Shown: positions 1 to 64,000 of the stretch, piece by piece
Layout: the number at the start of each line of letters is the position of its first letter
Numbering within the stretch: the first letter of the stretch is position 1
Source of the DNA: Patescibacteria group bacterium
GTDB taxonomy: Bacteria; Patescibacteriota; Patescibacteriia; UBA10025; JBIOWE01
Direction of reading: 5' to 3'
Assembly (NCBI GenBank): GCA_044868145.1
Contig: JBIOWE010000006.1
Coordinates: 14,558-78,557 of the forward strand
DNA length: 64,000 nt
Notes under the pieces: model-generated
Seen by the model: the letters and a program-made list of their open reading frames with translations, nothing else
Told to the model about the DNA's origin: nothing
Databases searched by the model: none
Program-made: the position numbers and the translations under genes

Positions 1-134
1 TCTAACTCCTTTTCGCGTGCGCGAGCTAATGCTTCGTTCGTGGCAACGATGCCAACTTGTTGGCCGGTTTCATCGATGAGCCGGACACGCGGGGCGCGTA
101 TCTGCTCGTTGACCCGAGGACGTTTTGTTTGAAT
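1..134 (-). CDS. infC: Translation initiation factor IF-3, N-terminal part (partial; runs off the window)
   Basis: The minus-strand frame reads ...(I)QTKRPRVNEQIRAPRVRLIDETGQQVGIVATNEALARAREKEL, matching the IF-3 N-domain. There is no in-frame ATG after the upstream stop; an ATT at 132-134 is a plausible start, since infC is known to use AUU. This CDS is not in the ORF track. Confidence 0.55.
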   Translation of the reverse strand, partial: MQTKRPRVNEQIRAPRVRLIDETGQQVGIVATNEALARAREKEL

Positions 135-146
135 GGGTGTGAGGAG

Positions 147-407
147 TTAATGGTTAGACGAAAGGTACTGTCGTAACTGTTTTTTGAGAAATCTATGGCC
201 TGCGCCACTTTTTAGAAAGCGTTCTCTGCCTTTCGCGTCTTGCTTATGTAAATAACACTCTGAATATATGACGCGTAAATTCTTTCTGTTTTTTGTGGAA
301 ATGACATGTTTTGTTTGATGTTGCTCGATTCGCAGTTTGAGATTTGACGAGTACCCGATGTACCACTTTTTCTGTTCATCTTCTAAGAGATAGACCGTAT
401 AAAACAT
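147..407 (-). CDS. GIY-YIG nuclease family small protein (UPF0213/YhbQ-like)
   Basis: N-terminal FYTVYLL...WYIGYSSNLKLRIEQH GIY-YIG motif. The protein is about 86 aa. It is one of five related GIY-YIG modules in the window. Confidence 0.7.
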   Translation of the reverse strand: MFYTVYLLEDEQKKWYIGYSSNLKLRIEQHQTKHVISTKNRKNLRVIYSECYLHKQDAKGRERFLKSGAGHRFLKKQLRQYLSSNH

Positions 408-545
408 TTATTATTATGTGTCACGTAAAGTCGCCTGATCGGCGACCACGTGACTATACGTAAAGTTTATTGTTTGAAGGTTTCCTAGCGTGGTCTCGGA
501 TAGGTGGTTCCACCACGTGGTCACGAACAAAGTGAGTGACTTTAC

Positions 546-943
546 GTGGTGGAGATGGCGGGTATTTCACCCGCGTCTAGATTTTCCGTATCAAAACATC
601 TACAAGCGTAGCGCATTTCAAGGTTTCAGGCAACAAGGTCAAAATGTGCAAAAGCCTCGCTACCCAATCCTTCGTTGTTTTCGGACGCGCCGGAAGGAAC
701 AGCGAGCCCTATCCTACTAATTTGACACCGAGGGTTCGGCTAGTAGGAGTCGCCGATCTCGATGGCTGAAGCGTTTTAGGCAACAGCGAGTGAAGGAACC
801 GCAAATGCATTCGCAAATGCTGTCTTCACTTTGTTCACAAATGATTTGGCATTTATGAGATTCTACGTTGGTTTTACGTCGCACCGTAGAGCGGACGGCT
901 TGCCGTTTTGACAAAGATCCTCTATCGATTATTGAGCATCCCC
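546..943 (-). ncRNA. ssrA: tmRNA (ssrA), about 398 nt
   Basis: The minus strand starts GGGGATGCTCAATAATCGATAGAGG. It ends GCGGGTGAAATACCCGC-CATCTCC-A-CCA, i.e. a T-arm-like stem-loop plus a 7-nt acceptor strand complementary to the 5' GGGGATG, a discriminator and CCA. An internal frame ...GCGAATGCATTTGCGGTTCCTTCACTCGCTGTTGCCTAA encodes a plausible tag peptide, ANAFAVPSLAVA*. smpB lies adjacent on the same strand. Confidence 0.6.
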
Positions 944-1110
944 AAGATTTTCGAAAACTCCTTTTTTAAAAGTAGTTTTCGACGCTTTCCGCAAAAGTTT
1001 TTGTATCGCTCAGTTTGGGACCTTGTAACCCAAACTTCGCGATGGATTCTTTTTTCGGAAACCCTTTATTGAAAGTGTTTCCGAACCTTCGCAAAAAAGC
1101 ATTCAGGTGC

Positions 1111-1557
1111 CTACGTCTTTCCTCTCATTATTCGGCGTATTGCACGGTCGGTTTCGCGTTTTTTCAGAATCTGCCGTTTATCGAATTGCCGCCTGCCGCG
1201 GCACACGCCAACCTCGATTTTCACGAAACCGCCTTTAGTATAAACAGAAAGCGGGAGCACTGTCAACCCTTTCGCGTGGATTTTGCCGATCAGCGTGGCG
1301 ACCTGATGCTTCTTGAGAAGCAACTTCCGGTCACGGGTCGGGTCATAGAAAGACTGCAATGCCATGCGGTAGGGGGCAACGTGACCATTCAAAAGCCAAA
1401 GCTCACCGCCTTTTTGCACCACATAGCTGCCGGTTAAATTGACCTGGCCGCGTTTTGCCGACTTCACTTCTGGTCCCGTCAACACAATGCCAGCTTCGAA
1501 TTTTTCTAGAACGTCATAGTCGAACAGCGCCTTTTTATTTTTTACAATAAGTGTCAT
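1111..1557 (-). CDS. smpB: SsrA-binding protein SmpB
   Basis: Full-length similarity to SmpB (KKALFDYDVLEKFEAGIVLTGPEVKS...GHVAPY...KLLLKK). It sits next to the tmRNA candidate. Confidence 0.9.
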   Translation of the reverse strand: MTLIVKNKKALFDYDVLEKFEAGIVLTGPEVKSAKRGQVNLTGSYVVQKGGELWLLNGHVAPYRMALQSFYDPTRDRKLLLKKHQVATLIGKIHAKGLTVLPLSVYTKGGFVKIEVGVCRGRRQFDKRQILKKRETDRAIRRIMRGKT

Positions 1558-1621
1558 GTTCTGGCATTATATCATTTTGTGAAAACAAAAGCCTATCATT
1601 GTGATAGGCTTATTACTGGTC

Positions 1622-2068
1622 TTACCGACCAAAGTTGGATTCGCGAACACTCTTTCTCAGCTTCTCAGCCGCAGCGATAGTTTCGATAATGTACACACTG
1701 ATAAGGGAAGTGAAAATGTCTTTCACGAAACTTTGAAATCGAGCCGAGGCAATTGCTTTGTCGAGCGATTCAAGCCCCCTTGCTTGTTGAATCCGTACTG
1801 CTTGAAGTCGGCTATAACCACACACGATCGTCTCGAGTCCTTTTGTGTTGGTAACAGTCCCTTCGCATATGACCTCTATGTTATGCTCCAGAAAAATACC
1901 AGCCAGTAATGATGTCATCCGCTCAAAATCGAACTTATCGTTGCTCCATGTTGCCCATTTTTCTCCCCACTGCCGTGTCACTTGCTCAATCAATCCAGCA
2001 GGCATCCCAAATGCCTTTGTAAAAGATTTCTCGAGCAAAGAGAAAACCTCTTTATTTGAATGTGCCAT
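1622..2068 (-). CDS. Hypothetical protein
   Basis: Clean 148-aa ORF with no motif I can recognise. Confidence 0.4.
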   Translation of the reverse strand: MAHSNKEVFSLLEKSFTKAFGMPAGLIEQVTRQWGEKWATWSNDKFDFERMTSLLAGIFLEHNIEVICEGTVTNTKGLETIVCGYSRLQAVRIQQARGLESLDKAIASARFQSFVKDIFTSLISVYIIETIAAAEKLRKSVRESNFGR

Positions 2069-2347
2069 GGTTCCTCCTCCTTGTTTGTTTTGATATCCTA
2101 GCGCTGTTACTTTATTTTGTCAACCCATTGAGAATCTCTCTGTTGTAGAGCGATTGTGCATAGAAAGCTTGACGCGGCCAGATGATAGATGCTAAGATTC
2201 TCTATTGGTTTTGAACGTTGAAAATTCATCAATTAGCGCTAGAAAAGGAGGTGAATGTGAGTAGTAGCGGAGTGCTATACTGTTGATTTTCTAAACCCGT
2301 ATAAACAAGCAACAGCAGAACTGAAAAAGTTCAGGAGGTTCAAAGAA

Positions 2348-3937
2348 ATGAAGAAAGTCATTATTGATGGCAACAGTTTAACAATCGAAGATGTTGTACT
2401 GGTTGCCAGAGGAAGCGTAGAAGATGGGGAGCATAGGTGCCCACATGTAGAAATTTCTGAAGAGGCAAAGAAGAAAGTGAAAGATTCTCGGGCCGTGGTC
2501 GACCATATTGTCGAACAAGGGCTCGTCCGATACGGTATTACGACTGGCTTTGGTCAATTCCAAAATTCAAAAATACTGACTCCCGAAGACGCTGAGTTGC
2601 TTCAAAGGAATATTGCTCTAAGTCATTCTGCCGGCGTCGGGGATTTGTTCCCAATCGAGATTGTCCGTGCAATTATGTTTTTGCGCGCTAACACTCTTGC
2701 GAAGGGATATTCTGGTGTTCGGTTGGAAACATTACAGCTTTTGATTGATATGCTCAACAAAGGCATCTATCCTGTGATACCAGAGCAGGGATCTGTCGGC
2801 GCGAGTGGCGACTTGGCTCCGCTGGCACACATGACAGCCAGCATGATTGGCCACGGATCAGCCGTGTTTGGGGGAGAGGTTTACAATAGCGCTGATGCGT
2901 TGAGGAAGGTCGGTCTTGAACCCATTGTGTTAAGCTACAAAGAAGGACTGGCTTTAACGAATGGGACACAAGTCATGACCGCCATAGGTGTACTTGCGTA
3001 TCATGATGCATGTCGATTGGTAACCACAGCGGACATTGCCCTATCTCTAACGGTGCAAGCTGTCTTAGGCCATACATCTCCCTTCATGGAGTTTATTCAC
3101 GAAGCTCGTCCGTATCCCGGTCAGCAAAAGGCTGCAAAAAACATGCGTCAGCTGTGTGAGGGGAGCATGGTGCTTAATCTTTCTGAAAATCAGGCCCCGG
3201 AAAAACGCAAGGAATCAGTGCAAAATTCCTATTCCATCCGGTGCGCTCCTCAAGTTCATGGTGCTGCGTGGACCAACCTATCATTCATTCGTCAGGTTTT
3301 GGAAATCGAAATTAATTCAGCCACTGATAACCCGTTGATATCCATCGAGTTAGGCGATTCTTTTTCGGGCGGCAACTTTCATGGTCAGCCGATCAGTCAG
3401 GTAATGGATTTTTTAAAAATTACCATGGCGGAGATTGGCAGCATTTCCGAACGGAGAACGTTCAAGCTCATTGACGAGAATCATAACGGTGGCTTGCCAG
3501 AATGTTTGATAGAGCCGAAAGGTAAAAGTGGGCTCAACTCCGGTTTTATGATCGCTCAGTATACTGCAGCTGCTCTAGTTTCTGAGAATAAAGTGTTATG
3601 TCACCCCGCGAGTGTTGACTCGATCCCTACTGCGTCTGATTCAGAGGATCATGTGAGCATGGGGCCCGTTGCTGCTCGGCAGGCCCGAGAGATTATCGGG
3701 AACGTGACGAACGTTCTTGCGATTGAGTTTTTATGCGCCTGTCAGGCAATGGATCTCAGAATAAAAACCGGTTTTAAGGACTTTTCGGGAGCTGCCATGA
3801 AGATACGCGATGAAGTCCGCAAGTTTGTGCCATATCTCGAGCAAGATGAGATGCTATCAGACAAAATCAGTGCTGTAAGAAAACTGATTAGTTCCAATAA
3901 AATCATCGAAGCGGTAAAAGAGTACATTGAATTCTAG
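2348..3937 (+). CDS. hutH: Histidine ammonia-lyase (aromatic amino acid ammonia-lyase/MIO family)
   Basis: GASGDLAPLAH Ala-Ser-Gly MIO-forming motif; full-length HAL/PAL fold with the conserved ...NPLI... and C-terminal helices. Confidence 0.8.
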   Translation: MKKVIIDGNSLTIEDVVLVARGSVEDGEHRCPHVEISEEAKKKVKDSRAVVDHIVEQGLVRYGITTGFGQFQNSKILTPEDAELLQRNIALSHSAGVGDLFPIEIVRAIMFLRANTLAKGYSGVRLETLQLLIDMLNKGIYPVIPEQGSVGASGDLAPLAHMTASMIGHGSAVFGGEVYNSADALRKVGLEPIVLSYKEGLALTNGTQVMTAIGVLAYHDACRLVTTADIALSLTVQAVLGHTSPFMEFIHEARPYPGQQKAAKNMRQLCEGSMVLNLSENQAPEKRKESVQNSYSIRCAPQVHGAAWTNLSFIRQVLEIEINSATDNPLISIELGDSFSGGNFHGQPISQVMDFLKITMAEIGSISERRTFKLIDENHNGGLPECLIEPKGKSGLNSGFMIAQYTAAALVSENKVLCHPASVDSIPTASDSEDHVSMGPVAARQAREIIGNVTNVLAIEFLCACQAMDLRIKTGFKDFSGAAMKIRDEVRKFVPYLEQDEMLSDKISAVRKLISSNKIIEAVKEYIEF

Positions 3938-3949
3938 CCACATAAAATT

Positions 3950-4023
3950 GGAGGCGTAGTGCTAGTGGCCCAGCACGGTTGGTTGTGGCCCAACAAACAC
4001 GGGTTCGAATCCCGTCGCCTCTA
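3950..4023 (+). tRNA. tRNA-His (anticodon GTG)
   Basis: Hand-folded cloverleaf. Acceptor GGAGGCG/CGCCTCT with G1-U72; D-stem GTGC/GCAC; anticodon stem GTTGG/CCAAC with loop TTGTGGC (anticodon GTG); T-arm ACGGG-TTCGAAT-CCCGT; discriminator A. It lies immediately upstream of hisS. Confidence 0.8.
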
Positions 4024-4052
4024 ATATTTACTACCAGAGGAGGTGGTACGTA

Positions 4053-5453
4053 GTGAATCAAGAAAAACAAGATAGAATACAGCCGAAGATCTTGCGTGGA
4101 ATGAGGGATTATCTCCCAAGCCAAATGATGGCTCGACAGGGCATGATCGCAACGATACGATCGGTGTATGAACTGTACGGATTTGTTCCGCTCGATACAC
4201 CAGCGATAGAATGGTTGCCAGTACTCACCGGCCAATACGGAGGACAAACAGACATGGACATCTTTACGTTGAAAGATCCAGATGGAGAGCCTGCGGCGCT
4301 CCGGTTTGATCTCACTGTTCCTCTGGCGCGCGTGGTGGCAATGTATCCTGACTTGCCTCGTCCATTCAAACGGTATCATGTTGCGCCCGTGTGGCGAGCT
4401 GACAAGCCAGCCCCTGGACGTTTCCGAGAATTTCTGCAATTTGACGCAGACATCGTCGGTACATCGTCCATGGCTGCGGACACCGAGATCATAGCGATCA
4501 TGTATGATACACTCAGCGCACTTGGCGTTCAACGGTTTATCATTCGTTTCAGCAATAGGAAAGTACTGAATCGTTTGATACAAAAAGCTGGCATTGATCC
4601 TTTCTTCGCGGTTGATGTTTTCCGCATCCTCGATAAGGTCGAAAAACTTAGCCTTGATGGTGTAAAGGAAGAGTTAATGCGACAGGGTGAACCCGGAGTT
4701 GACCAGCGAGAAATTGTTGCGAGTGCACGTTGCCTTGGTTTACCTGAGTCATCCGCCGATACAGTGTTGAATTTTTTGAAGATCCGCGGTAACAATGACG
4801 AAGTTCTGAAGCAGCTAAGCGAGTTCTTTGATGATCTTGCGGGCGCTCGGGAAGGGATACAGGAGCTCGCGGCAATCTTACAGGGCCTTCGGTCCCTGGA
4901 GATTCCAGAAGATCGATACACCATCGATCTGTCAATTGCACGTGGCCTTCTTTACTACACCGGACCGGTGTTTGAAACGTCATTACTGGACGCGGAACGA
5001 TTTGGAAGCGTATTCTCAGGCGGGAGGTTCGATCGTCTGATTGGACGATTCCTCGGCGAAGACGTGCCAGCAACGGGGGCATCAATCGGTGTTGATCGAT
5101 TATTGGCAGCGCTCGAGGCACTGGATCTCATCAAATCGCAGCCCACGCCTGCGCAAGTGCTTGTGACGATTCTTGACTGGAATCGCATGAACGACTACCT
5201 GCAGATTGTTGGAGAGATCCGACGCGCAGGCATTCCCGCGGAACTCTATATGGGCGAAAAGGCACCTATTGGTAAGCAATTACAATATGCCAATCGACAG
5301 AGTATCCCGCTGGCAGTTATCGCGGGTCCAAAAGAGTTCACGGCAGGAACGGTTACCGTGAAAGAACTCTTACGAGCTCTGGAGGATACATCGAAACAAA
5401 CATCTATTGAAAGAAAACAGCTCATTCCCTTTATTAGGCAGATGCTCTCTTAA
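4053..5453 (+). CDS. hisS: Histidyl-tRNA synthetase
   Basis: Class II HisRS motifs (RGMRDYLP, ...FRYERPQ-like RFDLTVPLAR, GGRYD-like GGRFDRL). GTG start preceded by a GGAGGTGG RBS. Confidence 0.9.
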   Translation: MNQEKQDRIQPKILRGMRDYLPSQMMARQGMIATIRSVYELYGFVPLDTPAIEWLPVLTGQYGGQTDMDIFTLKDPDGEPAALRFDLTVPLARVVAMYPDLPRPFKRYHVAPVWRADKPAPGRFREFLQFDADIVGTSSMAADTEIIAIMYDTLSALGVQRFIIRFSNRKVLNRLIQKAGIDPFFAVDVFRILDKVEKLSLDGVKEELMRQGEPGVDQREIVASARCLGLPESSADTVLNFLKIRGNNDEVLKQLSEFFDDLAGAREGIQELAAILQGLRSLEIPEDRYTIDLSIARGLLYYTGPVFETSLLDAERFGSVFSGGRFDRLIGRFLGEDVPATGASIGVDRLLAALEALDLIKSQPTPAQVLVTILDWNRMNDYLQIVGEIRRAGIPAELYMGEKAPIGKQLQYANRQSIPLAVIAGPKEFTAGTVTVKELLRALEDTSKQTSIERKQLIPFIRQMLS

Positions 5454-5466
5454 TAAGAAAGCACCT

Positions 5467-5503
5467 AAAGTCACAGATCAAAATGGTCTGTGACTTTTTA
5501 TTT
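5467..5503 (+). terminator. Rho-independent terminator after hisS
   Basis: Hairpin AAGTCACAG/CTGTGACTT followed by a T-tract. Confidence 0.6.
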
Positions 5504-5928
5504 CTCGTGACATTTGGAAGACAGGCAATGCCTTATCCACACGATGAACTTGACAAGTTACTCTGGACACTGTAAAGTTGGGATTACTCTTTTAAAACAT
5601 TTGTACAAATGCGCTAACATAAGGGAAAAGTAGATGGCGCGGTAGATCATGAGCGAGCCTATGGCAGTGCGAGATAGGCGTTCTACGGCTTTCGAACACA
5701 CCCTTAAAGCAGCTTTGGTCAAAACCAGAGACGGTGGTCACTCCATCGTGAACCTTGAACGAAGTGCCTGGATGTTGCATGAATAGCAAAGTCCGGGAAG
5801 AAGGATGGGACCGCGGGATTAGACTCTCGTTCCTTCATGCAGTACCTTTCTATAGGTAGTGCTTTGGGGACGGGAGTTTTTATTTACTCTTGACATACTA
5901 CATTATACTTCTGCTAGAAATAATTCTT

Positions 5929-6708
5929 ATGGAAAAACTGCAACCACACTTAAAAATCAAACAAGGCGATATCGGTCCTTACGTTTTGCTGCCCGGCGAT
6001 CCTGGTCGCATCAAGCGCATTGTGAAGTATTGGGATGAAGCGAAAGAAATTGTGTTTAATCGTGAGTTCTTGACGTACACTGGCATGTACAAAGGTATAC
6101 CCATTTCGGCGACGTCAACCGGAATCGGTTCACCATCCGCAGCCATTGCGGTTGAAGAACTTTCGAACGTCGGTGCTAAGGTTTTTATTCGCGTTGGCAC
6201 GTGCGGTGCTTTGAAAAAAGAAATTCAGCCTGGCAACCTCATCATTCCTTCTCGAGCGCTGCGAAATGAGGGTACGACACCAGAATATGTTGAATCAGGA
6301 TTTGATGCCGTTCCCGCACCGGAGGTATTTGATGCATTACAGCAAGCCGCGAAAGAGCTGGGCAAGGTGTATTTTGTTGGTGTGAACAGAACGCACGACG
6401 CGTTTTATGAACCAGCACAGAATTTCTTAAGACTCACGGAAATTCCAGAATATAAGAGCGGAGTATTGGTCAGTTCTGAAATGGAATGTTCGACAGTTTT
6501 TGTCACCGCACGACTGCGCGGTTTGAAAGCCGGTGCCGTACTTGCTGTAAACACATCTGAACCGTTGGAAGAGATCGCGAAAAATCCGGATCTGATTTAT
6601 CATCTCGAGACTTCGCCAAAAGCTGATGACGGAATTGATGCCACCATTCAAGTAGCATTGAAAGCGATTGAAGAATTAGAAAAGAAATTGCAATTGAGAA
6701 AAAAATAA
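5929..6708 (+). CDS. Nucleoside phosphorylase, PNP/UDP-1 family (DeoD/uridine phosphorylase-like)
   Basis: PYVLLPGDPGRIKRI ... GIGSPSAAIAVEEL ... RVGTCGAL motifs. ATG at 5929 is preferred over the TTG at 5890; the TTGACA at 5890 looks like a -35 box. Confidence 0.75.
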   Translation: MEKLQPHLKIKQGDIGPYVLLPGDPGRIKRIVKYWDEAKEIVFNREFLTYTGMYKGIPISATSTGIGSPSAAIAVEELSNVGAKVFIRVGTCGALKKEIQPGNLIIPSRALRNEGTTPEYVESGFDAVPAPEVFDALQQAAKELGKVYFVGVNRTHDAFYEPAQNFLRLTEIPEYKSGVLVSSEMECSTVFVTARLRGLKAGAVLAVNTSEPLEEIAKNPDLIYHLETSPKADDGIDATIQVALKAIEELEKKLQLRKK

Positions 6709-6760
6709 GAAAACGTCGAATTGTTCTTTAACAATTTAAAACCAGAAAATGGAGGAACAC

Positions 6761-7594
6761 ATGCAGAAGTACTTAATCCTTTCGGATTTAGATTTAACGC
6801 TCATTAACCGCCAGTACGAGCCAACAATACCTATTGATAGGATCCACGCGGTAGTACAGAGGTGCATTGATCGGGGAACAGTCCTTGGTCTTATCTCTGA
6901 CAGCTCACAAGTAACATTGGAGCGTTGGCAGACACGGTTTCGATTCAATGGGCCTATTATTGCAGAAAAAGGAGCTTATATCATTCTGCCCAATGGCAAT
7001 AAGATTATCACCAGTGACCAACGAGTCGACTGGCCAAAGCTGAAGCGCGATATGATGGAGGCATTGCGCCGAGGTTTCGAAGGCGACATGCAGGTTATCG
7101 AAGATGACTACCTGCGGATTTTGCAACAGGGTATCGCCAAACGGGATAATAAACGTGGCGTAATCATCATGAATAGAAGTCGGCAACATAGCATGAGTTT
7201 TCATGTGCGGATTTTTTATGGAGCGAGAGGGCTTGCGATGAACGGTCTCCTTTTTGAAAAAGGGGTCGAGATTGCTCGTCAGACGCTTGCCAAATCCGGG
7301 CTTCACCAGTTACATTTTGCCCCAAATCCAGCATACGAAATAGTCATCGTGAGCGATCCAGACGTCAACAAAGGGATCGCTATGCCGGTGCTTTTAAACC
7401 ATTATCCAAACCGTACCCTGGTTGTACTCGGTAATGACGCCGGTGAGCTACCCCTTCGACCGTACGCCCAGAAACTTTGCGCTGTGCAAAACGCCACGGA
7501 TGACTTGAAGGCAGTTGCTGATTATGTTGCTCGTAAGCCATACACGGCCGGCGCTCTTGAAATTCTCGAACACATCCACAAGAAAAAGGAGTAA
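6761..7594 (+). CDS. HAD-superfamily hydrolase-like protein (putative)
   Basis: N-terminal LILSDLDLTLI resembles HAD motif I (DxDxT). ATG 6761 carries a GGAGG RBS; the alternative ATG is at 6749. Confidence 0.4.
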   Translation: MQKYLILSDLDLTLINRQYEPTIPIDRIHAVVQRCIDRGTVLGLISDSSQVTLERWQTRFRFNGPIIAEKGAYIILPNGNKIITSDQRVDWPKLKRDMMEALRRGFEGDMQVIEDDYLRILQQGIAKRDNKRGVIIMNRSRQHSMSFHVRIFYGARGLAMNGLLFEKGVEIARQTLAKSGLHQLHFAPNPAYEIVIVSDPDVNKGIAMPVLLNHYPNRTLVVLGNDAGELPLRPYAQKLCAVQNATDDLKAVADYVARKPYTAGALEILEHIHKKKE

Positions 7595-7596
7595 TC

Positions 7597-8559
7597 ATGA
7601 AACCATATGTTGTGACTGAAGACGTTGTATTATTGATGGAACGATGGGCACGCCAAAGCGGATTCGTCCTTCCAAACGTAAAGTTTTTTCTGACGCTGCA
7701 AGATGCGCTCATTCGCTCGTTGCATTTTAGTTTCGAAGATGTCCTTTTCATTCGAGCACACGATATGCAGAGGAAGATGAGAGAGCTTGTCGACGTCTCG
7801 CCTAATGCATTTATTATTTCTGTTGACCAGATTTACAACAGCACGGCTTTTCATCTAGAAAGCAACCGCATTGCTGATGCCGCCACGCTGGAAATTCTCG
7901 GAGAAGCACAACGACCGGGTAGCCCAACGCTTGTTGAACAAATCAGACAGCTACCCAAGGGGCAGCCTATCACGCTTGTCGACGATGGATGTTTTTCAGG
8001 AGATACACTACTACGCATTTACGAGATGTGTAAGCAAGAAAGAGTGGTCGTAGCAAACATTGTTGTCGGCATCTTGATTGACCGACCGAATAACCATCTT
8101 GTTAAAGCGCACCAAGACGTTTCGCTCCATGCTGCATACGAATTTCCATCAGTGATTGATTGGGTATGCGAGCGTGACTTCTTCGTAGGCGTGCCACTGT
8201 CAGGTAGAACTGTTGGAAGAATCCAATCGGATGGTACGGTCGAACCATTATGTCCTGATGTAGCCTTACCGTATTGCTTGCCTTTCGGTGATCCAGTAAA
8301 GTGCGCATCCATTCCTCCTAAAAACGCTATCACGTTTTCCCAGCACTGTTTGCGTTTGAGCAGAGCTTTGTGGGAAGCTGTAGGTGAAGCGTCTGGCAAG
8401 CAAGTATTGGCGCACGACATCCAGAGGATTCCACGGGGGGTTACGCGTGATGACACACCATTTGTTACCATTTTGGACCAAGCCATAGAATTTTTGGAGG
8501 TAAAGTCCAAAAAACTGCACTGCAGCCACCGACCTTTCACCAAAAGCAGTAGGAAATAA
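7597..8559 (+). CDS. Phosphoribosyltransferase-domain protein (type I PRTase fold)
   Basis: PITLVDDGCFSGDTLLRI is a PRPP-binding motif. An N-terminal extension of about 120 aa has unknown function. Confidence 0.55.
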   Translation: MKPYVVTEDVVLLMERWARQSGFVLPNVKFFLTLQDALIRSLHFSFEDVLFIRAHDMQRKMRELVDVSPNAFIISVDQIYNSTAFHLESNRIADAATLEILGEAQRPGSPTLVEQIRQLPKGQPITLVDDGCFSGDTLLRIYEMCKQERVVVANIVVGILIDRPNNHLVKAHQDVSLHAAYEFPSVIDWVCERDFFVGVPLSGRTVGRIQSDGTVEPLCPDVALPYCLPFGDPVKCASIPPKNAITFSQHCLRLSRALWEAVGEASGKQVLAHDIQRIPRGVTRDDTPFVTILDQAIEFLEVKSKKLHCSHRPFTKSSRK

Positions 8560-8576
8560 CCCTACTGCTTTTTTCT
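8545..8576 (+). terminator. Rho-independent terminator
   Basis: AGCAGTAGG/CCTACTGCT hairpin followed by a T-tract. It overlaps the end of the PRTase CDS. Confidence 0.55.
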
Positions 8577-8692
8577 TTGTCATTTCGACGACTAGAGGGA
8601 GGAAAAATCTCCAGATGAGGAGGTATTGGCAAGGAGATTTCTCGTCAGCCTCGACTTCTCTCGGCTTCCTCGAAATGACAACAAGAGGGCCA
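8577..8692. repeat. Structured intergenic repeat, family E (copy 1)
   Basis: Imperfect terminal inverted repeats TGTCATTTCGAC / CGAAATGACAA around an internal GAGGGAGGAAAAATCTCC...GGAGATTTCTC hairpin. A related copy is at 36377-36455. Confidence 0.5.
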
Positions 8693-8712
8693 CGTTATGA
8701 TATAATTGAACC

Positions 8713-10371
8713 ATGAACCTCAAAAACCAACTTCAGAAAAAACTGAAAGCCGTGATTCTCAAAACCTGGCCGAATTTGGAAGAACGCGTGCCAGTGGTTG
8801 ATATTGAATATCCGAAAGACACGAGATACGGCGATTACTCGACCAACATTGCGATGAAACTTGCGCCGCTGGTTCATGAAGAGCCGCGGCAGATTGCTGG
8901 GAAGATTGCGCAATTCACGATGCCCGCAATCAAGCGAATTGAGATTGCTGGCCCTGGGTTTGTGAACTTTTTTCTGGGTGAAGTTTGGCTCCAGCGCCAA
9001 CTTGATGCGATCCTTAAGCAAAAGGCGAGGTTTGGGACAAGCACGATGGGCAGGAACAAGCGAATCAATGTTGAGTTCATCTCAGCAAACCCGACCGGCC
9101 CACTCACCCTTGGCAATGGCCGCGGTGGGTTCACGGGCGACGTCCTGGCGAATATTTTTGAGCTGGCTGGCTACAAGCCATGGCGCGAATATTACGTGAA
9201 TGACATTGGCAACCAAGTGAACATTCTCGCCGAGTCCGTGCTCCGCCGCTACTGGCAGCATAAGGGCATCAAAATCGAATATCCGGATTATTGTTATCAA
9301 GGCGCGTATATCGATGAACTCGCTAAAACCCTGTACCTGCCGAATTATAAATTATCCGCAGCGCAGAAGTTAGAAGACATCCGCGACAAAGTGAAGATGC
9401 GCATCCTCGATAAAATGCTGAAAGGCATCCAGCGTGTGATACGCCACAAACTGAACATTCAGTTCGACAAATTTTTCTCCGAGCGGTCGCTGTATCGTTC
9501 AGGCAGCGTAGACCGTGTGCTGAAATTGCTCAAAGCCAAAGGTCTTATTTATAAACACGATGGCGCGTTCTGGATGAAAACAACGCAGTTCGGCGATGAC
9601 AAGGATCGCGTCGTAATCCGTGAAAACGGCGAGCCCGTGTATTTTCTTTCCGATATTGCGTATCATTACGAAAAGCTTACAAAACGGAAGTTCGATCGTA
9701 TCATTAATATCGTCGGCGCGGACCATCACGGCTACCCGCCGCGCGTCCGTGCCGCCATGGAAGCGCTCGGCGTCGGCAACAGGCTCGACTTTATACTCAT
9801 GCAGCTTGTGCGGCTCATTCGCGCCGGCCAGGAAGTAAAAATGTCCAAACGGCTGGGAACCTACGTAACGCTTGAGGAAGTTATAGATGAAGTTGGTCTT
9901 GACGCCGCCCGCTTTTTCTTCTTGATGCACGCGCCAAACACACATATGGACTTTGACATCGATTTGGCGAAAAAGAAGTCTGAAGAGAACCCCGTATACT
10001 ACGTTCAATATGCCCATGCACGAATCTGTAGTATAATCAGAAATGTAGAGAAAGAACACAAAAAGAAGCGGAAAGAAGAAAACACGAGTGGGCAAAAAGT
10101 TGGACAATTCGAGAGAGGAGAGTACGGCCTGATCAAGGAGCTTCTGAAGTGGCCGGGACTTGTCGAAGAAGTGAGCCAGAGCTATCAAGTTCAACGCCTG
10201 CCCTTTTACGGAATGGCCCTTGCAACGAAGTTTCATGAATTTTATACGAAGTACCGTGTGATCGATCGAGGCGTAGTGAATGAGCGACGACGGCAGCTCG
10301 TGGAAGCAACAAAAATCGTTCTGGCAGGCTGCTTGCATACTATGGGCATCAACGCGCCAGAGAAGATGTGA
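8713..10371 (+). CDS. argS: Arginyl-tRNA synthetase
   Basis: Class I ArgRS: SANPTGPLTLGNGRG (HIGH region), KMSKRLG and full-length similarity. Confidence 0.9.
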   Translation: MNLKNQLQKKLKAVILKTWPNLEERVPVVDIEYPKDTRYGDYSTNIAMKLAPLVHEEPRQIAGKIAQFTMPAIKRIEIAGPGFVNFFLGEVWLQRQLDAILKQKARFGTSTMGRNKRINVEFISANPTGPLTLGNGRGGFTGDVLANIFELAGYKPWREYYVNDIGNQVNILAESVLRRYWQHKGIKIEYPDYCYQGAYIDELAKTLYLPNYKLSAAQKLEDIRDKVKMRILDKMLKGIQRVIRHKLNIQFDKFFSERSLYRSGSVDRVLKLLKAKGLIYKHDGAFWMKTTQFGDDKDRVVIRENGEPVYFLSDIAYHYEKLTKRKFDRIINIVGADHHGYPPRVRAAMEALGVGNRLDFILMQLVRLIRAGQEVKMSKRLGTYVTLEEVIDEVGLDAARFFFLMHAPNTHMDFDIDLAKKKSEENPVYYVQYAHARICSIIRNVEKEHKKKRKEENTSGQKVGQFERGEYGLIKELLKWPGLVEEVSQSYQVQRLPFYGMALATKFHEFYTKYRVIDRGVVNERRRQLVEATKIVLAGCLHTMGINAPEKM

Positions 10372-10450
10372 TAGCTTATAGCATATAGCGTATGGCTTAT
10401 AGGGAAATCCCGCTTGGAACTATAGGCAATATGCTATTAGCCATTAGCTT
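10371..10450. repeat. Heptamer palindromic array, NTAT(A/G)GC units (copy X)
   Basis: ATAGCTTATAGCATATAGCGTATGGCTTATAG ... CTATAGGCAATATGCTATTAGCCATTAGCT. Heptamer units run in one orientation and then in the inverse orientation, filling the argS/GT4 intergenic space. Confidence 0.55.
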
Positions 10451-10456
10451 TCGTCT

Positions 10457-11593
10457 ATGCGTATTGGAATAGATTGCAGGACAATTTTGAATCCCGAGCT
10501 CGGCGAACGCGCCGGCGTCGGACATTACACATACTATCTTGTCAAAAACCTTTTACGGATCGACAAGACGAATGAGTACGTATTGTTTTTCGATTGGCGC
10601 GTACGCGACACGCGTGAGTTCGACCAAAAAAATGTCCGGATACGGCATTTCCCTTTTTCGCAATATAAGAAGTTTTTGCCGTTCGCGTATTCGCACATGC
10701 TAACATCCGCTTATTTATTGAAAGAACGGCTGGACGTGTATCATTCGCCGGCGAACGTTATCCCTCTCGCGTATCCTAAAAAGGCTGTTATTACAATTCA
10801 CGACCTTGCGATTTATAAGAATCCAGGGTGGTTCCCGGGTCAAATTTTCAGCACACGGCTTTTAGTTCCGCAAAGCGTCAAGAAAGCGAATAGAATCATT
10901 GCAGTGTCAAAAAGCACCAAACGCGATCTCCAAGATCTGTTTAGTGTGCCTTCAAAAAAAGTTGTCGTGATCTACGAAGGCGTGCAGGTTGAGAAAATTC
11001 CGGTTCACTCACGCGCTATCGACAAAGTTTCACAAAGAAACATCGGCTCAAAATACATTCTTTTCGTTGGAACGCTCGAGCCGCGGAAAAATCTCTTGAC
11101 GCTTCTTAGGGCGTACAAAAAATTGCTGACCTGGGATAAAAAATTCGAAGCTTACAAGCTCATTCTTGCCGGACACAAAGGTTGGAAGCACGAAGAAATT
11201 TTTGATGCAATACGTGAGCTTGGGTTGAAGAAGCACGTGCAGTACGTCGGTTATATTACGCATAATGACAAGATAGAACTCATCAAACGGGCCAGCTGCT
11301 TCGTGAACCCATCGTTCTATGAAGGGTTCGGCCTGACAATGGTTGAAGCGATGGCGCTTGGGACGCCGCTCATCGCCAGTAATGTGTCCTCGATCCCTGA
11401 AGTCGTCGGCGATGCCGGTACGCTCGTTGATCCCGAAAAAGATGACGAGCTCGCCGCCGCGCTCAAGAAAATGTTAAGCAGCTCCTCGGTTCGCGAAGCA
11501 TTCGTACAAAAGGGAAGAGCGCAAGCAAAAAAGTTTTCGTGGGACCGCTGCGCGCGAGAAACGAAAAAAGTCTACGAAAGCCTCAAAAAGTAA
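10457..11593 (+). CDS. Glycosyltransferase family 4 (GT-B, GT4)
   Basis: C-terminal EGFGLTMVEAMALGTPLIASNVSSIPEVVGD motif typical of GT4. Confidence 0.8.
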   Translation: MRIGIDCRTILNPELGERAGVGHYTYYLVKNLLRIDKTNEYVLFFDWRVRDTREFDQKNVRIRHFPFSQYKKFLPFAYSHMLTSAYLLKERLDVYHSPANVIPLAYPKKAVITIHDLAIYKNPGWFPGQIFSTRLLVPQSVKKANRIIAVSKSTKRDLQDLFSVPSKKVVVIYEGVQVEKIPVHSRAIDKVSQRNIGSKYILFVGTLEPRKNLLTLLRAYKKLLTWDKKFEAYKLILAGHKGWKHEEIFDAIRELGLKKHVQYVGYITHNDKIELIKRASCFVNPSFYEGFGLTMVEAMALGTPLIASNVSSIPEVVGDAGTLVDPEKDDELAAALKKMLSSSSVREAFVQKGRAQAKKFSWDRCARETKKVYESLKK

Positions 11594-11610
11594 TCGATGG
11601 AAAAAAGAAA

Positions 11611-11640
11611 AAGCCCTTGGTATTCGTAAGGGCTTTTTTC
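11611..11640. terminator. Bidirectional rho-independent terminator
   Basis: AAGCCCTTGG...TAAGGGCTTTTTT with A-tract and T-tract flanks, between convergent genes. Confidence 0.6.
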
Positions 11641-11644
11641 GATG

Positions 11645-12361
11645 TTAGTCGATATTCAGCATCCGTTTGATGCTCAGAGCGAGACGTTCGCAGTGGTCGA
11701 GTAACTCCTCGGCGCTTGCATAAATTTCGAGCCAGGTGAGCGTGCGTGCAATTTCTTGGACGGTGTTCAAAGATTGTAAATGCTCAACCTGTGCTTCCAA
11801 CAGTTTTGCGTCACTCTTTTTCTCACAAAGGTCGACCTCCCGCCAGTATTCGTTAATCCGCGTTGAATTAAGCTTCTGAGGCGGCAATAACTCGACCATG
11901 CCTGTAAGGTTATGAATAGCGTCAGTGATCAATCCGCCGAGATGTTGTAGGGTGCTGTTGGCTTTTTCTATTTTGTGAGTGAAAAGCGCCTGGCAAAGAT
12001 CTTCCAGCTCATGAGTGATTAAACGAACGATTCGCGCCACGTCATGGATGTCCTTTTTCGGATAGGGAGGCAGAACCGACTTTTTTAGCCTGAAGTATGT
12101 CACGTTAAACAGCACGTCGCTCTCGCGCTTAGACCGCTGGGTCGCGTTCATAAGTTCCGTGACGGAGATTTCCGAGCCCTGTGTCTGATGGGAATGAATA
12201 AATAGCTCGAATTTTTTTGCCGCGTCGTCAAGATTCTTTACCTGGTCAAGAAGCGGCTCATACAGACTTGGGTCTTTCGGCAGCAGCCGATAGAAAATAG
12301 AGTAGCATTGTACGACCACGCGAATAAAAAATCTCAACACGTAAAAAAGAACGTTCCTCAT
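11645..12361 (-). CDS. Hypothetical helical protein (possible PhoU-like/DUF47 fold; tentative)
   Basis: ORF about 238 aa from the internal ATG. The call rests on predicted helices only, with no firm motif. Confidence 0.3.
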   Translation of the reverse strand: MRNVLFYVLRFFIRVVVQCYSIFYRLLPKDPSLYEPLLDQVKNLDDAAKKFELFIHSHQTQGSEISVTELMNATQRSKRESDVLFNVTYFRLKKSVLPPYPKKDIHDVARIVRLITHELEDLCQALFTHKIEKANSTLQHLGGLITDAIHNLTGMVELLPPQKLNSTRINEYWREVDLCEKKSDAKLLEAQVEHLQSLNTVQEIARTLTWLEIYASAEELLDHCERLALSIKRMLNID

Positions 12362-12479
12362 TTTCCCCTCCTTGTGAATTTTAAGGTGCAAGTAGTTTCT
12401 GAACAGCTAAGGCTACACCAGTTTTGGATTCTTGTCAAGAAGCCGCTTTTTCGGTACAATAACGATTAGTCAAAGACTC

Positions 12480-15428
12480 ATGGAACAAGAAAACACAAAA
12501 CCGAATTTCCCGGAGACGGAAGAGAAGGTGCTGCGTTTTTGGGAAAAGGAAAAAATCTTTGAGACGTCACTTGAGCGGACAAAAAACGGGAAACCGTTCG
12601 TTTTTTTTGAAGGGCCGCCAACGGCAAACGGCCGTCCCGGCATCCACCATGTCCTCAGCCGCGCCTACAAAGACGTGATCCCGCGATATAAAACGATGCG
12701 TGGATTTTTTGTTGAACGAAAAGCCGGATGGGACACGCATGGTTTGCCCGTAGAGCTTGAAGTAGAAAAACAATTGAAACTTTCCGGCAAGCCGGACATT
12801 GAGAAATACGGCATCGAGAAGTTCAATGAAAAATGTAAGGAGAGCGTTTGGAAATACAAGACGGAATGGGAACAAATGACCAAGCGCATCGGTTTTTGGC
12901 TTGACCTTGAGCATCCGTATATCACGTATGAGAATACGTATATAGAGTCGCTCTGGTGGATCATCAAGCAGATATGGGAGAAGCGTTTGCTCTATCGGGG
13001 GTACAAGGTGGTGCCCCACTGCCCGCGTTGCGGCACCGCGCTTTCGTCGCACGAAGTGGCCCAAGGGTATAAAGAAATCACTGAAGAGTCTGTGTACGTC
13101 AAGTTTCGCCTCAAGGACTCACTTACGCTCAATAAGGGAAAAAAGAAAAAGGCTGACAAAGCAAACACCTTTTTTCTCTCGTGGACGACTACGCCGTGGA
13201 CGCTGCCGGGGAATGTCGCTTTGGCGGTTGGCAAGAACATTTCGTATGTAAAAGTGAAACAGGGGGATGATGTTTATATCCTCGCCAAGGATCGCCTCAC
13301 TATTTTGGACGGCAAGCACAAAATCCTGGAAGAAATGAAAGGACAAGACCTCGTTGGCATTGAATACGAGCCCCTGTACCCGTTTATTCCTCTCGAAGGC
13401 AAGAAGGCGTACTACGTTGCGGCTGCGGATTTTGTTACAATCGCGGAAGGAACAGGTATTGTGCACACCGCAGTTATGTACGGCGAGGATGACTATGCAC
13501 TGGGTGAGAAGCTGGGACTCCCGAAACACCATACGGTCGATCAGGCCGGTCGTTTTACTCAAGAAGTCAAACCCTGGGCCGGCAAGTTTGTGAATGAAGC
13601 AGAAAAAGATATTGTCGCGGACCTTCGGAAACGCAGCTTACTGTATAAGTCGGAACAGCATAAACATTCCTACCCGTTCTGCTGGCGATGCGACTCTCCT
13701 TTGCTGTACTATGCCAAAGATTCTTGGTTCGTTGCCATGAGCAAACTGCGCAAACAACTCATCGCGAATAATCAACAGGTGAATTGGGTGCCGCCGTACG
13801 TAAAAACGGGCCGCTTTGGCGAATGGCTCAACGAAGTGAAGGATTGGGCGTTTTCACGCGAGCGGTATTGGGGCACGCCGCTGCCGATTTGGGTTTGTCA
13901 GCAATGCCAACATACGGAATGCCTGGGGAGCATTGATGAGCTTGCCGAACGCTCCGCGACAAAGATCGATAGAAAGAAATTAGATTTGCACAGGCCCTAC
14001 ATAGACAATATCTCGCTTACGTGTTCCAAATGTGGGGGGACCATGCGACGCGTCCCGGAGGTCGCAGACGTCTGGTTCGATTCCGGCGCCATGCCGTTTG
14101 CCCAATGGCATTACCCCTTTGAGAATAAGGAACGAGTTGATTCCGGCGCGGCGTTTCCCGCGGGCTACATTGCCGAGGCGATTGACCAAACACGCGGCTG
14201 GTTTTACACGTTGCTTGCGGTTTCCACATTGCTTGGCAAAGGGCCCGCCTATAAGAACGTCGTATGCTTGGGACATGTGCTTGATGCGAAGGGCCAAAAG
14301 ATGAGTAAGTCAAAAGGCAACGTTATTGATCCGTTCACGGCGATAAAGCAGTACGGCAGCGATCCAATCCGGTGGCATTTGTTTACGATGAGCCAGCCTG
14401 GTGAATCCAAAATGTTCGACTTGAAGGGAGTCGAAGAAGCGGTCAAAAAGCATTTCCTCATCCTTTGGAACGTACTGAGTTTTTACGCAATGTATAAGCA
14501 GTCACCCGTTACGAAAAAAATAGTATCGACCAATATCCTTGATCGCTGGGTCATGGCCAAGCTCAATGTGCTCATCGCTGACGTAACAGACAAACTTGAA
14601 CAGTACTCCGTGACTAGCGCGTGTCGCGAGGTCGGATTCTTTGTCCAAGAGCTTTCGACCTGGTACATTCGCAGGAGCCGCAATCGGTTTAAAGGGAATG
14701 AGGCCGAACGTGACCAAGCGCTCCATACATTGCAAACAGTGTTACTCACGGTAAGCAAACTCCTGGCGCCGTTCACGCCATTTTTTGCCGAACATATATA
14801 TCGTCAGGTCAGCAAAAATGAGCAAGATGCGGTAACGAGCGTGCATCTTTGTTCCTGGCCAACACCTGATCTGCCTCTGATTGACCGAAAACTACTCCAC
14901 GGCATGGACGTGCTACGCAAGGCAATCGAGCTGGGACACGCGCTTCGCAAAGAGCAACGGTTGAAGGTTCGCCAGCCGCTTAGCCAGTTTATTCTGGTTG
15001 GCGCTCAATCATTCGATCCGGAGCTCATGCGACTCATCCAAGAAGAGTTGAATGTGAAAGAAGTTATTCTTTCAAAGAAACTTCCGAAAGGGGCTGAGTT
15101 TGTTTCTCAACTGTCAGGAACCTTGACCGTCGCGCTTGATACGACCGTCACCGACGAGCTAAAAATCGAAGGTATTGTCCGAGAATTTACGCGCCATATC
15201 AACTCGATGCGCAAAGATGCGCGACTGTCTATGAGCGACGTGATAACACTCTATTACGAAATTGAAAATGATGACATACGCAAAATATTTGAGGTCTATG
15301 GACATCGCATCAGTAAAGAAGTGATTGCGGCCCAACATCTGAAAGGCATTCCAGACAATGTAGACGTGAAGAAAGTACTAGACATTCAAGGCAAGAAAGT
15401 GTTGTTCGGCATTAAAAAACGATCATAG
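12480..15428 (+). CDS. ileS: Isoleucyl-tRNA synthetase
   Basis: PPTANGRPGIHHVLSR (HIGH), KMSKSKGN (KMSKS), CP1 editing domain. ATG 12480 (MEQENTKPNFPE...) is preferred to the upstream TTG. Confidence 0.9.
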   Translation: MEQENTKPNFPETEEKVLRFWEKEKIFETSLERTKNGKPFVFFEGPPTANGRPGIHHVLSRAYKDVIPRYKTMRGFFVERKAGWDTHGLPVELEVEKQLKLSGKPDIEKYGIEKFNEKCKESVWKYKTEWEQMTKRIGFWLDLEHPYITYENTYIESLWWIIKQIWEKRLLYRGYKVVPHCPRCGTALSSHEVAQGYKEITEESVYVKFRLKDSLTLNKGKKKKADKANTFFLSWTTTPWTLPGNVALAVGKNISYVKVKQGDDVYILAKDRLTILDGKHKILEEMKGQDLVGIEYEPLYPFIPLEGKKAYYVAAADFVTIAEGTGIVHTAVMYGEDDYALGEKLGLPKHHTVDQAGRFTQEVKPWAGKFVNEAEKDIVADLRKRSLLYKSEQHKHSYPFCWRCDSPLLYYAKDSWFVAMSKLRKQLIANNQQVNWVPPYVKTGRFGEWLNEVKDWAFSRERYWGTPLPIWVCQQCQHTECLGSIDELAERSATKIDRKKLDLHRPYIDNISLTCSKCGGTMRRVPEVADVWFDSGAMPFAQWHYPFENKERVDSGAAFPAGYIAEAIDQTRGWFYTLLAVSTLLGKGPAYKNVVCLGHVLDAKGQKMSKSKGNVIDPFTAIKQYGSDPIRWHLFTMSQPGESKMFDLKGVEEAVKKHFLILWNVLSFYAMYKQSPVTKKIVSTNILDRWVMAKLNVLIADVTDKLEQYSVTSACREVGFFVQELSTWYIRRSRNRFKGNEAERDQALHTLQTVLLTVSKLLAPFTPFFAEHIYRQVSKNEQDAVTSVHLCSWPTPDLPLIDRKLLHGMDVLRKAIELGHALRKEQRLKVRQPLSQFILVGAQSFDPELMRLIQEELNVKEVILSKKLPKGAEFVSQLSGTLTVALDTTVTDELKIEGIVREFTRHINSMRKDARLSMSDVITLYYEIENDDIRKIFEVYGHRISKEVIAAQHLKGIPDNVDVKKVLDIQGKKVLFGIKKRS

Positions 15429-15430
15429 CC

Positions 15431-16234
15431 ATGGCCATACTTTCGACCGAAGCGATGGTGCTCTCGAAGAAGAATATTCGCGAAGCGGATCGCCTGTATA
15501 CGTTTTACACAAACCAATACGGCAAGGTTGAAGCCATCGCGAAAGGAGTGCGCAAGACGAGGAGCAAGCTCGCGGGAACGCTCGAACCGATCTCCCGTAT
15601 TACGATCACGTTGGCAAGCGGCAAAACATTCTTCACCATCGTGGCATGCGAAACGCTTTACGCATATCGACGTATTAAATCTGAGCTGGAGCCATTGCTG
15701 CTTGGGCAGCGTATCCTTGCCGTTGTTGACCGACTCACTGAGTTCAATCAAGCCGACGCGCGCACCTATTCGCTGGTCCGAGAAACGCTTGATGGGCTTG
15801 AGGAAGAACGTTCAGAAGGGCATTTGCCTCTTGTTGCGTATTGGTACTTTCTTTGGCGTTTCACGGCGGTGCTCGGTTACGCGATTGATTTGTATCGATG
15901 CGCAGTCTGCGGCAAGCGTTTAACGCCGGACGGCAACGTCCTTTCGCTGAGCCATGACGGTGTTTTGTGCGCCTCATGCGCAAAAACGCGTCAGGGAATG
16001 GCATTCCCACGGACGGCCATTGTCGTGGCGAGGGAAATATTCCGTCGGCCCCTTCTGGAATTCGGGCGCGTGCGATTCACGCCATCCACGAGGCAAACGT
16101 TCCAGCGGGTCACCGCCCACCTTCTGGATTCGCTCGCGGAGCGGGAAGCGCGGTCAAGCAAGGATATCTTTTGGCAACAGGCTGACGGCGTGACAAACCA
16201 CCAGTATGGAAAAAAACATCGACAAACAAGCTGA
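15431..16234 (+). CDS. recO: DNA repair protein RecO
   Basis: N-terminal OB-fold (EAMVLSKKNIREADRLYTFYT) and a C-terminal CxxC...CxxC zinc motif. Confidence 0.8.
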   Translation: MAILSTEAMVLSKKNIREADRLYTFYTNQYGKVEAIAKGVRKTRSKLAGTLEPISRITITLASGKTFFTIVACETLYAYRRIKSELEPLLLGQRILAVVDRLTEFNQADARTYSLVRETLDGLEEERSEGHLPLVAYWYFLWRFTAVLGYAIDLYRCAVCGKRLTPDGNVLSLSHDGVLCASCAKTRQGMAFPRTAIVVAREIFRRPLLEFGRVRFTPSTRQTFQRVTAHLLDSLAEREARSSKDIFWQQADGVTNHQYGKKHRQTS

Positions 16235-18080
16235 CCATAGCCAACTCGAGGGGTTGCGGGCCCTTTTTGGTCCTCGAGAGGGCCAGCCAGATGACTTGCG
16301 CCATATAAGCAGGAAAGATCCGTTCAAACGACGCAAAATTTTCGCTTTGATCATCCTCGCCCTCGTCGTCTTATCTTCCGCAGCGCTTGCAGGCTTCTTT
16401 TTGTTTAATAAAAATGAAAAATTTTCTGGCGACAACATTGTTCTTTCGATCAGTGGGCCAGCCAATGTGGACGCTGGGGGAGAAGCGCAATTTCTCGTGA
16501 CCTACGAAAATAATGAAACTGTTGATATTCGCAATGTCCAGCTTACCATGCAGTTCCCCACTTATTTCCGTCTGACTTCTTCGAGCATTGAATCGACGAA
16601 TGACGCCAAGAATGCGTGGGATCTTGGTGATTTGAAGAAGGGCTCAAAAGGCGCGTTGGTTCTGACCGGCACGGTTACCGGCTTGGTGGGTCAATCCGCC
16701 TCCTTGGACGCCATTCTCTCGTATACGCCGGCGAATTTCAGTTCTGAATTCCAGAAACGTACGAGCCATTCCGTCACGATCAAGTCGGCAACGACCAGCG
16801 TGAGTCTCGATATTCCTGTGCGCGTTTTGAGCGGCCAAGAGGAAACATACGCCATTCATTACAAGAACACCGCGGCCGAGGACGTCAGTCGTTTGCGCAT
16901 TCGGGTGACCTATCCCTCGGGGTTTACTATCGTAAGCCAAAAGCCTGATCCGAGCGAAGGCAAGGACGTCTGGGAAATCGAATCCCTGGCAGCCGGTAAA
17001 GAGGGAGAGGTGACTTTTACCGGCACGCTCGAAGGCAAAGACAATGAGTTGAAAGAGTTTCGCGTGCAATTGGAAACATCCGGACCGGACGCGGCATTCC
17101 ACATCCAAGAAGAAAAAACAGCGCTCGTACTTGTCCTGCAACCGCAATTCCTTGTTCAATTATTCGTGAATGGCACTGAAAAAAGCGGAACGACGTCCTT
17201 TCACACTACCCAGACGATTGCCCTTCGATACAGCAACCAGAGTGATCGTTCATACGAAAACGTTGTCTTGAAGGCGAACCTCACCGGATCAGTGATTGAC
17301 TTGTCAACCGTACAGAACATCAGTAAAGGCAAGCGCAGTGGTACAACCATCATTTGGGATAAAACGGTTGTCCCCGGCCTTGCTCACGTGGATCCCGGCA
17401 AGGGAGGCGAAGTGTCTTTTACCGTGCAAACGAGTGAGGAGCCGGCGCCCGGCGATCAAAACGTTCGTTATTCATATGAAGTAACCGCTGAAGCAAGCGC
17501 CAACGACACGAAAGATTTTCAGAATAAGACTTTTACGCTGAAGGTCGATCCTGTGGTCACCAAGATCTCCACGTTTTTTTCTTTTCGTGCGGAAGCCCGG
17601 TATTATAACGAAGAATACATTCCGGTCGGTTCCGGGCCGTTGCCGCCTAAGGTAGGCGAGGCGACCCGCTACCGTGTGTATTGGTTTTTACAAAATACGA
17701 CGAATGAAGTGAGCAATGTTCAGGTTCAAACAACGCTGCCTGAAACCGTGACATGGACCGGGCGCTCAACGGTTTCCGCAGGCGAGGCGCTCACCTTTGA
17801 CTCAGTGACGCGCATCGTGACCTGGCGAATCAATAAATTGCCGCCCCATGTTGGCACTCTTATTCCCGAACTTGAAGCGAGCTTTGAAGTGCAGGTCACG
17901 CCACAGGAGGCCGACGTGGGAAAAACACTCGTTTTAACGAAACAAGCATTCGCAAGCGGCGACGATACGTTTACCAACCAACACCTGCAGAATGCCGAAG
18001 ATTCCCTGACCACAGAGCTTGCGAATGATCCGCTGGCGAAAGGCAAGGGCACGGTTCAGCCTGCAGATGAACCTCAATAA
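16206..18080 (+). CDS. Membrane-anchored surface protein with DUF11-type repeat domains
   Basis: N-terminal TM helix, then repeated units of the form VTY-N-(V/T)...V-L...G...W-LG-L--G-----T--V (for example SISGPANVDAGGEAQFLVTYENNETVDIRNVQL). Confidence 0.5.
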   Translation: MEKNIDKQADHSQLEGLRALFGPREGQPDDLRHISRKDPFKRRKIFALIILALVVLSSAALAGFFLFNKNEKFSGDNIVLSISGPANVDAGGEAQFLVTYENNETVDIRNVQLTMQFPTYFRLTSSSIESTNDAKNAWDLGDLKKGSKGALVLTGTVTGLVGQSASLDAILSYTPANFSSEFQKRTSHSVTIKSATTSVSLDIPVRVLSGQEETYAIHYKNTAAEDVSRLRIRVTYPSGFTIVSQKPDPSEGKDVWEIESLAAGKEGEVTFTGTLEGKDNELKEFRVQLETSGPDAAFHIQEEKTALVLVLQPQFLVQLFVNGTEKSGTTSFHTTQTIALRYSNQSDRSYENVVLKANLTGSVIDLSTVQNISKGKRSGTTIIWDKTVVPGLAHVDPGKGGEVSFTVQTSEEPAPGDQNVRYSYEVTAEASANDTKDFQNKTFTLKVDPVVTKISTFFSFRAEARYYNEEYIPVGSGPLPPKVGEATRYRVYWFLQNTTNEVSNVQVQTTLPETVTWTGRSTVSAGEALTFDSVTRIVTWRINKLPPHVGTLIPELEASFEVQVTPQEADVGKTLVLTKQAFASGDDTFTNQHLQNAEDSLTTELANDPLAKGKGTVQPADEPQ

Positions 18081-18114
18081 AAAAATCGGCGCCATGCATT
18101 ATGGAGCCGATTTG
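18078..18114. terminator. Putative bidirectional terminator
   Basis: ATCGGC...GCCGAT hairpin with A- and T-rich flanks, between convergent genes. Confidence 0.4.
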
Positions 18115-18726
18115 TTACGGAAAATATTTTTGCAGCGACGCCTTGAAGGAGAACTGTTCCTTGATGGTTAGATGGCCAATGATGCTCGCTAAGGCGAAGA
18201 TATCCGCCATAATAATGAATCCTTGAGCCATCGTCTTGTGCTGTAAGAAGAGTAGACAGAAACATGCGCCCTCACAGCACAGTTTTATTTTGCCGAATAT
18301 GTTCGCGCCAATTCTGCGACGTATTTTGAAGAATGTTTTGAATCCAGGGAGTGCGAACAATACGAACGTAAGCACGACCCACGCTTCATACCAAAAGGAG
18401 AGGGGACGCAGCGATTCAAGAAAAATGAACAAGAGCAGGGACATATGCAACACTTTGTCTGCAAAGGGGTCGTAGAGCCGTCCGAATGCGCTATTGTTCT
18501 TGCGCAACCACTTTGCCGTCCGCCCATCCAGATAATCAGTGAACAATGCACCGATATACACCCAGAACGCCCATGGACTATTCATGTTGTACAATGCGGC
18601 AATTGGCCACACGGCAAGCACGCGTAGAGTCGTAATGATGTTCGGCAGGACAAAGAAGACTCTTAGTCCATAAAGAGTTTTTTTCAATCCTTCTCGCGCC
18701 ACTGAAATGAGTTGTGAAAAGATCAT
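18115..18726 (-). CDS. pgsA: CDP-alcohol phosphatidyltransferase (PgsA-like)
   Basis: DYLDGRTAKW...GRLYDPFADK matches the D-x2-DG-x2-AR...G-x3-D-x3-D motif. Multiple TM helices. Confidence 0.8.
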   Translation of the reverse strand: MIFSQLISVAREGLKKTLYGLRVFFVLPNIITTLRVLAVWPIAALYNMNSPWAFWVYIGALFTDYLDGRTAKWLRKNNSAFGRLYDPFADKVLHMSLLLFIFLESLRPLSFWYEAWVVLTFVLFALPGFKTFFKIRRRIGANIFGKIKLCCEGACFCLLFLQHKTMAQGFIIMADIFALASIIGHLTIKEQFSFKASLQKYFP

Positions 18727-18862
18727 ATTTCCCTCCTTGTTTTGGCTGTATCGTACTTGTTGGATGTTGTTTCGTCAAGGTTGTTATCGAAACTCTTGAC
18801 AAGCTTGCCTCATACAACTACACTTCTTAATATATTGAACTTTTTTCAAAAGGAGGTAGGTA

Positions 18863-19120
18863 ATGAAACCGCCATTTTGGCTCGGACAAGAGCCTAGTCC
18901 ATGCGGTCATTATTTCCCAGAAGTTATCCGGCTGCGTGACGCGCAAAAGTCAGACGGTTGTTCAAGAGTTTTTGACTGCCTCCATTGTGGGGAATATCAG
19001 GAGCTTATCCCACCGGAGGAATATTCGGAAAAGTCAATTGACTCCTCAATAGCCCCCGCAGTGCGTGAAGTATTTTACCTAGCACTTCCCAGTGCACCCG
19101 TTCAAACCCAACATGTATAA
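18863..19120 (+). CDS. Hypothetical Cys-rich small protein
   Basis: CGHYF...CLHCGEY zinc-ribbon-like spacing. Confidence 0.3.
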   Translation: MKPPFWLGQEPSPCGHYFPEVIRLRDAQKSDGCSRVFDCLHCGEYQELIPPEEYSEKSIDSSIAPAVREVFYLALPSAPVQTQHV

Positions 19121-19198
19121 CGTTGGGTTTTTTTTGACACGTGTTGAGGCTTGTGATAGAGTGGGATATTCATCGTACTTTACAAAAAAGGAGGAACC

Positions 19199-19732
19199 GT
19201 GCCGGAAATCAAAGAAATTGTGCGGGGATTATTGTATATTTTGAAAAAAGCCGAAGGAGATTCCAGCTGTTTTACGCGTCCGGTCTCGGTCACCGCGCTG
19301 CATCATTATCATATCCCGAGCCAACTCTCGCAGGTGCCAAAAATCGTTAGCCGTATGATAAAAGAGCTGACCGGCCTTGGTTTTGATAAGAAGTGGGTAG
19401 CCGATTGTACCAGCGCAGCTACGGAAGCAATAAGCAATGCGATTGAACATGGAAATCGGCTTGACGCTTCAAAAAAGGTAGAAATCGTTACCATACTTTT
19501 GGAAGCGCCAGAGGGTCGCTACTACTATATGTTTATTCAGGATGAAGGCACGGATCGTCATTTCTCTTTTAAGCGGACGCCGGAGTTTGAGGAATCTGTA
19601 AGAAGCTTGGCGAAACGCGGTAGGGGGTTGGCGCTCATAGCCGCATTCGTGGATATCGCACTTTTCGTACGCGGAAAAGGAACAGGCGTTATTTTAATGA
19701 AAAAGGCACCAACGCCAAAAAAGCCCAGGTAA
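19199..19732 (+). CDS. Anti-sigma regulatory factor-like Ser/Thr kinase (GHKL ATPase, RsbW/SpoIIAB-like)
   Basis: NAIEHGN N-box, DEGTD G1-like motif, GRGLALI G2-like motif. GTG start with an AAGGAGG RBS. No STAS partner is adjacent. Confidence 0.55.
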   Translation: MPEIKEIVRGLLYILKKAEGDSSCFTRPVSVTALHHYHIPSQLSQVPKIVSRMIKELTGLGFDKKWVADCTSAATEAISNAIEHGNRLDASKKVEIVTILLEAPEGRYYYMFIQDEGTDRHFSFKRTPEFEESVRSLAKRGRGLALIAAFVDIALFVRGKGTGVILMKKAPTPKKPR

Positions 19733-19755
19733 TTTGCTTCTGGGCTTTTTTATTG
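19720..19755 (+). terminator. Rho-independent terminator
   Basis: AGCCCAG...CTGGGCT hairpin followed by TTTTTT. Confidence 0.6.
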
Positions 19756-19903
19756 GGTTGCCCCGCCCACTTTTCAGAAAATCTTTCTGTTACAAAACAA
19801 TAGTTCTTTCAGAAAATCCACGAAAAAAATAATCGGGTATTGATGAAAAGTGAGCGGGTTGACACATTTTATTATTCTGGTATCATATGGGGGAAGTATC
19901 TTT

Positions 19904-20518
19904 ATGCCATCAACAATGAAAAAAGGGAAAATTGTCCGTCGCTTTGGCGAGAATATTTTTGATTCGGAAAAATACAACAAGGTACTGACTCGACGGAGTT
20001 ATCCCCCGGGTCAGCACGGGCCAAAAGGCAGCGGACGACGTTCGGAATACGGTGAGCAGCTTATGATGAAGCAAAAGCTGCGCCTTATGTATGGGTTGCG
20101 TGAGCGACAGTTTCGCCATGCGTTCGAGCGCGCTTTGCAGATGTCGGGCAACACGGGCGAGAATTTACTGCGACTCCTGGAAGCACGCCTCGATAATGTC
20201 GTACACAGACTGCGCATCGCTTCGACAAAATCGCAAGCGCGCCAGCTTGTTTCGCACGGTCATTTTTTACTGAACGGTCGGCGCGTTGACGTACCGTCCA
20301 TTCTCGTGAAATCAGGCGACACAATCACTATTCGTCCAAAAAGCGGTACGTCGAAATACTTTCAGGAAGGGTTGAAGAAGATCGAAATCAAGCAAATTCC
20401 TGCGTGGCTTTCATGGGATCCGGCAAAGCAAGAGGCGAAGGTGGTCTCTGCTCCTGAAATAGAAAACGTACAAAAGAGCGTTGACGCAAGTCTCGTCGTA
20501 GAGTTCTATTCCCGATAG
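19904..20518 (+). CDS. rpsD: 30S ribosomal protein S4
   Basis: S4 N-terminus without zinc finger, plus the S4 RNA-binding domain (LLRLLEARLDNVVHRL...QLVSHGHFLLNGRRV). ATG 19904 is 8 nt after GGGGGAAG. Confidence 0.85.
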   Translation: MPSTMKKGKIVRRFGENIFDSEKYNKVLTRRSYPPGQHGPKGSGRRSEYGEQLMMKQKLRLMYGLRERQFRHAFERALQMSGNTGENLLRLLEARLDNVVHRLRIASTKSQARQLVSHGHFLLNGRRVDVPSILVKSGDTITIRPKSGTSKYFQEGLKKIEIKQIPAWLSWDPAKQEAKVVSAPEIENVQKSVDASLVVEFYSR

Positions 20519-20622
20519 AGCAACTCCTTTTATTCGTTTCGGCAGAGTAAACACTCTGTTTTTTTGTTTACAAAATGTGAAAAATATGATATAATCTATC
20601 CGGTTGCTGATAAAAACCGACT

Positions 20623-21012
20623 ATGACGCAAAACGTTTTTGTTTCATCGCTTCGTTATATTCTGATTGAAGTCATCGGCGATATTTTTTATTTTCCTGTG
20701 TGGTGGTATTCGGCCGGACTCGTGCGCGCGGGTCGATATTGTATTCGAACATTTCAAACTCGGATCCGCAACATTGCTCTGGGCCTCTGGTTGCGGAGTA
20801 TGTTCAAGCCCATGTTCGGAGATTACAGTCGTCAAGGCAGATTAATCAGCATTTTCATGCGTCTCGTCGTATTAATCTATAAGCTCGCGCTGACCGTGTT
20901 TGCGCTTTTCTACTCGCTGCTCCTGTTTCTGCTTTGGGTGATCTTACCAATCGTTATTGCCTGGTATCTGCTCTTTCAGGTGTTCGGGCTCCCCTTACCA
21001 TTTTCTCGATAA
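20623..21012 (+). CDS. Hypothetical membrane protein
   Basis: Three to four predicted TM helices. It overlaps the upstream extension of the next ORF. Confidence 0.35.
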   Translation: MTQNVFVSSLRYILIEVIGDIFYFPVWWYSAGLVRAGRYCIRTFQTRIRNIALGLWLRSMFKPMFGDYSRQGRLISIFMRLVVLIYKLALTVFALFYSLLLFLLWVILPIVIAWYLLFQVFGLPLPFSR

Positions 21013-21020
21013 ACGCATCA

Positions 21021-23777
21021 ATGGCTACGGAATCCGCTCAACGTTTCGTCTACATTCCATGTTCGCTTTGCCATGGCAGCGGTGTGCAAGCCGGTCAGTC
21101 GTGCCCACAATGCAATGGCCGCGGGGCCTATCTTTGGCTCGAGAACGAATTTTTTTATTGGGGCAGAGTTATTGACACCTTTCACATTTTTGAACGTGAA
21201 CTTGAGCAAACGACCCGATTAATCCTGAACGGTTTTTTGCTGCTCTTCGGCATTCTCGGGATCGCTGCGCTCGTCCTTGCCGTGCTCCAGTCGATGACGC
21301 AGGCCGGCGACCCGTTCGCCGCGTTCACGTCCCGTTCGCCGCTCATGAGTCTTTTTGCGATCAGTCTTGTGGCGGACTTGTATGTCTATTACCGTTTTCA
21401 GCGGCAGTCATTTTTGCAGAAAACCGTCAAAGGGAAATCGTACGAATCGCCTGTCACAGATCTTCCCGTTGAAGAACTCTTTAGCCAGGCGGTGGCGCAA
21501 GGCAAACGCGCAAACGACGTTTCCTTGGCCTATAGCCAGGAAGCGCATCGCATGGTGGAACAGGCATGGCAACTCGCCAGGCGCCTGAAGCACGGCTCGG
21601 TTGAACCGTTGCATTTGTTCGGGACCCTGCTCGCCAATCAAAAATCGCGCGTGATCCTCGCGCGACTGGGCGTTGACGTTCGCATCCTCACTGACAAGAT
21701 ATCCCGCGTCCTTGAACGCGCGCCAATTGTTGAAGGAACTCCCGTGTTCTCTCCGGCACTGCGTACAATTCTTCTCGCTGCATATAAGGAAGCGTCCATG
21801 ACTCGTCAGCGTACCGTTGACGCGCCGCAACTGTTTGCGGCAATCGTGGAGCATGACCAACACTCGCGGAATATTCTCTATGACATGGAAATTGAGTATG
21901 ATGACGTGCGGAACGTTGTTGAATGGATTAATATCCAACAGCGCTTTTCCGCGCGTTGGCGCTCGTGGCAATCGAAGGCGCGCCACAAACCAAAAGGTGT
22001 GGTGGATCGCGCGATGACCGCGGTGGCCACGCCGCTTTTGGACAAGTTCAGCCGGGACCTCACTTTGCTGGCGCGGTCGGGCGTGTTGCCGCCGGCGCTT
22101 GGGCGCGAGAACGAAATTGAAGCGGTGTTCCGGACGCTCGAAAGCGGCAAGAATGCGCTTTTGGTCGGTAATCCCGGCGTGGGAAAAACGAGCATTGTGG
22201 AAGGCATCGCGGAATTGATGACGAGCGAAGAAGTTCCGCCGTTTTTGCAAGACAAGAGATTTGTGAGCATTTCCATCGCGTCGCTCGTCGGCGCTTCTGG
22301 CAGACAGGGCGAGCTCGAAGGACGGCTGACCGACATTATGAACGAGATTACGCGCGCTGGGAACATTGTGGTTTTTATCGATGGTATTGAAAAAATGATT
22401 GGTATTTCCACAGAGGGCGCGCAAAATCTTGATGTGGCCGATATTTTTGGCCAAGCGCTGCAACGCAAGCTTTTTTGGTGCATCGCGACCACCACACCGC
22501 CAGACTTCCGCCGTTACGTCGAGCACTCATCCTTGCTCGAGGTGTTTGCGCCGGTTATCGTTGACGAACCCAATACCAACGACACGATTCTCGTTCTTGA
22601 AGGAAAGGCAGGCCCTATCGAAGTGAAACATCTCGTGTATTTTTCGTATAGCGCCATTGAAAAAATCGTGGAAATGTCTCAACGCTACATTCATGACCGA
22701 TTCTTGCCGGAAAAAGCGATAAGCTTGCTTGAGGAAGTGGCGGTGTACGCCAGAAAAAAACACGGGAAGCATTCAATCGTTCGTGGAGACGAAGTGGCGG
22801 AGGTCGTTGCGCAAAGAACGCATATTCCTGTCACGCGCGTCACCCAGCAAGAGGGTGAGCGCTTGATGAATCTTGAAAAGCGCATTCACGAGCGAATGGT
22901 TGACCAGGAAGAAGCGGTGGGCGCTGTGGCAACCGCGCTGCGGCGCGCGCGCGCGGAATTGCGTGACGTACGGCGGCCAATCGTGAACCTCTTGTTTCTC
23001 GGGCCAACCGGCGTGGGAAAAACAGAACTCGCGAAAACCGTGGCAGAAGTGTACTTCGGTTCGGAAAATACCATGATCCGTCTCGACATGTCCGAATATC
23101 AAGAAAAGTCATCTATTAACCGGCTGATTGGCGCGCCGCCGGGCTACCGGGGCGAAGGGGAAGGCGGCTTTCTTACTGATGCCGTTCGCGCGAATCCGTT
23201 TTCGCTTGTGCTCCTCGACGAAATTGAAAAAGCGCATCCGGATATTCTCAACATTTTTTTACAGGTTATGGACGACGGGCGATTGACGGACACGCTTGGC
23301 CGAACTATTGATTTTACGAACGTGATATTGATTGGTACCTCAAACGCTGGCACGCCGCTCATCATGCAGCGCGTGCGCGAAGGCGTGCCCATGGAACGCA
23401 TCAAACGAGAACTGCTGGAAGAAGCACTCGGTCAATATTTCCGGCCGGAGTTCCTGAACCGGTTTGACCACGTCGTCGTGTTTAAACCGCTTGGTATGGA
23501 AGAGGTGGTGAAGATTACGGAATTGCTTCTCAAGCAGGTCGCGGCAAATCTGCAACCGAAAGGCATTACGTTTCGCGCTTCCAAAGAAGCGATCGCAGAA
23601 CTCGCGCAGGTTGGATTTGATCCAGTGTTTGGCGCGCGTCCGCTCCGTCGCGCAATCCAGGAGCGGGTGGATAACGCACTCGCGAACTATCTTTTGCAGG
23701 GAAGAATAGGCCGTCGAGATATTGCGATTCTTGATGTCGGCGGCGCGATTCGCGTGGAAAAAGCGGAACAACTGTAA
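21021..23777 (+). CDS. Membrane-anchored Clp/Hsp100-type AAA+ ATPase (ClpA/C/B-like) with N-terminal zinc ribbon
   Basis: CSLCHGSG...CPQCNGRG zinc ribbon, one TM helix and a Clp_N-like repeat. NBD1 has GNPGVGKTS but Walker B reads FIDGIEK (Glu replaced by Gly). NBD2 is canonical (GPTGVGKTELAK, LLDEIEKAHPD). I saw no ClpP-docking loop. Confidence 0.8.
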   Translation: MATESAQRFVYIPCSLCHGSGVQAGQSCPQCNGRGAYLWLENEFFYWGRVIDTFHIFERELEQTTRLILNGFLLLFGILGIAALVLAVLQSMTQAGDPFAAFTSRSPLMSLFAISLVADLYVYYRFQRQSFLQKTVKGKSYESPVTDLPVEELFSQAVAQGKRANDVSLAYSQEAHRMVEQAWQLARRLKHGSVEPLHLFGTLLANQKSRVILARLGVDVRILTDKISRVLERAPIVEGTPVFSPALRTILLAAYKEASMTRQRTVDAPQLFAAIVEHDQHSRNILYDMEIEYDDVRNVVEWINIQQRFSARWRSWQSKARHKPKGVVDRAMTAVATPLLDKFSRDLTLLARSGVLPPALGRENEIEAVFRTLESGKNALLVGNPGVGKTSIVEGIAELMTSEEVPPFLQDKRFVSISIASLVGASGRQGELEGRLTDIMNEITRAGNIVVFIDGIEKMIGISTEGAQNLDVADIFGQALQRKLFWCIATTTPPDFRRYVEHSSLLEVFAPVIVDEPNTNDTILVLEGKAGPIEVKHLVYFSYSAIEKIVEMSQRYIHDRFLPEKAISLLEEVAVYARKKHGKHSIVRGDEVAEVVAQRTHIPVTRVTQQEGERLMNLEKRIHERMVDQEEAVGAVATALRRARAELRDVRRPIVNLLFLGPTGVGKTELAKTVAEVYFGSENTMIRLDMSEYQEKSSINRLIGAPPGYRGEGEGGFLTDAVRANPFSLVLLDEIEKAHPDILNIFLQVMDDGRLTDTLGRTIDFTNVILIGTSNAGTPLIMQRVREGVPMERIKRELLEEALGQYFRPEFLNRFDHVVVFKPLGMEEVVKITELLLKQVAANLQPKGITFRASKEAIAELAQVGFDPVFGARPLRRAIQERVDNALANYLLQGRIGRRDIAILDVGGAIRVEKAEQL

Positions 23778-23822
23778 ACAAAAAAAACAATGCTTGCGTA
23801 TCCGTGGCATCGTTGTTTTGTC

Positions 23823-24206
23823 TTAGGTCGAGACGTTACGCACCGAGTTGAAAACGAAGAGGAAGATCGACCAAGCGAGTAAGACAATGACGAGCCCAAT
23901 AACGGCCCCGCGGAGGATCTCCTTGGCTTTGCGGATGCGATCTTCGTTTCCGGCCGCGGTCATCCATACGAGTCCTCCGTAGACAATCAACACGACTGCC
24001 ACGAGTCCGAGCAGGCCAAGCACCCACTGTAGGAAGTTAATTGAGGTGCTCTGCAGGTCATTAGCTGGTAAATTGAGCTTTGCTCGAATCGAACCTCCGG
24101 GGTCGAATTCAATCGCTTGTGCGACGTATGTCGAATGGAATATGAGCACGCCAAAAGTCGTGAGCGACAGGAGAGTGCGGTTGATGGATCGTTGCATTTT
24201 TTGCAT
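23823..24206 (-). CDS. Small secreted/membrane protein with a signal peptide and two C-terminal hydrophobic helices (pilin/VirB2-like topology; tentative)
   Basis: The internal ATG gives MQKMQRSINRTLLSLTTFGVLIF..., with two TM helices separated by AAGNEDRIRKAKEILRG. Confidence 0.35.
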   Translation of the reverse strand: MQKMQRSINRTLLSLTTFGVLIFHSTYVAQAIEFDPGGSIRAKLNLPANDLQSTSINFLQWVLGLLGLVAVVLIVYGGLVWMTAAGNEDRIRKAKEILRGAVIGLVIVLLAWSIFLFVFNSVRNVST

Positions 24207-24309
24207 ATGCCAACTCAAGTATAAGAGAAAGATGCTTGCTTGACAAGATGAGAAGCAGCGGCTTACAATAGCTCCACAAAACAGCAACTTGAAAATAAGG
24301 AGGAGCATC

Positions 24310-25554
24310 ATGAATTCCGCAACAATGATTGGCGGAGGAGAAGAAAAAACTATCCGCTGTACGTTTGAGGGAAAACGTATTGAATGCAAGGCGCGCGTCA
24401 ACCTGCTCGAGACGTGGATTGCAGTGGTTACGGAGGGTCCCCAGATCGGCATGCTTGGTTTGCCCATTTGGGAAGACGAGGCGAAACTCGTTTCGTCATC
24501 CGGGGAAATTCCAGATATCGAATGGACGAGCGATAAGGTTCATTATGTACTGTATCGTTCGCTCTATTACGCGCTGCGAAACGTTATGCAAATTTTTCAA
24601 AAGTACCATCTTGCTGTCCATGTGGGTGAGCATGCCGCTATGCAGGAAGCGCTGACCGCTTCTCGAGAGCTCAATCAAATCTTTTTGGGAGTTCGCAAGG
24701 ATAACGAAAAAGAATTTGAAGCGTTGCTCGCCGGGAAGATTCAGTCGATGCTTGGCCGATTAAGCCCGCGCCCGAAGAATCTGTATAAAAAGGAAGGACA
24801 GATGTATCTTGGTGAGTTGCGCACGGCTCGTGATCGCTTGGGCAGAGTGAATCAGAGTGCCAAAATGGCTATATCGAAGGCAGCCGAACGTCGCTTCAGT
24901 ATGCGTGACGAGCAAATTTGCTTTACTATGCCCGTGCTCGCCGAGCGTCAGAAAGCGCTCGAGATTCTTCGCGATCTTATTGCGCTGCGTTTTTCTTCGG
25001 CAAAAGAATTCCTTGAGAATCTATTGGAAGAATCCAATTATCAGAAACTCTTCGGGAATCCTGTGCAACGGGTGAACGTAGGCGCAAGACTTTATAGCCT
25101 TGCGCAAGATATTGCCGCCATTGATATTCAGCCGTATACGTTTACAGCAGCGATGGTCGCAAAGGAATTTCAGCAGGCACAGCAGCTGCTTTTGAAGAAT
25201 CAGCCATGGAAAGCACGCGAAATTCTTGATATCAGTTTACGATCGCTACGCTTGAAAGCCGCACAACAGCGCATCGAAGATCTTATCACGGATATAACGA
25301 TCAGAGACGACGGTACGTTGGATAAGCGTAGCCTCGACGCCAGGATTAAGGATGTGTACTTGGATCTCAAGAACATTCCTGAGGCAGGGTTCGTCATATC
25401 TACGAAGGAGGGGATTCTCGTTTTTCTTGAGACAGCTCAAGCGTTTTTGCAAGCGGGCAGTATGAAGCAATGCCGCGCCGCCCTCAAAGAAGCTTCCAAT
25501 GTGATGCAAGCGCTGCCGCAAGGGGCACTGCACATTTCAAACACCACTCAATAA
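24310..25554 (+). CDS. Hypothetical protein (largely helical)
   Basis: ATG 24310 with an AAGGAGGAG RBS. No recognisable motif. The terminator hairpin at 25538-25573 overlaps its end. Confidence 0.4.
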   Translation: MNSATMIGGGEEKTIRCTFEGKRIECKARVNLLETWIAVVTEGPQIGMLGLPIWEDEAKLVSSSGEIPDIEWTSDKVHYVLYRSLYYALRNVMQIFQKYHLAVHVGEHAAMQEALTASRELNQIFLGVRKDNEKEFEALLAGKIQSMLGRLSPRPKNLYKKEGQMYLGELRTARDRLGRVNQSAKMAISKAAERRFSMRDEQICFTMPVLAERQKALEILRDLIALRFSSAKEFLENLLEESNYQKLFGNPVQRVNVGARLYSLAQDIAAIDIQPYTFTAAMVAKEFQQAQQLLLKNQPWKAREILDISLRSLRLKAAQQRIEDLITDITIRDDGTLDKRSLDARIKDVYLDLKNIPEAGFVISTKEGILVFLETAQAFLQAGSMKQCRAALKEASNVMQALPQGALHISNTTQ

Positions 25555-25667
25555 TTTGAGTGGTGTTTTTTTATCTTGACGCCTGATATATTGTTTGTTA
25601 ATGTAACAAGACGGAAAAATAAAGAGCTTTTTGAAAACTTAAGACTAAAAAGGAGGTGACTACTCTT

Positions 25668-26768
25668 TTGAAGAAGCAAAGAAAAAAATGGTCACGCGAG
25701 AAGATCATAGCAAAAATTCAGTTCCGCCGCTCAAAAGGGTGGCCACTGAACTGGCAGTATGTTAGTGATTACTGTCAAGGACTTGTATCTATGGCGCAGC
25801 ACTACTTTGGTAGTTGGCGTTCAGCGATCGAGGTTGCAGGAATAGACTATAAATCGATTTGCGATCATCTCCCACCAAATACATGGACCAAACGAACCAT
25901 CAAGAAAACCATACAAGTTCGTCACAAACTCGGCCTGCCATTAAATGGAGATAATGTCAGAAAAACGCTTCCAGGATTGATGTCAGCAGCAAGGAGAATA
26001 TTTGGTTCATGGAGGAAGACGGTGGAAGCTTCTGGCATTCGTTATGAGAGGGTGCGAGTGTTGACAGCGTGGAATAAAAGGAAGATTATTCTTGCCATCC
26101 AACGGCGGAAGCGACAGCATAAACTATTAAATGTTGGTGCCGTTATAAAAGAAGATCGGAAACTTGTATCCGCAGCTGATTTACATTTTGGTTCTTGGAA
26201 CAAAGCGCTGAAGACCGCCGGATTCAATCCTGACACAATCTACATTCACCGTGTTTGGTCAAAAGAGAAGGTCCTGAGTGTCTTGCGCAAACGAATTCGA
26301 GAAGGTAGGGCAGTCAACAGGCAAGCACTCATAGAAGAGGATATGGGCCTTCAGCAAGCGACTGACAATTACTTTGGAAGCTGGGGAAAGGCTATACGGA
26401 AACTCGGGTATGACCCAAACGCTATGAGAAAACACCATTTTTGGTCAGAGAAAGAAATCCTTCAGAAACTTAGTGTCCTGATAAAAAATGGTGAAGCGAT
26501 AGATACGATAAGTCTGTTCAAGAAAGATCCAAAATTATTCAGCGCAATTCAGGTTCATATGGGAGGGCTCCATAACGCCTTAGCCCGGTTGGGCGTCAGC
26601 TCGGAGAAGCATCTACAATATCGTGTCCCCCTAAACAAGTGGGTTCGGAACTTGAATAAAAAAGAGATGCAAGAACTCACTGGGCAAACCTTAAGAATGA
26701 TTCACTTGGAGCGTTCCTCTACACCTATTTCTCAAAGGAGGAAGGCTGGTATAAAAAAGAAAAGATAG
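25668..26768 (+). CDS. Tandem-repeat DNA-binding protein: five copies of a ~62-aa 'homing-endonuclease-associated' type repeat, no nuclease domain
   Basis: Repeats W-x-K/R-E/K-K-I-I...G-x-P-L-N...V...L..AA...FGSW..A...AGI. TTG start 25668 is inferred by parallel with the paralog: both have AGGAGGTGA...TTTGAAGAAGC upstream. The 25656 GTG lies inside the RBS. Confidence 0.55.
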   Translation: MKKQRKKWSREKIIAKIQFRRSKGWPLNWQYVSDYCQGLVSMAQHYFGSWRSAIEVAGIDYKSICDHLPPNTWTKRTIKKTIQVRHKLGLPLNGDNVRKTLPGLMSAARRIFGSWRKTVEASGIRYERVRVLTAWNKRKIILAIQRRKRQHKLLNVGAVIKEDRKLVSAADLHFGSWNKALKTAGFNPDTIYIHRVWSKEKVLSVLRKRIREGRAVNRQALIEEDMGLQQATDNYFGSWGKAIRKLGYDPNAMRKHHFWSEKEILQKLSVLIKNGEAIDTISLFKKDPKLFSAIQVHMGGLHNALARLGVSSEKHLQYRVPLNKWVRNLNKKEMQELTGQTLRMIHLERSSTPISQRRKAGIKKKR

Positions 26769-26923
26769 TTGTTAAGGATCTTTCAAAACCTCGATGATTA
26801 TATCGGGGTTTTATTTTATTATTGACACTTGACATTTTTTGAGCTAATTGTTAAAGTAGCATGAAATAAAACCTTTAACAGAGTATCTTGACAATCAAAA
26901 AGCACGAAAGGAGGTGATACCCT

Positions 26924-28003
26924 TTGAAGAAGCGAAAGTTACGCCATTGGACACCCGAGAAGATTCTGCGAATAATAGAGTATAGATCTTCAAAGGGGTG
27001 GCCACTGAATGCTAACCATGTACAGGATCATTGCGGCGGATTGTACATAGCTGCTGTGAGGCATCTTGGAAGCTGGCAAAATGCACTCGCAAAGGCCGGT
27101 ATTGATTATCGTAGTGTTTACAAACAGTTCCACGGAATTTGGAATAAAAAGTCTGTAGTTCAGGCAATTAGAAAAAAATATCGAGCCGGAGAACCGATGA
27201 ATTATCAACATGTGCTGGAACACCAAGGATTTCTCCTTTCTGCCGCCATCAAGAAATTCGGTGCGTGGCGTAAAGCGGTGCTCGCCGCTGGTATCTCATA
27301 TCAGGATGTTGCCGTAAAACGTCTTTCCGGTTATTGGAACGAGCGCTCATTTAAGAGGGCAGTTCGGAAAATGTATGAAGAAGGAGAGGCTCTCAATCCA
27401 GGCTACATAATGAAACGCCATGCGGGGATGTTCGGTTTCGCCAATCGCACCTACGGATCATGGAGAAAAGCTCTCTTTGTGATCGGTATCAAGGATTACG
27501 ACAACGTTCTTGTCCTTCAGCAATGGACGAAGGCAAAGGTCATTAAGTGTATTCTAAAAAGGTGGAAAGAAGTTAAGAGCCTTGACCAGAAAGAATTGGA
27601 GAAAGAGGACATGCCATTGTTCGGGGCAGCCCAGAAATATTTCGGCAGTACCGTTCGAGCGCTTCTAGCAGCTGGGCTCGATCCGAATACAGTCAGGACA
27701 CGAAAGCGATGGACCAGGGCAAATATCCTTGCCGAGCTTCGCGACCTTGTCTTCGCTGATCATGAACCTATTGACGCAGGAAGTTTGCTGCGAAGACACC
27801 CCTCATTACTAAGCGCTATTAATAAACATTGCGGGGGGCTTCGCAACGCGTTTGCAATGCTTGGCCTAGAACCAAAAAAGTATCTTTTAGCCGACTTGCC
27901 GATAGAAGACTGGGTGCGATCACTAAGTAACAACGAATTTGCAAGAGTTATCAAAGAAACACAGAAAATGATTGCAATCGAACAAAGAAAGGAGAAAACA
28001 TGA
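26924..28003 (+). CDS. Tandem-repeat DNA-binding protein, paralog of 25668-26768 (five repeats)
   Basis: Same repeat architecture (SSKGWPLNANHVQDHCGGLYIAAVRHLGSWQNALAKAGIDY, etc.). Its stop codon overlaps the next ATG (ATGA). Confidence 0.55.
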   Translation: MKKRKLRHWTPEKILRIIEYRSSKGWPLNANHVQDHCGGLYIAAVRHLGSWQNALAKAGIDYRSVYKQFHGIWNKKSVVQAIRKKYRAGEPMNYQHVLEHQGFLLSAAIKKFGAWRKAVLAAGISYQDVAVKRLSGYWNERSFKRAVRKMYEEGEALNPGYIMKRHAGMFGFANRTYGSWRKALFVIGIKDYDNVLVLQQWTKAKVIKCILKRWKEVKSLDQKELEKEDMPLFGAAQKYFGSTVRALLAAGLDPNTVRTRKRWTRANILAELRDLVFADHEPIDAGSLLRRHPSLLSAINKHCGGLRNAFAMLGLEPKKYLLADLPIEDWVRSLSNNEFARVIKETQKMIAIEQRKEKT

Positions 28004-29394
28004 AGCAGGAAGATCAGTATGCAATCAAGTATTTACCCATCGAGGACATTGAACAAACACTGAAACAACCTCGAGAGACATTTGAAGCAGAGCCATTGGA
28101 TGAGCTTGCGAAGTCAATAAAAGACAAAGGGCTGCTTCAACCAATCATTGTAAGACAGAACGGCACGAAGTACGATGTCGTAGTCGGGGGTCGACGTATT
28201 AAAGCCGCGGCGATAGCAGGGCTGCGAGAAATCCCTGTAATTATTGCGGATGTATCTACATCAGAAGCTTTTGAACTCGCCCTTATTGAAAACGTCCAGC
28301 GAGAAGACCTCACGTTTTTTGAGGAGGCAAACGCGCTCTTGCATCTCATGCGGTCTGGAGATTTTAATAACGCTGATGATTTGGCTGAACGGATTGGAAA
28401 GAACAGATCCTTCATAGTGAGCAGACTGAAACTTCTCCAGTTGCCGGAATCCATTCAAACAATGGTTGCGGAAAAGAAACTTGGTATCTCACACGCGGTC
28501 GCCTTGACGAAATTGCCCGATAAGAAACGTCAAGAAGCCACGGCTAAAATTGTCGCGAAGGATCGTCTGACGCTCACAGAGACACAGAGTCTTGTTTTGA
28601 AGAAAACAGGGTCCCTTGTTCGGCGCTATAAAGTAGCAGAGACGAACTCGCCCATTGCGATTCTCGAACGGCTACACAACTATCTAACCCTTGTAGCAAA
28701 TTTAGATTGGAGCCAGGAAGGAAAGATTACCCAGAAAGGTTTGAGAGAAAACTTGGAGAGGGTTGCGCGCAGCTTATTAAACGTTGCGGAGCTTCTCGCT
28801 AAGGGTTCCCCTGCCGAGGAAACGAGGGAGTTCTTGCAAAAAACAAATAAATCAGTAAGTGCGCAACTCAAGATTCTGGGTTTAACGAACCATTGCGAAC
28901 AAGCACGATGGCACTTGCGACGGTTTGATTTTTCCGGGGTGAACCTCGAAGACACTCAACGAATAGCAGAAGTTCTACAGGCACTCCGTCAATTGATAGA
29001 TCTTCGATTAAAGAATCTGCCGCTCCGAAGAGTCAAGGAAGCAAAGAAATCTGCGAGTAAACAGCGTCCAAGCGATAAGTCCTTTGTATCCCCCGATCAT
29101 GTTTTGCGGACTATTTGTGACCAATATGGCATTTCGCTCAAACGGTTTTTGAGCCCCGAGCGAACTGAAGATTTGATCACTGCTCGGCAAATTGCCGCTT
29201 ATATCTTACGCGAGGACTTGGGCCTTACATTTCCTAACATCGCAAAAAAACTGAATAGGGCTACCCATCTAACTGTTATGTATGGCCATGAGGTTATCCA
29301 GGCAGCGATCAAGAAAAATAAGGATTTGCGTATCAATCTTAGTTCGCTCCGAGAAAAGATCTTCGGACCAGCGGTGCAAGTGAAGGATGGGTAA
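28000..29394 (+). CDS. ParB-like protein (ParB N-domain plus HTH) fused to a DnaA domain-IV DNA-binding domain
   Basis: ParB box I [18 protein letters not shown]; box II/CTP-arginine patch [15 protein letters not shown]; ParB HTH [35 protein letters not shown]. The C-terminus [48 protein letters not shown] aligns with DnaA domain IV ([44 protein letters not shown]). Confidence 0.65.
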   Translation: [464 protein letters not shown]

Positions 29395-29490
29395 AATGCC
29401 TAATAGCGCGGTAACCCAAAGGCATTCAAAGAGTACATTTAAGGCGCTTTCTGCAAATTTTCAACTTTGGAGGAAGCGCTGATAACTTTT

Positions 29491-29521
29491 GAGGCACTGT
29501 AGCAACGGTGCCTCTTTTTAT
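29491..29521 (+). terminator. Rho-independent terminator after the ParB-like gene
   Basis: GAGGCAC...GTGCCTC hairpin followed by TTTTT. Confidence 0.65.
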
Positions 29522-29561
29522 TTGCTCAAAAGTTCAAAAATCATTATAATAACCTTAAAGA

Positions 29562-30929
29562 ATGGCTGTTGAATCTACAAAAATGGATAAACTCATGTCC
29601 CTGGCCAAGCGCAGGGGTTTTATTTTTCCGTCGTCCGAACTGTATGGCGGGCTTTCTGGTTTTTGGGATTTTGGGCCGCTCGGTGTGGAGCTCAAGAAAA
29701 ACATCAAGCTCGCGTGGTGGAAGCGATTCGTGCAAATGCGCGACGATATGGTTGGGCTTGACTCGACCATTATTACCAATCCCAAAGTGTGGGAGAAGAG
29801 CGGGCACCTCAAGGGTTTTTCTGATAAATTGGTAGAATGTAAAAGTTGTCACCGTAGATTCAAAGAAGCTGATTTCGCGGCAGCCGACGGAAGTGTTGAA
29901 TTAGTTTGTCCTTACTGTGGAAGCAAGAACTTTGAAAAAGCGAGAGATTTTAACACAATGTTCAAAACATTTGTAGGGCCTGTTGAAGATAGCGCCAGCC
30001 AAGCATATTTACGACCAGAAACCGCGCAAGGCATTTTCGTCAATTTTGAGAACATACGTCAGTCGACGCGTTCACGCATTCCTTTTGGTATAGCGCAAAT
30101 CGGTAAGGCATTTAGGAATGAGATAACGCCGGGGAATTTTATCTATCGCTCGCGCGAGTTTGAGATGATGGAAATCGAATATTTTATAAATCCCAAAGAC
30201 GATGACCAATGGTACAAATACTGGATTGAGGAAGCGCTGAACTATTTTTACGCTTTAGGGATCAGGAAAGACACGATTCGCAAACGCGAGCAAACAAAAG
30301 AAGAGCTGGCGCATTACGCGAAGGCGACAACGGATATTGAGTATAAGTTTCCATTCTCCGCCCACGGCGGATCCGCCGAAGGGGGAGAGAAAGGTTGGGC
30401 GGAACTGACAGGTATTGCAAATCGCACAGATTTCGATCTCAAAGCGCACAATTTGAAATACAAAGACGACCTGACGAAAGAGGAGTTTTTCCCGTACGTG
30501 ATTGAACCATCATTTGGCGTAGATCGCGCGGCGCTGGCATTTCTTCTTGATGCATATGAAGAGGTGAAAGGCGGGCGAACGACAACGACGGAAAGCACGA
30601 AAGAGTCCGAAGTGGTGCTCCGCTTGCATAAAACACTTGCCCCGTACAAAGTCGCGGTGTTGCCGCTCTCGAAGAAAGAGAATCTTATGAAGATGGCTAA
30701 GGAGATCTATGATATGCTGCGTCCGCATTTTATGACCGCGTATGATGACGTCGCCTCCATTGGCCGCAGGTATCGCCGGCAGGATGAAATCGGCACGCCG
30801 TATTGCGTCACCGTGGACTTTGAAAGCTTGGAAGACCGCGCGGTGACCGTGCGCGATCGCGACACCATGAAGCAAGATAGGGTGCAGAAGGAAGAGTTGC
30901 TGACGTATTTGAGGGAGAAGTTGGCGTGA
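29562..30929 (+). CDS. glyQS: Glycyl-tRNA synthetase (dimeric alpha2 type)
   Basis: N-terminal KRRGFIFPSSELYGGLSGFWDFGPLGVELKKNIK, class II motifs and a C-terminal anticodon-binding domain. Confidence 0.9.
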   Translation: MAVESTKMDKLMSLAKRRGFIFPSSELYGGLSGFWDFGPLGVELKKNIKLAWWKRFVQMRDDMVGLDSTIITNPKVWEKSGHLKGFSDKLVECKSCHRRFKEADFAAADGSVELVCPYCGSKNFEKARDFNTMFKTFVGPVEDSASQAYLRPETAQGIFVNFENIRQSTRSRIPFGIAQIGKAFRNEITPGNFIYRSREFEMMEIEYFINPKDDDQWYKYWIEEALNYFYALGIRKDTIRKREQTKEELAHYAKATTDIEYKFPFSAHGGSAEGGEKGWAELTGIANRTDFDLKAHNLKYKDDLTKEEFFPYVIEPSFGVDRAALAFLLDAYEEVKGGRTTTTESTKESEVVLRLHKTLAPYKVAVLPLSKKENLMKMAKEIYDMLRPHFMTAYDDVASIGRRYRRQDEIGTPYCVTVDFESLEDRAVTVRDRDTMKQDRVQKEELLTYLREKLA

Positions 30930-31070
30930 TGCGCACCAAACACAGCGCACCCCGCCGTGGGTGCGATGGGTGGTTCACGGGATGGGTCGATCGCAGGCAC
31001 AGCAGCCTGTGCTCGGTAGGGTAATTGTATTGGTAAAACAAAAAGCCGAGACGGATCTCGGCCGAAGAAA

Positions 31071-31394
31071 TTACCTGCTCTTACTTTTCTTGTTTTTAGC
31101 CCCTCTCTGTTTCTCGGATCGTTGCCTATCTCTGATCATCATGAATTCCTCACGAGCTGATTCCATAATGAATTCGTACTCGTGTTTCGGAACAAAGATC
31201 GTTCCGCAGATTGGACAAATACATGCAGTGGCTCTGGCGCGCTCTTCTCCAATTTCTATATCAGTTGAATGAGCGTTGGGATGGTCTACCCGAAACGGTG
31301 TAGTCAATACGATTCCGATGGAGCCCGGACTAACTCTACCCCTCGGTGACTCCGCAGTAAATGTGTGACCGACTGGGCATTTTACTTGATACAT
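31071..31394 (-). CDS. Hypothetical zinc-ribbon protein
   Basis: Two Cys pairs, CPVGH...CICPICG. Confidence 0.35.
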   Translation of the reverse strand: MYQVKCPVGHTFTAESPRGRVSPGSIGIVLTTPFRVDHPNAHSTDIEIGEERARATACICPICGTIFVPKHEYEFIMESAREEFMMIRDRQRSEKQRGAKNKKSKSR

Positions 31395-31471
31395 TGATTC
31401 CTCCTATGATTTGATTGTTCAAAGTTCAATTTTGATTAAGCCAGCTTAGCATTTGCGAATCTTGTTTGTCA

Positions 31472-32860
31472 ATGTCATTACAACTTTACAACACTCTAAC
31501 CCACAAAAAAGAACCCTTCAAACCATTGAAGGGTAAAGCTGTTGGCATGTACACCTGCGGGCCGACGGTGTATGAGTATGCGCATATCGGGAATTTGCGC
31601 ACGTATGTCTTTGAAGACGTACTGAAACGCGTTTTGAAGTTCAATGGCTACAAGGTGAAACACGTAATGAACATTACGGACGTTGGACATCTGACCTCGG
31701 ACGCTGATACGGGCGAGGATAAAATGGAGCAAGCGGCGCAGAAGGAAAAAAAGTCCATTTGGGAGATCGCCGAGTTTTATGCGAAGGCATTCAAGCACGA
31801 TTTATGGGATTTGAACATTGAAGAGCCGGACATTTGGTGCAAAGCAACGGATCATATCAAAGAACAAATCGAATGGGTGAAAAAGCTCGAACAAAAAGGA
31901 TTCACCTATCGCACGTCTGACGGCATTTACTTCGATACTTCCAAACTGTCGGATTATGGCAAGCTCACTGGCCAAAATCGGCAGGAGTTGCTTGCTGGTG
32001 CTCGCGTTCAGATGAGCGCGGAAAAAAAGAATCCAACGGACTTCGCCCTGTGGAAGTTTTCGCCGAAGGATAAAAAACGCGCGATGGAATGGGAGTCGCC
32101 ATGGGGCAAAGGGTTTCCCGGCTGGCATTTGGAATGTTCCGTGATGGCGCAGAAGTACCTCGGTGAAACGTTTGACATCCATTGCGGCGGGATTGACCTT
32201 GCGCCCATCCATCATACGAACGAAATCGCGCAAGCGGAAGCGATAACGGGCAAGCCGCTCGCCCGCTATTGGCTGCATGGTGAGTTTTTGACGATTGATG
32301 ACGGCCGCATGGGCAAATCCGAAGGAAATTTTATCACGCTCAAAACGTTGAAAGAGAAGGGGTTCAACCCTCTCGCGTATCGTTTGCTCCTTCTGCAAAC
32401 GCATTACCGTTCCAAAATGAATTTCACCTGGGAAAGTTTGCAAGCTGGCCAGGCGAGTTTGACGAATCTCTATCATCAAGTCGCGGCGCTCGGAGAAGCA
32501 AAAGGCCTGTTGAAAGAATACCTGACGAAATTCCATGACGCGATCAACGACGATTTAGACATGCCAAAAGCGATGTCTATCATGTTCAAACTCGTTGACG
32601 ATCCTCGTGCCCCTGCAGGGGCGAAAAAAGCGACATTGTTGCGATTCGACGAGGTCTTGGGTCTGAATCTGGATAAACCGCAGGCGATTTTTTCAGAGAT
32701 GTCGATTGCCACAACGACCACGCCATCGCCGCATGAGGCTGAGGTTGCAAAACTATTGCGCGAGCGAGATGCGTTCAGAAAAGCTGGCGATTTTAAAAAA
32801 GCCGATGAACTTCGCAAGAAAATTGAATCAATGGAGTATCAGGTGAAAGATAAGCAATAA
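31472..32860 (+). CDS. cysS: Cysteinyl-tRNA synthetase
   Basis: [20 protein letters not shown] (HIGH), KMGKSEGN (KMSKS) and zinc-binding Cys residues. ATG 31472 matches the CysRS N-terminus. Confidence 0.9.
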
Positions 32861-32987
32861 AAAGTCATTGCGAGGAGCGAAGTGGTAATGTAATCTTATA
32901 TGGAGACCCTGAAACAAGTTCAGGGTGACAAGCTACAGCCATCTGTCATGCTGAACTCGTTTCAGCATCTCCCGGCCGCTCCTCGCA

Positions 32988-34271
32988 ATGATGCCATATA
33001 CTATGTTCAAACAATACAAACTGAAAAACGGTTTGCGCGTGATTCACTCGCCTTTGCATGAGACCGAGGCAGTGACTGTGCTGATTTTATTCAAAGTCGG
33101 TTCGCGCTATGAACGCAGGAACATCAATGGCATCTCGCACTTCGTCGAGCACCTGATGTTCAAAGGCACGAAGAAACGTCCAACAACCCTGGATATTTCC
33201 AAAGAGCTGGACGGCATCGGCGCGAGCTATAATGCGTTTACGTCAAAAGATCACACGGGCTACTACATTAAGGCAAGCCATGACAAAATTGAACTGTTGC
33301 TGGATATGTTATCTGACATGCTATTCAATTCCAAATTCGATCCGACCGAAATAGAGCGCGAGCGCAAGGTGATCATCGAGGAGATCAACATGTACGAAGA
33401 TAACCCTATGATGATGGCCGAAGATTTTTTTGAGCAAGCGGTCTACGAAGGCAGTACGCTCGGTTGGCAAATAGCCGGGCCCAAGGAAGTGATTCGGAAA
33501 GTAACGCGTAACGATATTGTTCAATATTTCAATCGTTTCTACGGTCTACGCAACATGATAGTCGGCATTGCCGGCAACACGTCGAAGAACATTATCCAGC
33601 GTGTGCAGCATTATTTTAACCAACCGGATCCGAATAAGCGCTACCCCGCGTTTCCTCCTGCTCATGTGCGCCAAACAAAACCGCGGGTACGGGTGAAGTT
33701 CAAAGAAACCGAGCAAGTGCATTTGATGTGCGGCTATCCGTCGTATTCCTATTATGACAAGCGTTTATACCCGCTGATGCTGCTCTCTATTATTCTCGGC
33801 GGCAACATGAGCTCGCGATTATTCATTTCCATCCGTGAGCGTAAGGGACTGTGTTATTATATCCGCGCCGGCGTGAATATTTATGAAGACACGGGCAATT
33901 TTGCCGTGCAAGCCGGCCTGGATCGCAAACGTATTCATGAAGCAATTCGGGCGATTCATGGAGAGCTCGTGCAAGCTGCGCGCCAGGGCGTAACACCGGA
34001 CGAACTCCAAAAAGCAAAAGATTTTCTCAAAGGCAAGCTTATTCTGGACTTTGAAGATTCTGAACAAATCGCTTCGTATTACACGCGGCAAGCGCTCTTG
34101 AAAAAACGTGTTCTGTCGCTCGACGAGTACTTTCGACGCATTGACGCGGTGGGAAGAGTCGGGGTGCAAACCGTGGCGCGCGATATTATGCGGAAGAACC
34201 GTTTGAACCTGACGCTCATTGGTCCGTATAAGCAAGCCAAAGAATTTGAAACACTTTTACACTCTTTGTGA
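32988..34271 (+). CDS. M16 family zinc peptidase (insulinase-like)
   Basis: HFVEHLMFKGT inverted zinc motif (HxxEH) and NGLRV. Alternative starts are at 32991 and 33003. Confidence 0.8.
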   Translation: MMPYTMFKQYKLKNGLRVIHSPLHETEAVTVLILFKVGSRYERRNINGISHFVEHLMFKGTKKRPTTLDISKELDGIGASYNAFTSKDHTGYYIKASHDKIELLLDMLSDMLFNSKFDPTEIERERKVIIEEINMYEDNPMMMAEDFFEQAVYEGSTLGWQIAGPKEVIRKVTRNDIVQYFNRFYGLRNMIVGIAGNTSKNIIQRVQHYFNQPDPNKRYPAFPPAHVRQTKPRVRVKFKETEQVHLMCGYPSYSYYDKRLYPLMLLSIILGGNMSSRLFISIRERKGLCYYIRAGVNIYEDTGNFAVQAGLDRKRIHEAIRAIHGELVQAARQGVTPDELQKAKDFLKGKLILDFEDSEQIASYYTRQALLKKRVLSLDEYFRRIDAVGRVGVQTVARDIMRKNRLNLTLIGPYKQAKEFETLLHSL

Positions 34272-34294
34272 TCGGTGTATACTAAAGAAGTATT

Positions 34295-35350
34295 ATGGAA
34301 GATAAAAAGCACATCACCATAGATATTTCGACCTCCACGCTCATCCGGACGCTGCTCATTTTGGTAGTTGCCGCTCTCATTTATTTATTGCGCGATGTGG
34401 CGCTCATCCTTGTTGTTGCGCTCGTGTTGTCGTCCGCCGTGAACCCCTTTATCGCCGAGTTGCAGCGCAAGAAAATCCCACGCGTCCTTGGCGCGCTGAT
34501 CGTCTACATTTTGTTGTTCGGCGTGGTCTCATTGATAATCGGTTTGCTCATTCCACCGATTGCAACGCAGATTCGTGAGCTTTCGCAAAACTTCTCAACG
34601 TATTGGTCGCGCATTATTACCGATTTCACTCAGTTCCAAGGGTCATCGATTCAGCGAAGCTTCGTGGACAATTTGCAGAAAGGACTTCAATCCTTGCAAA
34701 CGAACATCGGGCAAACGAGCGCCAGCGTGGTCACCACTATCGCGAGTATTTTTGGTGGTTTCTTTGCCTTCATCGGTATTATCGTCATCACATTTTACAT
34801 TCTTATTGAAGAAGACGCGGTGAAGCGATTTTTGCGTTCGGTTACACCGGTCCGGTATCAGCCGTATCTGTTTCATTTGATTAATCGGATGCAAGAACGG
34901 CTCGGGCAGTGGCTGAAAGGTCAACTCTTGCTCTGCCTTATTATTGGTATCTTGTCTTATATTGGACTCTCAGCCGTCGGGGTGCCGTATGCGCTTGTGC
35001 TCGCGCTCTGGGCGGGGCTGACGGAATTTATTCCATACCTCGGTCCGTTCATCGGCGCCGTGCCAGCGATCTTCATCGCGCTCACGACGGGTGGATGGGT
35101 GCCCGCGCTTCTTGTGCTTGGGTTGTACGTCGTCATCCAGCAACTGGAGAACCATTTGATTGTGCCGAAGGTTATGGAGAAAACGGCTGGCATCAATCCG
35201 CTCGTGGTTATTATTGTTATGTACATCGGCGCGAAGCTCGCGGGCATCCTAGGCATTCTTCTGGCGGTTCCGGTCGCCTTGATCGTCAAAGTATTCATGG
35301 AAGATTTGGTCGGCAAGAAGGAAGTAACGGCCAATAAATTGGAAACCTAA
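34295..35350 (+). CDS. AI-2E family transporter (PerM/UPF0118)
   Basis: Eight TM helices and the conserved YLGPFIGAVPAIFIALTTGGW segment. Confidence 0.8.
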   Translation: MEDKKHITIDISTSTLIRTLLILVVAALIYLLRDVALILVVALVLSSAVNPFIAELQRKKIPRVLGALIVYILLFGVVSLIIGLLIPPIATQIRELSQNFSTYWSRIITDFTQFQGSSIQRSFVDNLQKGLQSLQTNIGQTSASVVTTIASIFGGFFAFIGIIVITFYILIEEDAVKRFLRSVTPVRYQPYLFHLINRMQERLGQWLKGQLLLCLIIGILSYIGLSAVGVPYALVLALWAGLTEFIPYLGPFIGAVPAIFIALTTGGWVPALLVLGLYVVIQQLENHLIVPKVMEKTAGINPLVVIIVMYIGAKLAGILGILLAVPVALIVKVFMEDLVGKKEVTANKLET

Positions 35351-35353
35351 CCC

Positions 35354-36025
35354 ATGGGACGTTTGTACGTCGTTGGAACGCCGATTGGCAACCTTGATGA
35401 TGTGTCCAAGCGGGCGCTTGATATTTTGCGGCAGGTTGACGTAATCCTGTGCGAGGACACGCGGCACACGGCAATACTCCTGAATCGTTACGACATTCGG
35501 AAGGAACTTGTGAGCTATCATCAGCATTCGAAAGTGAGGAAGCTCGACGAGATTGTTCGCATGCTTGAACAGGGGAAGAGTCTTGCCATGGTGTCCGACT
35601 CCGGCACGCCCGGCATATCCGATCCCGGCAACGTGCTTGTGCGCTACGTGCGCGACAAGCTCGGCGACAAGGTCACGATATCGCCGACTCCAGGCGCTTC
35701 AGCCTTGACCGCGCTCGCATCGGTTACCGGCTTGCCGACTCATCAATTCCTGTTCCTCGGCTTCTTGCCCCATAAAGGCAGGACCAAAGTGTATAAAGAG
35801 ATCGAGGAAGCCGAACGCACCGTCATATTTTACGAATCGCCGTATCGGATTATGCGAACGCTGGAAGATTTGAAGCAGCGCATTCCGGACCGATACGCGG
35901 TCATTGGCCGCGAGCTCACGAAACAGTTCGAAACCATATATGCCGGTTCCATTGCCGATGCATTTGAAAAGTTAAAAGCAGGGGAGCAGCGTGGGGAATT
36001 TGTGGTAGCGATAAGTTCGAAATAA
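35354..36025 (+). CDS. rsmI: 16S rRNA (cytidine1402-2'-O)-methyltransferase RsmI
   Basis: LYVVGTPIGNLDDVSKRALDILRQVDVILCEDTRHT tetrapyrrole-methylase-like fold signature. Confidence 0.85.
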   Translation: MGRLYVVGTPIGNLDDVSKRALDILRQVDVILCEDTRHTAILLNRYDIRKELVSYHQHSKVRKLDEIVRMLEQGKSLAMVSDSGTPGISDPGNVLVRYVRDKLGDKVTISPTPGASALTALASVTGLPTHQFLFLGFLPHKGRTKVYKEIEEAERTVIFYESPYRIMRTLEDLKQRIPDRYAVIGRELTKQFETIYAGSIADAFEKLKAGEQRGEFVVAISSK

Positions 36026-36133
36026 CGCACTCCCGTGCGTCAAGCCATTCAGGGGCGGCTTGACAGACCTGCCCGCAATCGGCTTCGCCGAAGGCGAAGG
36101 CAGGCGGGCGAAAGTCTGTTAATCAAAAACTTT

Positions 36134-36349
36134 ATGCAAGAAGACAATACAAAAGCATTTAATAAAGGCGACGTGGTGTCGGATGACGGCGAATATGTGT
36201 GCGTGCCCTGCGGGTATCATCACACGTATAAGCAGCATGAGAAGTTCGGCGAATGTATTTCCTGTCTTTCCGGCACACCCGAAGGCCACGAGGATTTTGT
36301 GGAGGGGATGGAAATGTGGGAGAAGGTCGACAGCAAAAGAAAAAAGTAA
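36134..36349 (+). CDS. Hypothetical zinc-ribbon protein
   Basis: CVPCGYHH...CISCLSG. Start moved to the internal ATG; the ORF-track N-terminus (RLRRRRRQ) is a GC-rich hairpin read-through. Confidence 0.35.
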   Translation: MQEDNTKAFNKGDVVSDDGEYVCVPCGYHHTYKQHEKFGECISCLSGTPEGHEDFVEGMEMWEKVDSKRKK

Positions 36350-36376
36350 CAATTGAGAAATACTCTTTTATTATTG

Positions 36377-36455
36377 TTGTCATTCTGACAACCGGAGGGA
36401 GGAAGAATCTCCCAGCTTAAAGAAGGAGATCCTTCCCTACGCTCAGGATGACAGC
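36377..36455. repeat. Structured intergenic repeat, family E (copy 2)
   Basis: TGTCATTCTGAC...GGAGGGAGGAAGAATCTCCC...GGAGATCCTTCCC...CAGGATGACAG. Related to 8577-8692. Confidence 0.5.
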
Positions 36456-36500
36456 GAAAGAGCCAGCATGGCCTTTTTTGTGTTATAATTAACGTATGAT

Positions 36501-37934
36501 ATGGCGAAGAAATTCTACATAACGACACCTATTTACTACGTGAACGACCGCCCACACGTTGGCCACGCGTACACGACGATTGCTGCGGACGTTTTGGCGA
36601 GGCACTATCGCGCGAAAAAGTACGAGGTGTTTTTTTTGACGGGCACGGATGAATACGGCGATAAGGTGGCTGAAAGCGCGGAGCAACACGGTATGCATGT
36701 TCACGCCTTTGTTGATCAAAACAGCCAGGCGTTTCGCGAGGCCTTTGATCGGTTGAATATCAAGTACGACATTTTTATGCGCACGACCATGCCGGAGCAT
36801 GAAGCGTCCGTGAACATTTTCATAGAAAAGTTGTCTAAAGCAGGAGCGCTCTATCAGGATGAATACGTTGGTTTGTATTGTCGCTCATGCGAAGATTTCT
36901 ATACGGAAAAGGATTTGATTGACGGACTATGCCCGATCCATAAAAAACCGCTCGAGCAGTTAAAAGAAAAGAATTGGTTTTTTCGGCTTGAAACGTATTT
37001 GCCAGCGGTGCAAAAGCTCATTACGAGCGGCAAGATGAAGATTGAGCCGACGAAACGCAAGACCGAGGTGTTGGGCCTTTTCAAACAGGGGTTGAAGGAT
37101 TTCTCCGTGACGCGCGAACGCGTGCAATGGGGGATTCCGTTTGCCCAAGATCCGCGACAGAAAATATACGTGTGGGTCGAAGCGCTGCAAAACTACATTT
37201 CCGCGATTGGGTACGGCCGCGACTCTGAACGCTTTAAGAAATGGTGGCCCGCAGACGTGCATTTGATGGCCAAGGACATCATTAAGTTCCACGCGGTGTA
37301 TTGGCCGGCGATGTTGCTCGCGGCAGGCGAAAAGCCGCCGAAGAAAATATTCAGCCATGGGTTTTTCAGTATCAATGGCCAGAAAATGTCCAAAACCACC
37401 GGGAATGTGATTGACCCGAACACCATGGTGCAGAAATTCGGGGCAGACGCGACGCGCTATTTGCTTTTGACGCAATTCCCGTTCGGCAGCGACGGCGATA
37501 TCAAAGAATCGCTGTTCGTCGAAAAATACAACGCTGATTTGGCGAATAACCTTGGAAATTTGGTCAGTCGCGTGCTCAATATGATTGAGAAGTATACGGG
37601 CGGCGCAATTCCAAAAATCGTTGCGTCTCCAAAATCTTTGGCGAGCGTGGGCAAACACATCGAATCGCTTGAGTTTGATAAAGCGTTGAAAGAGATAGGC
37701 GCAACCATCACCTGGGCGAACGGCTATATCGACACCAACGCACCGTGGGATCTTGCAAAAGATCCCAGTCAAAAATCAAAACTCGAAACGGTTCTTTCCG
37801 AGCTTGCCGCAGTTTTGAAAGAACTCGCGCCTGCGCTTGGGCCGTTCATGCCAGTTGCGGCGGCAGAAATCCACAAACGTTTGGAACAACCATCCATAAC
37901 CAAAGGTCAACCATTGTTTCAACGATTAGCATAA
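36501..37934 (+). CDS. metG: Methionyl-tRNA synthetase (short form)
   Basis: PHVGHAYTT (HIGH), KMSKTTGN (KMSKS) and the CxxC...CxxC knuckle (CRSCEDF...CPIH). Confidence 0.9.
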   Translation: MAKKFYITTPIYYVNDRPHVGHAYTTIAADVLARHYRAKKYEVFFLTGTDEYGDKVAESAEQHGMHVHAFVDQNSQAFREAFDRLNIKYDIFMRTTMPEHEASVNIFIEKLSKAGALYQDEYVGLYCRSCEDFYTEKDLIDGLCPIHKKPLEQLKEKNWFFRLETYLPAVQKLITSGKMKIEPTKRKTEVLGLFKQGLKDFSVTRERVQWGIPFAQDPRQKIYVWVEALQNYISAIGYGRDSERFKKWWPADVHLMAKDIIKFHAVYWPAMLLAAGEKPPKKIFSHGFFSINGQKMSKTTGNVIDPNTMVQKFGADATRYLLLTQFPFGSDGDIKESLFVEKYNADLANNLGNLVSRVLNMIEKYTGGAIPKIVASPKSLASVGKHIESLEFDKALKEIGATITWANGYIDTNAPWDLAKDPSQKSKLETVLSELAAVLKELAPALGPFMPVAAAEIHKRLEQPSITKGQPLFQRLA

Positions 37935-37938
37935 CCAT

Positions 37939-38442
37939 ATGTCCACATTCGATATTATTTTGCTCATCGTGTTCGGTTCGTTCGTCGTCACCGGTTTTTG
38001 GGCAGGCTTAATTCAATCCATAGGCTCGCTTATCGGGCTGGTTGTGGGCTCGTACGCCGCGTCACGTCTGTATGACGACATAGGCGCGTTCTTTCAGTTT
38101 TTCCTGGTGAAGCAGGCGGTCGCGAACCTACTGGCCTTTATTCTTGTTTTTGTCGCAACCGGCAAGCTGATTGGCTTTGTGATGTACCGCGTGCAAAAAG
38201 CGTTTAAGGTCATTTCGTTCATTCCGCTCGTGGGCTTGGCGAACCGTTTGGCCGGCGCCGCGCTTGGCGTCCTTGAAGGCGCCATCGTGCTCGGGGTCGC
38301 GCTCATGTTCGCCAGTCAATTTTTCGCGGGCCAGCACTTCGGCAGCGTGATCGAAAGCTCGCAACTCGCACAGACTTTCATCAAAGTCGGCAAGATTATG
38401 ACGCCGCTTATCGCCGACGCGCTCCACCGCATTAGCCTATAG
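37939..38442 (+). CDS. cvpA: CvpA family membrane protein
   Basis: Four TM helices and the CvpA-like N-terminus (DIILLIVFGSFVVTGFWAGLIQSIGSLIGLVVGSYAA). Confidence 0.7.
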   Translation: MSTFDIILLIVFGSFVVTGFWAGLIQSIGSLIGLVVGSYAASRLYDDIGAFFQFFLVKQAVANLLAFILVFVATGKLIGFVMYRVQKAFKVISFIPLVGLANRLAGAALGVLEGAIVLGVALMFASQFFAGQHFGSVIESSQLAQTFIKVGKIMTPLIADALHRISL

Positions 38443-38530
38443 CTTATAGCGTATGGCATATGGCTTATCATAAGAGCGTTGCGTGTCCTTGCCTTGCTAT
38501 TTGCCATAAGCTATACGCCATATGCTAGTA
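38431..38530. repeat. Heptamer palindromic array, NTAT(A/G)GC units (copy Y)
   Basis: CCTATAGCTTATAGCGTATGGCATATGGCTTAT ... ATAAGCTATACGCCATATGCTAG. The array spans the whole cvpA-tatD intergenic space and overlaps the stop and start codons. Confidence 0.55.
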
Positions 38531-39361
38531 GACACGCATTGTCATTTGAATTTCCGTGCGTTCAAAGACGACGTTGACGAGGTTGTGAAGCGCACCCTTG
38601 ACGCGGGCATGAAAGTCATCAACGTAGGTTCGCAATATTCGACGAGCAAGCGCGCGGTTGATTTGGCGTGCCAGCATATCCGGCAATTGTACGCGGCCGT
38701 GGCGTTGCATCCCATTCATTTATTTGACGTGGAAGTGGACGAAGACGAGGTAAAGTTTCACTCGCGCAAAGAAGAGTTCGACCGTAAACAGTATGAGGAG
38801 TTGGCGAAAGACCCCGGCGTGGTGGCCATTGGCGAGAACGGCTTGGATTATTACCGGTTTCCCGAAGGCGTTGATCAAAAAGAAGTGATTGCCAAGCAAA
38901 AGGATACGTTTCGCAAGCATTTGGACCTGGCACGCGATTTAGAGCTGCCGTTTATTGTGCATTGCCGCAGCCCAAAGCAAAAGCCCGATTGGGCCTATGA
39001 AGATATCGTCGAGATTTTGAAAGAATATCCGGGCATGCAAGGCGTCATCCATTGCTTCACCGCAAGCATTCCAGTCGCGCGTCAGTTTTTGGACATTGGC
39101 TTCCATATTTCATTCACCGGCATTATTACGTTTCCGAACGCCAAAGATTTGGTGGAAGTGGTAAAGTACGTGCCGCTCGATCGTATTCTCGTGGAAACGG
39201 ATGCGCCGTACTTAGCGCCACAGCAATATCGCGGCAAGCGGAATGAACCATTGTACGTCCGTCATGTGGCAGAAAAGATTGCGGAAGTAAAGGGTGTAAG
39301 CTACAACGAGGTTGAAGCGCAAACCACGAAGAACGCGGTTGCGTTGTTTCGTCTAGAATGA
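38522..39361 (+). CDS. tatD: TatD family metal-dependent hydrolase/DNase
   Basis: MLVDTHCHLNF, HCFT and DAPYL motifs. Confidence 0.85.
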   Translation: MLVDTHCHLNFRAFKDDVDEVVKRTLDAGMKVINVGSQYSTSKRAVDLACQHIRQLYAAVALHPIHLFDVEVDEDEVKFHSRKEEFDRKQYEELAKDPGVVAIGENGLDYYRFPEGVDQKEVIAKQKDTFRKHLDLARDLELPFIVHCRSPKQKPDWAYEDIVEILKEYPGMQGVIHCFTASIPVARQFLDIGFHISFTGIITFPNAKDLVEVVKYVPLDRILVETDAPYLAPQQYRGKRNEPLYVRHVAEKIAEVKGVSYNEVEAQTTKNAVALFRLE

Positions 39362-39507
39362 CCTCCCACCGCCCCTGAGCCATTACCTCCCCTCTGGAAT
39401 GTATGCGCTAAAAGATGGAACGCATGACTCCCCTCCTTGGTAAGGAGGGGAAGAAAGTACGACGCACAATAATTTAAATTGAGAGCGGAAGGGGCGGTGG
39501 GAGGTCA
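39358..39507. repeat. Structured repeat, family A/B/C (copy A) flanked by an 18-bp perfect inverted repeat
   Basis: TGACCTCCCACCGCCCCT ... AGGGGCGGTGGGAGGTCA arms enclose a core TTACCTCCCCTCTGGAATGTATGCGC...ACTCCCCTCCTTGGTAAGGAGGGGAAG...ACGACGCA. The core is shared with the copies at 51115 and 56127. Confidence 0.6.
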
Positions 39508-39551
39508 CGGCTCATTGTTTTCGTACTCTATCTGCGTTACAATAAGCCCAT

Positions 39552-40586
39552 ATGGACACCGCTTCAATTATTTTATTAGTGATCGTCGTCGTTGGCTTTG
39601 CCGTACTCATTTGGCAATCGAATCGCAAAAAGCCGGACGTGGGCAAGGATAATTCCGTGCTCCTGATGCAAAACCAATTGAACGAAATCAATCGCACGCT
39701 GGACCAGAAGCTCGGCGAATCGGTGAAACACATGCAAAACCAGTTCGGCCAGTCCGCGAAAATCATCCAGAACGTTACGGAAAAACTGACCAAGCTTGAC
39801 GAAACGAATCGCCAGGTTGTCGGATTCGCGGATCAATTGCGCAATTTGCAGGATATTTTGCAGAATCCGAAGCAGCGCGGCATCCTCGGCGAGTATTATC
39901 TGGAAACCGTGTTGAAGAACGTTCTGCCGCCGAAAAGTTTTCAAATGCAATATAAGTTCAAAGACGGAGAAGTCGTTGACGCCGTGGTATTCGTGAAAGA
40001 CCGCATTATCCCTGTTGATTCGAAGTTTTCGCTTGAGAATTACAATCGCATTCTCGCGGCGCGGGACGACGAAGAGCGGCAGAACCTGGAAAAAGTGTTT
40101 AAGCAGGATTTAAAGAACCGCATTGACGAAACCGCGAAATACGTTCGGCCAAGCGAAGGCACGATGGAATTCGCGTTCATGTTTATCCCGAGCGAGGCGA
40201 TTTACTACGATTTGCTCGTGAACCAAATCGGCGCGATTAAAGTGAATACCCAGGATTTGATTCAATACGCGTTCAAGGATAAGAAAGTGCTGATCGTGTC
40301 GCCGACCACCTTTCTTGCGTACTTGCAAACCGTGTTGCAAGGGCTTCGCGCGCTGCAAATCGAAGAGTCCGCCAAAGAAATCCAGCACGGCGTCGAATTG
40401 CTCGGCAAGCATTTATCCAGTTATCAGGTCTACTTCAATAAGGTCGGCAATTACCTCGGCAGCGCCGTTGGGGCGTACAATAAAGCAGGCGACGAGTTCC
40501 GCAAGGTGGACAAGGACGTGGTGAAAATCACGGGGCAAGGTGTTGGCTACGAGCAGCAGATGCTGGAAAAGCCGCGGGAGGAGTAG
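39552..40586 (+). CDS. rmuC: DNA recombination protein RmuC
   Basis: N-terminal TM helix, a long coiled coil and the RmuC-like C-terminal domain (GEYYLETVLKNVLP...FAFMFIPSEAIYYDLL). Confidence 0.7.
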   Translation: MDTASIILLVIVVVGFAVLIWQSNRKKPDVGKDNSVLLMQNQLNEINRTLDQKLGESVKHMQNQFGQSAKIIQNVTEKLTKLDETNRQVVGFADQLRNLQDILQNPKQRGILGEYYLETVLKNVLPPKSFQMQYKFKDGEVVDAVVFVKDRIIPVDSKFSLENYNRILAARDDEERQNLEKVFKQDLKNRIDETAKYVRPSEGTMEFAFMFIPSEAIYYDLLVNQIGAIKVNTQDLIQYAFKDKKVLIVSPTTFLAYLQTVLQGLRALQIEESAKEIQHGVELLGKHLSSYQVYFNKVGNYLGSAVGAYNKAGDEFRKVDKDVVKITGQGVGYEQQMLEKPREE

Positions 40587-40612
40587 CAAATCGATTCATT
40601 TGGTGGCAATGT

Positions 40613-40963
40613 ATGAAACGAATAGTAATTATAATAGCCGCACTCCTGCTGGGTATCAGTTTAACAGTAGTCACGCGGCACGCGGAAAGCCTTTATCCAT
40701 TAGGCGAACCAGTTGAAGGCGCAAGTAATATCCAATTTATTGGCTGGCCTATAGCCACCGGCTGCAAAAACACACAGGAAGTTCAGCCGACGGAAGATGG
40801 GGGTACAATTTTTCTTTTGATCCCATGTCGTTACGTTTTGTTAGGGGGAGCAAATCTCATATTGAATGGATTATTTTTGAGCCTCGCATCGTTTGGTCTT
40901 ATTTTGTCGCTTGATGCGGTTGCTACGGCCATGATGAGACACAAGAAGCCGAGGGAGGAGTAG
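40613..40963 (+). CDS. Hypothetical secreted/membrane protein
   Basis: Signal peptide plus a C-terminal TM helix. Confidence 0.3.
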   Translation: MKRIVIIIAALLLGISLTVVTRHAESLYPLGEPVEGASNIQFIGWPIATGCKNTQEVQPTEDGGTIFLLIPCRYVLLGGANLILNGLFLSLASFGLILSLDAVATAMMRHKKPREE

Positions 40964-41093
40964 CCAGCCGTCAGCCATTCAGCCTTGCAGCCACACAGCG
41001 CCCGAAGGCAGTTTTTTTATCCCTTTACATCTCAACAAGGAACGTGATAAAATTGTTGAAACCATTATAGAACTTTAACAAAAGGAGGATTTC

Positions 41094-41636
41094 GTGGAGT
41101 TGATCAAAAAAATCAGAACCCTTCTGGGACTGCAGGTTACTGCTCAAGCGGGCGATCTCGCAGACCCGAGCAAGTTGCCGAAAAGCACCGATGAGGTCAA
41201 GGTCGTAGAGCAAGCGGACGAACTGCGGATGTATCCGTGCGGCCATGAGGGGCCAGCCTCGTTCCAGCTCTCTCTTTATGGGGAGTTATGGAAGGAAATG
41301 CATGAAGAAAAAGAATGTCCAACATGCTGGATTCAAAGAATCAAAAAGCATGTGATTCGCTGCGCTCTCTGCGGTCTGCCCATTTTCCCGGGTGAAGGCG
41401 TCGCCGTCTATCACAAATCAAGCGAGGGGTTGCGCCTTAAGATTGCCACATACGTGGGCAAGGAAACCGTACTCGGCTGTATGCGCTGGGATTGTTGCCC
41501 TTCCGGCGGATTCTTTGGAGGCCGCTGGACCGAACAAGGGTTCAAATCTCTTTTTGAGGGAAGAACAGCGGCGGAACAGGCGTATGTAAAAGACACCATG
41601 GTTATCGGCGACGTGGAAGAGGACAAGCAGGAATAA
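41094..41636 (+). CDS. Hypothetical Cys-rich protein
   Basis: Several CxxC/CC pairs with no family I can assign. A terminator hairpin at 41645-41678 follows. Confidence 0.3.
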   Translation: MELIKKIRTLLGLQVTAQAGDLADPSKLPKSTDEVKVVEQADELRMYPCGHEGPASFQLSLYGELWKEMHEEKECPTCWIQRIKKHVIRCALCGLPIFPGEGVAVYHKSSEGLRLKIATYVGKETVLGCMRWDCCPSGGFFGGRWTEQGFKSLFEGRTAAEQAYVKDTMVIGDVEEDKQE

Positions 41637-41720
41637 GAATGACAACGGCTATAGCATTTGTGCATAGCCGTTTTTTCTATCCTTCAAAAACCCAGGGGAA
41701 AATGGTAGAATGGAGGTACT

Positions 41721-42077
41721 GTGAAGTCAAGCACTATCGAAGAAAAGCAATCTTCAGCCCAAGCGAGGGTAGCATCGATCCAACATCATATTAATTTTGT
41801 CGGTATCGTTTTGGTTGTATTGCTTATTTTGAGTGTTCCATTCCGCGCGTCGACCACAACGTTGTACATAGCACATTGGATTGATACTGTTATTGGCTAT
41901 ATTGTAATCGCCGCGTTCGTGTTTGGCGTTTTGCTAGGTATCAATTTACTCGCTCGGAAGAAACAGGCGGAAGCGCACATCGCGAAGAATCTTATCGTTT
42001 GGAGTATATGCATATTTATCTTCCTCGCTCTGCTGAGCACCTCGATTATCCCCTCCAACCCGAGCGGAATCCAATAA
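41721..42077 (+). CDS. Hypothetical membrane protein
   Basis: Three TM helices. Confidence 0.3.
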   Translation: MKSSTIEEKQSSAQARVASIQHHINFVGIVLVVLLILSVPFRASTTTLYIAHWIDTVIGYIVIAAFVFGVLLGINLLARKKQAEAHIAKNLIVWSICIFIFLALLSTSIIPSNPSGIQ

Positions 42078-42084
42078 TAATTTC

Positions 42085-42402
42085 ATGACTTTTTTGCAAA
42101 AACATGCCGCGCTCACCTTTATGCTGCTCTACCTCGCAGTCGGTTTGGGCTATGCGGCAATCGGCGGGATGATACATCCTGATTCTGATATCGGCTGCGT
42201 CCTCTGCTTCCAGGGTATCTTCCCCTGGCTCATCATCGACCTGCTCTTCTGGCCCCTGTTTCCTTTTTTCAGTATTATGACTGGGATCATGGCTGTCGAT
42301 CCGATCCTCATGGTTGAGGGCTTCATGCAGCTTGTGATTATTGCCATCGTGTTCATTGGCTGGGGAGCTGTGGTGAAGCTTCCTAAGAAGAAAACAACAT
42401 GA
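42085..42402 (+). CDS. Hypothetical membrane protein
   Basis: Three TM helices. Confidence 0.3.
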   Translation: MTFLQKHAALTFMLLYLAVGLGYAAIGGMIHPDSDIGCVLCFQGIFPWLIIDLLFWPLFPFFSIMTGIMAVDPILMVEGFMQLVIIAIVFIGWGAVVKLPKKKTT

Positions 42403-42474
42403 TGCTTGATCAGCATTAGTTTTTTCGGTGGGGCATACCCTTGACATATATTATAATCGCATTATAATACACCC

Positions 42475-42714
42475 ATGACCCAAAAAGTTCTCCGCGTCGG
42501 CAGTTCCGCTGGCATCACGATTTCGAAGGAAGCGCTCAAGGCCTTAAAAGTTCGGGCTGGTGATTCGGTTGTAACCACAGTCTCCGAAAAGCTCGGCATT
42601 ATGGTCGTGAAGTCTTCAAAAAATCATACCTCCATTGACCTCGACATTATTGCCTGGACGAAAAGTTTTTTAGAGCAGTACGGGGATGATCTAAAGGCAT
42701 TGGCCAATAAGTAG
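42475..42714 (+). CDS. AbrB/MazE/SpoVT-type swapped-hairpin DNA-binding protein (putative antitoxin/regulator)
   Basis: VLRVGSSAGITISKEALKALKVRAGDSVV matches the looped-hinge-helix pattern. About 79 aa. Confidence 0.5.
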   Translation: MTQKVLRVGSSAGITISKEALKALKVRAGDSVVTTVSEKLGIMVVKSSKNHTSIDLDIIAWTKSFLEQYGDDLKALANK

Positions 42715-42851
42715 CCCCACTTGGCTGAAGCGGAACAGTCGACGGATGCGGCGGTAGCAAGGTTTTTTTCTTCGCTTCAAAAACCGTCGGGGAAAGCCTT
42801 GTTGGCCGATTTTCATTTGGTTGCGCGATTCTTGCGCGATCTAGAAATCCC

Positions 42852-42908
42852 ACTTGACACTACGTCATAATCTTATATAATCTTATATAGTCAGAATATA
42901 AGATTATG
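42852..42908 (+). promoter_or_regulatory. Promoter with a 13-bp perfect palindromic operator overlapping the -10 box and the fic start codon
   Basis: TTGACA-N17-ATAATC. Palindrome CATAATCTTATAT ... ATATAAGATTATG; the ATG of the Fic gene lies inside the right arm. Confidence 0.5.
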
Positions 42909-43970
42909 GTATTACAAAACACCAGGTTTGACAGGCGAATTCAACGGATAGCGCCTCTCATATTATCCTCCATCGCGCAGATCGATGAATTAAAAGGGCA
43001 GTGGATTTCCGGAGCGCGGTTGAGTCCGCAAACGCTCGGCCGGCTGAAGCGGGCCGTTCTGTTGACGTCAACCGGCGCATCAACGCGCATCGAAGGCGCG
43101 AAGCTTTCTGATGAAGAAATCGAGAAGCTACTCCGTGGTCTCCGCGTGGAGAAGTTCGCCGATCGCGACAGCCAGGAAGTGAGGGGTTATTATGAACTCT
43201 TGAATAATGTTTTTGATTCATGGAAAAAGATTCGTTTTTCCGAGAGCAGCGTAAAGCATTTTCACAAGGAACTGTTGAAGCATGTGGAGAAAGATGTGCG
43301 GCATCGTGGTGAATACAAGAAAATGGAAAATAGCGTCAACATGGTTGATACGAATGGAAACGTCGTCGGCGTTATCTTTAAGACGACGCCTGCATATCTG
43401 ACTCCGAAAGAAATGCGGGAAATTATGGAATGGACCACCAAAGCGCTCACGGAAAAACACTATCACCCTTTGCTCGTCATTGCGAACTTTCTCGTGGAAT
43501 TTCTCGCGATCCATCCGTTTCTCGATGGGAACGGCCGACTTTCTCGCATCCTGACGAACCTCCTGCTCTTGCAGGCCGGGTATGCGTATGTGCCATACGT
43601 TTCGCATGAAAAACTCGTCGAGACGAATAAATCGGACTACTATCTCGCGCTTCGGCAAAGTCAGAAAACGTTCAAAACCAATCAAGAAAACATAGCGCCG
43701 TGGCTCACGTTTTTCCTCAACATCTTCTCTGTGCAATCGAAGAGAGCCGTTGATTTGTTGTCAAAAGAAAACGTGGAAAAGATTCTGTCACACAAACAGC
43801 TCGCGGTTTGGCAATATCTTCAAACAGTAGCTGAAGCGTCACCAAGGGAAATTGCCGAACACAGCCGAGTCGCGCGCCCGACCGTCAACCAAGCGCTCGA
43901 TAAGCTTCTTCGCTTGAAGAAAATCGAGCGGCTTGGGGAGGGGAGAAGTACGAGGTATCGGAAGATCTAA
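42906..43970 (+). CDS. Fic family protein (Fic/Doc fold) with C-terminal winged-helix domain
   Basis: Canonical Fic motif HPFLDGNGRLSR. A C-terminal HTH region follows (PREIAEHSRVARPTVNQALDKLLRLKKIER). Confidence 0.85.
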   Translation: MVLQNTRFDRRIQRIAPLILSSIAQIDELKGQWISGARLSPQTLGRLKRAVLLTSTGASTRIEGAKLSDEEIEKLLRGLRVEKFADRDSQEVRGYYELLNNVFDSWKKIRFSESSVKHFHKELLKHVEKDVRHRGEYKKMENSVNMVDTNGNVVGVIFKTTPAYLTPKEMREIMEWTTKALTEKHYHPLLVIANFLVEFLAIHPFLDGNGRLSRILTNLLLLQAGYAYVPYVSHEKLVETNKSDYYLALRQSQKTFKTNQENIAPWLTFFLNIFSVQSKRAVDLLSKENVEKILSHKQLAVWQYLQTVAEASPREIAEHSRVARPTVNQALDKLLRLKKIERLGEGRSTRYRKI

Positions 43971-44117
43971 TTGTATTTAATAATAAAGGTGTTTTTACCT
44001 GAACTCTTTAAGGTGTAAAGAAAAAGTTAATTTATCAACTCCCGTCTCTACAATGAGGAATTGATTTTTTGATGGAAAAGTGGGAGAATGAGTATAGATT
44101 TACAATAAGAAAACAAC

Positions 44118-45242
44118 ATGGCAGGAGAACGAAAAATCTTCTTCGTAGTAGCAACGGGTGGTCAATCAACCCAGGAGCATTATGTCGATACGATTAAGAA
44201 TAAGCGGACGATAGACGAAGCTGCTCGTTTTTTAGATCCGCAAGATGCAAAAAAGTTGAATGAAAAAATGCATGGCCAACCTTTTGCAGTGTGGGGTGCC
44301 GTGCCCGGAGAACGGAACAATCCAACATGGGAAACAATGGAGGAGGGGGACTATCTTTTAATCTATCGTGAAAGCAAAATTATTCTTGCGGCCGAGGTGG
44401 CGCTGAAAGTTCGCAATCCGCGCCTAGCGAAACACTATTGGAAAGAAGACGTCAACGGAAAAACATGGGAGCTCATGTTTTTCTTGTACAACGAGAATGA
44501 GGTCAATGTTCCAATGAAGCGGCTCAACACCTACCTTGGATATGCGGAAACGTATCACCCGCAAGGATTTATGGCCATTCAGCAAGAGAAAACCGATGCC
44601 CTCCTTTCTCAATACGGCGATCTATTGTCGTTCTTATCTCGTATAGAATCCGGCCAGAAGCCGGAAGCCATCGATGTCGACAGAAAGAAAGTCTTTAATC
44701 AAGTTGTGGATGAGAAAGTGGAGCGAGCACCAACCGAGCATGATGAAATGCAGTGGCGCTTGATTCGTCTCGGTAATAAAGCACACCTCGACGTTTGGGT
44801 GCCGCAAAATGATCAACATCGTAGCTACGATGGTCATGAGTTTCGTCAGTTTGTTATCCCTAAGTTTCAAGAAGCGATTGACGTCCCGGCTTATATTAAG
44901 AACATCGACACAGTCTGGAAACTCGGATTATCGATTAAGTCAGCTTTTGAAATAGAACATTCCACCTCGATTTATTCAGGGATCCTCCGCCTCTCGGACT
45001 TGCGCTCCTTAGCGCCGAACTCAAATTATCCTTTGTTTATTGTATCGTCGCCGGAACGAAAGTCGAAAGTTTTTGAGCAGTTACGCCGCCCGACATTTGC
45101 AAATGAGTATCTACAACTCGATCGCGCAGTGCGGTTTCTCTCATATGACGCGGTCCGTAAGCTCGACGAGGACCTAAAAGATGGGAATGTTGGGTTTGAT
45201 TTGGCATGGCTGACCGAGCGGGCGGAGGGTGTGTCAGCATAA
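44118..45242 (+). CDS. Protein with N-terminal EVE/PUA-like domain and uncharacterised C-terminal domain (possible nuclease)
   Basis: N-terminal FAVWGAVPGERNNPTWETMEEGDYLLIYRESKIILAAEVAL fits the EVE pattern W-GVRN..ARN.L..M..GD..FFYHS...IVGIAEV. The C-terminus has D/E-rich strands (HLDVWV, AFEIEHS) but no clean PD-(D/E)xK. Confidence 0.4.
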   Translation: MAGERKIFFVVATGGQSTQEHYVDTIKNKRTIDEAARFLDPQDAKKLNEKMHGQPFAVWGAVPGERNNPTWETMEEGDYLLIYRESKIILAAEVALKVRNPRLAKHYWKEDVNGKTWELMFFLYNENEVNVPMKRLNTYLGYAETYHPQGFMAIQQEKTDALLSQYGDLLSFLSRIESGQKPEAIDVDRKKVFNQVVDEKVERAPTEHDEMQWRLIRLGNKAHLDVWVPQNDQHRSYDGHEFRQFVIPKFQEAIDVPAYIKNIDTVWKLGLSIKSAFEIEHSTSIYSGILRLSDLRSLAPNSNYPLFIVSSPERKSKVFEQLRRPTFANEYLQLDRAVRFLSYDAVRKLDEDLKDGNVGFDLAWLTERAEGVSA

Positions 45243-45296
45243 GTTGTTGTTCCACTGCCTGGAGCTCGAACGATTTTTTTTCAAGGCAAGTAAAAG

Positions 45297-46847
45297 ATGA
45301 CATACAAAAAAGAAATATACGAAGATTTGATTAATAGTCTTGATATTGGATCCTCAGTTGCAGAACAAGATCGGTTTCTTGAGATAGCCAAAGTTGATAC
45401 ACCCGTATTAAATGATCTAATCGCTGATAGGGTGGACTTAATCTTAGGCATGAAGGGTTCTGGTAAGACAAGCCTATTTCGGCTAGTCATTGCGGCTGCG
45501 GAGCAACTAGAAAAGTACAAAATACTAATTGCTTCCGGGGTCGAGCCGACAGGTAATGCTGTCTTTGCGCAATTCAAAGAGGAGTTCGACAAGTTTTCCG
45601 AAGAGGACTTCGATAATTTTTGGATGATATATATTATTAATCTTGTTTATAATACCTTTATTGCTAAGCCAGAATATCAGCATGAGCTTAAAAAAGTCAG
45701 TAAAGAACGCAGCGATTTTATTAATGAGTCTATTGCTATTGGAGTTCCACAGGTTTCAGGAGTTACCGATTTTAGGAGCTTGGTGAATCGAAGCCTAGAA
45801 GCACTTAGAAACCTCCCCAACGTAAAAAAAATCTCTGCAAGTATGAAGTATGACGCGAAACAGCCAGGACTATTTGAGCCGAAGATTGAAGCAGAACTTG
45901 TTCCTAAACAATCCGGAAAAAAATTACCGATCTACACTACAAAACTCGCCGTGATCCTAAACGGCATTCTGGAAAAAACAGGTTATAAGATATGGATTCT
46001 ACTTGATCGTCTCGATATCGTTTTTGAACATGGGAGCGCGCTCGAGTTTAAGGCACTTAGAGGACTTTTGAAGGCTTATGAAGGTTTTCAGGCTAGCGAT
46101 TCAGCAAATAACAAATTGAGAATAAAGATTTTTCTTCGCTATGACCTTTTTGATTTTTTTACTAGCCCGGAAACATATAAGAGAATTTATAAACACCGCG
46201 GACCACATCTTAGTGCTCTAACTCATATTACGGCACGCGCAACAAAAGATCCCCTACATTGGAATAGAGAGCAAATACAATTATTGATGCTAAAAAGATT
46301 GTTTTTATCAGCTAGTTTAAGAAGCTATTTTAATGTATCTATAAGTGATCTTGAGAAGGAAGAGGTTAGGAATCGGATTTGGGAAATACTTTTTGGAGGT
46401 CAAGTAGATGCCGGCTCAAAAAAACCAGACTCAATGTCGTGGATATATACACGCCTTAGAGATGCAACTCTGTATGTAACGCCTCGTGCGGCTATGGATT
46501 TCCTCGATGGAATGATCTCGGCTCAAAAGAAATCTTTCTTACTTAATAAAGTAGACCAAGAGCACTTTTTTTCATCTACAGCCATCAAAAATGGAATTAT
46601 TGTTTCTTCGAGTCAAAAATATCGGGATGAAACAAAAAATGAGTATCCGGGTATTGTAAAATACATTGAAAAGCTGAGAGAAAAAAAAGCCAGAATCCCT
46701 CTTGCAGATATACAAAAACTGTTGGGTGGTGATTATGAATCTGTTCTTTTGGAATTAACGAAAATAGGTCTAGCGAGTCGTTCTAATGGGGATATTGTTA
46801 TCGCGAATATTTTTCGTCCAGCTCTTAACATTCGTCCACAACTATAA
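45297..46847 (+). CDS. P-loop NTPase (Walker A/B) of unknown family
   Basis: Walker A LILGMKGSGKTSL; Walker B KIWILLDRLDIVFE. The long C-terminal helical region is unassigned. Confidence 0.6.
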   Translation: MTYKKEIYEDLINSLDIGSSVAEQDRFLEIAKVDTPVLNDLIADRVDLILGMKGSGKTSLFRLVIAAAEQLEKYKILIASGVEPTGNAVFAQFKEEFDKFSEEDFDNFWMIYIINLVYNTFIAKPEYQHELKKVSKERSDFINESIAIGVPQVSGVTDFRSLVNRSLEALRNLPNVKKISASMKYDAKQPGLFEPKIEAELVPKQSGKKLPIYTTKLAVILNGILEKTGYKIWILLDRLDIVFEHGSALEFKALRGLLKAYEGFQASDSANNKLRIKIFLRYDLFDFFTSPETYKRIYKHRGPHLSALTHITARATKDPLHWNREQIQLLMLKRLFLSASLRSYFNVSISDLEKEEVRNRIWEILFGGQVDAGSKKPDSMSWIYTRLRDATLYVTPRAAMDFLDGMISAQKKSFLLNKVDQEHFFSSTAIKNGIIVSSSQKYRDETKNEYPGIVKYIEKLREKKARIPLADIQKLLGGDYESVLLELTKIGLASRSNGDIVIANIFRPALNIRPQL

Positions 46848-46988
46848 GTGTCATTTTTACAATACTGCCTACAAAAGTATCATTAACATTCGGTTTTCTT
46901 GATTGTTTAGTCAAAAGATTCGCTCACCAAGCGTGGGGACAGCACGCCTCCGAAAAGCGGCTAACAAAAAACCCTAATTTGAGAAAAT

Positions 46989-47438
46989 ATGAACGAGAAA
47001 AATTGCAAGAATTTATTTCGGCAATACCGGGAACTACGAGAAAGGACTACAATGCGAGCCCAACGCATAGACTCCACGAGAGAGGTGAAAGCTCAATACA
47101 TAGATTTTAAGGCTCAAGAAGAATTAGAGAGTGTTAGAAAACAGTTAGAGGATTGTTTATTATTTTTTTCAGAAGAACAGCTTATCCATATCTCTAAAGA
47201 CGATGATTTGCAGGAAAAAGCGTTTGAGACATTGAGTAAGAAAAGAGGGTTTGGTGACACCAAAAATTATTCGACGAACGATTTAGGGCAAAAATGTGAA
47301 GAATGTGGTGAACCGCTAAAGCCATCTCAATTCGCAAGAATTAAGAGAGATGGTCAGGCGAGTGAACAGGTCGATAACGGTTTAGTTTGTAGGAATTATC
47401 CTGCATGCCCGAAAGCTGAAAAGGAAATAGAAAAATAA
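46989..47438 (+). CDS. Hypothetical protein with C-terminal zinc ribbon
   Basis: CEECGEP...CRNYPACP. Confidence 0.3.
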   Translation: MNEKNCKNLFRQYRELRERTTMRAQRIDSTREVKAQYIDFKAQEELESVRKQLEDCLLFFSEEQLIHISKDDDLQEKAFETLSKKRGFGDTKNYSTNDLGQKCEECGEPLKPSQFARIKRDGQASEQVDNGLVCRNYPACPKAEKEIEK

Positions 47439-47553
47439 CCTCGTGCGCTCCAGCAAAATCAAACTTAAATCTAAAGTCTTAGCTATATCCCGGTATGAAG
47501 CAGGGCATGTAGGGGGGGCTTTGCCTTTTGGTAAATAAAGAAAACCTACAATT

Positions 47554-47799
47554 GTGTACTATCTCTACATTTTAAAATGTGCTGATGGGACACTGTATAC
47601 GGGTATTGCGGTCGATTTGGTAAGAAGAGTGCATGACCATAATCATTCAGAACTCGGGGCGAAGTATACGAAGGGGAGGCGGCCGGTCAAGCTGATTTAC
47701 TCGAAAAAGTTTCGCAATCGCTCGGCCGCTTCCAAGGTGGAAGCACGCGTCAAAAAACTGTCGCACAAGGAAAAGCTGAAGATGGTGAGGCAGAGGTGA
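47554..47799 (+). CDS. GIY-YIG nuclease family small protein
   Basis: MYYLYILKCADGTLYTGIAVDLVRRVHDHN. GTG start. Confidence 0.7.
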   Translation: MYYLYILKCADGTLYTGIAVDLVRRVHDHNHSELGAKYTKGRRPVKLIYSKKFRNRSAASKVEARVKKLSHKEKLKMVRQR

Positions 47800-47804
47800 A
47801 GCGT

Positions 47805-47872
47805 TTGACATTGTGAGAACGCAAGCGTACAATGGTAAATAGTAAGCCTTCCCCAAAAGAACGGCTTTTTTG
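47805..47872 (+). promoter_or_regulatory. Family F element: conserved promoter plus hairpin/T-tract (copy 3)
   Basis: TTGACA-N18-TACAAT, then TAAGCCTTCCCC...GGCTTTTTT. It aligns with copies at 56052 and 58184. Confidence 0.45.
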
Positions 47873-48050
47873 TTGAAATAAAACCTAACACCCGTGAACC
47901 CATGAAAAATCTACTTTTCCCGCAGAATGCCATGTGGATAAAGACTCGCTTGACAAATCTGCTGGCGTTGCTATACTTTGGCGTAGTTAATCCCACTGTC
48001 TTCTCCCCGCCTATGGCGGGGGGACGGCAGTTTTTCAAACCTTCAAAAAT

Positions 48051-48611
48051 ATGAAAAGAGCATTTGTTTTTATTGATGGTAGTAATTTCTACTTCAGATT
48101 AAAAGATTTAACGTCTAAGCTTAGTGGTAGATTCAGTCTACTCGACTATCATTTTAGAGAATTTTCTGAATGGCTGGTAAGGCCCAACAAACTAGAAGAA
48201 ATTCATTATTATGTTGGCGCCATTAAGAGGAAAGCAGATAATGAAAAAGTTGAAAAGATGTACGCCGATCAACAGCGACTTATAGCTAAACTAGAGCAAC
48301 AGAATGTTTTTGTTACATTGGGGCAATTGATTAGACATCCTGACAAAACGTACCATGAGAAGGGCGTTGATGTGCGCTTAGCAGTCGAAATGATTCGATT
48401 TGCCAGAGAGAATAAATATGATTGTGGCTATCTCCTCAGTTCTGATACCGATTTAGTGCCTGCCATTGAGGAAGTTAAATCTTTTGGCAAGACCGTCCAA
48501 TACGTTGGCACGGCTAAGGGTCAGTCATTCGGGATCTCTAAGGTAGCAAACGACGTTAGATTACTCAGAGCAGAAGAGATAGAAAAGTTTTTACCCAAAT
48601 CTCTTGTATAG
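48051..48611 (+). CDS. NYN domain (LabA/DUF88, PIN-like) protein
   Basis: FIDGSNF...EKGVDVRLAVEM...DCGYLLSSDTDLVPAIEEV are NYN acidic motifs. Confidence 0.7.
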   Translation: MKRAFVFIDGSNFYFRLKDLTSKLSGRFSLLDYHFREFSEWLVRPNKLEEIHYYVGAIKRKADNEKVEKMYADQQRLIAKLEQQNVFVTLGQLIRHPDKTYHEKGVDVRLAVEMIRFARENKYDCGYLLSSDTDLVPAIEEVKSFGKTVQYVGTAKGQSFGISKVANDVRLLRAEEIEKFLPKSLV

Positions 48612-48991
48612 TAAACTACCTGTGAGTTTTTCTTTTTCTCAAAAGAATTTTTGGTAAAAATGAAGAAGCCCCGCTTCGGGACGGAACCAAGGTGGCAGTT
48701 TTTATTGTGCCGTCTGACACCATCTGGCCCTGGCTTTCGTCGGGGCACGTTTTTGCTATACTGGAGCCGTGACCCCACCCCAAAACTCCTCCTGACCCTC
48801 GGCATCGTCTTCTACGCGGTCGCGACGCTACTATCCTTCGCGTCTCGCCGCCCCTCCCTCAAACTAATTGACCAAAGAGAGATTTTCACGAACATATCAT
48901 CTATGCGAAAAATTATTACCACACCCCCACACCAGGGTCTGGTGTGGGGGACAACTTTCATCACCTTAGACTATACGAAAGGAAAATTACT

Positions 48992-49489
48992 ATGAACGAC
49001 ATCACCCCCAACCTCTGGTACGACTCGCAAGCCAAAGAAGCGGCCGAGTTTTACGTCAAAGTTTTTCAAGGCGCGCCTGGTGCTGATCCAATGAAGTCGA
49101 AAGTGAAGACCGTTACGCACTACCCGAAGTCAACAGAAAAAGTTTCCGGTAAACCGGCTGGCAGCGTCTTGACCGTCTCGTTTGAACTGAATGGTCAGGA
49201 ATTTTTGGCTCTCAACGCCGGCCCAGCGTTCAAGTTTAACGAGGCCGTTTCGTTCATCATCAACTGCGACGATCAGGAGCAGATTGACTATTACTGGTCG
49301 GAGCTCTCGGCCGTACCCGAATCAGAAATCTGCGGCTGGTGCAAAGATAAGTTCGGGGTGTCGTGGCAAGTGGCTCCCAAAGGGTTTGATGAAGCCGCAA
49401 AAGACCCGGTCAGGTTCGAAAAATACATGGCCGCCATTATAACGATGAAGAAGATTATCATCAAGGATCTTGAGGCGACGAAAGGCTAA
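48992..49489 (+). CDS. VOC-superfamily protein, PhnB/3-demethylubiquinone-9 3-methyltransferase-like domain
   Basis: ITPNLWYD...AEFYVKVF...ELNGQEF..LN...FKFNEAVSF...CDDQEQIDYYW pattern. Confidence 0.55.
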   Translation: MNDITPNLWYDSQAKEAAEFYVKVFQGAPGADPMKSKVKTVTHYPKSTEKVSGKPAGSVLTVSFELNGQEFLALNAGPAFKFNEAVSFIINCDDQEQIDYYWSELSAVPESEICGWCKDKFGVSWQVAPKGFDEAAKDPVRFEKYMAAIITMKKIIIKDLEATKG

Positions 49490-49495
49490 TCCACC

Positions 49496-50395
49496 ATGCG
49501 CAACATTATCACCACCACCTTCCTCACCCTCGACGGCGTCTACCAAGCCCCCGGTGGTCCCGATGAAGACAAGTCGGGCGGCTTTCAGTACGGCGGCTGG
49601 CAATTTGGTAAGTTTCAAGACGAATTAACGGGAAAAATTTTAAGTGGCTGGTTCGCTGCGCCGTTTGAACTTCTCCTCGGCCGAATCACGTATGACATCT
49701 TTGCTGCTTTTTGGCCAACCGCGAAAACTGATCCTGAAGTCGCTGTGCCGTTTAACGCCACAAAGAAATATGTTGTTTCACATGACCTGGGCTTCAAAGC
49801 GGCTTGGAACAACTCCGTTGTTGTGTCCGGAGATGTGGTCACGGAAATCAAAAAGCTGAAAGCGATGGACGGCCCGGATCTGTGGGTGTGGGGGAGTGGC
49901 AACCTGATCCAGACGCTCTTGAAAGCCAACCTGATTGATCGGATGCACATCTGGACACACCCGGTCACGATTGGATCAGGCAAGCGATTGTTTGCCGACC
50001 TGCCTGCGCCGCGGCCGAATATTTTTTACGTATATGTAATACTTTGCGATGACGATTCAATGTATATCGGCCAAACCGAAGATATTCCAAAACGTTGGTT
50101 TGAACATAACGTGGGAAGGGCTGCTGAACACACAAAACGACACAAACCACTTGAAATCATTCACTATGAAGAGTTTATTTCTCGAGAAGCTGCGGTAAAG
50201 CGCGAGCAAGATTTAAAGACAGGGTTTGGCCGAAAATGGCTAAAACACGAGTGGCAAGCCGGCCGGACGCGGCAGGCTGGTGGCACACAACCCGCGTTAT
50301 GGAAACTCGTGGACTCAAAAGTTTCTACCACCGGGGTCATTATTACCACCTACGAATTCAACGGGCCGCTGAAACCGGGGGCGGTGCCGACCTAA
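49496..50395 (+). CDS. RibD_C/dihydrofolate-reductase-like (YwjB family) protein carrying an in-frame GIY-YIG module insertion
   Basis: N-terminal part LTLDGVYQ...LLGRITYDIFAAFWPT...VWGSGNLIQTLLKANLIDRMHIWTHPVTIGSGKRLF, then FYVYVILCDDDSMYIGQTEDIPKRWFEHN (GIY-YIG). The DHFR-like C-terminus resumes at PALWKLVDSKVSTTGVIITTYEF. Confidence 0.6.
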   Translation: MRNIITTTFLTLDGVYQAPGGPDEDKSGGFQYGGWQFGKFQDELTGKILSGWFAAPFELLLGRITYDIFAAFWPTAKTDPEVAVPFNATKKYVVSHDLGFKAAWNNSVVVSGDVVTEIKKLKAMDGPDLWVWGSGNLIQTLLKANLIDRMHIWTHPVTIGSGKRLFADLPAPRPNIFYVYVILCDDDSMYIGQTEDIPKRWFEHNVGRAAEHTKRHKPLEIIHYEEFISREAAVKREQDLKTGFGRKWLKHEWQAGRTRQAGGTQPALWKLVDSKVSTTGVIITTYEFNGPLKPGAVPT

Positions 50396-50530
50396 ATGGT
50401 ATCGAGTGAAACGAAGCTGAAAGCTCCTCACCCCCAATAGCCGCCTTCATCATCTTCGATCCCCGCATCATCAGCGTCACGATAATCAAAAACCGCCTTT
50501 CAGCGGTTTTTGTACTCCTTAAGAGATAGC

Positions 50531-50929
50531 CTACTTCTTCTTTGCTTGCAGAATACTGACGCGGTTGCCTTCGGGATCAGTGAATACTGCCCACAGGCCA
50601 ATTTGCGGAATTTCTTCCGGCTGGCTGACCACGCTTCCGCCCGCATCCGTGACCGCTTTCATGGCTGCCTGGATATCGTCGACGGAAATAACCACTGATG
50701 GCATGGGCGAGACATGTTGTGCCTTTTTGTCATAGAAGCCGCCGTTGATGGTACCGGGCGTTTTGACCATACGATTTTCGTCGGTTTCGGCGGTATGGGC
50801 AGTGACATAGCCACCGTACTCCGGCCCGGTTTTGTCCATTTTCCAACCAAAGGCTTTTTTGTAAAAGGCCGCGACGCGATCTGCGTTTTCGTAGGGCATT
50901 TCGAAATGCACGACAGGGTTGTATTTCAT
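50531..50929 (-). CDS. VOC family protein (glyoxalase/bleomycin-resistance fold)
   Basis: HFEMPYENADRVAAFYKKAFGW... plus a C-terminal paired beta-alpha-beta-beta-beta module. Confidence 0.7.
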   Translation of the reverse strand: MKYNPVVHFEMPYENADRVAAFYKKAFGWKMDKTGPEYGGYVTAHTAETDENRMVKTPGTINGGFYDKKAQHVSPMPSVVISVDDIQAAMKAVTDAGGSVVSQPEEIPQIGLWAVFTDPEGNRVSILQAKKK

Positions 50930-51114
50930 AACGTTGAGCCGGTCAATAATAAGGCTGACCTCATGAGTCTAACACGTTATGGGGATGGCGTGAATCTCGT
51001 TATAGCCGGTTTATGAGCTGCAAACATACTCTATCACAATATTTGACGTCCTCGCCTTCCTCGGGTACATTGAAGACAACAAGCCCTCCCCAAAGAACTG
51101 GGGATTTTTTATTA

Positions 51115-51256
51115 TGATAGCCATTACCGCCCCTCTAGAGCCGTATGCACTTGTACCATGTACGCAAATTATCCCCTCCTTACCAAGGAGGGGATGAGCA
51201 TACGACGTTGCTCGGTTTGATGAGTTGGCCGACGGGGAGGTGATGGGCAGTCCAGC
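51115..51256. repeat. Structured repeat, family A/B/C (copy B)
   Basis: ATAGCCATTACCGCCCCTCTAGAGCCGTATGCAC...ATCCCCTCCTTACCAAGGAGGGGATGAGCATACGACG...GAGTTGGCCGACGGGGAGGTGATGGGCAGTCCA. About 90% identical to copy C over the core. Confidence 0.6.
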
Positions 51257-51294
51257 ATCGTATGACCATTCTATTTAATAAAAGACCGTTATGA

Positions 51295-51615
51295 TCCAGA
51301 CGAAAACTGTTAAGACGGAATGCACCAAAAGCCGAGATTATCCTTTGGCAATGCTTGAAGAATCAACAGCTGGGTCATAAATTCCGCCGTCAGTACAGTA
51401 TCGGCGGATATGTTGTTGATTTTTATTGCCCACAGAAGAGATTTGTCATTGAAGTTGACGGGCCAACACATTTTTCTCGGGGCGTACGGGACTATGATGC
51501 AACTCGCCAGCTATTCTTTGAATCGCTTGGCATGAGGGTCTTACGCGTGACGAACGACGATGTGTATGAGAACGTTCGGGGTGTCGTGGAAGCTATTCTA
51601 CGTTTATTGAAGTAA
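51295..51615 (+). CDS. DUF559/Vsr-like endonuclease-domain small protein (non-ATG start or 5'-truncated)
   Basis: RKLLRRNAPKAEIILWQCLKNQQLGHKFRRQYSIGGYVVDFYC...VIEVDG matches the DUF559 N-terminal motif. The ORF track starts at TTG 51355, but the frame is open from 51295 with no ATG. Confidence 0.6.
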   Translation, partial: SRRKLLRRNAPKAEIILWQCLKNQQLGHKFRRQYSIGGYVVDFYCPQKRFVIEVDGPTHFSRGVRDYDATRQLFFESLGMRVLRVTNDDVYENVRGVVEAILRLLK

Positions 51616-51710
51616 ATCGTTTTTACAATTTGGTATTGACGCGAAGATGATCGTATGCTACCGTAAGGTATTCAATAAACGTTCCTTTCAAACTACAAGG
51701 AGGGATTATC

Positions 51711-51923
51711 ATGAAACAATTCATTGTTATTGAAGCAACCGCACTCAATAATCATAAGAGGCGGGCGCTTACAGGATTCACCTATAATGAAACGGCATTG
51801 CGCGAGTTGGCAAATAACTGGTGGAACACGCCTCTCGACGCTTCGTTCAAAGATATTGCTACGGTAGCGCACAAATCAGGGTTTATGGTGTTCCAGTATG
51901 TACCGCCCAAGAAAAAAGTTTAG
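51711..51923 (+). CDS. Hypothetical small protein
   Basis: 70-aa ORF with a GGAGG RBS. Confidence 0.25.
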   Translation: MKQFIVIEATALNNHKRRALTGFTYNETALRELANNWWNTPLDASFKDIATVAHKSGFMVFQYVPPKKKV

Positions 51924-51989
51924 TCACAAGACTCATTGAAAGTCTCAATGAGTCTTTTTTTTCCTTAAAAAAAAGAGTACAATGAACGT

Positions 51990-53225
51990 ATGATGAAAAA
52001 AATTGTGATCATTGTCAGTATCGTCGTCGTGGCAGGTGGCGCGGTGTATCTTGCGCTCACCAATAACGATTCTCCGATTGTCCAATCCCTCCAAAACGCC
52101 GTTCAGAATAATCAGAACGACAACCAGCAAGATCTCAACAAAGTTTTTAGCCAAGGCAAATGCCAGGGCCAGGACCGCGTGACCTTCACCAGCCCGATGG
52201 TTCGGCCGGAAGATACGGCCTACATTATCCCGCTCGGCCTGATGGTGAAGGGCCATGTGACGCCCATTGACCACCAGTATTATTATCCTAGGAACATGAA
52301 TGCCGGGACAGAGTATCCGGTGTACGCGCCAGCGGACGGCGTGATTGTGGCCGTCGGGCGACACAACCAGCAAGTCGAAAAGCACCTCCAGCAGTTTCAC
52401 TACGATCAGGTCGATGTGGCGATTGAACACTCCTGCCGTAGCTATTCGTTTCTCGGCCTGATGAGCACGCTCGAACCGAGCATCGTGCAGGCGGCCGGCG
52501 GGCTGGAAGAAAATTCAGGAAAAAATGTACGCATCCCGGTCAAGGCCGGTCAAGTCGTCGGCACGGTCGGCGGACACTCACTCGATGTAACGGTCTACGA
52601 TCAGGAGCACACCTTATCCGGCTTCCTCCGGCCGGAGTCCTATCAGACACAAGCCGGCAAGCTCCATATCGTCAATATGTTCGACTACTACGCTGAACCG
52701 GTCAAAAGCCAACTCCTGGCTTTGAACCCCCGCACCATCGAGCCGCGCGGCGGGAAAATCGACTACGACGTTGATGGCAAACTTATCGGCACCTGGTTTA
52801 TCCAAGGCACGAATGGCTACGATGGGGCACAGCGAGATGCATATTGGAGGGGGCATTTGAGTTTTGCGCCGAACGTCCTGGACCCGACGTTCATGATGAT
52901 TTCGATTGGCACATTCAATGGCGAAACGGACGGGTATCAGTTTGGAATCAAGGGCAACGGCCCTGATCCGGCGACAGTCAACATGAGCAGCGGCCTGGTA
53001 AAGTATGAACTGGTTAATCTACAGATTGTCGATGCGAATGGTCAAGGGTTTGGTGGCCCGACAAGCTCCGCCACGGCTATCCACGGGCAACTGCGGAGCG
53101 AGGTCGAAGGCGTGATGCTCGTACAACTGCTCGGAGACCGGCTGCTGAAAGTCGAAACGTTTCCAAGGAAAACCGCGGCCGAGGTTTTTGATTTTACGGC
53201 CAATGCGCAATTATACGAACGCTAA
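51990..53225 (+). CDS. Membrane-anchored protein, paralog family member 1: degenerate LytM/M23-like domain plus conserved C-terminal domain
   Basis: N-terminal TM helix and a Q/N-rich linker. GHVTPIDHQYY...VYAPADGVIVAV...VAIEHS...VKAGQVVGTVGGHSLDVTVYD follows the M23 motif order (HxxxD...GQvIGxvG) but lacks HxH. The C-terminal block is IDYDVDGKLIGTWF...GHLSFAP..DPTF.ISIG...GPDPA...SGLVKY. Confidence 0.5.
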   Translation: MMKKIVIIVSIVVVAGGAVYLALTNNDSPIVQSLQNAVQNNQNDNQQDLNKVFSQGKCQGQDRVTFTSPMVRPEDTAYIIPLGLMVKGHVTPIDHQYYYPRNMNAGTEYPVYAPADGVIVAVGRHNQQVEKHLQQFHYDQVDVAIEHSCRSYSFLGLMSTLEPSIVQAAGGLEENSGKNVRIPVKAGQVVGTVGGHSLDVTVYDQEHTLSGFLRPESYQTQAGKLHIVNMFDYYAEPVKSQLLALNPRTIEPRGGKIDYDVDGKLIGTWFIQGTNGYDGAQRDAYWRGHLSFAPNVLDPTFMMISIGTFNGETDGYQFGIKGNGPDPATVNMSSGLVKYELVNLQIVDANGQGFGGPTSSATAIHGQLRSEVEGVMLVQLLGDRLLKVETFPRKTAAEVFDFTANAQLYER

Positions 53226-53227
53226 GC

Positions 53228-54052
53228 ATGGAATTTTTCAAAAAACATTGGTGGAAATTCGCAGCTGGGCTGTTGATCATCCTCGTCGTCGGGATTTTTG
53301 GTTTGGGACAAGTCAAAAGATACCCAAGCAGTGAAAATATACAAACTCGCTCTACATCAACGGCGCCTAGTCCAAACGCTCCCTACATTACGGCTAATCC
53401 AATTGACCTAAGCCAGATAGAAAAAATTTCAAAATTTCGCAGTTGCGCTGGTCATGATAACTCGGGTCATAATTTCTTTGGAGAAGTCGAGACTGACCGC
53501 TCAATGAAACATTACGTTAAGCCGCTCGCGGCTTTCGATGACGACAAAGCTAGAATCCACTCCCCGTTTGACGGCACCGTGTATTCTGCCGACGGACCGC
53601 ATCCAGAGCTCGGACCCGGCCAGGCCAGAGGCGGATCGCTTGAGCTTATGAGTTCCATGGAGCCACACGCCGTTGTTCTGTTGGGCCATATTACTGCCCT
53701 TGCCGGCTTGAAGAAAGGAGACACCGTGCAATCGGGCCAGCTGCTTGGCTACGCGACTACGAGCGGCGGCAGCGACTTTGATTTGGTACTTCGCGCTATC
53801 AACCAGCCTGGCGCTCAGTCTACTTTCGGCGACACCTTTGATTCGGTGTTCAACCATATGACGCCCCAAGTCTTAGCCGAATATGCCAAGTTTGGCTTGA
53901 CCAAAGACGCCATGTTTTTCAGCAAAGAATTTCGCGATCAACATCCATGTCTGTTTGGAACTGTGGCCGCCGAACCGAACGAGCGCAGCGGCCCACAACC
54001 TGACATCCAAACTTCTCCAGACAATTGGGTCTTTCTTAAGACTCGCACGTAA
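53228..54052 (+). CDS. Membrane-anchored protein, short paralog (degenerate LytM/M23-like domain only)
   Basis: TM helix, then CAGHDNSGHNF...SPFDGTVYSADG...VVLLGHITAL...KKGDTVQSGQLLGYATTSGGSDFDLVL. Confidence 0.45.
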   Translation: MEFFKKHWWKFAAGLLIILVVGIFGLGQVKRYPSSENIQTRSTSTAPSPNAPYITANPIDLSQIEKISKFRSCAGHDNSGHNFFGEVETDRSMKHYVKPLAAFDDDKARIHSPFDGTVYSADGPHPELGPGQARGGSLELMSSMEPHAVVLLGHITALAGLKKGDTVQSGQLLGYATTSGGSDFDLVLRAINQPGAQSTFGDTFDSVFNHMTPQVLAEYAKFGLTKDAMFFSKEFRDQHPCLFGTVAAEPNERSGPQPDIQTSPDNWVFLKTRT

Positions 54053-54068
54053 TGTACAATAATGATGT

Positions 54069-55346
54069 ATGGAATTCCTGCAACTTTTCAAAAAACATTG
54101 GCGGAAAATAGTTAGACTAGTTTTAATCTTGGTCATCATTCTTGTGGGAGCAACTGTTATTTTCTCTCAGCTCAAAAAAACAGGTGAACTGCCACCCGCC
54201 CTTGAGAAATTTGTCACCGGCCGCAACCTAACGGTCGCAGAGCAAGAGGGCAAAAAATATACCAACGGTCGCTGCAGTGGAAATGACGTCAAGCAATTAA
54301 CTCATTCTCCTTTGGCTCCCGAAGATATCACCAATATTCTGCCTTACGGTGGGGTGGTAGGCGCTCACGTTATGCCAATCTCCCACGGCTATATTTGGCC
54401 GGGCAAAATGAACGATCCCCGTGATAAGTACAACGTTTATGCCATGGCCGACAGCACACTTTTTAGTATTTCCAGCCGCTCAGTGAACGTCGATACGGGT
54501 GAAGCGAAGCAGGCAGAATACCAACTACAATTTAGCATCAGCTGCGTGGAGTTTTACTATTACGATCTAATCACTAGCCTCACGCCCGAACTGCAAAAGT
54601 ACCTCGACGAACAACCTAGTCAGAGTCAATTCGGCAATAGTGTTTCCGTCAGCATTCCGATCAAAGGTGGCCAGCTGCTCGGTAAAATCGGCGGCCAGAC
54701 ACTAGATTACGCGGTTTGGGATTTCAACAAAACTTTAACGGGATACATTGTCCCTGAACACTACGAGGAAGACTTTCCCCGCATCCACTTGGTCAGTCCA
54801 TTCGATTATATGAACGATGAGATCAGGCAAACCCTGCTGCCGAAGCTTGCACGCGGCGCTGAACCGATTGAGGGCAAGGTTGACTACGACATTGATGGCA
54901 AACTGATCGGCGGATGGTTCATGGAAGGTTCCGGCAGCTATGGTGGTCTTCATCAAGGCAATGGTCGCTATTGGGCAGGTCATTTGGCCATTATTCCTGA
55001 TTATCATGATCCGACGTTTATGGGTATCTCGATTGGTACCTATATCCCGGAGCAAGAGGCCCAGTTTGCTATCTCGCGCGATGCGCCCGATCCAAGAAAC
55101 ATTGGCGTAGAGTCTGGTTTGGTGAAATATGATTTATATCAGGGCGACCACACCTTAAGTGACGGCGGTATGTGGGATCGTTTTACGCCAGTTAAAGACC
55201 TCAGAGGCAAGACCAACGGGCCGAGCCAGGGCTGTGCGGTGTTTCAGCTGACTGAAGCGCGTAAGCTCAGGGCAGAGTTCTTCCCAAAAAAAGCTTGCGC
55301 ACAAGTAGTCGGATTTACAGTGGCAGCAACGTTCTATGAACGATAA
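54069..55346 (+). CDS. Membrane-anchored protein, paralog family member 3
   Basis: Aligns throughout with 51990-53225 and 59992-61263 (AHVMPISHGYIWP, YAMAD, GGQLLGKIGGQTLDYAVWD, VDYDIDGKLIGGWF, GHLAIIP.YHDPTFMGISIGT). Confidence 0.5.
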   Translation: MEFLQLFKKHWRKIVRLVLILVIILVGATVIFSQLKKTGELPPALEKFVTGRNLTVAEQEGKKYTNGRCSGNDVKQLTHSPLAPEDITNILPYGGVVGAHVMPISHGYIWPGKMNDPRDKYNVYAMADSTLFSISSRSVNVDTGEAKQAEYQLQFSISCVEFYYYDLITSLTPELQKYLDEQPSQSQFGNSVSVSIPIKGGQLLGKIGGQTLDYAVWDFNKTLTGYIVPEHYEEDFPRIHLVSPFDYMNDEIRQTLLPKLARGAEPIEGKVDYDIDGKLIGGWFMEGSGSYGGLHQGNGRYWAGHLAIIPDYHDPTFMGISIGTYIPEQEAQFAISRDAPDPRNIGVESGLVKYDLYQGDHTLSDGGMWDRFTPVKDLRGKTNGPSQGCAVFQLTEARKLRAEFFPKKACAQVVGFTVAATFYER

Positions 55347-56046
55347 TATAAAACAAACAGTTTCTCCAAGGGTAACACCGCGCGTGCCCATGTCCAAGCA
55401 CCGCCTTGAAGCGTTTAGCGACGGTGTGTTTGCGATTGCTATCACCATTCTCGTTCTCAACCTGAAGCTGCCGGAGATCGTCAAAACCGCAAATCTCAAT
55501 CACGACTTGTGGCGCGCGATCGTTGACCAGTGGCCGCGGCTCCTCTCATACGCCATCAGCTTTGGGATCGTCGGGCTCTACTGGGTTGGGCATCACTTGA
55601 TGTTCCACTATATCCGGCACACTGACCGGATGTTTCTGTTTATCAATAATCTCTATTTGATGGTCATCGCATTCATGCCGTTTCCAGCGGCGCTTCTCGG
55701 GCAATACGGAACGACCCAAGCGGCGATCATCGTGTACGCGGCAACGTTGATCGTGGCCGGACAGTTGTTTAATGGCCTGTGGCGTTACGCCACGCGCCAC
55801 CACCGCCTGGTTGATCCGAATCTGTCTGACCGCGTTATTCGTTTAGTCAAGAAGATCATTTCCGTTGCGCCGGTCATTTACCTTGCAGCCATCGGCCTGT
55901 CGTTCATTAATCCGCGACTTAGCCTGATTATGTTTGTCATTACCCCGCTGCTCTACATCGTACCCGGACCAATTGACCGGCTGATGAGCGCGGAAGAAGA
56001 AAACTTACGCTCGAGCGGCAATAACTCGTCACCGCCCAGGGTATAG
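55336..56046 (+). CDS. DUF1211/TMEM175-family membrane protein (putative K+ channel family)
   Basis: RLEAFSDGVFAIAITILVL signature plus a second TM repeat. Confidence 0.7.
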   Translation: MNDNIKQTVSPRVTPRVPMSKHRLEAFSDGVFAIAITILVLNLKLPEIVKTANLNHDLWRAIVDQWPRLLSYAISFGIVGLYWVGHHLMFHYIRHTDRMFLFINNLYLMVIAFMPFPAALLGQYGTTQAAIIVYAATLIVAGQLFNGLWRYATRHHRLVDPNLSDRVIRLVKKIISVAPVIYLAAIGLSFINPRLSLIMFVITPLLYIVPGPIDRLMSAEEENLRSSGNNSSPPRV

Positions 56047-56051
56047 AACTT

Positions 56052-56124
56052 TTGACTTTTTTGCTTTGCTCGCGTACATTGTAAGTAATAAGCCTTTCCC
56101 AATTTCACGGAAGGTTTTTGTTTT
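56052..56124 (+). promoter_or_regulatory. Family F element: conserved promoter plus hairpin/T-tract (copy 1)
   Basis: TTGACT-N18-TACATT, then TAAGCCTTTCCCAATTTCACGGAAGGTTTTTG. Confidence 0.45.
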
Positions 56125-56126
56125 TC

Positions 56127-56263
56127 ATAGCTCTTACCGCCCCTCTGGGAATGTATGCGCTTGTACAAAGTCTGCAGAACTCCCCTCCTTATTAAGGAGG
56201 GGATGAGCGAACGACGCAGTTCAGTGTTGTGAGTTGGCCGGCGGGGAGGTGATGGGCAGTCCA
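56127..56263. repeat. Structured repeat, family A/B/C (copy C)
   Basis: ATAGCTCTTACCGCCCCTCTGGGAATGTATGCGC...ACTCCCCTCCTTATTAAGGAGGGGATGAGCGAACGACG...GAGTTGGCCGGCGGGGAGGTGATGGGCAGTCCA. Confidence 0.6.
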
Positions 56264-56354
56264 TTATCACATTCCGCAATCCAAACACTGACGAATTATT
56301 GACAGGAGCCTGTGAACACTGTATATTGACGACTCCAAGAGGGATTTTTTTATT

Positions 56355-58130
56355 ATGGAAATACGAAACATCGCCATAATCGCCCACGTCGACCACGGCA
56401 AGACAACCTTGACCGACGGTCTTTTGCGACAGACCGGCATGGTTTCGGATGAGAGCCGGAGCATGGACTCCAACGAATTGGAACAAGAGCGCGGCATTAC
56501 GATTTACGCGAAGAACGCCTCGATGGTGTACAAGGGCACGAAGATCAACATCGTCGACACGCCCGGCCACGCGGACTTCGGCTCCGAAGTCGAACGCGTT
56601 CTCCGGTCCATCGACTCGGTACTCCTTATCGTTGACGCCCAAGAAGGGCCCATGCCGCAAACGAAGTACGTTTTGAAAAAGTCACTCGATTTGGGTTTGC
56701 AGCCCATTGTTGTCATCAACAAGATCGACAAACCCGCGGCGCGCATCCCGGAAGTGGAAGAGATGGTCCTCGAATTGTTCATGGATCTTGGGGCGAACGA
56801 CGATCAGTTGGCCTTTCCGACTGTGTACGCGATCGGCACGCGCGGCGTGGCGATGCGCAAGCCAGACGATCCGCAAAAGGACCTGACGCCGCTCTTGGAC
56901 ACGATTCTTGAACGCGTCCCGATCGCCCCGCACGCGACGGACGTGCCGCTCCGCATGCAGCCATTCAATCTTGGATACGACGACTTCATTGGCCGGCTGG
57001 CAATCGGACGCATGTACGAGGGTCGGATGCGCGTCGGGCAGGCAGTGTTCGTCAAAGACACGAAAGGTCACTCCCGGCCTGGGAAAATTCGGAGCATCTC
57101 CACGTTCCACGGGTTCGAGCGTCAGACCGTAGACACCGCGGAGGCAGGCGACATTGTGATGGTCGCTGGCATTCCGGATATCGACATCGGCGAAACGATC
57201 TGCGACAGCGAAGACCAAAAGCCTCTCGCGGCGATTCACGTGGATGAGCCCACGGTCGCGCTTAATCTTTTGGTGAACGACTCGGTTTTTGCCGGACAGG
57301 ATGGGACGCTTCTGACGAACAGCCAGATCAAAGAACGGCTGGAGAAAGAGTTAGAGGTGAACGTCGGTCTGCGCATAGATTTTTCGGCGAAGGACGCGTA
57401 CCGCATTTACTGCCGCGGAGAAATGCACATCGCGATTCTCTTGGAGCAGATGCGCCGCGAGGGGTACGAAATGCAAGTGTCGCAGCCGCAGGCGATTGAG
57501 AAGGAAGCGGACGGGAAGCGTCTTGAGCCGTTCGAGGAAGTGACGATCGACGTTCCGAACGAGTTGAGCGGGGTCGTCATCCAAAAACTTGCCCGCCGGA
57601 AAGGCACAATGACGAGTATGCACGTCGGTGAGACGACCCGCATGGTGTTTACCGTTCCGACGCGCGGCCTGCTCGGCTATCGCGGCGAGTTCGTCGTGGA
57701 CACGAAAGGCGAGGGGATTATGGCGTCGCACGGACTTGGCTTTCGGGACTACGCGGGGACGATCGCATCACGCGAGACGGGTTCGATGATTTCCATGGCG
57801 TCGGGCAAGGCGCTTGCGTACGCGCTCTATAACCTGCAGGAGCGCGGCATGCTTTACATCGGCCCGAACGTTCCGGTCTATGAAGGCATGGTCATCGGGA
57901 ACACTTCAAAAGGAGATGACATGGCCGTCAATCCGACAAAGGGCAAGCAGCAAAGCAATATGCGTTCCTCCGGATCCGATGAAGCGATTCAAACCACCAC
58001 CCCGCTCCTCTTGACGATTGAGCGCGGCTTGGAAATCATGAAGGAGGACGAGTACCTCGAAATCACGCCGAAGAACATCCGCCTCCGCAAACAACTTTTG
58101 ACCGTAACAGAACGAAAGCGGGTGCGGTAG
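56355..58130 (+). CDS. typA: Translational GTPase TypA/BipA
   Basis: [34 protein letters not shown] and the full EF-G-like architecture. Confidence 0.9.
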
Positions 58131-58183
58131 TTTCCCGTCTGAACGAACGGCATTTTTTTTATAAAAGAGTATACATTGCCTGG

Positions 58184-58253
58184 TTGACCTTTTCACTTTG
58201 CTCACGTACACTGGAGATAGTAAGCCTTCCCTAATTTTACGGAAGGTTTTTTT
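58184..58253 (+). promoter_or_regulatory. Family F element: conserved promoter plus hairpin/T-tract, immediately 5' of a GIY-YIG ORF (copy 2)
   Basis: TTGACC-N17-TACACT, then TAAGCCTTCCCTAATTTTACGGAAGGTTTTTTT-ATG. The 3' hairpin arm GGAAGG is the only SD-like sequence upstream of the ATG. Confidence 0.5.
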
Positions 58254-58568
58254 ATGCGACGTTATTACGTCTATATCATGACAAATAAAGTTAACACGGT
58301 GCTCTATATCGGGGTTACTTCAAATTTACAGTGGCGTGTATTTGAACACAGGCATAAGCTCACTAAGGGATTTACAGCTCGGTATAATGTGAATAAGCTG
58401 GTGTATTATGAGGGGTATGAATATGTGTGGGATGCAATTAGTAGAGAAAAGCAACTCAAAAACTGGCGACGTCAATGGAAGATTGATTTGATCAATACGT
58501 CTAATCCGCGTCTCAATGACCTGGCCCGTGAATGGTATGAGGGAGATCCTGAATCAAGTTTAGGATGA
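58254..58568 (+). CDS. GIY-YIG nuclease family small protein
   Basis: YYVYIMTNKVNTVLYIGVTSNLQWRVFEH... Confidence 0.7.
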   Translation: MRRYYVYIMTNKVNTVLYIGVTSNLQWRVFEHRHKLTKGFTARYNVNKLVYYEGYEYVWDAISREKQLKNWRRQWKIDLINTSNPRLNDLAREWYEGDPESSLG

Positions 58569-58712
58569 CAATCGTTAATATTCAGGGTGACGATAATGAG
58601 GTTCAGGATGACAATACGACACAACATTTGTCATTCCGGGCTTGACCCGGAATCTCAATAACTTGGAATGCAAATGGTATGAGATGAACACATTCCATGC
58701 TACACTAATGAT

Positions 58713-59957
58713 GTGAACACATCTCCGAAGGCAAACGGTTTTAACGGCCTGGGTATTGCTCCGCGCTTGCTCGACAGCCTTGACCGCCTGAAGTTTACCG
58801 AGCCGACGCCGGTTCAGCGCCGGTCTATTCCTATTGGCATTGAAGGAAAAGACTTGATTGCCATTGCCCAGACGGGCACGGGCAAAACGTTGGCATTCGG
58901 CATTCCTCTGATTCAGCGGTTGGCCCAGATGAAGGGCAAGGGGCTTGTGCTCGTGCCCACGCGCGAGCTGGCAATGCAAGTCGACGAATCGCTTCACGAC
59001 ATCGGGCGTTCTTTGGGTTTGCGTAGCGCGGTGCTCATTGGTGGCGCGTCCATGTTCCAGCAGCATCAGAGCTTACGGCGAAAACCCCACGTGATCATCG
59101 CGACGCCGGGCAGACTCTTGGATCATTTAGAGCAGAAAACGTTGAGCTTGTCGGACATCACGATGTTGGTGCTCGACGAAGCGGACAGAATGCTCGACAT
59201 GGGATTTGCCCCGCAAATTAAAAGGATTCTTGCGGCGGTGCCCACGAAGCGGCAGACCATGCTTTTTTCGGCGACCATGCCAAAAGCAATTATCGACATC
59301 GCGCACCGGCACATGGCAGTGCCGCTCCATGTGGAGATCGCGCGTTCCGGCACGTCGGTTGCCACCGTGACCCAGGAACTTTTTTTCCTTAACAGCGAAT
59401 CAAAAACCCGTCTTTTAGAAACGCTGCTCAAGCAATACCCGGGTCCTGTGCTCGTGTTCGTAAGAACGAAGCACGCGGCGCGCAGGCTTGCTCGCTACGT
59501 GCAGGAGATGGGGCACCGGGCCGCTGACATCCATTCCAACAGAAGTTTGTCGCAGCGTCGCGAAGCGCTTGAGGGGTTTAAGTCCGGGAAATACCGCGTG
59601 CTAGTGGCGACGGACATTGCGGCCCGCGGAATTGACGTAACCGGAATTGAGCTGGTCATTAATTTTGACCTGCCGCAGAGCCCAGAGGATTATATCCATC
59701 GGATCGGTAGGACCGCGCGCGCGGGGCGTGCGGGCAAGGCAATATCGTTCGCGACTTTTGACCAGCGTGGCGACGTGCGGAGCATCGAACGGTTATTGCG
59801 TAAAACATTGCCGGTGCGACCGTTACCCGTCTTACCGCCGGCGCGCATCGTCCATCATGCTCACCCAGGTGATCGCCGGCAATTCGATTCGCGCGGTCAT
59901 CGCAGCAAGAGCCATCGGCGGCCACAAGGAAACTTTCGCCGCAAGGGATCGTATTGA
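58713..59957 (+). CDS. DEAD-box ATP-dependent RNA helicase
   Basis: Q-motif PTPVQ, AQTGTGKT (motif I), DEAD (VLDEADRMLDMGF), SAT, and HRIGRTARAG (motif VI). GTG start. Arg-rich C-terminal tail. Confidence 0.85.
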   Translation: MNTSPKANGFNGLGIAPRLLDSLDRLKFTEPTPVQRRSIPIGIEGKDLIAIAQTGTGKTLAFGIPLIQRLAQMKGKGLVLVPTRELAMQVDESLHDIGRSLGLRSAVLIGGASMFQQHQSLRRKPHVIIATPGRLLDHLEQKTLSLSDITMLVLDEADRMLDMGFAPQIKRILAAVPTKRQTMLFSATMPKAIIDIAHRHMAVPLHVEIARSGTSVATVTQELFFLNSESKTRLLETLLKQYPGPVLVFVRTKHAARRLARYVQEMGHRAADIHSNRSLSQRREALEGFKSGKYRVLVATDIAARGIDVTGIELVINFDLPQSPEDYIHRIGRTARAGRAGKAISFATFDQRGDVRSIERLLRKTLPVRPLPVLPPARIVHHAHPGDRRQFDSRGHRSKSHRRPQGNFRRKGSY

Positions 59958-59991
59958 AGCAAAATAATTTCAGTAGTACAATAAAGGTGCA

Positions 59992-61263
59992 ATGAAAAAA
60001 AATATAATCATCGTCAGTCTAGCCGTCGTTATCGTTGGACTCATAGGGTATGTGGTCCTCAGCCAACGCAATACGAGTCCGGCAGGCACGACGAACCAAA
60101 CAACGAATTCGACGAGTAATACGAAGGGCACCGCGAATCAGTCGGATCAGCAGAAGGCCGCTGATCAGGCGGGAAAACAAATCAGCGGCGGACACTGCAC
60201 CGGAACCGACAAACCGAAATTAACGCACCTGCCCATGGACCCGGCAGACTTCGCTTTTATTTTGCCCTACGGATTGATGGTTGGCGGACACGTCACGCCG
60301 GTTGATCACCAATATTTCAGTCCGATTATTTTTGATTCACCGCCGAGCACGTACAACGTCTATGCCATGGCGGATAGTCAGTTGGTTGGCGTGCAAACCC
60401 GTACGCATCAGGGCCAAGGTCAAAATAAAAGTATCATGGTCACCGACTATCACCTCATTTTCAGTGTCAGCTGTCGTTTATTCTACTACTACGACCTCGT
60501 GAACAGTCTGGCGACGGGTTTGGAGGACGCATTCAACGACATGAATAACCATAATGGCGTGCATGTCACCTCTGGCCAACTCATCGGCAAGATTGGCGGC
60601 CAGACGCTCGATTTCGCGGTGTGGGACACCGAGAAACCGCTCACCGGCTTCATAGTACCGGAACACTACGCACGCGAATCGTGGAAAATCTACACGGCTG
60701 ATCCGCTTGACTACTATGCGGACGACATCAAAGCGGCTGCCTTGGCGAAGTATGTACGAACCGCTGAACCCTTGAGTGGCAAGATTGATTACGACATTGA
60801 TGGCAAACTCATCGGTACCTGGTTTAAGCAAGAAGCTAATGGGACAACGACTGGCTACGCCGGCACTGGCGAAAATGACTACTGGACAACGCATCTGTCA
60901 TTCTCCCCATACTTTCTCGACCCTTCTGGTTTTCTCATCTCCATAGGCAATTGGCCGAAGCCGGATGGCGCATCGCAATTCGCGTCAAAAGAGGACGGCC
61001 CGAACCCGGCTGACGTTGACGTGAGCACCGGCTTGGTGAAGTATAACTTGGTTCGGTTCGACGATTACAAAGCGAACGGTCAGCGGTGGGACAACATGAC
61101 TTTTCCCAATTCGCCGATTAGTTTGCATAAGCTCAGTTCTGTTGAAGGATGCATGTTGGCGCAAATGACGGACACCCGGACATTGAAAGCGGAAGCGTTC
61201 AACGGCAAGAATTGCAGCCTAGTGACCGGGTTTACGTCAGCCGCAACCATATATATACGGTAA
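59992..61263 (+). CDS. Membrane-anchored protein, paralog family member 4 (degenerate LytM/M23-like plus C-terminal domain)
   Basis: GHVTPVDHQYFSP, YAMADSQLVGV, GQLIGKIGGQTLDFAVWD, IDYDIDGKLIGTWF, THLSFSPYFLDPSGFLISIGN, DGPNPADVDVSTGLVKYNL. Confidence 0.5.
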   Translation: MKKNIIIVSLAVVIVGLIGYVVLSQRNTSPAGTTNQTTNSTSNTKGTANQSDQQKAADQAGKQISGGHCTGTDKPKLTHLPMDPADFAFILPYGLMVGGHVTPVDHQYFSPIIFDSPPSTYNVYAMADSQLVGVQTRTHQGQGQNKSIMVTDYHLIFSVSCRLFYYYDLVNSLATGLEDAFNDMNNHNGVHVTSGQLIGKIGGQTLDFAVWDTEKPLTGFIVPEHYARESWKIYTADPLDYYADDIKAAALAKYVRTAEPLSGKIDYDIDGKLIGTWFKQEANGTTTGYAGTGENDYWTTHLSFSPYFLDPSGFLISIGNWPKPDGASQFASKEDGPNPADVDVSTGLVKYNLVRFDDYKANGQRWDNMTFPNSPISLHKLSSVEGCMLAQMTDTRTLKAEAFNGKNCSLVTGFTSAATIYIR

Positions 61264-61561
61264 CCTAACATTGTCATCAAAAACGTTTATGGACCAAGAA
61301 ACAACACAAAAATTCGCCGAGCTCAATAAAAAACTCGACGACATCTATCGGTCAGCGGAACGGACCCGCAAAATATTCATGTGGACGCTCATTCTTGGGC
61401 TTGCCACAGTACTTCTTCCACTTATCGGACTTCTGTTCGTCATCCCGTCGTATTTGAATACGCTCAACGTAGAGAGTCTGATCAAATAAGAAAATGGCGG
61501 CTAACAGTAGTTGACGACATTTGATTGTATTGTTCTTTTAAAAAATTAAAGGAGGTGTAGT

Positions 61562-61822
61562 GTGGATCGTACACAAATTCTGGCGAAAGTCATAGAAATT
61601 GTGGTTGATGAACTTGACGCAGACCTTGAGAAAGTGACTGAGCAGTCAAGCTTTATGAACGATTTAGGCGCTGATTCCCTCGATTCGACAGAGCTCATCA
61701 TGAGGTTCGAGGATGCGTTCTCTCTCGAGATACCCGACGCGGACGCGCTAAAGATCACAACTGTTCGTGAGGCAGTTGATTATATTGAAACGGCGCTTAC
61801 GCAAAAAAATGGCAGCACGTAG
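61562..61822 (+). CDS. acpP: Acyl carrier protein
   Basis: LGADSLDSTELIMRFEDAF with the phosphopantetheine-attachment Ser. GTG start with an AAAGGAGG RBS. Confidence 0.8.
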   Translation: MDRTQILAKVIEIVVDELDADLEKVTEQSSFMNDLGADSLDSTELIMRFEDAFSLEIPDADALKITTVREAVDYIETALTQKNGST

Positions 61823-62094
61823 CGCACATTCTCCCTCAACCCCGAGTCGTTTGGCCCGGGGTTTTTCTTTCAACGAAGAATTGCGAATTGAAGAATTAGA
61901 GTATTGAAGAATTATAAATGCAAAGCCGCCTTGACGTCATTATTTGATTACAGTAGACTAAATGACAGAAAGCCTCCCCGAACATTTGGGGAGTTTTTTG
62001 TTCAATTATTAATTTCAATATTAAAGAATTAGAGGATTTCGAATGAACAATGAATAAATCCTGAATTCGCAATATTTAATTCGTAATTAACTAT

Positions 62095-62469
62095 ATGAAG
62101 TACAGAACATTTGAGGAATTGCCAATTTGGCAGGAAGCAATTCGTTTGACGCAGGAGATCTATTCCATGTCTGGTCAAAAATCATGGGGTTATGATTATG
62201 GTCTACGAGATCAGATACGCAGGGCGATGGTGTCCGTGAGCGCAAATATTGTTGAAGGATTTGAGAAGAATACTAATAAGGAGTTTATTCGCTATTTACG
62301 AATCGCCAAGGGCTCAATTGGGGAGGTCCGAAATCATTTTTATGTAGCAGAATCTTTGGGATATATTTCGAACAAAGAATTCAACGTAGTGAACCAAGAG
62401 CTGCTCACAGTAGCAAAACAAATTGGTGGATTCATCAATTATCTGCGTAAATTTAGATATCAAGAATGA
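62095..62469 (+). CDS. Four-helix-bundle protein (TIGR02436 / 23S rRNA intervening-sequence protein family)
   Basis: IWQEAIRLTQEIYSMS...DQIRRAMVSVSANIVEGF...EFIRYLRIAKGSIGEVRNHFYVAESLGYIS. Confidence 0.7.
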   Translation: MKYRTFEELPIWQEAIRLTQEIYSMSGQKSWGYDYGLRDQIRRAMVSVSANIVEGFEKNTNKEFIRYLRIAKGSIGEVRNHFYVAESLGYISNKEFNVVNQELLTVAKQIGGFINYLRKFRYQE

Positions 62470-62646
62470 ATGAAAGGATTGAATCTTCCTTGAATCCTTT
62501 AATCTTGAATCCGTAATTCTTGAATTATTGCTTAACTTAGCCAAAAATAATTTTCGAGTCTTGATTTAAATCAAAAAAGATAGTAGTATATGGGCGATTG
62601 TGGAAATCCACAATAGTGATTTTGGAGGAATTTTTGGCAACACTGT

Positions 62647-62907
62647 ATGCCTGAAGATCGTCGAAAAACATGGTGGCAAGCGCTGTCCCTGGCGGGCCAG
62701 CTTGGGTGGGTTATTGCTGTGCCCCTTGTTCTCTTCGCGGCTGTTGGTCAATTACTGGATAAACAACTCGATACATCGCCGTGGCTCCTGCTTGGCGGCA
62801 TCGGCGTGTCCATCCTCGTTTCAACCATAGGTCTCGTTTTCCAGTTTCAGCGCATCATTCAACAATATAACAAGGACAACAAAAACAACACGAAAAAAAT
62901 CGTATGA
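62647..62907 (+). CDS. Small membrane protein preceding atpB (AtpZ/AtpI-like; tentative)
   Basis: Two TM helices. Its position overlaps the atpB start. Confidence 0.4.
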   Translation: MPEDRRKTWWQALSLAGQLGWVIAVPLVLFAAVGQLLDKQLDTSPWLLLGGIGVSILVSTIGLVFQFQRIIQQYNKDNKNNTKKIV

Positions 62908-63644
62908 ACGTCTCGATCGCGGCTGAGCCCCTTTTCCATATTGGCAGTTTCCCATTTACGAACAGTTTGTTGGCCGCTCTTATCACGGTCATTTTTTTGA
63001 TTACCGTCGCTGCGGTGCTCCGTAGGAAAATTGCGCTTGTACCAAAGGGATTGCAGAACGTTGTTGAGCTATCGTTCGAAGGCGGCTTGGGGATTATGGA
63101 ACAAGTAACGCAAGACGCGAAGCAGTCGAGGAAATTTTTCCCGCTTGTTTTTACCATATTTATTTTCATTCTCGTCTCAAACTGGTTCGGGCTCATTCCG
63201 CTCTGGGGCCCTATTGGCCTCCGCGAAGTCCACGAGGCCAAGGACGTGTTCGTTCCTTTGCTGCGTTCCGCAAACAGCGATTTAAACATAACGCTCGCGC
63301 TCGCACTTATTGTATTGTTTACATTTCAATTTTTCGGCATTGCGTCTGTCGGTTTTTTTAAGTATGCCGGCAAGTTCATTAATTTCAAAGGCCCGTTAAA
63401 ATTCTTTCTTGGCATTCTCGAGCTTATTTCCGAAATCGCAAAACTGATTTCCTTGAGCTTTCGATTGTTCGGCAATATTTTTGCGGGAGAGGTGCTGCTG
63501 CTCGTTATGATGTTTCTTATTCCCTACGTTCTGCCTGTTCCGTTTCTCGTGCTTGAAGTTTTTGTCGGTGTTATTCAGGCGTTCATCTTTGCCATGCTGA
63601 CCATCGTGTTCCTGAAGATTGCGATGACCGAAGCACACCACTAA
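62904..63644 (+). CDS. atpB: F0F1 ATP synthase subunit a
   Basis: LSFRLFGNIFAGEVLL with the conserved Arg, and five TM helices. Confidence 0.85.
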   Translation: MNVSIAAEPLFHIGSFPFTNSLLAALITVIFLITVAAVLRRKIALVPKGLQNVVELSFEGGLGIMEQVTQDAKQSRKFFPLVFTIFIFILVSNWFGLIPLWGPIGLREVHEAKDVFVPLLRSANSDLNITLALALIVLFTFQFFGIASVGFFKYAGKFINFKGPLKFFLGILELISEIAKLISLSFRLFGNIFAGEVLLLVMMFLIPYVLPVPFLVLEVFVGVIQAFIFAMLTIVFLKIAMTEAHH

Positions 63645-63685
63645 TTTTTTTTCACTAATTATCACGAATTAATATTTAATAATAG

Positions 63686-63928
<243 letters not shown>

Positions 63929-63946
63929 TAACGGTCATTCACTCGT

Positions 63947-64000
63947 ATGGCAGAGCTTTTTGAAAAGCTTGGCGTTGATTGGAAACTGCTTCTCGCTCAA
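63947..64000 (+). CDS. atpF: F0F1 ATP synthase subunit b (5' partial; runs off the window)
   Basis: MAELFEKLGVDWKLLLAQ. The call is positional, after atpE. Confidence 0.45.
   Translation, partial: MAELFEKLGVDWKLLLAQ

Follow-up and report, generated by a model that had tools for sequence, protein, structure and literature searches.

A Clp/Hsp100 paralogue of Patescibacteria with a DnaJ-type zinc finger, a predicted membrane anchor and a degenerate first ATPase ring, encoded next to a small membrane protein

The window analyzed in this study is a 64-kb stretch of Patescibacteria DNA. It contains an intact gene on the forward strand (21021-23777) for a class I Clp/Hsp100 paralogue of 918 amino acids plus stop. 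A gene for a small integral membrane protein of 129 residues, referred to here as the partner, lies on the same strand (20623-21012) and ends 9 nt upstream of the Clp gene. Ahead of the partner, a terminator-like hairpin follows rpsD (20541-20560), and a consensus scan identified a promoter-like site on the forward strand, TTTACA-17-TATAAT, which is TG-extended and has 11 of 12 matches (20567-20595); the scan identified no promoter-like site between the partner and Clp genes. The longest form of the Clp reading frame begins with a TTG at 20934, and the start was assigned to the ATG at 21021, with the preceding reading frame stopping ahead of it at 21012. When genes were called independently on the source contig, the same 918-residue product resulted. 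The first-pass annotation had considered that the true start could be downstream of the transmembrane segment. The homologues argue against this, as their alignments to the Clp-like protein begin at residues 1-14; the protein sequence of the N-terminal extension is conserved, and it is therefore translated. Among the hits of a search through 1.84 billion representative proteins, those covering the whole N-terminal module carried it at the N-terminus, and the full-length ones were about 890-960 residues long. The domain order of the Clp-like protein is a DnaJ/anti-TRAP-type zinc finger, a probable transmembrane hairpin, Clp_N, D1 and D2. This domain order, the states of the D1 and D2 motifs and the absence of both the M-domain and the ClpP loop are conserved across the Patescibacteria orthologues.

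Alignments to Pfam, NCBIfam and PDB entries assign the protein to the class I Clp family, with scores below every equivalog cut-off. The class I domain set is present in order: Clp_N, the AAA domain of D1 with AAA_lid_9, AAA_2 of D2 and ClpB_D2-small. The Clp_N-type N-domain (residues ~172-321; 21534-21983, forward strand) was identified by PF02861, by alignment with the ClpB/ClpC N-domain and by a helical bundle in the AF2 model. PF02861 matches residues 184-231 with 30.6 bits (cut-off 20.7), and the scores for PF00004, PF17871, PF07724 and PF10431 were 80.5, 51.6, 213 and 73.2 bits, respectively. The best NCBIfam match is ClpB (TIGR03346), with 642.9 bits against a cut-off of 1232.1, and the ClpA equivalog scored 561.3 bits (cut-off 993.15). 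The ClpG and ClpK exception models scored 509 and 528 bits, each against a cut-off of 1900. Foldseek comparison of the AF2 model returned ClpC and ClpB as the top matches, with the best superposition on ClpC subunits; no ClpC adaptor genes of the MecA or McsB type were found within the window.

The convergent gene for a small membrane protein that was noted downstream in the first-pass annotation is indeed present (23823-24206, reverse strand) and belongs to the T4SS_pilin family (PF18895, E 1.2e-14). It also lies downstream in the close relatives L002 and L005. Such a neighbor could suggest that the Clp-like protein serves a pilus or secretion system as an accessory ATPase, much as ClpV does in type VI secretion. 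This we consider extremely unlikely, since the pilin gene was found in only 15 of the 85 loci that were clustered and is convergent rather than operonic, no other secretion genes are nearby, and the ClpV/TssH equivalog scored 505.3 bits against a cut-off of 884.95. No T6SS genes were identified near the locus. The same distribution and orientation led us to reject the pilin gene as part of the system, and it probably lies outside of it. The neighbor of relevance is not the downstream gene but the upstream partner, whose linkage to the Clp-like gene holds in 77 of 80 genomes.

At the N-terminus, the first-pass annotation described a C4 zinc ribbon. The four cysteines are present and conserved, and the class was refined to a single zinc finger of the DnaJ-CRD/anti-TRAP type (residues 14-35, CSLCHGSG-x6-CPQCNGRG; 21060-21125, forward strand), with the pattern C14-x2-C17-x-G-x-G ... 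C28-x2-C31-x-G-x-G. The module of zinc finger and membrane segment is conserved in orthologues: all four cysteines are kept by 97 of the 113 full-length homologues and by 74 of the 82 homologues taken from genomes, and the hydrophobic segment is present in all homologues. Pfam DnaJ_CXXCXGXG (PF00684) matches 36 of 39 family members, and a family profile of the finger matched anti-TRAP (3lcz, E 1.1e-9) and the DnaJ CRD (1exk, E 4.9e-9) in the PDB. The full CRD of PF00684 has four CxxCxGxG repeats and two zinc centers, and the window's protein scored 24.9 bits, below the gathering score of 32.7. The Clp-like protein has two repeats only and therefore one zinc center. Judged from its sequence, the finger is DnaJ-like and not a full CRD, and it is predicted to bind zinc. 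A conserved beta-hairpin with W39 and W47 directly follows it, and the AF2 model has strands at 9-13, 36-40 and 43-46 around it.

The CxxCxGxG repeats are common to the Clp-like protein, DnaJ CRD, anti-TRAP, FIP and Moc50, and the profile matches are significant. The Clp-like protein differs from DnaJ in its one zinc center, where DnaJ has two, and in having no J-domain. In DnaJ the CRD-type finger is a client-binding element (PMC5915565). FIP is a transmembrane protein with two CXXCXGXG repeats which binds the membrane AAA+ protease FtsH5 (PMC5915565), and Moc50, a transmembrane-anchored DnaJ-type finger, scaffolds the Orf2971-FtsHi motor (10.1101/2024.09.02.610899). FIP-FtsH5 and Moc50 in Orf2971-FtsHi are thus precedents for a transmembrane-anchored DnaJ-type finger together with a membrane AAA+ machine, although their fingers act in trans, whereas the finger of the Clp-like protein is fused in cis to the ATPase.

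A single transmembrane helix had also been claimed. The membrane segment itself is well supported, as helix 1 (residues ~66-90; 21216-21290, forward strand) has a Kyte-Doolittle hydropathy of 2.83 over 19 residues, is strongly hydrophobic in all homologues and forms part of AF2 helix 53-95. That it is the only helix is less likely. A probable second helix (residues ~107-125; 21339-21395, forward strand) corresponds to AF2 helix 107-132 and has a hydropathy of ~1.2 in the window's protein and about 2.0-2.1 in several homologues. It carries the conserved motif F112..D119-x-Y121-xx-Y124-R125. In the AF2 model, helices 53-95 and 107-132 form a helical hairpin, with pLDDT of 84-91 over this block. 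The anchor is therefore probably a two-helix hairpin rather than a single helix, which would place the zinc finger in the cytoplasm. If the moderately hydrophobic second helix does not span the membrane, the finger would be extracellular.

The D1 (NBD1) AAA+ module (22038-22820, forward strand) was delimited by HMMER alignments, PF00004 and PF17871, and its motifs are those of a pseudo-ATPase. The motif registers were taken from the HMMER alignment to ClpB of T. thermophilus (1qvr) and ClpC of S. aureus (6em8). The first-pass annotation reported an intact Walker A, a catalytic Glu replaced by Gly in Walker B and a lost arginine finger, and the alignment agrees on each point. Walker A reads GNPGVGKT (22167-22190). 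In Walker B (VVFIDG, 22368-22385), VVFIDGIEKM pairs with ILFIDELHTV; re-alignment confirmed the register, with Gly455 and no Glu at the catalytic position. At the arginine-finger site (LLEVF, 22533-22547), "sslle.vfapv" is found opposite "aaLErRFQPV", so that both Arg residues are gone and one residue is deleted. In addition, and absent from the first-pass annotation, pore loop 1 of D1 (22290-22328) reads GASGRQGELEGRL and pairs with AGAKYRGEFEERL, and its Tyr is replaced by Arg (Arg428). All four of these motifs are on the forward strand.

These changes are not limited to the window's protein. Among 113 close homologues the position of the Walker B Glu is occupied by Asn in 82, Asp in 25, Ser in 3, Glu in 2 and Gly in 1; among 70 species-level homologues it is Asn in 48, Asp in 19 and Gly in 3, and Glu in none. 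Throughout the family, both sets lack the arginine fingers and the Tyr of pore loop 1. The first-pass annotation called D1 an ATP-binding-only ring, and its sequence is compatible with such a role in the window's protein. Walker A is eroding in the relatives, however, with Lys replaced by Arg in 12 of 70 species-level relatives and the Thr/Ser lost in 31 of 70. Thus, an ATP-binding scaffold may not generalize to the family.

The D2 (NBD2) AAA+ module (22878-23735, forward strand; PF07724, E 3.5e-63, and PF10431) is canonical, as had been stated. Walker A (23001-23024), Walker B with its DE (LVLLDE, 23205-23222), the sensor-1 Asn, the arginine finger R814 (23460-23462), sensor 2 (GARPLRR, 23631-23651) and the GYRG of the pore loop GAPPGYRGEGEGG (23130-23168) were all identified on the forward strand. 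The D2 catalytic motifs are invariant in the 113 close and the 70 species-level homologues, and the mean pairwise identity of the large subdomain is 68% for D2 versus 47% for D1. The pore-loop Tyr, which the window's protein keeps, is retained in only 20 of 70 species-level relatives, and most of the relatives without it have a loop four to six residues shorter. Threading of the canonical kind is therefore not something that the family as a whole has conserved.

Both elements that couple class I proteins to other machines are missing, again in agreement with the first-pass annotation. ClpB residues 393 to 520, which hold the long M-domain, are spanned by residues 578 to 586 of the Clp-like protein, and its AF2 model has no coiled coil at this position. 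The ClpP-docking loop of ClpC (FAGFGGS) falls opposite a gap; the stretch of D2 from sensor 1 to the arginine finger contains no insertion, nor does a docking tripeptide occur at the loop position. Tripeptides of the form [ILVM]G[FLM] were found at only two places in the protein, LGM at 824, at the start of D2-small, and VGF at 864. VGF (864-866) was rejected as a ClpP loop, as it sits off the loop position in the conserved D2-small motif G(Y/F)DPVFGARP. Homologues are named "ClpC", "(ATP-dependent) Clp protease ATP-binding subunit" or "AAA family ATPase" in the databases; the family has no ClpP-docking loop, so the Clp-protease names are probably misleading. These names, and a ClpP gene located 2 kb from the pair in locus L004, would suit an unfoldase half of a membrane-anchored protease, acting with ClpP through a non-canonical contact or with FtsH or another membrane protease. 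We regard this as very unlikely, as the docking loop is deleted as in ClpB, ClpP is adjacent in only one of the annotated loci inspected and is not among the recurrent neighbors, and the annotation of the homologues is automatic.

The pairing with the upstream partner is near-obligate. The partner was found in 480 species genomes, and among the best 80 of these, which were retrieved by searching with the partner alone, 77 have the Clp-like gene immediately downstream on the same strand, with a gap that is typically short and amounts to 9 nt in the window. Conversely, a partner homologue is directly upstream in all four loci retrieved with the Clp protein (L002-L005). The partner matched no Pfam family at E <= 0.01, and its homologues form 1189 protein clusters, in none of which a Pfam domain was found; every source name shown for them reads "hypothetical protein". 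It carries the motifs YFPxWWY..GL, PMFG and GRxIS.F.R, and hydropathy and charge indicate a basic central loop followed by a hydrophobic C-terminal helix of 45-50 residues. The AF2 model (pLDDT 89.2) consists of two long helices, for which a Foldseek search of the PDB gave nothing beyond helical-hairpin matches without significance (best E 3.2). R73 and R80 are invariant in 78 of 78 partners. An intramembrane salt bridge between D119 of Clp helix 2 and R80 of the partner was considered, but both Arg residues stay the same in partners of Clp-like proteins that have another residue in place of D119, and with no covariation the idea is unsupported.

Partner aside, the neighborhood of the pair consists mostly of housekeeping genes in the 85 loci clustered. 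In one genome (L085) a canonical ClpB with intact motifs adjoins the pair. This indicates that the Clp-like protein is a paralogue and not the ClpB of the lineage, and that its function is non-redundant; the 64-kb window itself contains no canonical ClpB. The neighboring ClpB also bears on a different explanation, in which the protein is a stand-alone disaggregase for soluble proteins that is tethered only incidentally, with the DnaJ-type finger binding clients and replacing the coupling of M-domain and DnaK. ClpG has an extra N-terminal domain that binds unfolded or aggregated clients directly. The absence of M-domain and ClpP loop, a ClpB-like D2 that keeps its pore Tyr in the window's protein and the client binding by the CRD-type finger in DnaJ (PMC5915565) would fit this explanation. 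It appears rather unlikely to us, as a canonical ClpB is already present beside the pair, the D2 pore Tyr is missing in most relatives, and the tether, the conserved motif of helix 2 and the obligate membrane partner would be left unexplained.

Comparison with known systems places the Clp-like protein between several families. It resembles ClpB/Hsp104 in its N-domain, two AAA+ modules and D2-small, D2 has no ClpP loop in either, and its D2 is 43% identical to that of a Patescibacteria ClpB. However, it has no coiled-coil M-domain, its D1 is dead by sequence, with none of the catalytic Glu, arginine fingers and pore Tyr that ClpB has in both NBDs, and the zinc finger and probable transmembrane hairpin are extra. 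The D1-D2 junction without an M-domain is ClpA-like and aligns in a single stretch over residues 172-896. Unlike ClpC, ClpA and ClpE, the protein has no ClpP-docking loop and appears inactive in D1; the short M-domain of ClpC is also missing (ClpC residues ~400-464 and FAGFGGSSDG are opposite gaps). ClpE and ClpX likewise have N-terminal zinc-binding domains, but the finger here is of the DnaJ type and the protein is membrane-anchored. Class I Hsp100 proteins normally have both rings active. In NSF D2, PEX1/PEX6 D1 and p97 D1, a P-loop ring without hydrolysis has mainly an assembly role; these proteins share one non-hydrolyzing ring with the Clp-like protein but belong to another AAA+ clade. 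FtsH and Msp1/ATAD1 have N-terminal transmembrane segments that put the AAA+ substrate-entry face at the membrane, and they serve here as the model for pulling proteins out of the membrane (PMC7949044, PMC12793716). Each has one classical AAA module, to which FtsH adds an M41 protease, and both lack Clp_N and a zinc finger. The comparison is an analogy, with no homology beyond the AAA+ fold. Full-text literature searches identified no description of a membrane-anchored or zinc-finger Hsp100 in Patescibacteria/CPR, and only analogies were identified.

The architecture given in the first-pass annotation is supported by alignment, conservation and structure prediction. Its functional wording is kept here as a suggestion: the protein may be an unfoldase/disaggregase, with the D2 pore Tyr retained in the minority of relatives noted above. 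Our preferred reading, which we hold tentatively as somewhat short of probable, is a two-gene, Patescibacteria-specific membrane machine in which D2 drives a remodeller or extractase independently of ClpP and DnaK. The partner and the Clp paralogue would be co-transcribed and most likely assembled together, and the N-terminal hairpins of the hexamer would keep it on the inner side of the membrane. Such anchoring would turn the N-domain/D1 substrate-entry face toward the membrane, as in FtsH and Msp1. D1 would still bind nucleotide because its P-loop is intact, but would be unable to hydrolyze it because it has no catalytic Glu or arginine fingers, and would have no grip on substrate because it has no pore Tyr; it may thus be an assembly and scaffold ring, with D2 as the sole motor. 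Lacking an M-domain, the protein would not be controlled by DnaK, and lacking the docking loop, it would not feed ClpP. Most likely it works alone, pulling, unfolding or extracting membrane-embedded or membrane-proximal proteins for quality control or envelope-protein assembly, and clients or adaptors may be recognized through the zinc finger, the N-domain and the partner.

To our knowledge, class I Hsp100 proteins are treated as soluble, with two working rings and a coupling to either DnaK, by way of the M-domain, or ClpP, by way of the docking loop. The family described here, present in hundreds of Patescibacteria species, departs from these rules in its predicted membrane anchor, in-built DnaJ-type finger and pseudo-ATPase D1, has neither coupling element and is locked to an uncharacterized small membrane protein. 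If the preferred reading is correct, it would be a bacterial counterpart of the eukaryotic membrane extractases on an Hsp100 chassis, a natural experiment in how much a single D2 motor can do, and a way into envelope proteostasis in a lineage that is uncultivated and host-dependent.

Neighbors in relatives link the pair to the envelope, in line with the preferred reading. In locus L004, YidC is encoded directly upstream of the pair. In 24 of 80 loci, a gene for a polytopic Glycos_transf_4 protein (MraY/WecA-type) follows downstream at a distance of no more than about 700 nt, and in 10 of these the distance is at most 12 nt. A single in-frame fusion of it to the Clp-like protein was also identified, which could be an assembly frameshift; the 64-kb window contains no Glycos_transf_4 gene. 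It is conceivable, though on the unlikely side, that Clp and partner form an unrecognized, Patescibacteria-specific hetero-oligomeric machine, a ring of transmembrane hairpins and partner under a one-motor Hsp100, that remodels, extracts or gates polytopic envelope proteins such as an MraY/WecA-type transferase; most family members would do so with no aromatic pore loops, by a mechanism different from threading by tyrosine paddles. In a separate explanation there would be no threading, and D2 hydrolysis would act through the transmembrane hairpins as a switch that controls the activity, assembly or gating of the partner or of an envelope enzyme such as Glycos_transf_4. The loss of aromatic pore residues, which affects D1 throughout the family and D2 in 50 of 70 species-level relatives, beside invariant D2 ATPase motifs, the tight coupling to a membrane partner with invariant Arg residues, and the operonic Glycos_transf_4 gene of many relatives, with its single fusion, are consistent with such a switch. 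We judge it decidedly unlikely, as the window's protein keeps a canonical D2 GYxG loop and still has its Clp_N domain and the general ClpC/ClpB fold, and we know of no precedent for a class I Hsp100 acting without threading.

The Clp-like gene is a single intact open reading frame (window positions 21021-23777, forward strand), and gene calling done independently on the source contig gave an identical product of 918 residues. The frame opens at a TTG at 20934 and its first ATG is at 21021, while the upstream reading frame ends at 21012. Homologues of approximately 910-935 residues align with the protein from residues 1-14 onward, which indicates that the N-terminal extension is translated and, as the first-pass annotation had supposed, part of the protein. 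The protein is a member of the class I Clp/Hsp100 superfamily. Pfam identified Clp_N (residues 184-231), AAA and AAA_lid_9 in the first AAA+ ring (D1), and AAA_2 and ClpB_D2-small in the second (D2), and a confident AF2 model (mean pLDDT 85.7, from a 75-sequence alignment) superposes on the ClpC and ClpB protomers. By the tests that define them, the protein is not a ClpB, ClpA, ClpC, ClpV or ClpG/K: the nearest NCBIfam models were ClpB (643 bits, cut-off 1232) and then ClpA (561 bits, cut-off 993), and it fell under every NCBIfam equivalog cut-off, those of ClpV, ClpG and ClpK included. The top 120 homologues are approximately 45-62% identical and labelled “Clp protease ATP-binding subunit,” “ClpC” or “AAA family ATPase.” Nearly all of their source names shown are Patescibacteria (Kerfeld-, Buchanan-, Falkow- and Uhrbacteria, Parcubacteria), and one is a “Candidatus Eisenbacteria” record.

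The N-terminus contains CSLCHGSG-x6-CPQCNGRG, which is two CxxCxGxG repeats. Of 113 close homologues, 97 keep all four cysteines; among 82 homologues derived from genomes, 74 keep them and 46 have the strict double CxxCxGxG form. Pfam matched DnaJ_CXXCXGXG in 36 and Anti-TRAP in 31 of 39 family members, and the profile of the family N-termini gave E 1.1e-9 with anti-TRAP (3lcz) and E 4.9e-9 with the cysteine-rich domain of E. coli DnaJ (1exk). Because of these repeats, the cysteine conservation and the Pfam and profile matches, the C4 finger, which had been described as a zinc ribbon, is assigned by sequence to the one-zinc DnaJ type rather than to generic zinc ribbons. When residues 1-136 were searched with phmmer in 1.84 billion representative proteins, 137 relatives were recovered. 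Matches over the whole module are N-terminally placed in full-length proteins of approximately 890-960 residues; finger-only matches are internal, in multi-repeat proteins of approximately 130-535 residues. Strong hydrophobicity at residues 66-90 is shared by every homologue, which agrees with the membrane anchor proposed earlier. However, the single helix of that proposal is probably a two-helix hairpin: AF2 modelled helices 53-95 and 107-132 in this form, and segment 107-125, which bears a conserved F112..D119-x-Y121-xx-Y124-R125 motif, has moderate hydrophobicity in this protein and a higher one in several homologues. Two membrane spans would probably put the finger and the ATPase alike on the cytoplasmic side.

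The protein was aligned by HMMER with ClpB of T. thermophilus (1qvr) and ClpC of S. aureus (6em8), and the motif register so obtained bore out what the first-pass annotation had read from the sequence in both rings. The Walker A motif of D1 (GNPGVGKT) is intact, and three lesions were identified in this ring. First, ILFIDELHTV lies opposite VVFIDGIEKM, so that the Walker B Glu is replaced by Gly455. Secondly, “AALERRFQPV” lies opposite “SSLLE-VFAPV” at the arginine-finger site, with both arginines gone and a one-residue deletion. Third, in pore loop 1, AGAKYRGEFEERL lies opposite GASGRQGELEGRL of the Clp-like protein and the substrate-gripping Tyr is Arg428, a lesion that the first-pass annotation had not noted. 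D2 is complete, with GPTGVGKT, LVLLDE, the sensor-1 Asn775, the Arg finger R814, GARPLRR and the pore loop GAPPGYRGEG. The ClpB M-domain (1qvr residues 393-520) has no counterpart, as query residues 578-586 bridge the alignment, and the ClpP-docking segment of ClpC (“FAGFGGS”) aligns to a gap; both absences had been called correctly. The sole VGF tripeptide, at 864, was rejected as a ClpP loop, since it is part of G(Y/F)DPVFGARP, a conserved motif in the D2-small domain. Because the M-domain and ClpP loop are absent, the protein may act independently of DnaK and ClpP. A protease-coupled unfoldase would be improbable here; one locus (L004) has a ClpP gene 2 kb from the pair formed by the Clp-like gene and its partner.

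The D1 lesions are a property of the family. The Walker B Glu position is N in 82, D in 25, S in 3, E in 2 and G in 1 of 113 close homologues, and N in 48, D in 19 and G in 3 of 70 species-level homologues. The D1 Arg fingers and pore-1 Tyr are absent throughout the former set and in nearly all of the latter, where Arg stands at the first finger position in 4. The Walker A Lys is K in 107 of the 113 and, among the 70, K in 57 and R in 12; the adjoining position is T or S in 84 and 39, respectively. The catalytic residues of D2 are invariant in both sets, and mean pairwise identity of the large subdomains is 68% in D2 versus 47% in D1. The D2 pore-loop Tyr is kept in the Clp-like protein and its close clade, and among species-level homologues in only 20 of 70; in most of the remainder the loop is four to six residues shorter and contains no aromatic. 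This erosion adds weight to an alternative in which the protein is a non-threading switch acting on its partner or on an envelope enzyme, a reading which we nevertheless regard as unlikely. The same Tyr is missing in 22 of the 26 loci in this sample that are linked to a Glycos_transf_4 gene (PF00953, the MraY/WecA family).

The partner gene (20623-21012, forward strand), which the first-pass annotation had overlooked, encodes 129 residues and ends 9 nt before the Clp-like ATG. A promoter-like TTTACA-17-TATAAT (20567-20595, a consensus match only) precedes it, itself preceded by a terminator-like hairpin 3' of rpsD, and a consensus scan found no such site between the two genes. In each of the four other loci inspected, the Clp homologue has a homologous small frame immediately 5' of it. 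A partner-only scan with one genome per species identified 480 genomes, the best 80 of which are titled Patescibacteria-group MAGs or generic names, with some “uncultured Gammaproteobacteria” and one Acutalibacteraceae. In 77 of these 80 the Clp-like gene is immediately downstream on the same strand; L036 and L082 are exceptions, and L077 is uninformative, as its contig runs on for only 176 nt 3' of the partner match. Many TPA metagenome records among L006-L085 that are titled “uncultured Gammaproteobacteria bacterium” carry the pair, with Clp-like proteins 40-60% identical to that of the window, and these titles look like placeholder mislabels. No Pfam family was found for the partner. Its family comprises at least 1189 protein clusters (approximately 110-145 residues); a Pfam domain occurs in none of them, and the source names shown all read “hypothetical protein.” The partner alignment has invariant YFPxWWY..GL, PMxG and GRxIS.F.R motifs, and all 78 partners compared have R73 and R80. 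AF2 modelled two long helices (pLDDT 89.2). The partner has a basic central loop (9 K/R versus 1 D/E) and a hydrophobic C-terminal helix of 45-50 residues.

Frames were clustered over 85 loci, five Clp-derived (the window's own contig included) and 80 partner-derived, and no neighbour but the partner is universal. The remaining recurrent neighbours are syntenic housekeeping genes: a CLIPPER/DUF11 surface protein (32 loci), TGT (29), a class II aminoacyl-tRNA synthetase (20), L21 (17) and a convergent T4SS_pilin (15). A role as a pilus or secretion accessory is very improbable. The CLIPPER/DUF11-repeat protein of the window (16206-18080, forward strand; 624 residues) is probably at the cell surface; its homologues lie approximately 4 kb 5' of the Clp-like gene, often with TGT, and this looks like conserved synteny with no obvious functional link. 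In one Patescibacteria MAG (L085:3162-5807, reverse strand), a canonical ClpB adjoins the pair in divergent orientation, which indicates that the Clp-like family is a ClpB paralogue with its own role. This ClpB (881 residues; full-length TIGR03346 match of 1187 bits) has LFIDELH, LERRF, KFRGEF, GYVG and an intact M-domain, and doubles as an internal control for the D1 lesions. That the Clp-like protein is a tethered general disaggregase is somewhat unlikely. In 24 of 80 loci a separate Glycos_transf_4 gene lies no more than about 700 nt downstream, and in 10 of these no more than 12 nt. One protein of 1231-1234 residues (L038:4231-7935, forward strand; P0311) fuses the Clp-like ATPase in frame to a C-terminal Glycos_transf_4; as a single case, this may hint at a functional link, in the Rosetta-stone sense, or reflect a frameshift in assembly. 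L004 has YidC directly upstream of the pair. None of these extras (ClpB, Glycos_transf_4, YidC, ClpP) is present in the 64-kb window. Separately, a Glycos_transf_4-QueH fusion frame was seen at L085:9064-10713.

The reading we favour, tentatively and from sequence, is that the Clp-like protein is tethered to the membrane and, assisted by its partner, remodels or extracts membrane or membrane-proximal proteins. The ATPase would be oligomeric, presumably a hexamer, because the trans-acting R814 is invariant. N-terminal anchoring would turn the entry face of the N-domain and D1 toward the membrane, the opposite of what an exporter needs; FtsH and Msp1 have the same geometry. Because its P-loop is intact while the catalytic Glu, Arg fingers and pore Tyr are gone, D1 may serve as a scaffold ring that binds nucleotide, comparable to NSF-D2 and PEX1/6-D1, leaving D2 as the only motor. 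The DnaJ-type finger may bind clients or partners. Precedents for this, in trans, at membrane AAA+ machines are FIP with FtsH5 (PMC5915565) and Moc50 in Orf2971-FtsHi (10.1101/2024.09.02.610899). In the full-text literature, of which coverage was incomplete, no description was found of a membrane-anchored, zinc-finger or D1-dead Hsp100 in Patescibacteria. The family stands out for its combination of features, its obligate unknown partner and its breadth of occurrence.

Several other features of the window were recorded. A 421-residue frame with no Pfam family (24289-25554, forward strand) diverges from the pilin gene, with a promoter-like pair between them (24218-24269), and in 11 related loci a cluster of frames of approximately 412 residues occupies the corresponding place 3' of the Clp-like gene. 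Two tandem paralogous proteins of approximately 360 residues (25656-26768 and 26924-28003, forward strand) contain PF18780 “homing endonuclease associated repeat” units, with no nuclease domain detected in either. A 464-residue protein (28000-29394, forward strand) has the unusual combination of ParB_N and HTH_ParB with Bac_DnaA_C, the DnaA DNA-binding domain, at its C-terminus. The window is unusually rich in aminoacyl-tRNA synthetase genes: class I ligases of the Arg, Ile/Leu/Val and Met families, a His and a second class II ligase, and, by position on the source contig, a probable Cys ligase (31466-32860). At 2348-5453 (forward strand), tRNA-His (3949-4024) and histidyl-tRNA synthetase come directly after an aromatic amino-acid (histidine/phenylalanine) ammonia-lyase gene. 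Lastly, within 42906-48000 a Fic-domain protein (42906-43970) precedes a low-GC stretch (GC 0.40-0.43 versus approximately 0.48 elsewhere) with large frames that match no Pfam family (44118-45242 and 45297-46847), which may be an acquired island.

Follow-up and report, generated by a model that had tools for sequence, protein, structure and literature searches.

Three copies of a ~140-bp intergenic repeat in the window (the whole stretch of Patescibacteria DNA that was analyzed, 64,000 nucleotides) appear to be an expanded, doublet-like Patescibacteria form of the intrastrand-triplex class of repeats, to which BoxC, PIT, and TMECO belong, present as DNA-level repeats tied to genes for DUF559 (Vsr-like) endonucleases. 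We give this reading a probability of roughly 0.55. The association of the repeats with DUF559 genes is itself both statistical and physical.

Results

Three copies share a central hairpin and distant arms. The three copies (A, B, and C) that an earlier note had described between genes on the + strand were all found where it had placed them (A after tatD and before rmuC, B before the DUF559 open reading frame [ORF], and C before typA), and nhmmer with a model of the three copies matched only 39378-39506, 51117-51254, and 56127-56263 in the 64-kb window (Table 1). The block TTACC(G/T)CCCCTCT and the ACGACG that follows the hairpin were present in each copy, B and C both finish with CGGGGAGGTGATGGGCAGTCCA, and the 18-bp inverted repeat of copy A is perfect and begins with the TGA stop codon of tatD (ORF 38522-39361), all as the note had claimed. 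The ~90% identity that it gave for the cores of B and C was too high; we obtained 80% overall (84% over the 3' 88 nt and 74% over the 5' 62 nt). Copy A shares 65-68% identity with B and C, and the stretches that separate the conserved blocks show no sequence relationship. Conserved small ORFs within the copies were rejected, as neither start codons nor frames are common to them.

Table 1 Coordinates of the repeat copies, their parts, and the adjoining features in the window
Feature	Position	Strand	Remark
Copy A	39359-39507	+	Solo element, tatD stop codon to rmuC
Copy A outer perfect 18-bp inverted repeat	39359-39376 / 39490-39507		
Copy A inner C-rich arm	39384-39392	+	TACCTCCCC
Copy A hairpin	39429-39451	+	
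Copy A G-rich arm	39491-39499	+	GGGGCGGTG
Promoter-like module	51043-51110	+	TTGACG-N17-TACATT, short hairpin, and T-run; directly upstream of copy B
Copy B	51117-51256	+	3' end 6 nt before DUF559 ATG
Copy B C-rich arm	51125-51133	+	TACCGCCCC
Copy B hairpin	51172-51194	+	
Copy B G-rich arm	51234-51242	+	GGGGAGGTG
DUF559 (Vsr-like endonuclease) gene	51262-51615	+	Directly downstream of copy B
Promoter-like module (same)	56052-56119	+	Directly upstream of copy C
Copy C	56127-56263	+	Solo element, promoter-like module to typA's own promoter
Copy C C-rich arm	56135-56143	+	
Copy C hairpin	56181-56203	+	
Copy C G-rich arm	56243-56251	+	

The hairpin, CCCCTCCTT-N3-AAGGAGGGG (equivalently, TCCCCTCCTT-N3-AAGGAGGGGA), is exact in A, B, and C; with the flanking T/A, the 10-bp stem reported earlier is perfect in all three, and the loop is 3 nt. 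When up to three mismatches were allowed, the pattern matched three times in the window, versus 0.02 times expected from shuffles. The three hairpins also have the stem and loop of the ITxF definition (a Y/R Watson-Crick hairpin with a stem of 6 to 15 nt and a loop of 1 to 6 nt). An adjacent third strand (Hoogsteen or reverse-Hoogsteen, 1 to 6 nt away, at most one mismatch) was found in none of the three copies, which thus fall outside the strict published definition of the triplex motif. Their arms lie 37 to 47 nt from the hairpin, the C-rich one ~38 nt upstream and the G-rich one ~40 nt downstream, and are largely complementary to each other.

These window arms match the mirror rule described below at 7 to 9 of 9 positions. 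The misfits are a G where A/T is wanted, in the 5' arms of B and C and of a fourth copy (D), and a C at such a place in the 3' arm of A. Across 10 related elements from at least six contigs, the distance of the arms from the hairpin is near-constant at 34 to 47 nt (except for the 5' arm of locus L169, which had been trimmed off). One of these loci, L170, carries a hairpin variant ending in C-G, and its arms, CACCACCCC and GGGGAGGTG, each fit the rule at 9 of 9 positions. The triplex-type core, the outer blocks that mirror the hairpin strands, and the attachment to DUF559 genes went unrecognized in the earlier note.

The family is multicopy and intergenic, with three copies in 64 kb and copy D in locus L168, outside the window but most likely on the same contig or genome. 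Since D lies beyond the window and relatives of the window copies occur in other Patescibacteria-like contigs, the alternative that the note had raised, namely, local duplication with no copies elsewhere, fails. Local segmental duplication was also rejected on spacing (5009 nt between B and C versus 2121 and 5905 nt between paralogous genes). The hairpin combined with the ACGACG block gave 0 matches in metagenome and viral contigs, so the ACGACG block is private to this genome.

The mirror arm covaries with the hairpin across phyla. The hairpin pattern matched across many phyla in the genome collection (among the matches listed), and in many of these phyla a polypyrimidine/polypurine hairpin is accompanied, 3 to 5 nt away, by a mirror image of its purine strand, the two varying together. 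Among the matches listed, 127 of 146 hairpins had ACCNCCCC or GGGGNGGT within 60 nt, most commonly at a gap of 3 nt, against a background of 0.8%. The arm follows the hairpin variant as its mirror image, not as its complement; for example, CCTCCCC occurs with CCCC[A/T]CC, CCCCTCTCC with CCTCACCCC, and CTCCTCC with CCACCTC. For 109 hairpins of 33 variants, with the searched-for variant left out, the predicted third strand was present at 8 of 8 positions and a gap of 1 to 6 nt in 68%, versus 3.9% when predictions were swapped between variants. This mirror rule coincides with the class II purine-motif rule, and it is also the pattern that Holder et al. 2015 (PMC4666352) described for TMECO.

Mimicry of Shine-Dalgarno (SD) or anti-SD sequences was rejected as the cause of the cross-phylum conservation, given that CCCTCTCCC, TCCCCCT, and other variants are not SD-like and that the arm is a mirror image of the stem, not its complement. 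G-quadruplexes and i-motifs were likewise rejected, because variants with just two G-tracts keep the mirror rule and a TMECO quadruplex has been excluded by NMR.

The window copies resemble known triplex repeats. Like the window copies, BoxC/PIT/TMECO repeats combine a homopyrimidine/homopurine hairpin with a segment mirroring the purine strand, and they are G/C-rich, multicopy, strictly intergenic, often arranged as inverted doublets, and widespread in bacteria; canonical BoxC-pattern copies were found in the same set of loci as the hairpin variant of the window. However, the window copies do not fit the consensus of TMECO/BoxC sensu stricto, CCCTCNCCC-N3-6-GGGNGAGGG-N3-GGGNGAGGG. Their stem is CCCCTCCTT/AAGGAGGGG rather than CCCTCNCCC/GGGNGAGGG, each has a single shared hairpin where BoxC/TMECO has two, and their third-strand segments lie 37 to 47 nt off on both sides instead of 3 nt off on one side. 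Moreover, their host is a Patescibacteria genome, and published BoxC/PIT/TMECO work names no linked gene. Holder et al. (PMC4666352) demonstrated a stable single-stranded DNA triplex by circular dichroism and NMR; neither double-stranded DNA nor living cells gave them a triplex, and no function emerged. A full-text literature search with the hairpin strings returned unrelated papers only.

The repeats adjoin DUF559 genes. The gene downstream of copy B is the sole DUF559 homologue in the window and is probably a pseudogene, since its codon 11 is an in-frame TGA (51292-51294). Copy D lies just upstream of a DUF559 paralogue, and the two element-gene units are 72% identical over 484 nt; B and D were duplicated together with their DUF559 genes. 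In all five Patescibacteria cassettes, the element points the same way, lies between a promoter-like module and the DUF559 gene, and ends 11 to 25 nt ahead of the start codon. The same layout would be expected of a transcribed leader.

Starting from the hairpins, we found a DUF559 homologue at 13 of 167 loci (among the loci listed), with the hairpins 7 to 150 nt from the gene in each. In the reverse test, all seven DUF559 loci fetched by protein homology alone carried hairpins, and these lay next to the gene only; over the 82 kb of these protein-fetched loci, 12 of 12 hairpins abut a DUF559 gene. When these 7 loci were taken with 13 from cultured bacteria, a hairpin lay within 250 nt at 15 of 20 independently sampled DUF559 loci, versus 1 of 127 control windows from the same loci (P = 2e-15), and a perfect hairpin nearby was absent at the other 5. 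In Deinococcus, the DUF559 gene sits between two inverted halves of the triplex motif; in Sphingomonas and Sinorhizobium, it sits between complete doublets; and in Escherichia coli, BoxC #9 lies ~170 nt past the stop codon of ycjD. A link between DUF559 and triplex repeats was not found in the literature.

Discussion

Each element has a central Y/R hairpin and arms that mirror its strands (G opposite G-C, A/T opposite A-T), as in the Hoogsteen third-strand rule. In the working that we propose, where a single strand becomes free, in the lagging-strand template, a transcription bubble, or repair, the element could fold as an arm-closed hairpin or as a hairpin plus third strand, so that the distant arms would form a triplex and the element would act as DNA rather than RNA. 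The family would belong with genes for DUF559 endonucleases (Vsr-like, PD-(D/E)xK), with A and C as solo copies, by analogy with a REPIN doublet adjoining its RAYT gene.

The DUF559 nuclease may recognize, cut, or spread the repeats or home into them. A more specific and tentative proposal, to which we give somewhat less than even odds, is that DUF559 proteins are the cognate nucleases of BoxC/PIT/TM repeats, with A and C as nonautonomous members and B and D as gene-carrying ones. The nuclease would then recognize the folded single-stranded hairpin or triplex and spread the repeats, maintain them, or let its own gene home into them. DUF559 has a nuclease fold for which we know of no strand-transfer activity, so it could not by itself be a transposase.

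The consistent layout of the Patescibacteria cassettes raises the possibility, which we consider rather unlikely, that the element is a cis-acting RNA leader, made from the upstream promoter-like module, that holds down the translation of a DUF559 nuclease that could be toxic. In the folded 5' untranslated region, the SD-like G-rich arm would be sequestered by the C-rich arm together with the CCCCUCCUU strand, and A and C would be leftover leaders or leaders reused for rmuC and typA. B and C are indeed preceded by TTGAC-N17-TACATT modules, and the order and orientation of promoter, element, and DUF559 recur in L168, L169, L170, and L172, but typA has its own promoter after copy C, copy A has no promoter module, and neither promoter nor terminator activity was seen for PIT elements. 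Although the 3' arm GGGGAGGTG is SD-like and lies 11 to 25 nt before the ATG, the arm of copy B is 22 nt from the ATG, beyond the working range of an SD sequence. Watson-Crick folds of the + strand beat shuffles for the three copies (z = -7.8, -4.3, and -3.8), and that of the - strand of copy C does not (z = -1.1), yet RNAalifold retained only the invariant central hairpin across the 10 related elements, with 0 compensatory pairs, and a conserved arm-arm mismatch (G-A or A-A) occurs in 7 of the 10. RNA can form intrastrand triplexes of the pyrimidine motif, whereas T/A opposite A-T belongs to the purine motif, a kind of triplex that is not formed by RNA. Finally, outside Patescibacteria the motifs occur on both sides of DUF559 genes, in both orientations, and overlapping stop codons, which is at odds with a leader. 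That the copies instead encode a separate family of small RNAs, or belong to some known class of RNA or terminator, is very improbable. The earlier suggestion of a small structured RNA family could draw on the low folding energies and on the modules before B and C, but it gained no positive support: the structure is not conserved beyond the hairpin, internal short ORFs are not conserved, and Rfam 15 matched nothing at the copies at the gathering threshold or at E < 10 (the gathering-threshold matches in the window were a tmRNA and one tRNA elsewhere) and nothing at the elements of 18 other hairpin loci at the gathering threshold. The scan for intrinsic terminators found none at the copies, where the hairpin is followed by A(A/T)GA..ACGACG; with no T-run after the element, no terminator marks its 3' end.

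The copies might also be passive structural repeats at fragile intergenic sites where small accessory genes such as DUF559 accumulate as well, so that the association would be indirect. Holder et al. (PMC4666352) tie TMECO sites to local rearrangement and to no function, eefRABCD and ycjD replace each other at the fabI-sapF site of E. coli, and the promoter-like modules of the window precede several small accessory genes. We nevertheless regard this account as quite unlikely. The association is specific, as the protein-fetched loci and their controls indicate; no protein family other than DUF559 recurs near the hairpins apart from ABC transporters and kinases (all-against-all ORF clustering, 120 loci); element and gene were duplicated together in B and D; the Deinococcus gene lies between inverted halves; and the fold must be under selection to give mirror covariation across phyla.

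The copies can also be compared with known mobile elements. REP and REPIN sequences are short palindromic intergenic repeats, often inverted doublets, that flank the gene for RAYT, a Y1 HUH transposase; here, too, a small low-copy gene of nuclease type is flanked by repeats scattered through the genome, and solo copies far outnumber gene-linked ones. The window family is alike in its palindromic intergenic repeats and in the nuclease-type gene that adjoins them, but what lies beside B and D, and in the homologous cassettes, is a DUF559/MTES_1575 gene, which encodes a Vsr-like PD-(D/E)xK nuclease and not a RAYT, the GTAG-type tetranucleotide of REP is lacking, and mirror (Hoogsteen) symmetry is added to the hairpin. 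The earlier proposal of a REP- or MITE-like repeat stands insofar as this is a dispersed intergenic palindromic family. The copies share with MITEs a length of ~140 bp, terminal inverted repeats, intergenic position, multiple copies, and a variable interior, but their conserved core is central as well as terminal, and strict MITE status is not supported, since there is no linked or related transposase and no direct repeat indicative of target-site duplication at the borders of A, B, and C (where exactly B and C begin and end is uncertain, and inverted arms are present, perfect over 18 bp in A). The homing endonuclease I-Bth0305I (EDxHD/Vsr-like; PMC3239194) has the same nuclease fold as DUF559; it is encoded by a selfish gene and cleaves a pseudopalindromic target adjacent to the place where that gene is inserted. 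Unlike I-Bth0305I, DUF559 is a free-standing, single-domain protein of ~120 amino acids outside introns and inteins, and its gene neighbors a repeat with dispersed copies, not a unique host gene.

With these results, the BoxC/PIT/TM repeats, a class long recognized but without an explanation, reach into the candidate phyla radiation, where their arms are unusually spaced. The results also place DUF559 genes within triplex-type repeats in Patescibacteria, Proteobacteria, Deinococcota, Cyanobacteria, and others, the founding BoxC locus by E. coli ycjD being one such locus. If the link is functional, the purpose and multiplication of triplex-motif repeats and the role of DUF559 would become directly open to test through E. 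coli genetics and simple biochemistry. If DUF559 proteins were the cognate nucleases, the very widespread DUF559 would gain a function, E. coli repeats known since the 1990s would gain an origin, and the REPIN-RAYT partnership would have a second, mechanistically different counterpart.

In E. coli, BoxC count and the presence of ycjD are correlated, but this is suggestive at most and weighs against the DUF559 reading insofar as the count follows phylogroup just as much.

Three intergenic copies and their origin

The ~140-bp repeat family is real: copies A, B, and C all lie between genes on the forward strand, as the earlier note had placed them, and share an exact hairpin, CCCCTCCTT-N3-AAGGAGGGG (shuffled sequences predict 0.02 matches). 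With its flanking T/A, this hairpin forms a perfect 10-bp polypyrimidine/polypurine (Y/R) stem with a 3-nt loop, and a perfect 18-bp inverted repeat does enclose copy A, the TGA of tatD being its first bases. The ~90% identity claimed for B and C was too high; we measured 80%, with copy A 65 to 68% identical to either. An nhmmer model built from A, B, and C detected no fourth copy inside the 64-kb window, and a scan of the window against Rfam 15 gave zero overlap with the three copies even at E < 10. The window TypA has its closest relatives in Patescibacteria (74 to 75% identity).

Local duplication of flanking genes, raised as an alternative, fails, since a fourth copy (D) lies beyond the window and since B and C are 5,009 nt apart, versus 2,121 and 5,905 nt for nearby paralogous genes. 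These spacings do not fit segmental duplication as the source of the copies. Copy D, which matches the window family at nhmmer E = 1.5e-21, directly precedes a DUF559 gene at L168, a locus most likely from the same genome that encodes the paralogue P0125 and overlaps the window in the cassette only. Copy B plus its gene and copy D plus its gene are 72% identical over 484 nt, which indicates joint duplication of each element with its gene.

The hairpin core follows a cross-phylum mirror rule

When one genome per species was scanned, the hairpin was found in very many phyla among the matches listed, to which the counts of this section refer; the 140-nt flanks of the window copies were absent from all those cross-phylum loci. 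Within 60 nt, 127 of 146 listed hairpins had either ACCNCCCC to one side or, on the opposite strand, GGGGNGGT (background, 0.8%), with a modal distance of 3 nt. We then tabulated all Y/R hairpins in the listed loci with their arms, the flanking segments. Each arm mirrors a stem strand instead of complementing it, and varies with the stem: CCTCCCC occurs with CCCC[A/T]CC, CCCCTCTCC with CCTCACCCC, CTCCTCC with CCACCTC, CCCCCTCC with CC[A/T]CCCCC, and TCCCCCT with TCCCCCT. For 109 hairpins of 33 variants, the original search variant being left out, the predicted third strand was present (8/8) at a gap of 1 to 6 nt in 68%, versus 3.9% when the prediction was swapped for that of a different variant. 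On the G-rich strand, G-C pairs face a G and A-T pairs a T or an A; in base pattern, this is the purine-motif (reverse-Hoogsteen) rule for a predicted intramolecular triple helix.

Canonical TMECO-pattern copies are present in the loci set beside the window's hairpin variant, and together with the mirror rule they identify the cross-phylum motif as the BoxC/PIT/TM class, the intrastrand triplex motifs that earlier went under the names BoxC and PIT (Holder et al. 2015, PMC4666352). TMECO follows the pattern CCCTCNCCC-N3-6-GGGNGAGGG-N3-GGGNGAGGG; CD and NMR showed that as a single strand it folds into a very stable triplex, and neither duplex DNA nor in vivo DMS footprinting gave evidence of one (PMC4666352). 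In E. coli the motifs are always intergenic and without strand bias. Inverted doublets are common, local genomic instability accompanies the motif sites, earlier work cited there found no promoter or terminator activity, and the study assigned the motifs no function (PMC4666352). The core of the window family follows this published, triplex-type mirror rule.

Window copies carry spaced arms

Copies A to C lie outside the strict motif definition, being hairpins without an adjoining third strand. On each side, 37 to 47 nt from the hairpin, is an arm that fits the mirror rule: TACCTCCCC (5', 9/9) and GGGGCGGTG (3', 7/9) in copy A, and TACCGCCCC (5', 8/9) and GGGGAGGTG (3', 8/9) in copies B and C. 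Pairing of one arm with the other is also possible and gives the closing stem of the predicted folds. A second metagenome scan yielded elements of the same build (L143, L124, and L167), L143 having two copies with TTACCACCCCTCTGGAA, hairpin, and GGGGGAGGTG in order. Across ten same-build elements from at least six contigs, the 5' arm lies 34 to 41 nt and the 3' arm 34 to 47 nt off the hairpin (the 5' arm of L169, outside the trimmed sequence, is missing from this count), and the spacers are unrelated sequences. RNAalifold found zero compensatory pairs in the ten elements and kept only the invariant central hairpin, and arm-to-arm pairing has a mid-position mismatch (G-A or A-A) in 7 of them. 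At L170 the hairpin ends in C-G, not T-A, and the two distal arms differ to match, CACCACCCC and GGGGAGGTG both fitting 9/9, which reads as one case of covariation beyond what arm-to-arm pairing alone explains. Across other genomes, the arm-hairpin distance is a continuum, mostly 3 to 5 nt, 12 to 23 nt in cases with an inserted small G+C hairpin, and 29 to 51 nt in a few cases. With their spaced arms, the window copies form a new variant within a known type of repeat.

The elements are tied to DUF559 genes

ORF clustering across the first 120 loci turned up a single recurrent neighbor, a small DUF559 family to which the window's Vsr-like ORF also belongs. A homologue was present in 13 of 167 listed hairpin loci, and in all 13 hairpins lay 7 to 150 nt from an end of the gene, in many cases flanking it on either side. 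In the reverse test, which retrieved DUF559 loci via protein homology alone, C-rich Y/R hairpins lay within 150 nt of the gene in 7/7 independent loci, and all 12 such hairpins in ~82 kb of these loci fell within that distance. A set from cultured bacteria (E. coli YcjD against PLSDB records; 12 loci, diverse hosts) showed hairpins with matching third strands around the gene in Sphingomonas, Deinococcus, Sinorhizobium, Klebsiella, Synechocystis, Neisseria, and Photobacterium; Methylobacterium had flanking hairpins with a weaker third-strand fit (5/7). Pooled, a perfect hairpin lay within 250 nt in 15/20 DUF559 loci versus 1/127 control windows of equal size >1 kb away (Fisher P = 2e-15). The window family and its relatives are thus physically tied to DUF559 genes, a link that we did not find in the searched papers mentioning DUF559, ycjD, PF04480, or BoxC.

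Complete doublets, ordered as arm, hairpin, spacer, hairpin, and arm, enclose the gene in Sphingomonas and Sinorhizobium. On Deinococcus proteolyticus pDEIPR03 the gene lies between two inverted motif halves, ~50-nt terminal inverted repeats of arm plus Y/R hairpin with a further 12 nt, CCAGCGTTGCTG; this layout is transposon-like. Alternating triplex-type arrays were observed downstream of DUF559 in Photobacterium and Neisseria gonorrhoeae (table).

In E. coli K-12, TMECO #9 (a BoxC) lies ~170 nt past the stop codon of ycjD, the DUF559 gene; a degenerate Y/R hairpin overlaps this stop codon, and between gene and BoxC #9 is a ~24-nt duplicate of the ycjD 3' end. The gene and this BoxC are jointly absent from ~38% of complete E. 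coli genomes, with eefRABCD at the site; eef has been lost at least twice, with ycjD in its place (PMC12817139). BoxC-like matches per genome numbered 12 to 27 in ycjD-positive genomes (median, 19; n = 37), 2 to 9 in B2-type ycjD-negative genomes (median, 5; n = 15), and 12 to 14 in O157-type ycjD-negative ones (median, 13; n = 7). That BoxC number tracks ycjD presence is suggestive, but the trend follows phylogroup.

Among Patescibacteria, copy B and loci L168, L169, L170, and L172 share one layout: promoter-like TTGAC-N17-TAnAAT, short hairpin plus T-run, element, and ATG 11 to 25 nt on. Codon 11 of the window DUF559 gene (protein start, MTILFNKRPL) is an in-frame TGA, and similarity to other members of DUF559 continues across it. 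Given this TGA and the TGA stop of tatD, the gene is probably a nonsense-mutated, decaying pseudogene rather than a case of recoding.

Two possible readings: a single-stranded DNA fold or a leader

We put a probability of about 0.55 on the elements acting as DNA that folds when single-stranded and relating to DUF559 as REPINs do to RAYT genes. Copies B and D would be gene-linked and A and C solo. The Vsr-like nuclease fold of DUF559 (3HRL), related to the one behind homing in I-Bth0305I, makes cleavage at the repeats, or homing into them, plausible. The main rival, a transcribed 5' leader controlling the nuclease gene, would account for the SD-like 3' arm and for an order and orientation that stay the same throughout the Patescibacteria cassettes, but appears unlikely, as covariation is lacking, the arm-to-arm mismatch is conserved, the purine-motif rule holds, and other phyla show a two-sided, two-orientation arrangement. 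More interesting than the repeat variant itself is the association with DUF559, which opens the long-debated nature of BoxC/PIT/TM repeats and the role of DUF559 to direct testing.

Other features of the window

The sole Rfam matches in the window were a tmRNA and a tRNA. Five promoter-like modules (TTGAC-N17-TAnAnT, short CCTTCC/GGAAGG-type hairpin, T-run) were observed, with covarying hairpin stems (TCCCC/GGGGA versus CCTTCC/GGAAGG); NYN, DUF559, GIY-YIG, and 23S_rRNA_IVP, which lie behind modules, are small accessory genes. Three paralogous genes (411 to 425 amino acids), two of them between copies B and C, had no significant Pfam domain and are 64 to 74% identical in DNA over conserved stretches. 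A 30-nt repeat, ATAGCTTATAGC(A/G)TAT(A/G)GC(G/A)TATGGCTTAT, occurs in two copies (90% identity).

Coordinates of the features (window positions unless a locus or accession is named)
Feature	Position	Strand	Context
Copy A	39359-39507	+	between tatD stop and rmuC
Copy B	51117-51256	+	ahead of DUF559 ORF
Copy C	56127-56263	+	ahead of typA
DUF559 gene	51262-51615	+	ATG 51262; TGA 51292-51294
Promoter-like module	47803-47873		precedes NYN (48051)
Promoter-like module	51036-51115		precedes DUF559 via copy B
Promoter-like module	56045-56123		precedes copy C only; typA's own promoter follows (56299)
Promoter-like module	58178-58255		precedes GIY-YIG (58254)
Promoter-like module	61930-62002		precedes 23S_rRNA_IVP (62095)
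Paralogous ORFs	51990-53225, 54069-55346, 59992-61263		conserved stretches 52717-52806, 54838-54927, 60743-60832
30-nt repeat	10371-10400		
30-nt repeat	38439-38468		just upstream of tatD
tmRNA	547-943	-	95.5 bits
tRNA	3950-4023	+	
E. coli K-12 locus (L178)	NC_000913.3 1349500-1353000		features at 1705-1740 and 1836-1966
TMECO #9	K-12 1,351,204-239		Holder Table 1 (PMC4666352)
D. proteolyticus pDEIPR03	L184 3900-4360		DUF559 ORF between inverted halves
Photobacterium sp. GJ3 array	L189 4384-5950		15 hairpins, from 64 nt downstream of DUF559
N. gonorrhoeae array	L183 4496-5190		6 hairpins, from 176 nt downstream of DUF559

Follow-up and report, generated by a model that had tools for sequence, protein, structure and literature searches.

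Two adjacent genes of a Patescibacteria group contig, one encoding a putative reader of modified bases and the other a P-loop NTPase, raise the question of whether they form a two-gene defence system, as the original prediction had it, or are two modules that merely lie side by side. The window, that is, the whole stretch of 64,000 nucleotides analysed (64 kb), holds them in a small accessory island bordered by housekeeping genes (MetRS, CvpA, TatD, and RmuC upstream; BipA downstream). The genes of the island considered here are the following:

42475-42714, + strand: AbrB/MazE-like antitoxin gene (TIGR02609 doc_partner)
42906-43970, + strand: gene for a SoFic-like Fic protein with a C-terminal wHTH (Pfam 1e-15; PADLOC SoFic 7e-44)
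44118..45242, + strand: P1, 374 aa, predicted solitary modification-dependent restriction endonuclease with reader and nuclease domains
45297..46847, + strand: P2, 516 aa, AAA+ ATPase of the Sll1717 family
46989-47438, + strand: Cys-rich ORF of 149 aa (GC3 0.35)
47554-47799, + strand: GIY-YIG ORF of 81 aa (GIY-YIG match 3e-15; GC3 0.60)
48051-48611, + strand: gene for a NYN-domain protein (NYN 1e-17; PADLOC HEC-09 1e-18; GC3 0.36)

The defence-island context announced by the original prediction is borne out: several of these genes are of defence type, and its AbrB-type partner, Fic, GIY-YIG, and NYN neighbours were all recovered by profile scans. The antitoxin and Fic genes are each preceded by a sigma-70 consensus promoter (12/12 match). 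The coordinates and strand that had been assigned to P1 and P2 are correct as well, and the three peptides quoted from the first gene (FAVWGAVPGERN, METMEEGDYLLIY, and IILAAEVAL) are all located in P1. Both are genuine genes and not chance ORFs, because each has many homologs and each was also predicted in another, independent assembly of this locus. P1 has more than 813 homologs of about 373 aa (more than 800 close homologs being counted at 90% clustering), and the best 120 of these more than 813 are 58–100% identical to it over approximately the full length; P2 has 43 close homologs and at least 492 relatives on metagenome contigs.

An AlphaFold2 model of P1, built on a 57-sequence alignment (A1) and having a mean pLDDT of 82, predicts two domains, residues 1–180 and 205–374. 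They are separated by the least conserved stretch of the alignment, which contains indels and in which residues 187–202 have a pLDDT below 50. The protein can thus be divided as follows:

44118..44657, + strand: P1 residues 1–180, PUA-superfamily (YTH/EVE-like) domain, predicted modified-base reader
44658..44729, + strand: P1 residues 181–204, predicted flexible interdomain linker
44730..45242, + strand: P1 residues 205–374, NmeDI_C-type PD-(D/E)xK-fold nuclease domain
44745-44747, 44907-44909, and 44949-44957, + strand: candidate catalytic residues E210, D264, and E278-x-E280, respectively, proposed from conservation

In the model, the N-terminal domain adopts a PUA-superfamily fold (SRA/EVE/YTH/ASCH), and the nearest structure to it is the N-terminal YTH-like domain of Thermococcus gammatolerans McrB (TgMcrB; PDB 6p0f/6p0g), of which 6p0g is the 6mA-binding YTH domain (PMC7897488). 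With about 15% identity between the two, the relationship is undetectable by sequence comparison. The YTH-like assignment is a structure-level one because sequence searches gave no match: P1 was matched neither by the Pfam EVE model (PF01878) nor by any other model of the local Pfam copy, searches of PDB chains with the single sequence or with the 57-sequence profile returned noise or nothing, and hhalign found no meaningful match between the P1 family profile and the YTH domain of human YTHDC1. The EVE/PUA-like N-terminus of the original prediction therefore stands as a PUA-like predicted fold, whereas membership in the EVE family of Pfam does not, and the modeled domain appears nearer to YTH-like than to Pfam EVE domains. 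Six aromatic residues (W59, W71, Y79, Y83, W108, and W117) are invariant across the 57 sequences of the P1 family.

The C-terminal domain corresponds to NmeDI_C (PF27126) in the precomputed Pfam annotation. Its residues 208–347 also match positions 178–321 of the PADLOC type II REase model PDLC03534 (REase_II; E 8.6e-9), the sole PADLOC match of P1, whose 351 positions equal the length of R.NmeDI. The structural neighbors of the predicted domain are PD-(D/E)xK enzymes, among them N.BspD6I (8.7), the R.BspD6I small subunit (8.5), NgoMIV (8.0), FokI (7.3), and PaqCI (6.1); those of BspD6I, FokI, and PaqCI are cleavage domains of type IIS or nicking enzymes. The predicted order of secondary structure elements is alpha-beta-beta-beta-alpha-beta. 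E210, D264, E278, and E280 are invariant in alignment A1. The motif lacks the canonical PD-(D/E)xK lysine and is a D...ExE variant, which explains why acidic strands had initially been seen without a canonical PD-(D/E)xK: the lysine is indeed missing, but the restriction-endonuclease fold and the NmeDI_C match place the domain among these nucleases nevertheless. Judging from conservation, D264 and E278-x-E280 would fit a BamHI-like D...ExE metal site. The profile matches, the predicted fold, and the invariant acids together argue for a fused nuclease domain with intact candidate catalytic residues.

The two domains are found in other combinations. Searching 1.84 billion cluster representatives with the P1 profile gave 3139 matches at E ≤ 1e-3 and 1724 at E ≤ 1e-10, and many of the 3139 cover only one P1 domain. 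In Pfam scans of ten of these single-domain matches, the P1-type reader was found fused to a NucS_C-type PD-(D/E)xK domain, to HNH_2, HNH, or McrB-type AAA_5 domains, or to ParB_N, whereas the partner of NmeDI_C was either a true Pfam EVE domain or an N-terminal part that has no assignment and is about as long as that of NmeDI. Such reader-plus-effector modularity is a signature of modification-dependent restriction enzymes. It has been described for the PUA-nuclease enzymes, which have no linked methyltransferase and like which P1 behaves (PMC6765204), and PD(D/E)XK nucleases that carry a TgMcrB-like YTH domain have been noted previously (PMC7641849). Among 185,579 species genomes, loci with P1 homologs are patchily distributed (26 in Patescibacteria, 15 in Acidobacteria, 2 in archaea, and scattered others), and no locus was confirmed in the viral contigs scanned. 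The immediate neighbors of P1 homologs at 63 loci comprise 114 proteins of 105 Pfam families, the commonest being MazG-like, NERD, Vsr, MTES_1575, HNH_2, and AIPR, and HNH being present too; clustering of 817 flanking ORFs in search of a conserved neighbor gave a largest family common to only 6 loci. DNA methyltransferases account for 2 of the 114 neighbors, and none is adjacent to P1 within the 64-kb window. Judged by its sequence and its model, P1 displays the computationally testable traits of modification-dependent enzymes that combine a PUA-superfamily reader with a nuclease.

In the mechanism that we propose for P1, the YTH/EVE-like domain would bind DNA and flip a modified base, which by analogy with TgMcrB may be 6mA, into a candidate pocket lined by the invariant aromatics. 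The NmeDI_C domain, on its flexible linker, would cut near the mark at a short fixed distance, probably after dimerization, and the enzyme could thereby act against phages. A fixed cleavage offset is suggested by the type IIS-like structural neighbors and by R.NmeDI, a type II enzyme of Neisseria meningitidis that recognizes RCCGGY and cuts 12/7 on both sides (PMC2095814).

The same two domains could conceivably serve another purpose. P1 might be a toxin-like RNase that reads a modified base in tRNA or mRNA, or, in episymbiotic Patescibacteria, it might break down methylated DNA from the host bacterium so that nucleotides can be scavenged. In eukaryotes, YTH and EVE domains chiefly recognize RNA, and the P1 family is unusually conserved, enriched in Patescibacteria, and absent from viral contigs. 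We nevertheless regard this alternative as unlikely, given that the nearest structure is a DNA-binding McrB domain, that the relatives of the nuclease domain are DNA restriction enzymes, and that the family is also present in free-living Acidobacteria and in archaea, with neighbors that are often DNA-defence genes. Identity of at least 58% across phyla, observed in the best 120 of the more than 813 homologs, is unusual for restriction enzymes. This strong conservation and the enrichment in Patescibacteria leave room for a less ordinary role. It could be, although we find it quite improbable, that the family is a clade concentrated in Patescibacteria whose members read 6mA or have a novel specificity, cut at a distance, and, beyond forming an anti-phage barrier, may also attack methylated DNA of hosts or competitors for nucleotide scavenging by nucleotide-auxotrophic episymbionts. 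If true, such a dual role could account for the conservation across phyla, with an MspJI-like mapping enzyme for adenine methylation as a by-product.

The second gene encodes a P-loop NTPase, as had been proposed, and both of the motifs put forward, Walker A GMKGSGKTS (residues 51–59) and Walker B ILLDRLD (residues 234–240), were found:

45447-45473, + strand: P2 Walker A, P-loop motif, G51-S59
45993-46016, + strand: P2 Walker B, W233-D240

P2 falls in an AAA+ ATPase family that has already been curated, NCBIfam NF047389 (Sll1717 family), which it matches over residues 17–474 with 111.9 bits for a cutoff of 75. Its score with the archaeal ATPase/STAND-like model of Pfam (PF01637) is 17.5 bits, below the threshold of 33.2, and by fold its neighbors are Orc/Cdc6 and archaeal ATPases. 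Toward the C-terminus the protein is helical, and the chain ends in a small beta-hairpin, possibly a winged helix. A sequence search of PDB chains gave nothing, and no system protein model of PADLOC-DB 2.0.0 matched P2 over its full length; partial or weak matches were obtained with PDC-M28C on residues 353–472 (E 6.8e-9) and with mad8, AriA, and RecD (E > 1e-4). On viral or prophage-like contigs, relatives of P2 have integrases, Ogr/Delta regulators, and terminases as neighbors, and another relative lies inside a type I RM locus with CBASS, ApeA, and NERD genes. The immediate neighbors of P2 homologs are 109 proteins of 57 Pfam families, and clustering of the ORFs flanking P2 homologs at 84 loci gave a largest cluster of 3 loci. 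The function of the Sll1717 family is undescribed in the searchable literature. Such ATPases often reside in defence islands and in the accessory slots of prophages, and P2 would not depend on P1. Most likely, it would work as a switch that is driven by ATP, contacts nucleic acid or protein, and takes part in defence or superinfection exclusion; we put this role forward tentatively because no effector domain was recognized in P2.

The claim that P1 and P2 form a two-gene cassette fails on synteny, one of the points that had been named as refuting it, since the two were never adjacent elsewhere in the loci surveyed (0/64 P1 loci and 0/~116 P2 loci). By tblastn, no P2 homolog was present at 63 genome loci with a P1 homolog, nor alongside the closest P1 relative (85% identity), and no P1 homolog was present at 84 loci and 27 viral loci with a P2 homolog, nor alongside the four closest P2 relatives (53–56% identity). 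Two candidates were considered and discarded. A 38-aa ORF fragment at a contig edge upstream of the P2 homolog P0123 was tested as a P1 C-terminus and is not one, and the PUA gene upstream of the P2 homolog P0124 is not P1-like: its AA_kinase+PUA Pfam pair makes it most likely a glutamate 5-kinase, in which the presence of PUA is a coincidence. The sole case for coupling is proximity together with the 54-nt spacer, in which a promoter and terminator scan predicted neither a terminator nor a strong promoter, and co-transcription at this locus is possible. The two genes also differ in composition: GC3 is 0.49 in P1, 0.32 in P2, and 0.59–0.74 in the flanking housekeeping genes, and the difference between P1 and P2 points to separate acquisitions. 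Both genes were probably acquired horizontally, on separate occasions.

These data also bear on a McrBC-like two-component type IV system, in which P1 would both read and cut the DNA and P2 would serve as an NTP-driven motor or assembly platform. The shared strand and short spacer would suit it, and the fusion of a P1-type reader to a McrB-type AAA_5 domain elsewhere indicates that the logic of reader plus NTPase exists. However, P2 has no AAA_5 or McrB match in Pfam and PADLOC profile scans and has other fold neighbors, the GC3 values imply distinct histories, and more than 800 P1 homologs appear to work without P2. With, in addition, no co-occurrence elsewhere, we rejected this arrangement as very unlikely. 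There is no conserved pair and no new two-gene defence system. What persists of the type IV restriction-like or abortive-infection system initially suggested is that P1 alone is, by prediction, a reader-nuclease fusion of the type IV kind, while neither the pair nor a novel abortive infection mechanism is warranted. The locus is best explained, with good probability, by two independent single-gene modules, P1 being a solitary type IV restriction endonuclease and P2 an Sll1717-family AAA+ ATPase that is mobile in its own right.

For P1, this explanation has to be weighed against a type II enzyme of the NmeDI kind, which would cut an unmodified specific sequence, with the methyltransferase that protects the cell encoded at another place in the genome. 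The homologous C-terminal domain and the type II REase model as single PADLOC match speak for it. Yet the homology is confined to the cleavage domain, the only collinear part (178–321 of 351 profile positions), and the N-terminal half, a predicted PUA-superfamily reader with relatives in McrB and in HNH modification-dependent enzymes, differs from the recognition half of R.NmeDI. Furthermore, nmeDIR overlaps the C5 methyltransferase gene nmeDIM and NmeDI cleaves unmodified sites (PMC2095814), whereas methyltransferases are as rare beside P1 homologs as reported above and none adjoins P1 itself. An NmeDI-type RM system was accordingly discarded as most improbable. Least credible of all is that P2 and the downstream Cys-rich ORF arrived jointly as one mobile module: they share a strand, a 141-nt interval, and a similar atypically low GC3 (0.317 and 0.347), but a sigma-70-like site (46856-46883, 10/12 match) separates them and tblastn found a homolog of the 149-aa ORF at 0/84 P2 loci and 0/27 viral P2 loci.

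Reading the locus as two independent modules removes a false lead, that of a two-gene defence system, and gives a concrete annotation, a solitary YTH-like reader plus NmeDI_C, to a widespread family of "hypothetical proteins" of Patescibacteria, Acidobacteria, and some archaea (more than 800 close homologs when clustered at 90%, and, with E ≤ 1e-10, about 1700 relatives by domain). If P1 reads 6mA and cuts at a fixed distance, it would be a potential reagent for methylome mapping. The Sll1717-family ATPases, for their part, are solitary mobile accessory genes, often prophage-borne, and thus candidates for single-gene defence screens. P2 resembles the archaeal AAA+ ATPases SSO1545 and PABY2304 (PF01637 type) and the ATPase modules of Orc/Cdc6, BrxC (BREX), and RdrA (RADAR), but BrxC and RdrA each act within a multi-gene system of fixed composition, and P2 lacks any conserved partner.

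The pairing of a YTH-like reader with NmeDI_C appears experimentally uncharacterized, as no characterized member was found in the literature searched, although the class of architecture has already been described. The reader of TgMcrB is joined to a GTPase, which brings in McrC as a nuclease of its own, whereas in P1 reader and nuclease would be directly fused. P1 is in this respect of the same kind as TspA15I and VcaM4I (EVE-HNH), YenY4I (PUA-DUF3427-PD-(D/E)XK), and the MspJI family (SRA-like plus PD-(D/E)xK-like), and it differs from the PUA/nuclease modification-dependent enzymes in its nuclease module, NmeDI_C in place of HNH or DUF3883. The cleavage domain that it shares with R.NmeDI suggests that P1, too, cuts away from its recognition point.

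Within 45297-48611, GC3 is very low in the gene for P2, a 516-aa AAA+ ATPase of the Sll1717 family (0.32), in the 149-aa Cys-rich ORF (0.35) and in the NYN gene (0.36), and ranges from 0.59 to 0.74 in the housekeeping genes flanking the island. The small GIY-YIG ORF, located between the low-GC3 genes, has a host-like value of 0.60. Because low-GC3 genes and a host-like ORF are interspersed, the island is a mosaic whose pieces were acquired separately. In the window, bipA follows about 9.5 kb downstream of P2, and the P2 homolog P0123 (locus L148 of another genome, 54% identity) is located about 4 kb upstream of bipA (compared positions: L148 5871-7661 versus window 56355-58130), so that this region may be an integration hotspot common to related Patescibacteria. 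ORFs similar to the small GIY-YIG ORF were found near homologs of P2 and of P1, the predicted modification-dependent restriction endonuclease:

Window 47554-47799, small GIY-YIG ORF, reference for the identity figures
L015 10865-11098, small GIY-YIG ORF, 3-4 kb downstream of a P1 homolog
L073 10929-11162, small GIY-YIG ORF, 3-4 kb downstream of a P2 homolog

The latter two share 56-60% identity with the window ORF, and these ORFs may be an element, mobile or hitch-hiking, that islands of this kind have in common. Domain and profile matches identified two further nuclease-related ORFs:

49496-50395, plus strand, 299-aa single ORF with RibD_C and GIY-YIG domains
51355-51615, plus strand, 86-aa ORF of the DUF559 / REase_MTES_1575 family (Vsr-like endonuclease fold)

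In the former, for which an independent assembly gives an identical gene call, a dihydrofolate-reductase-like RibD_C domain (residues 3-170) is followed by the GIY-YIG nuclease domain (177-244) and about 55 more residues, which may finish off the RibD_C fold; it looks like a metabolic gene with an in-frame GIY-YIG insertion. The latter matches its profile only from position 27 onward and may be a truncated remnant; its family recurs beside P1 and P2 homologs in other loci.

Consensus sigma-70 promoters (12/12; TTGACA, 16 nt spacer, TATAAT) precede two genes:

42441-42468, plus strand, immediately 5' of the AbrB-like antitoxin gene
42854-42881, plus strand, immediately 5' of the SoFic-like fic gene

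As each gene has its own promoter, the two may be transcribed separately rather than as a single toxin-antitoxin operon. P2 homologs may possibly have a small variable partner gene: at L068 5705-7545, in a defense island, a P2 homolog shares 4 nt at its start with an overlapping 99-aa ORF, and the P2 homologs in L117, L137, and L138 likewise come after ORFs of about 100 aa, with no detectable sequence similarity among these ORFs.

Finally, about 10 of the 63 P1-homolog loci (L024, L028, L037, L053, L056, L057, and L059-L062), for the most part from Acidobacteria, contain ORFs that are shortened, split, or missing away from contig ends. Alternative genetic codes or assembly errors may be other causes of this damage. 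The pattern suggests frequent pseudogenization of the P1 family, which is what one would expect of a restriction gene that is costly.
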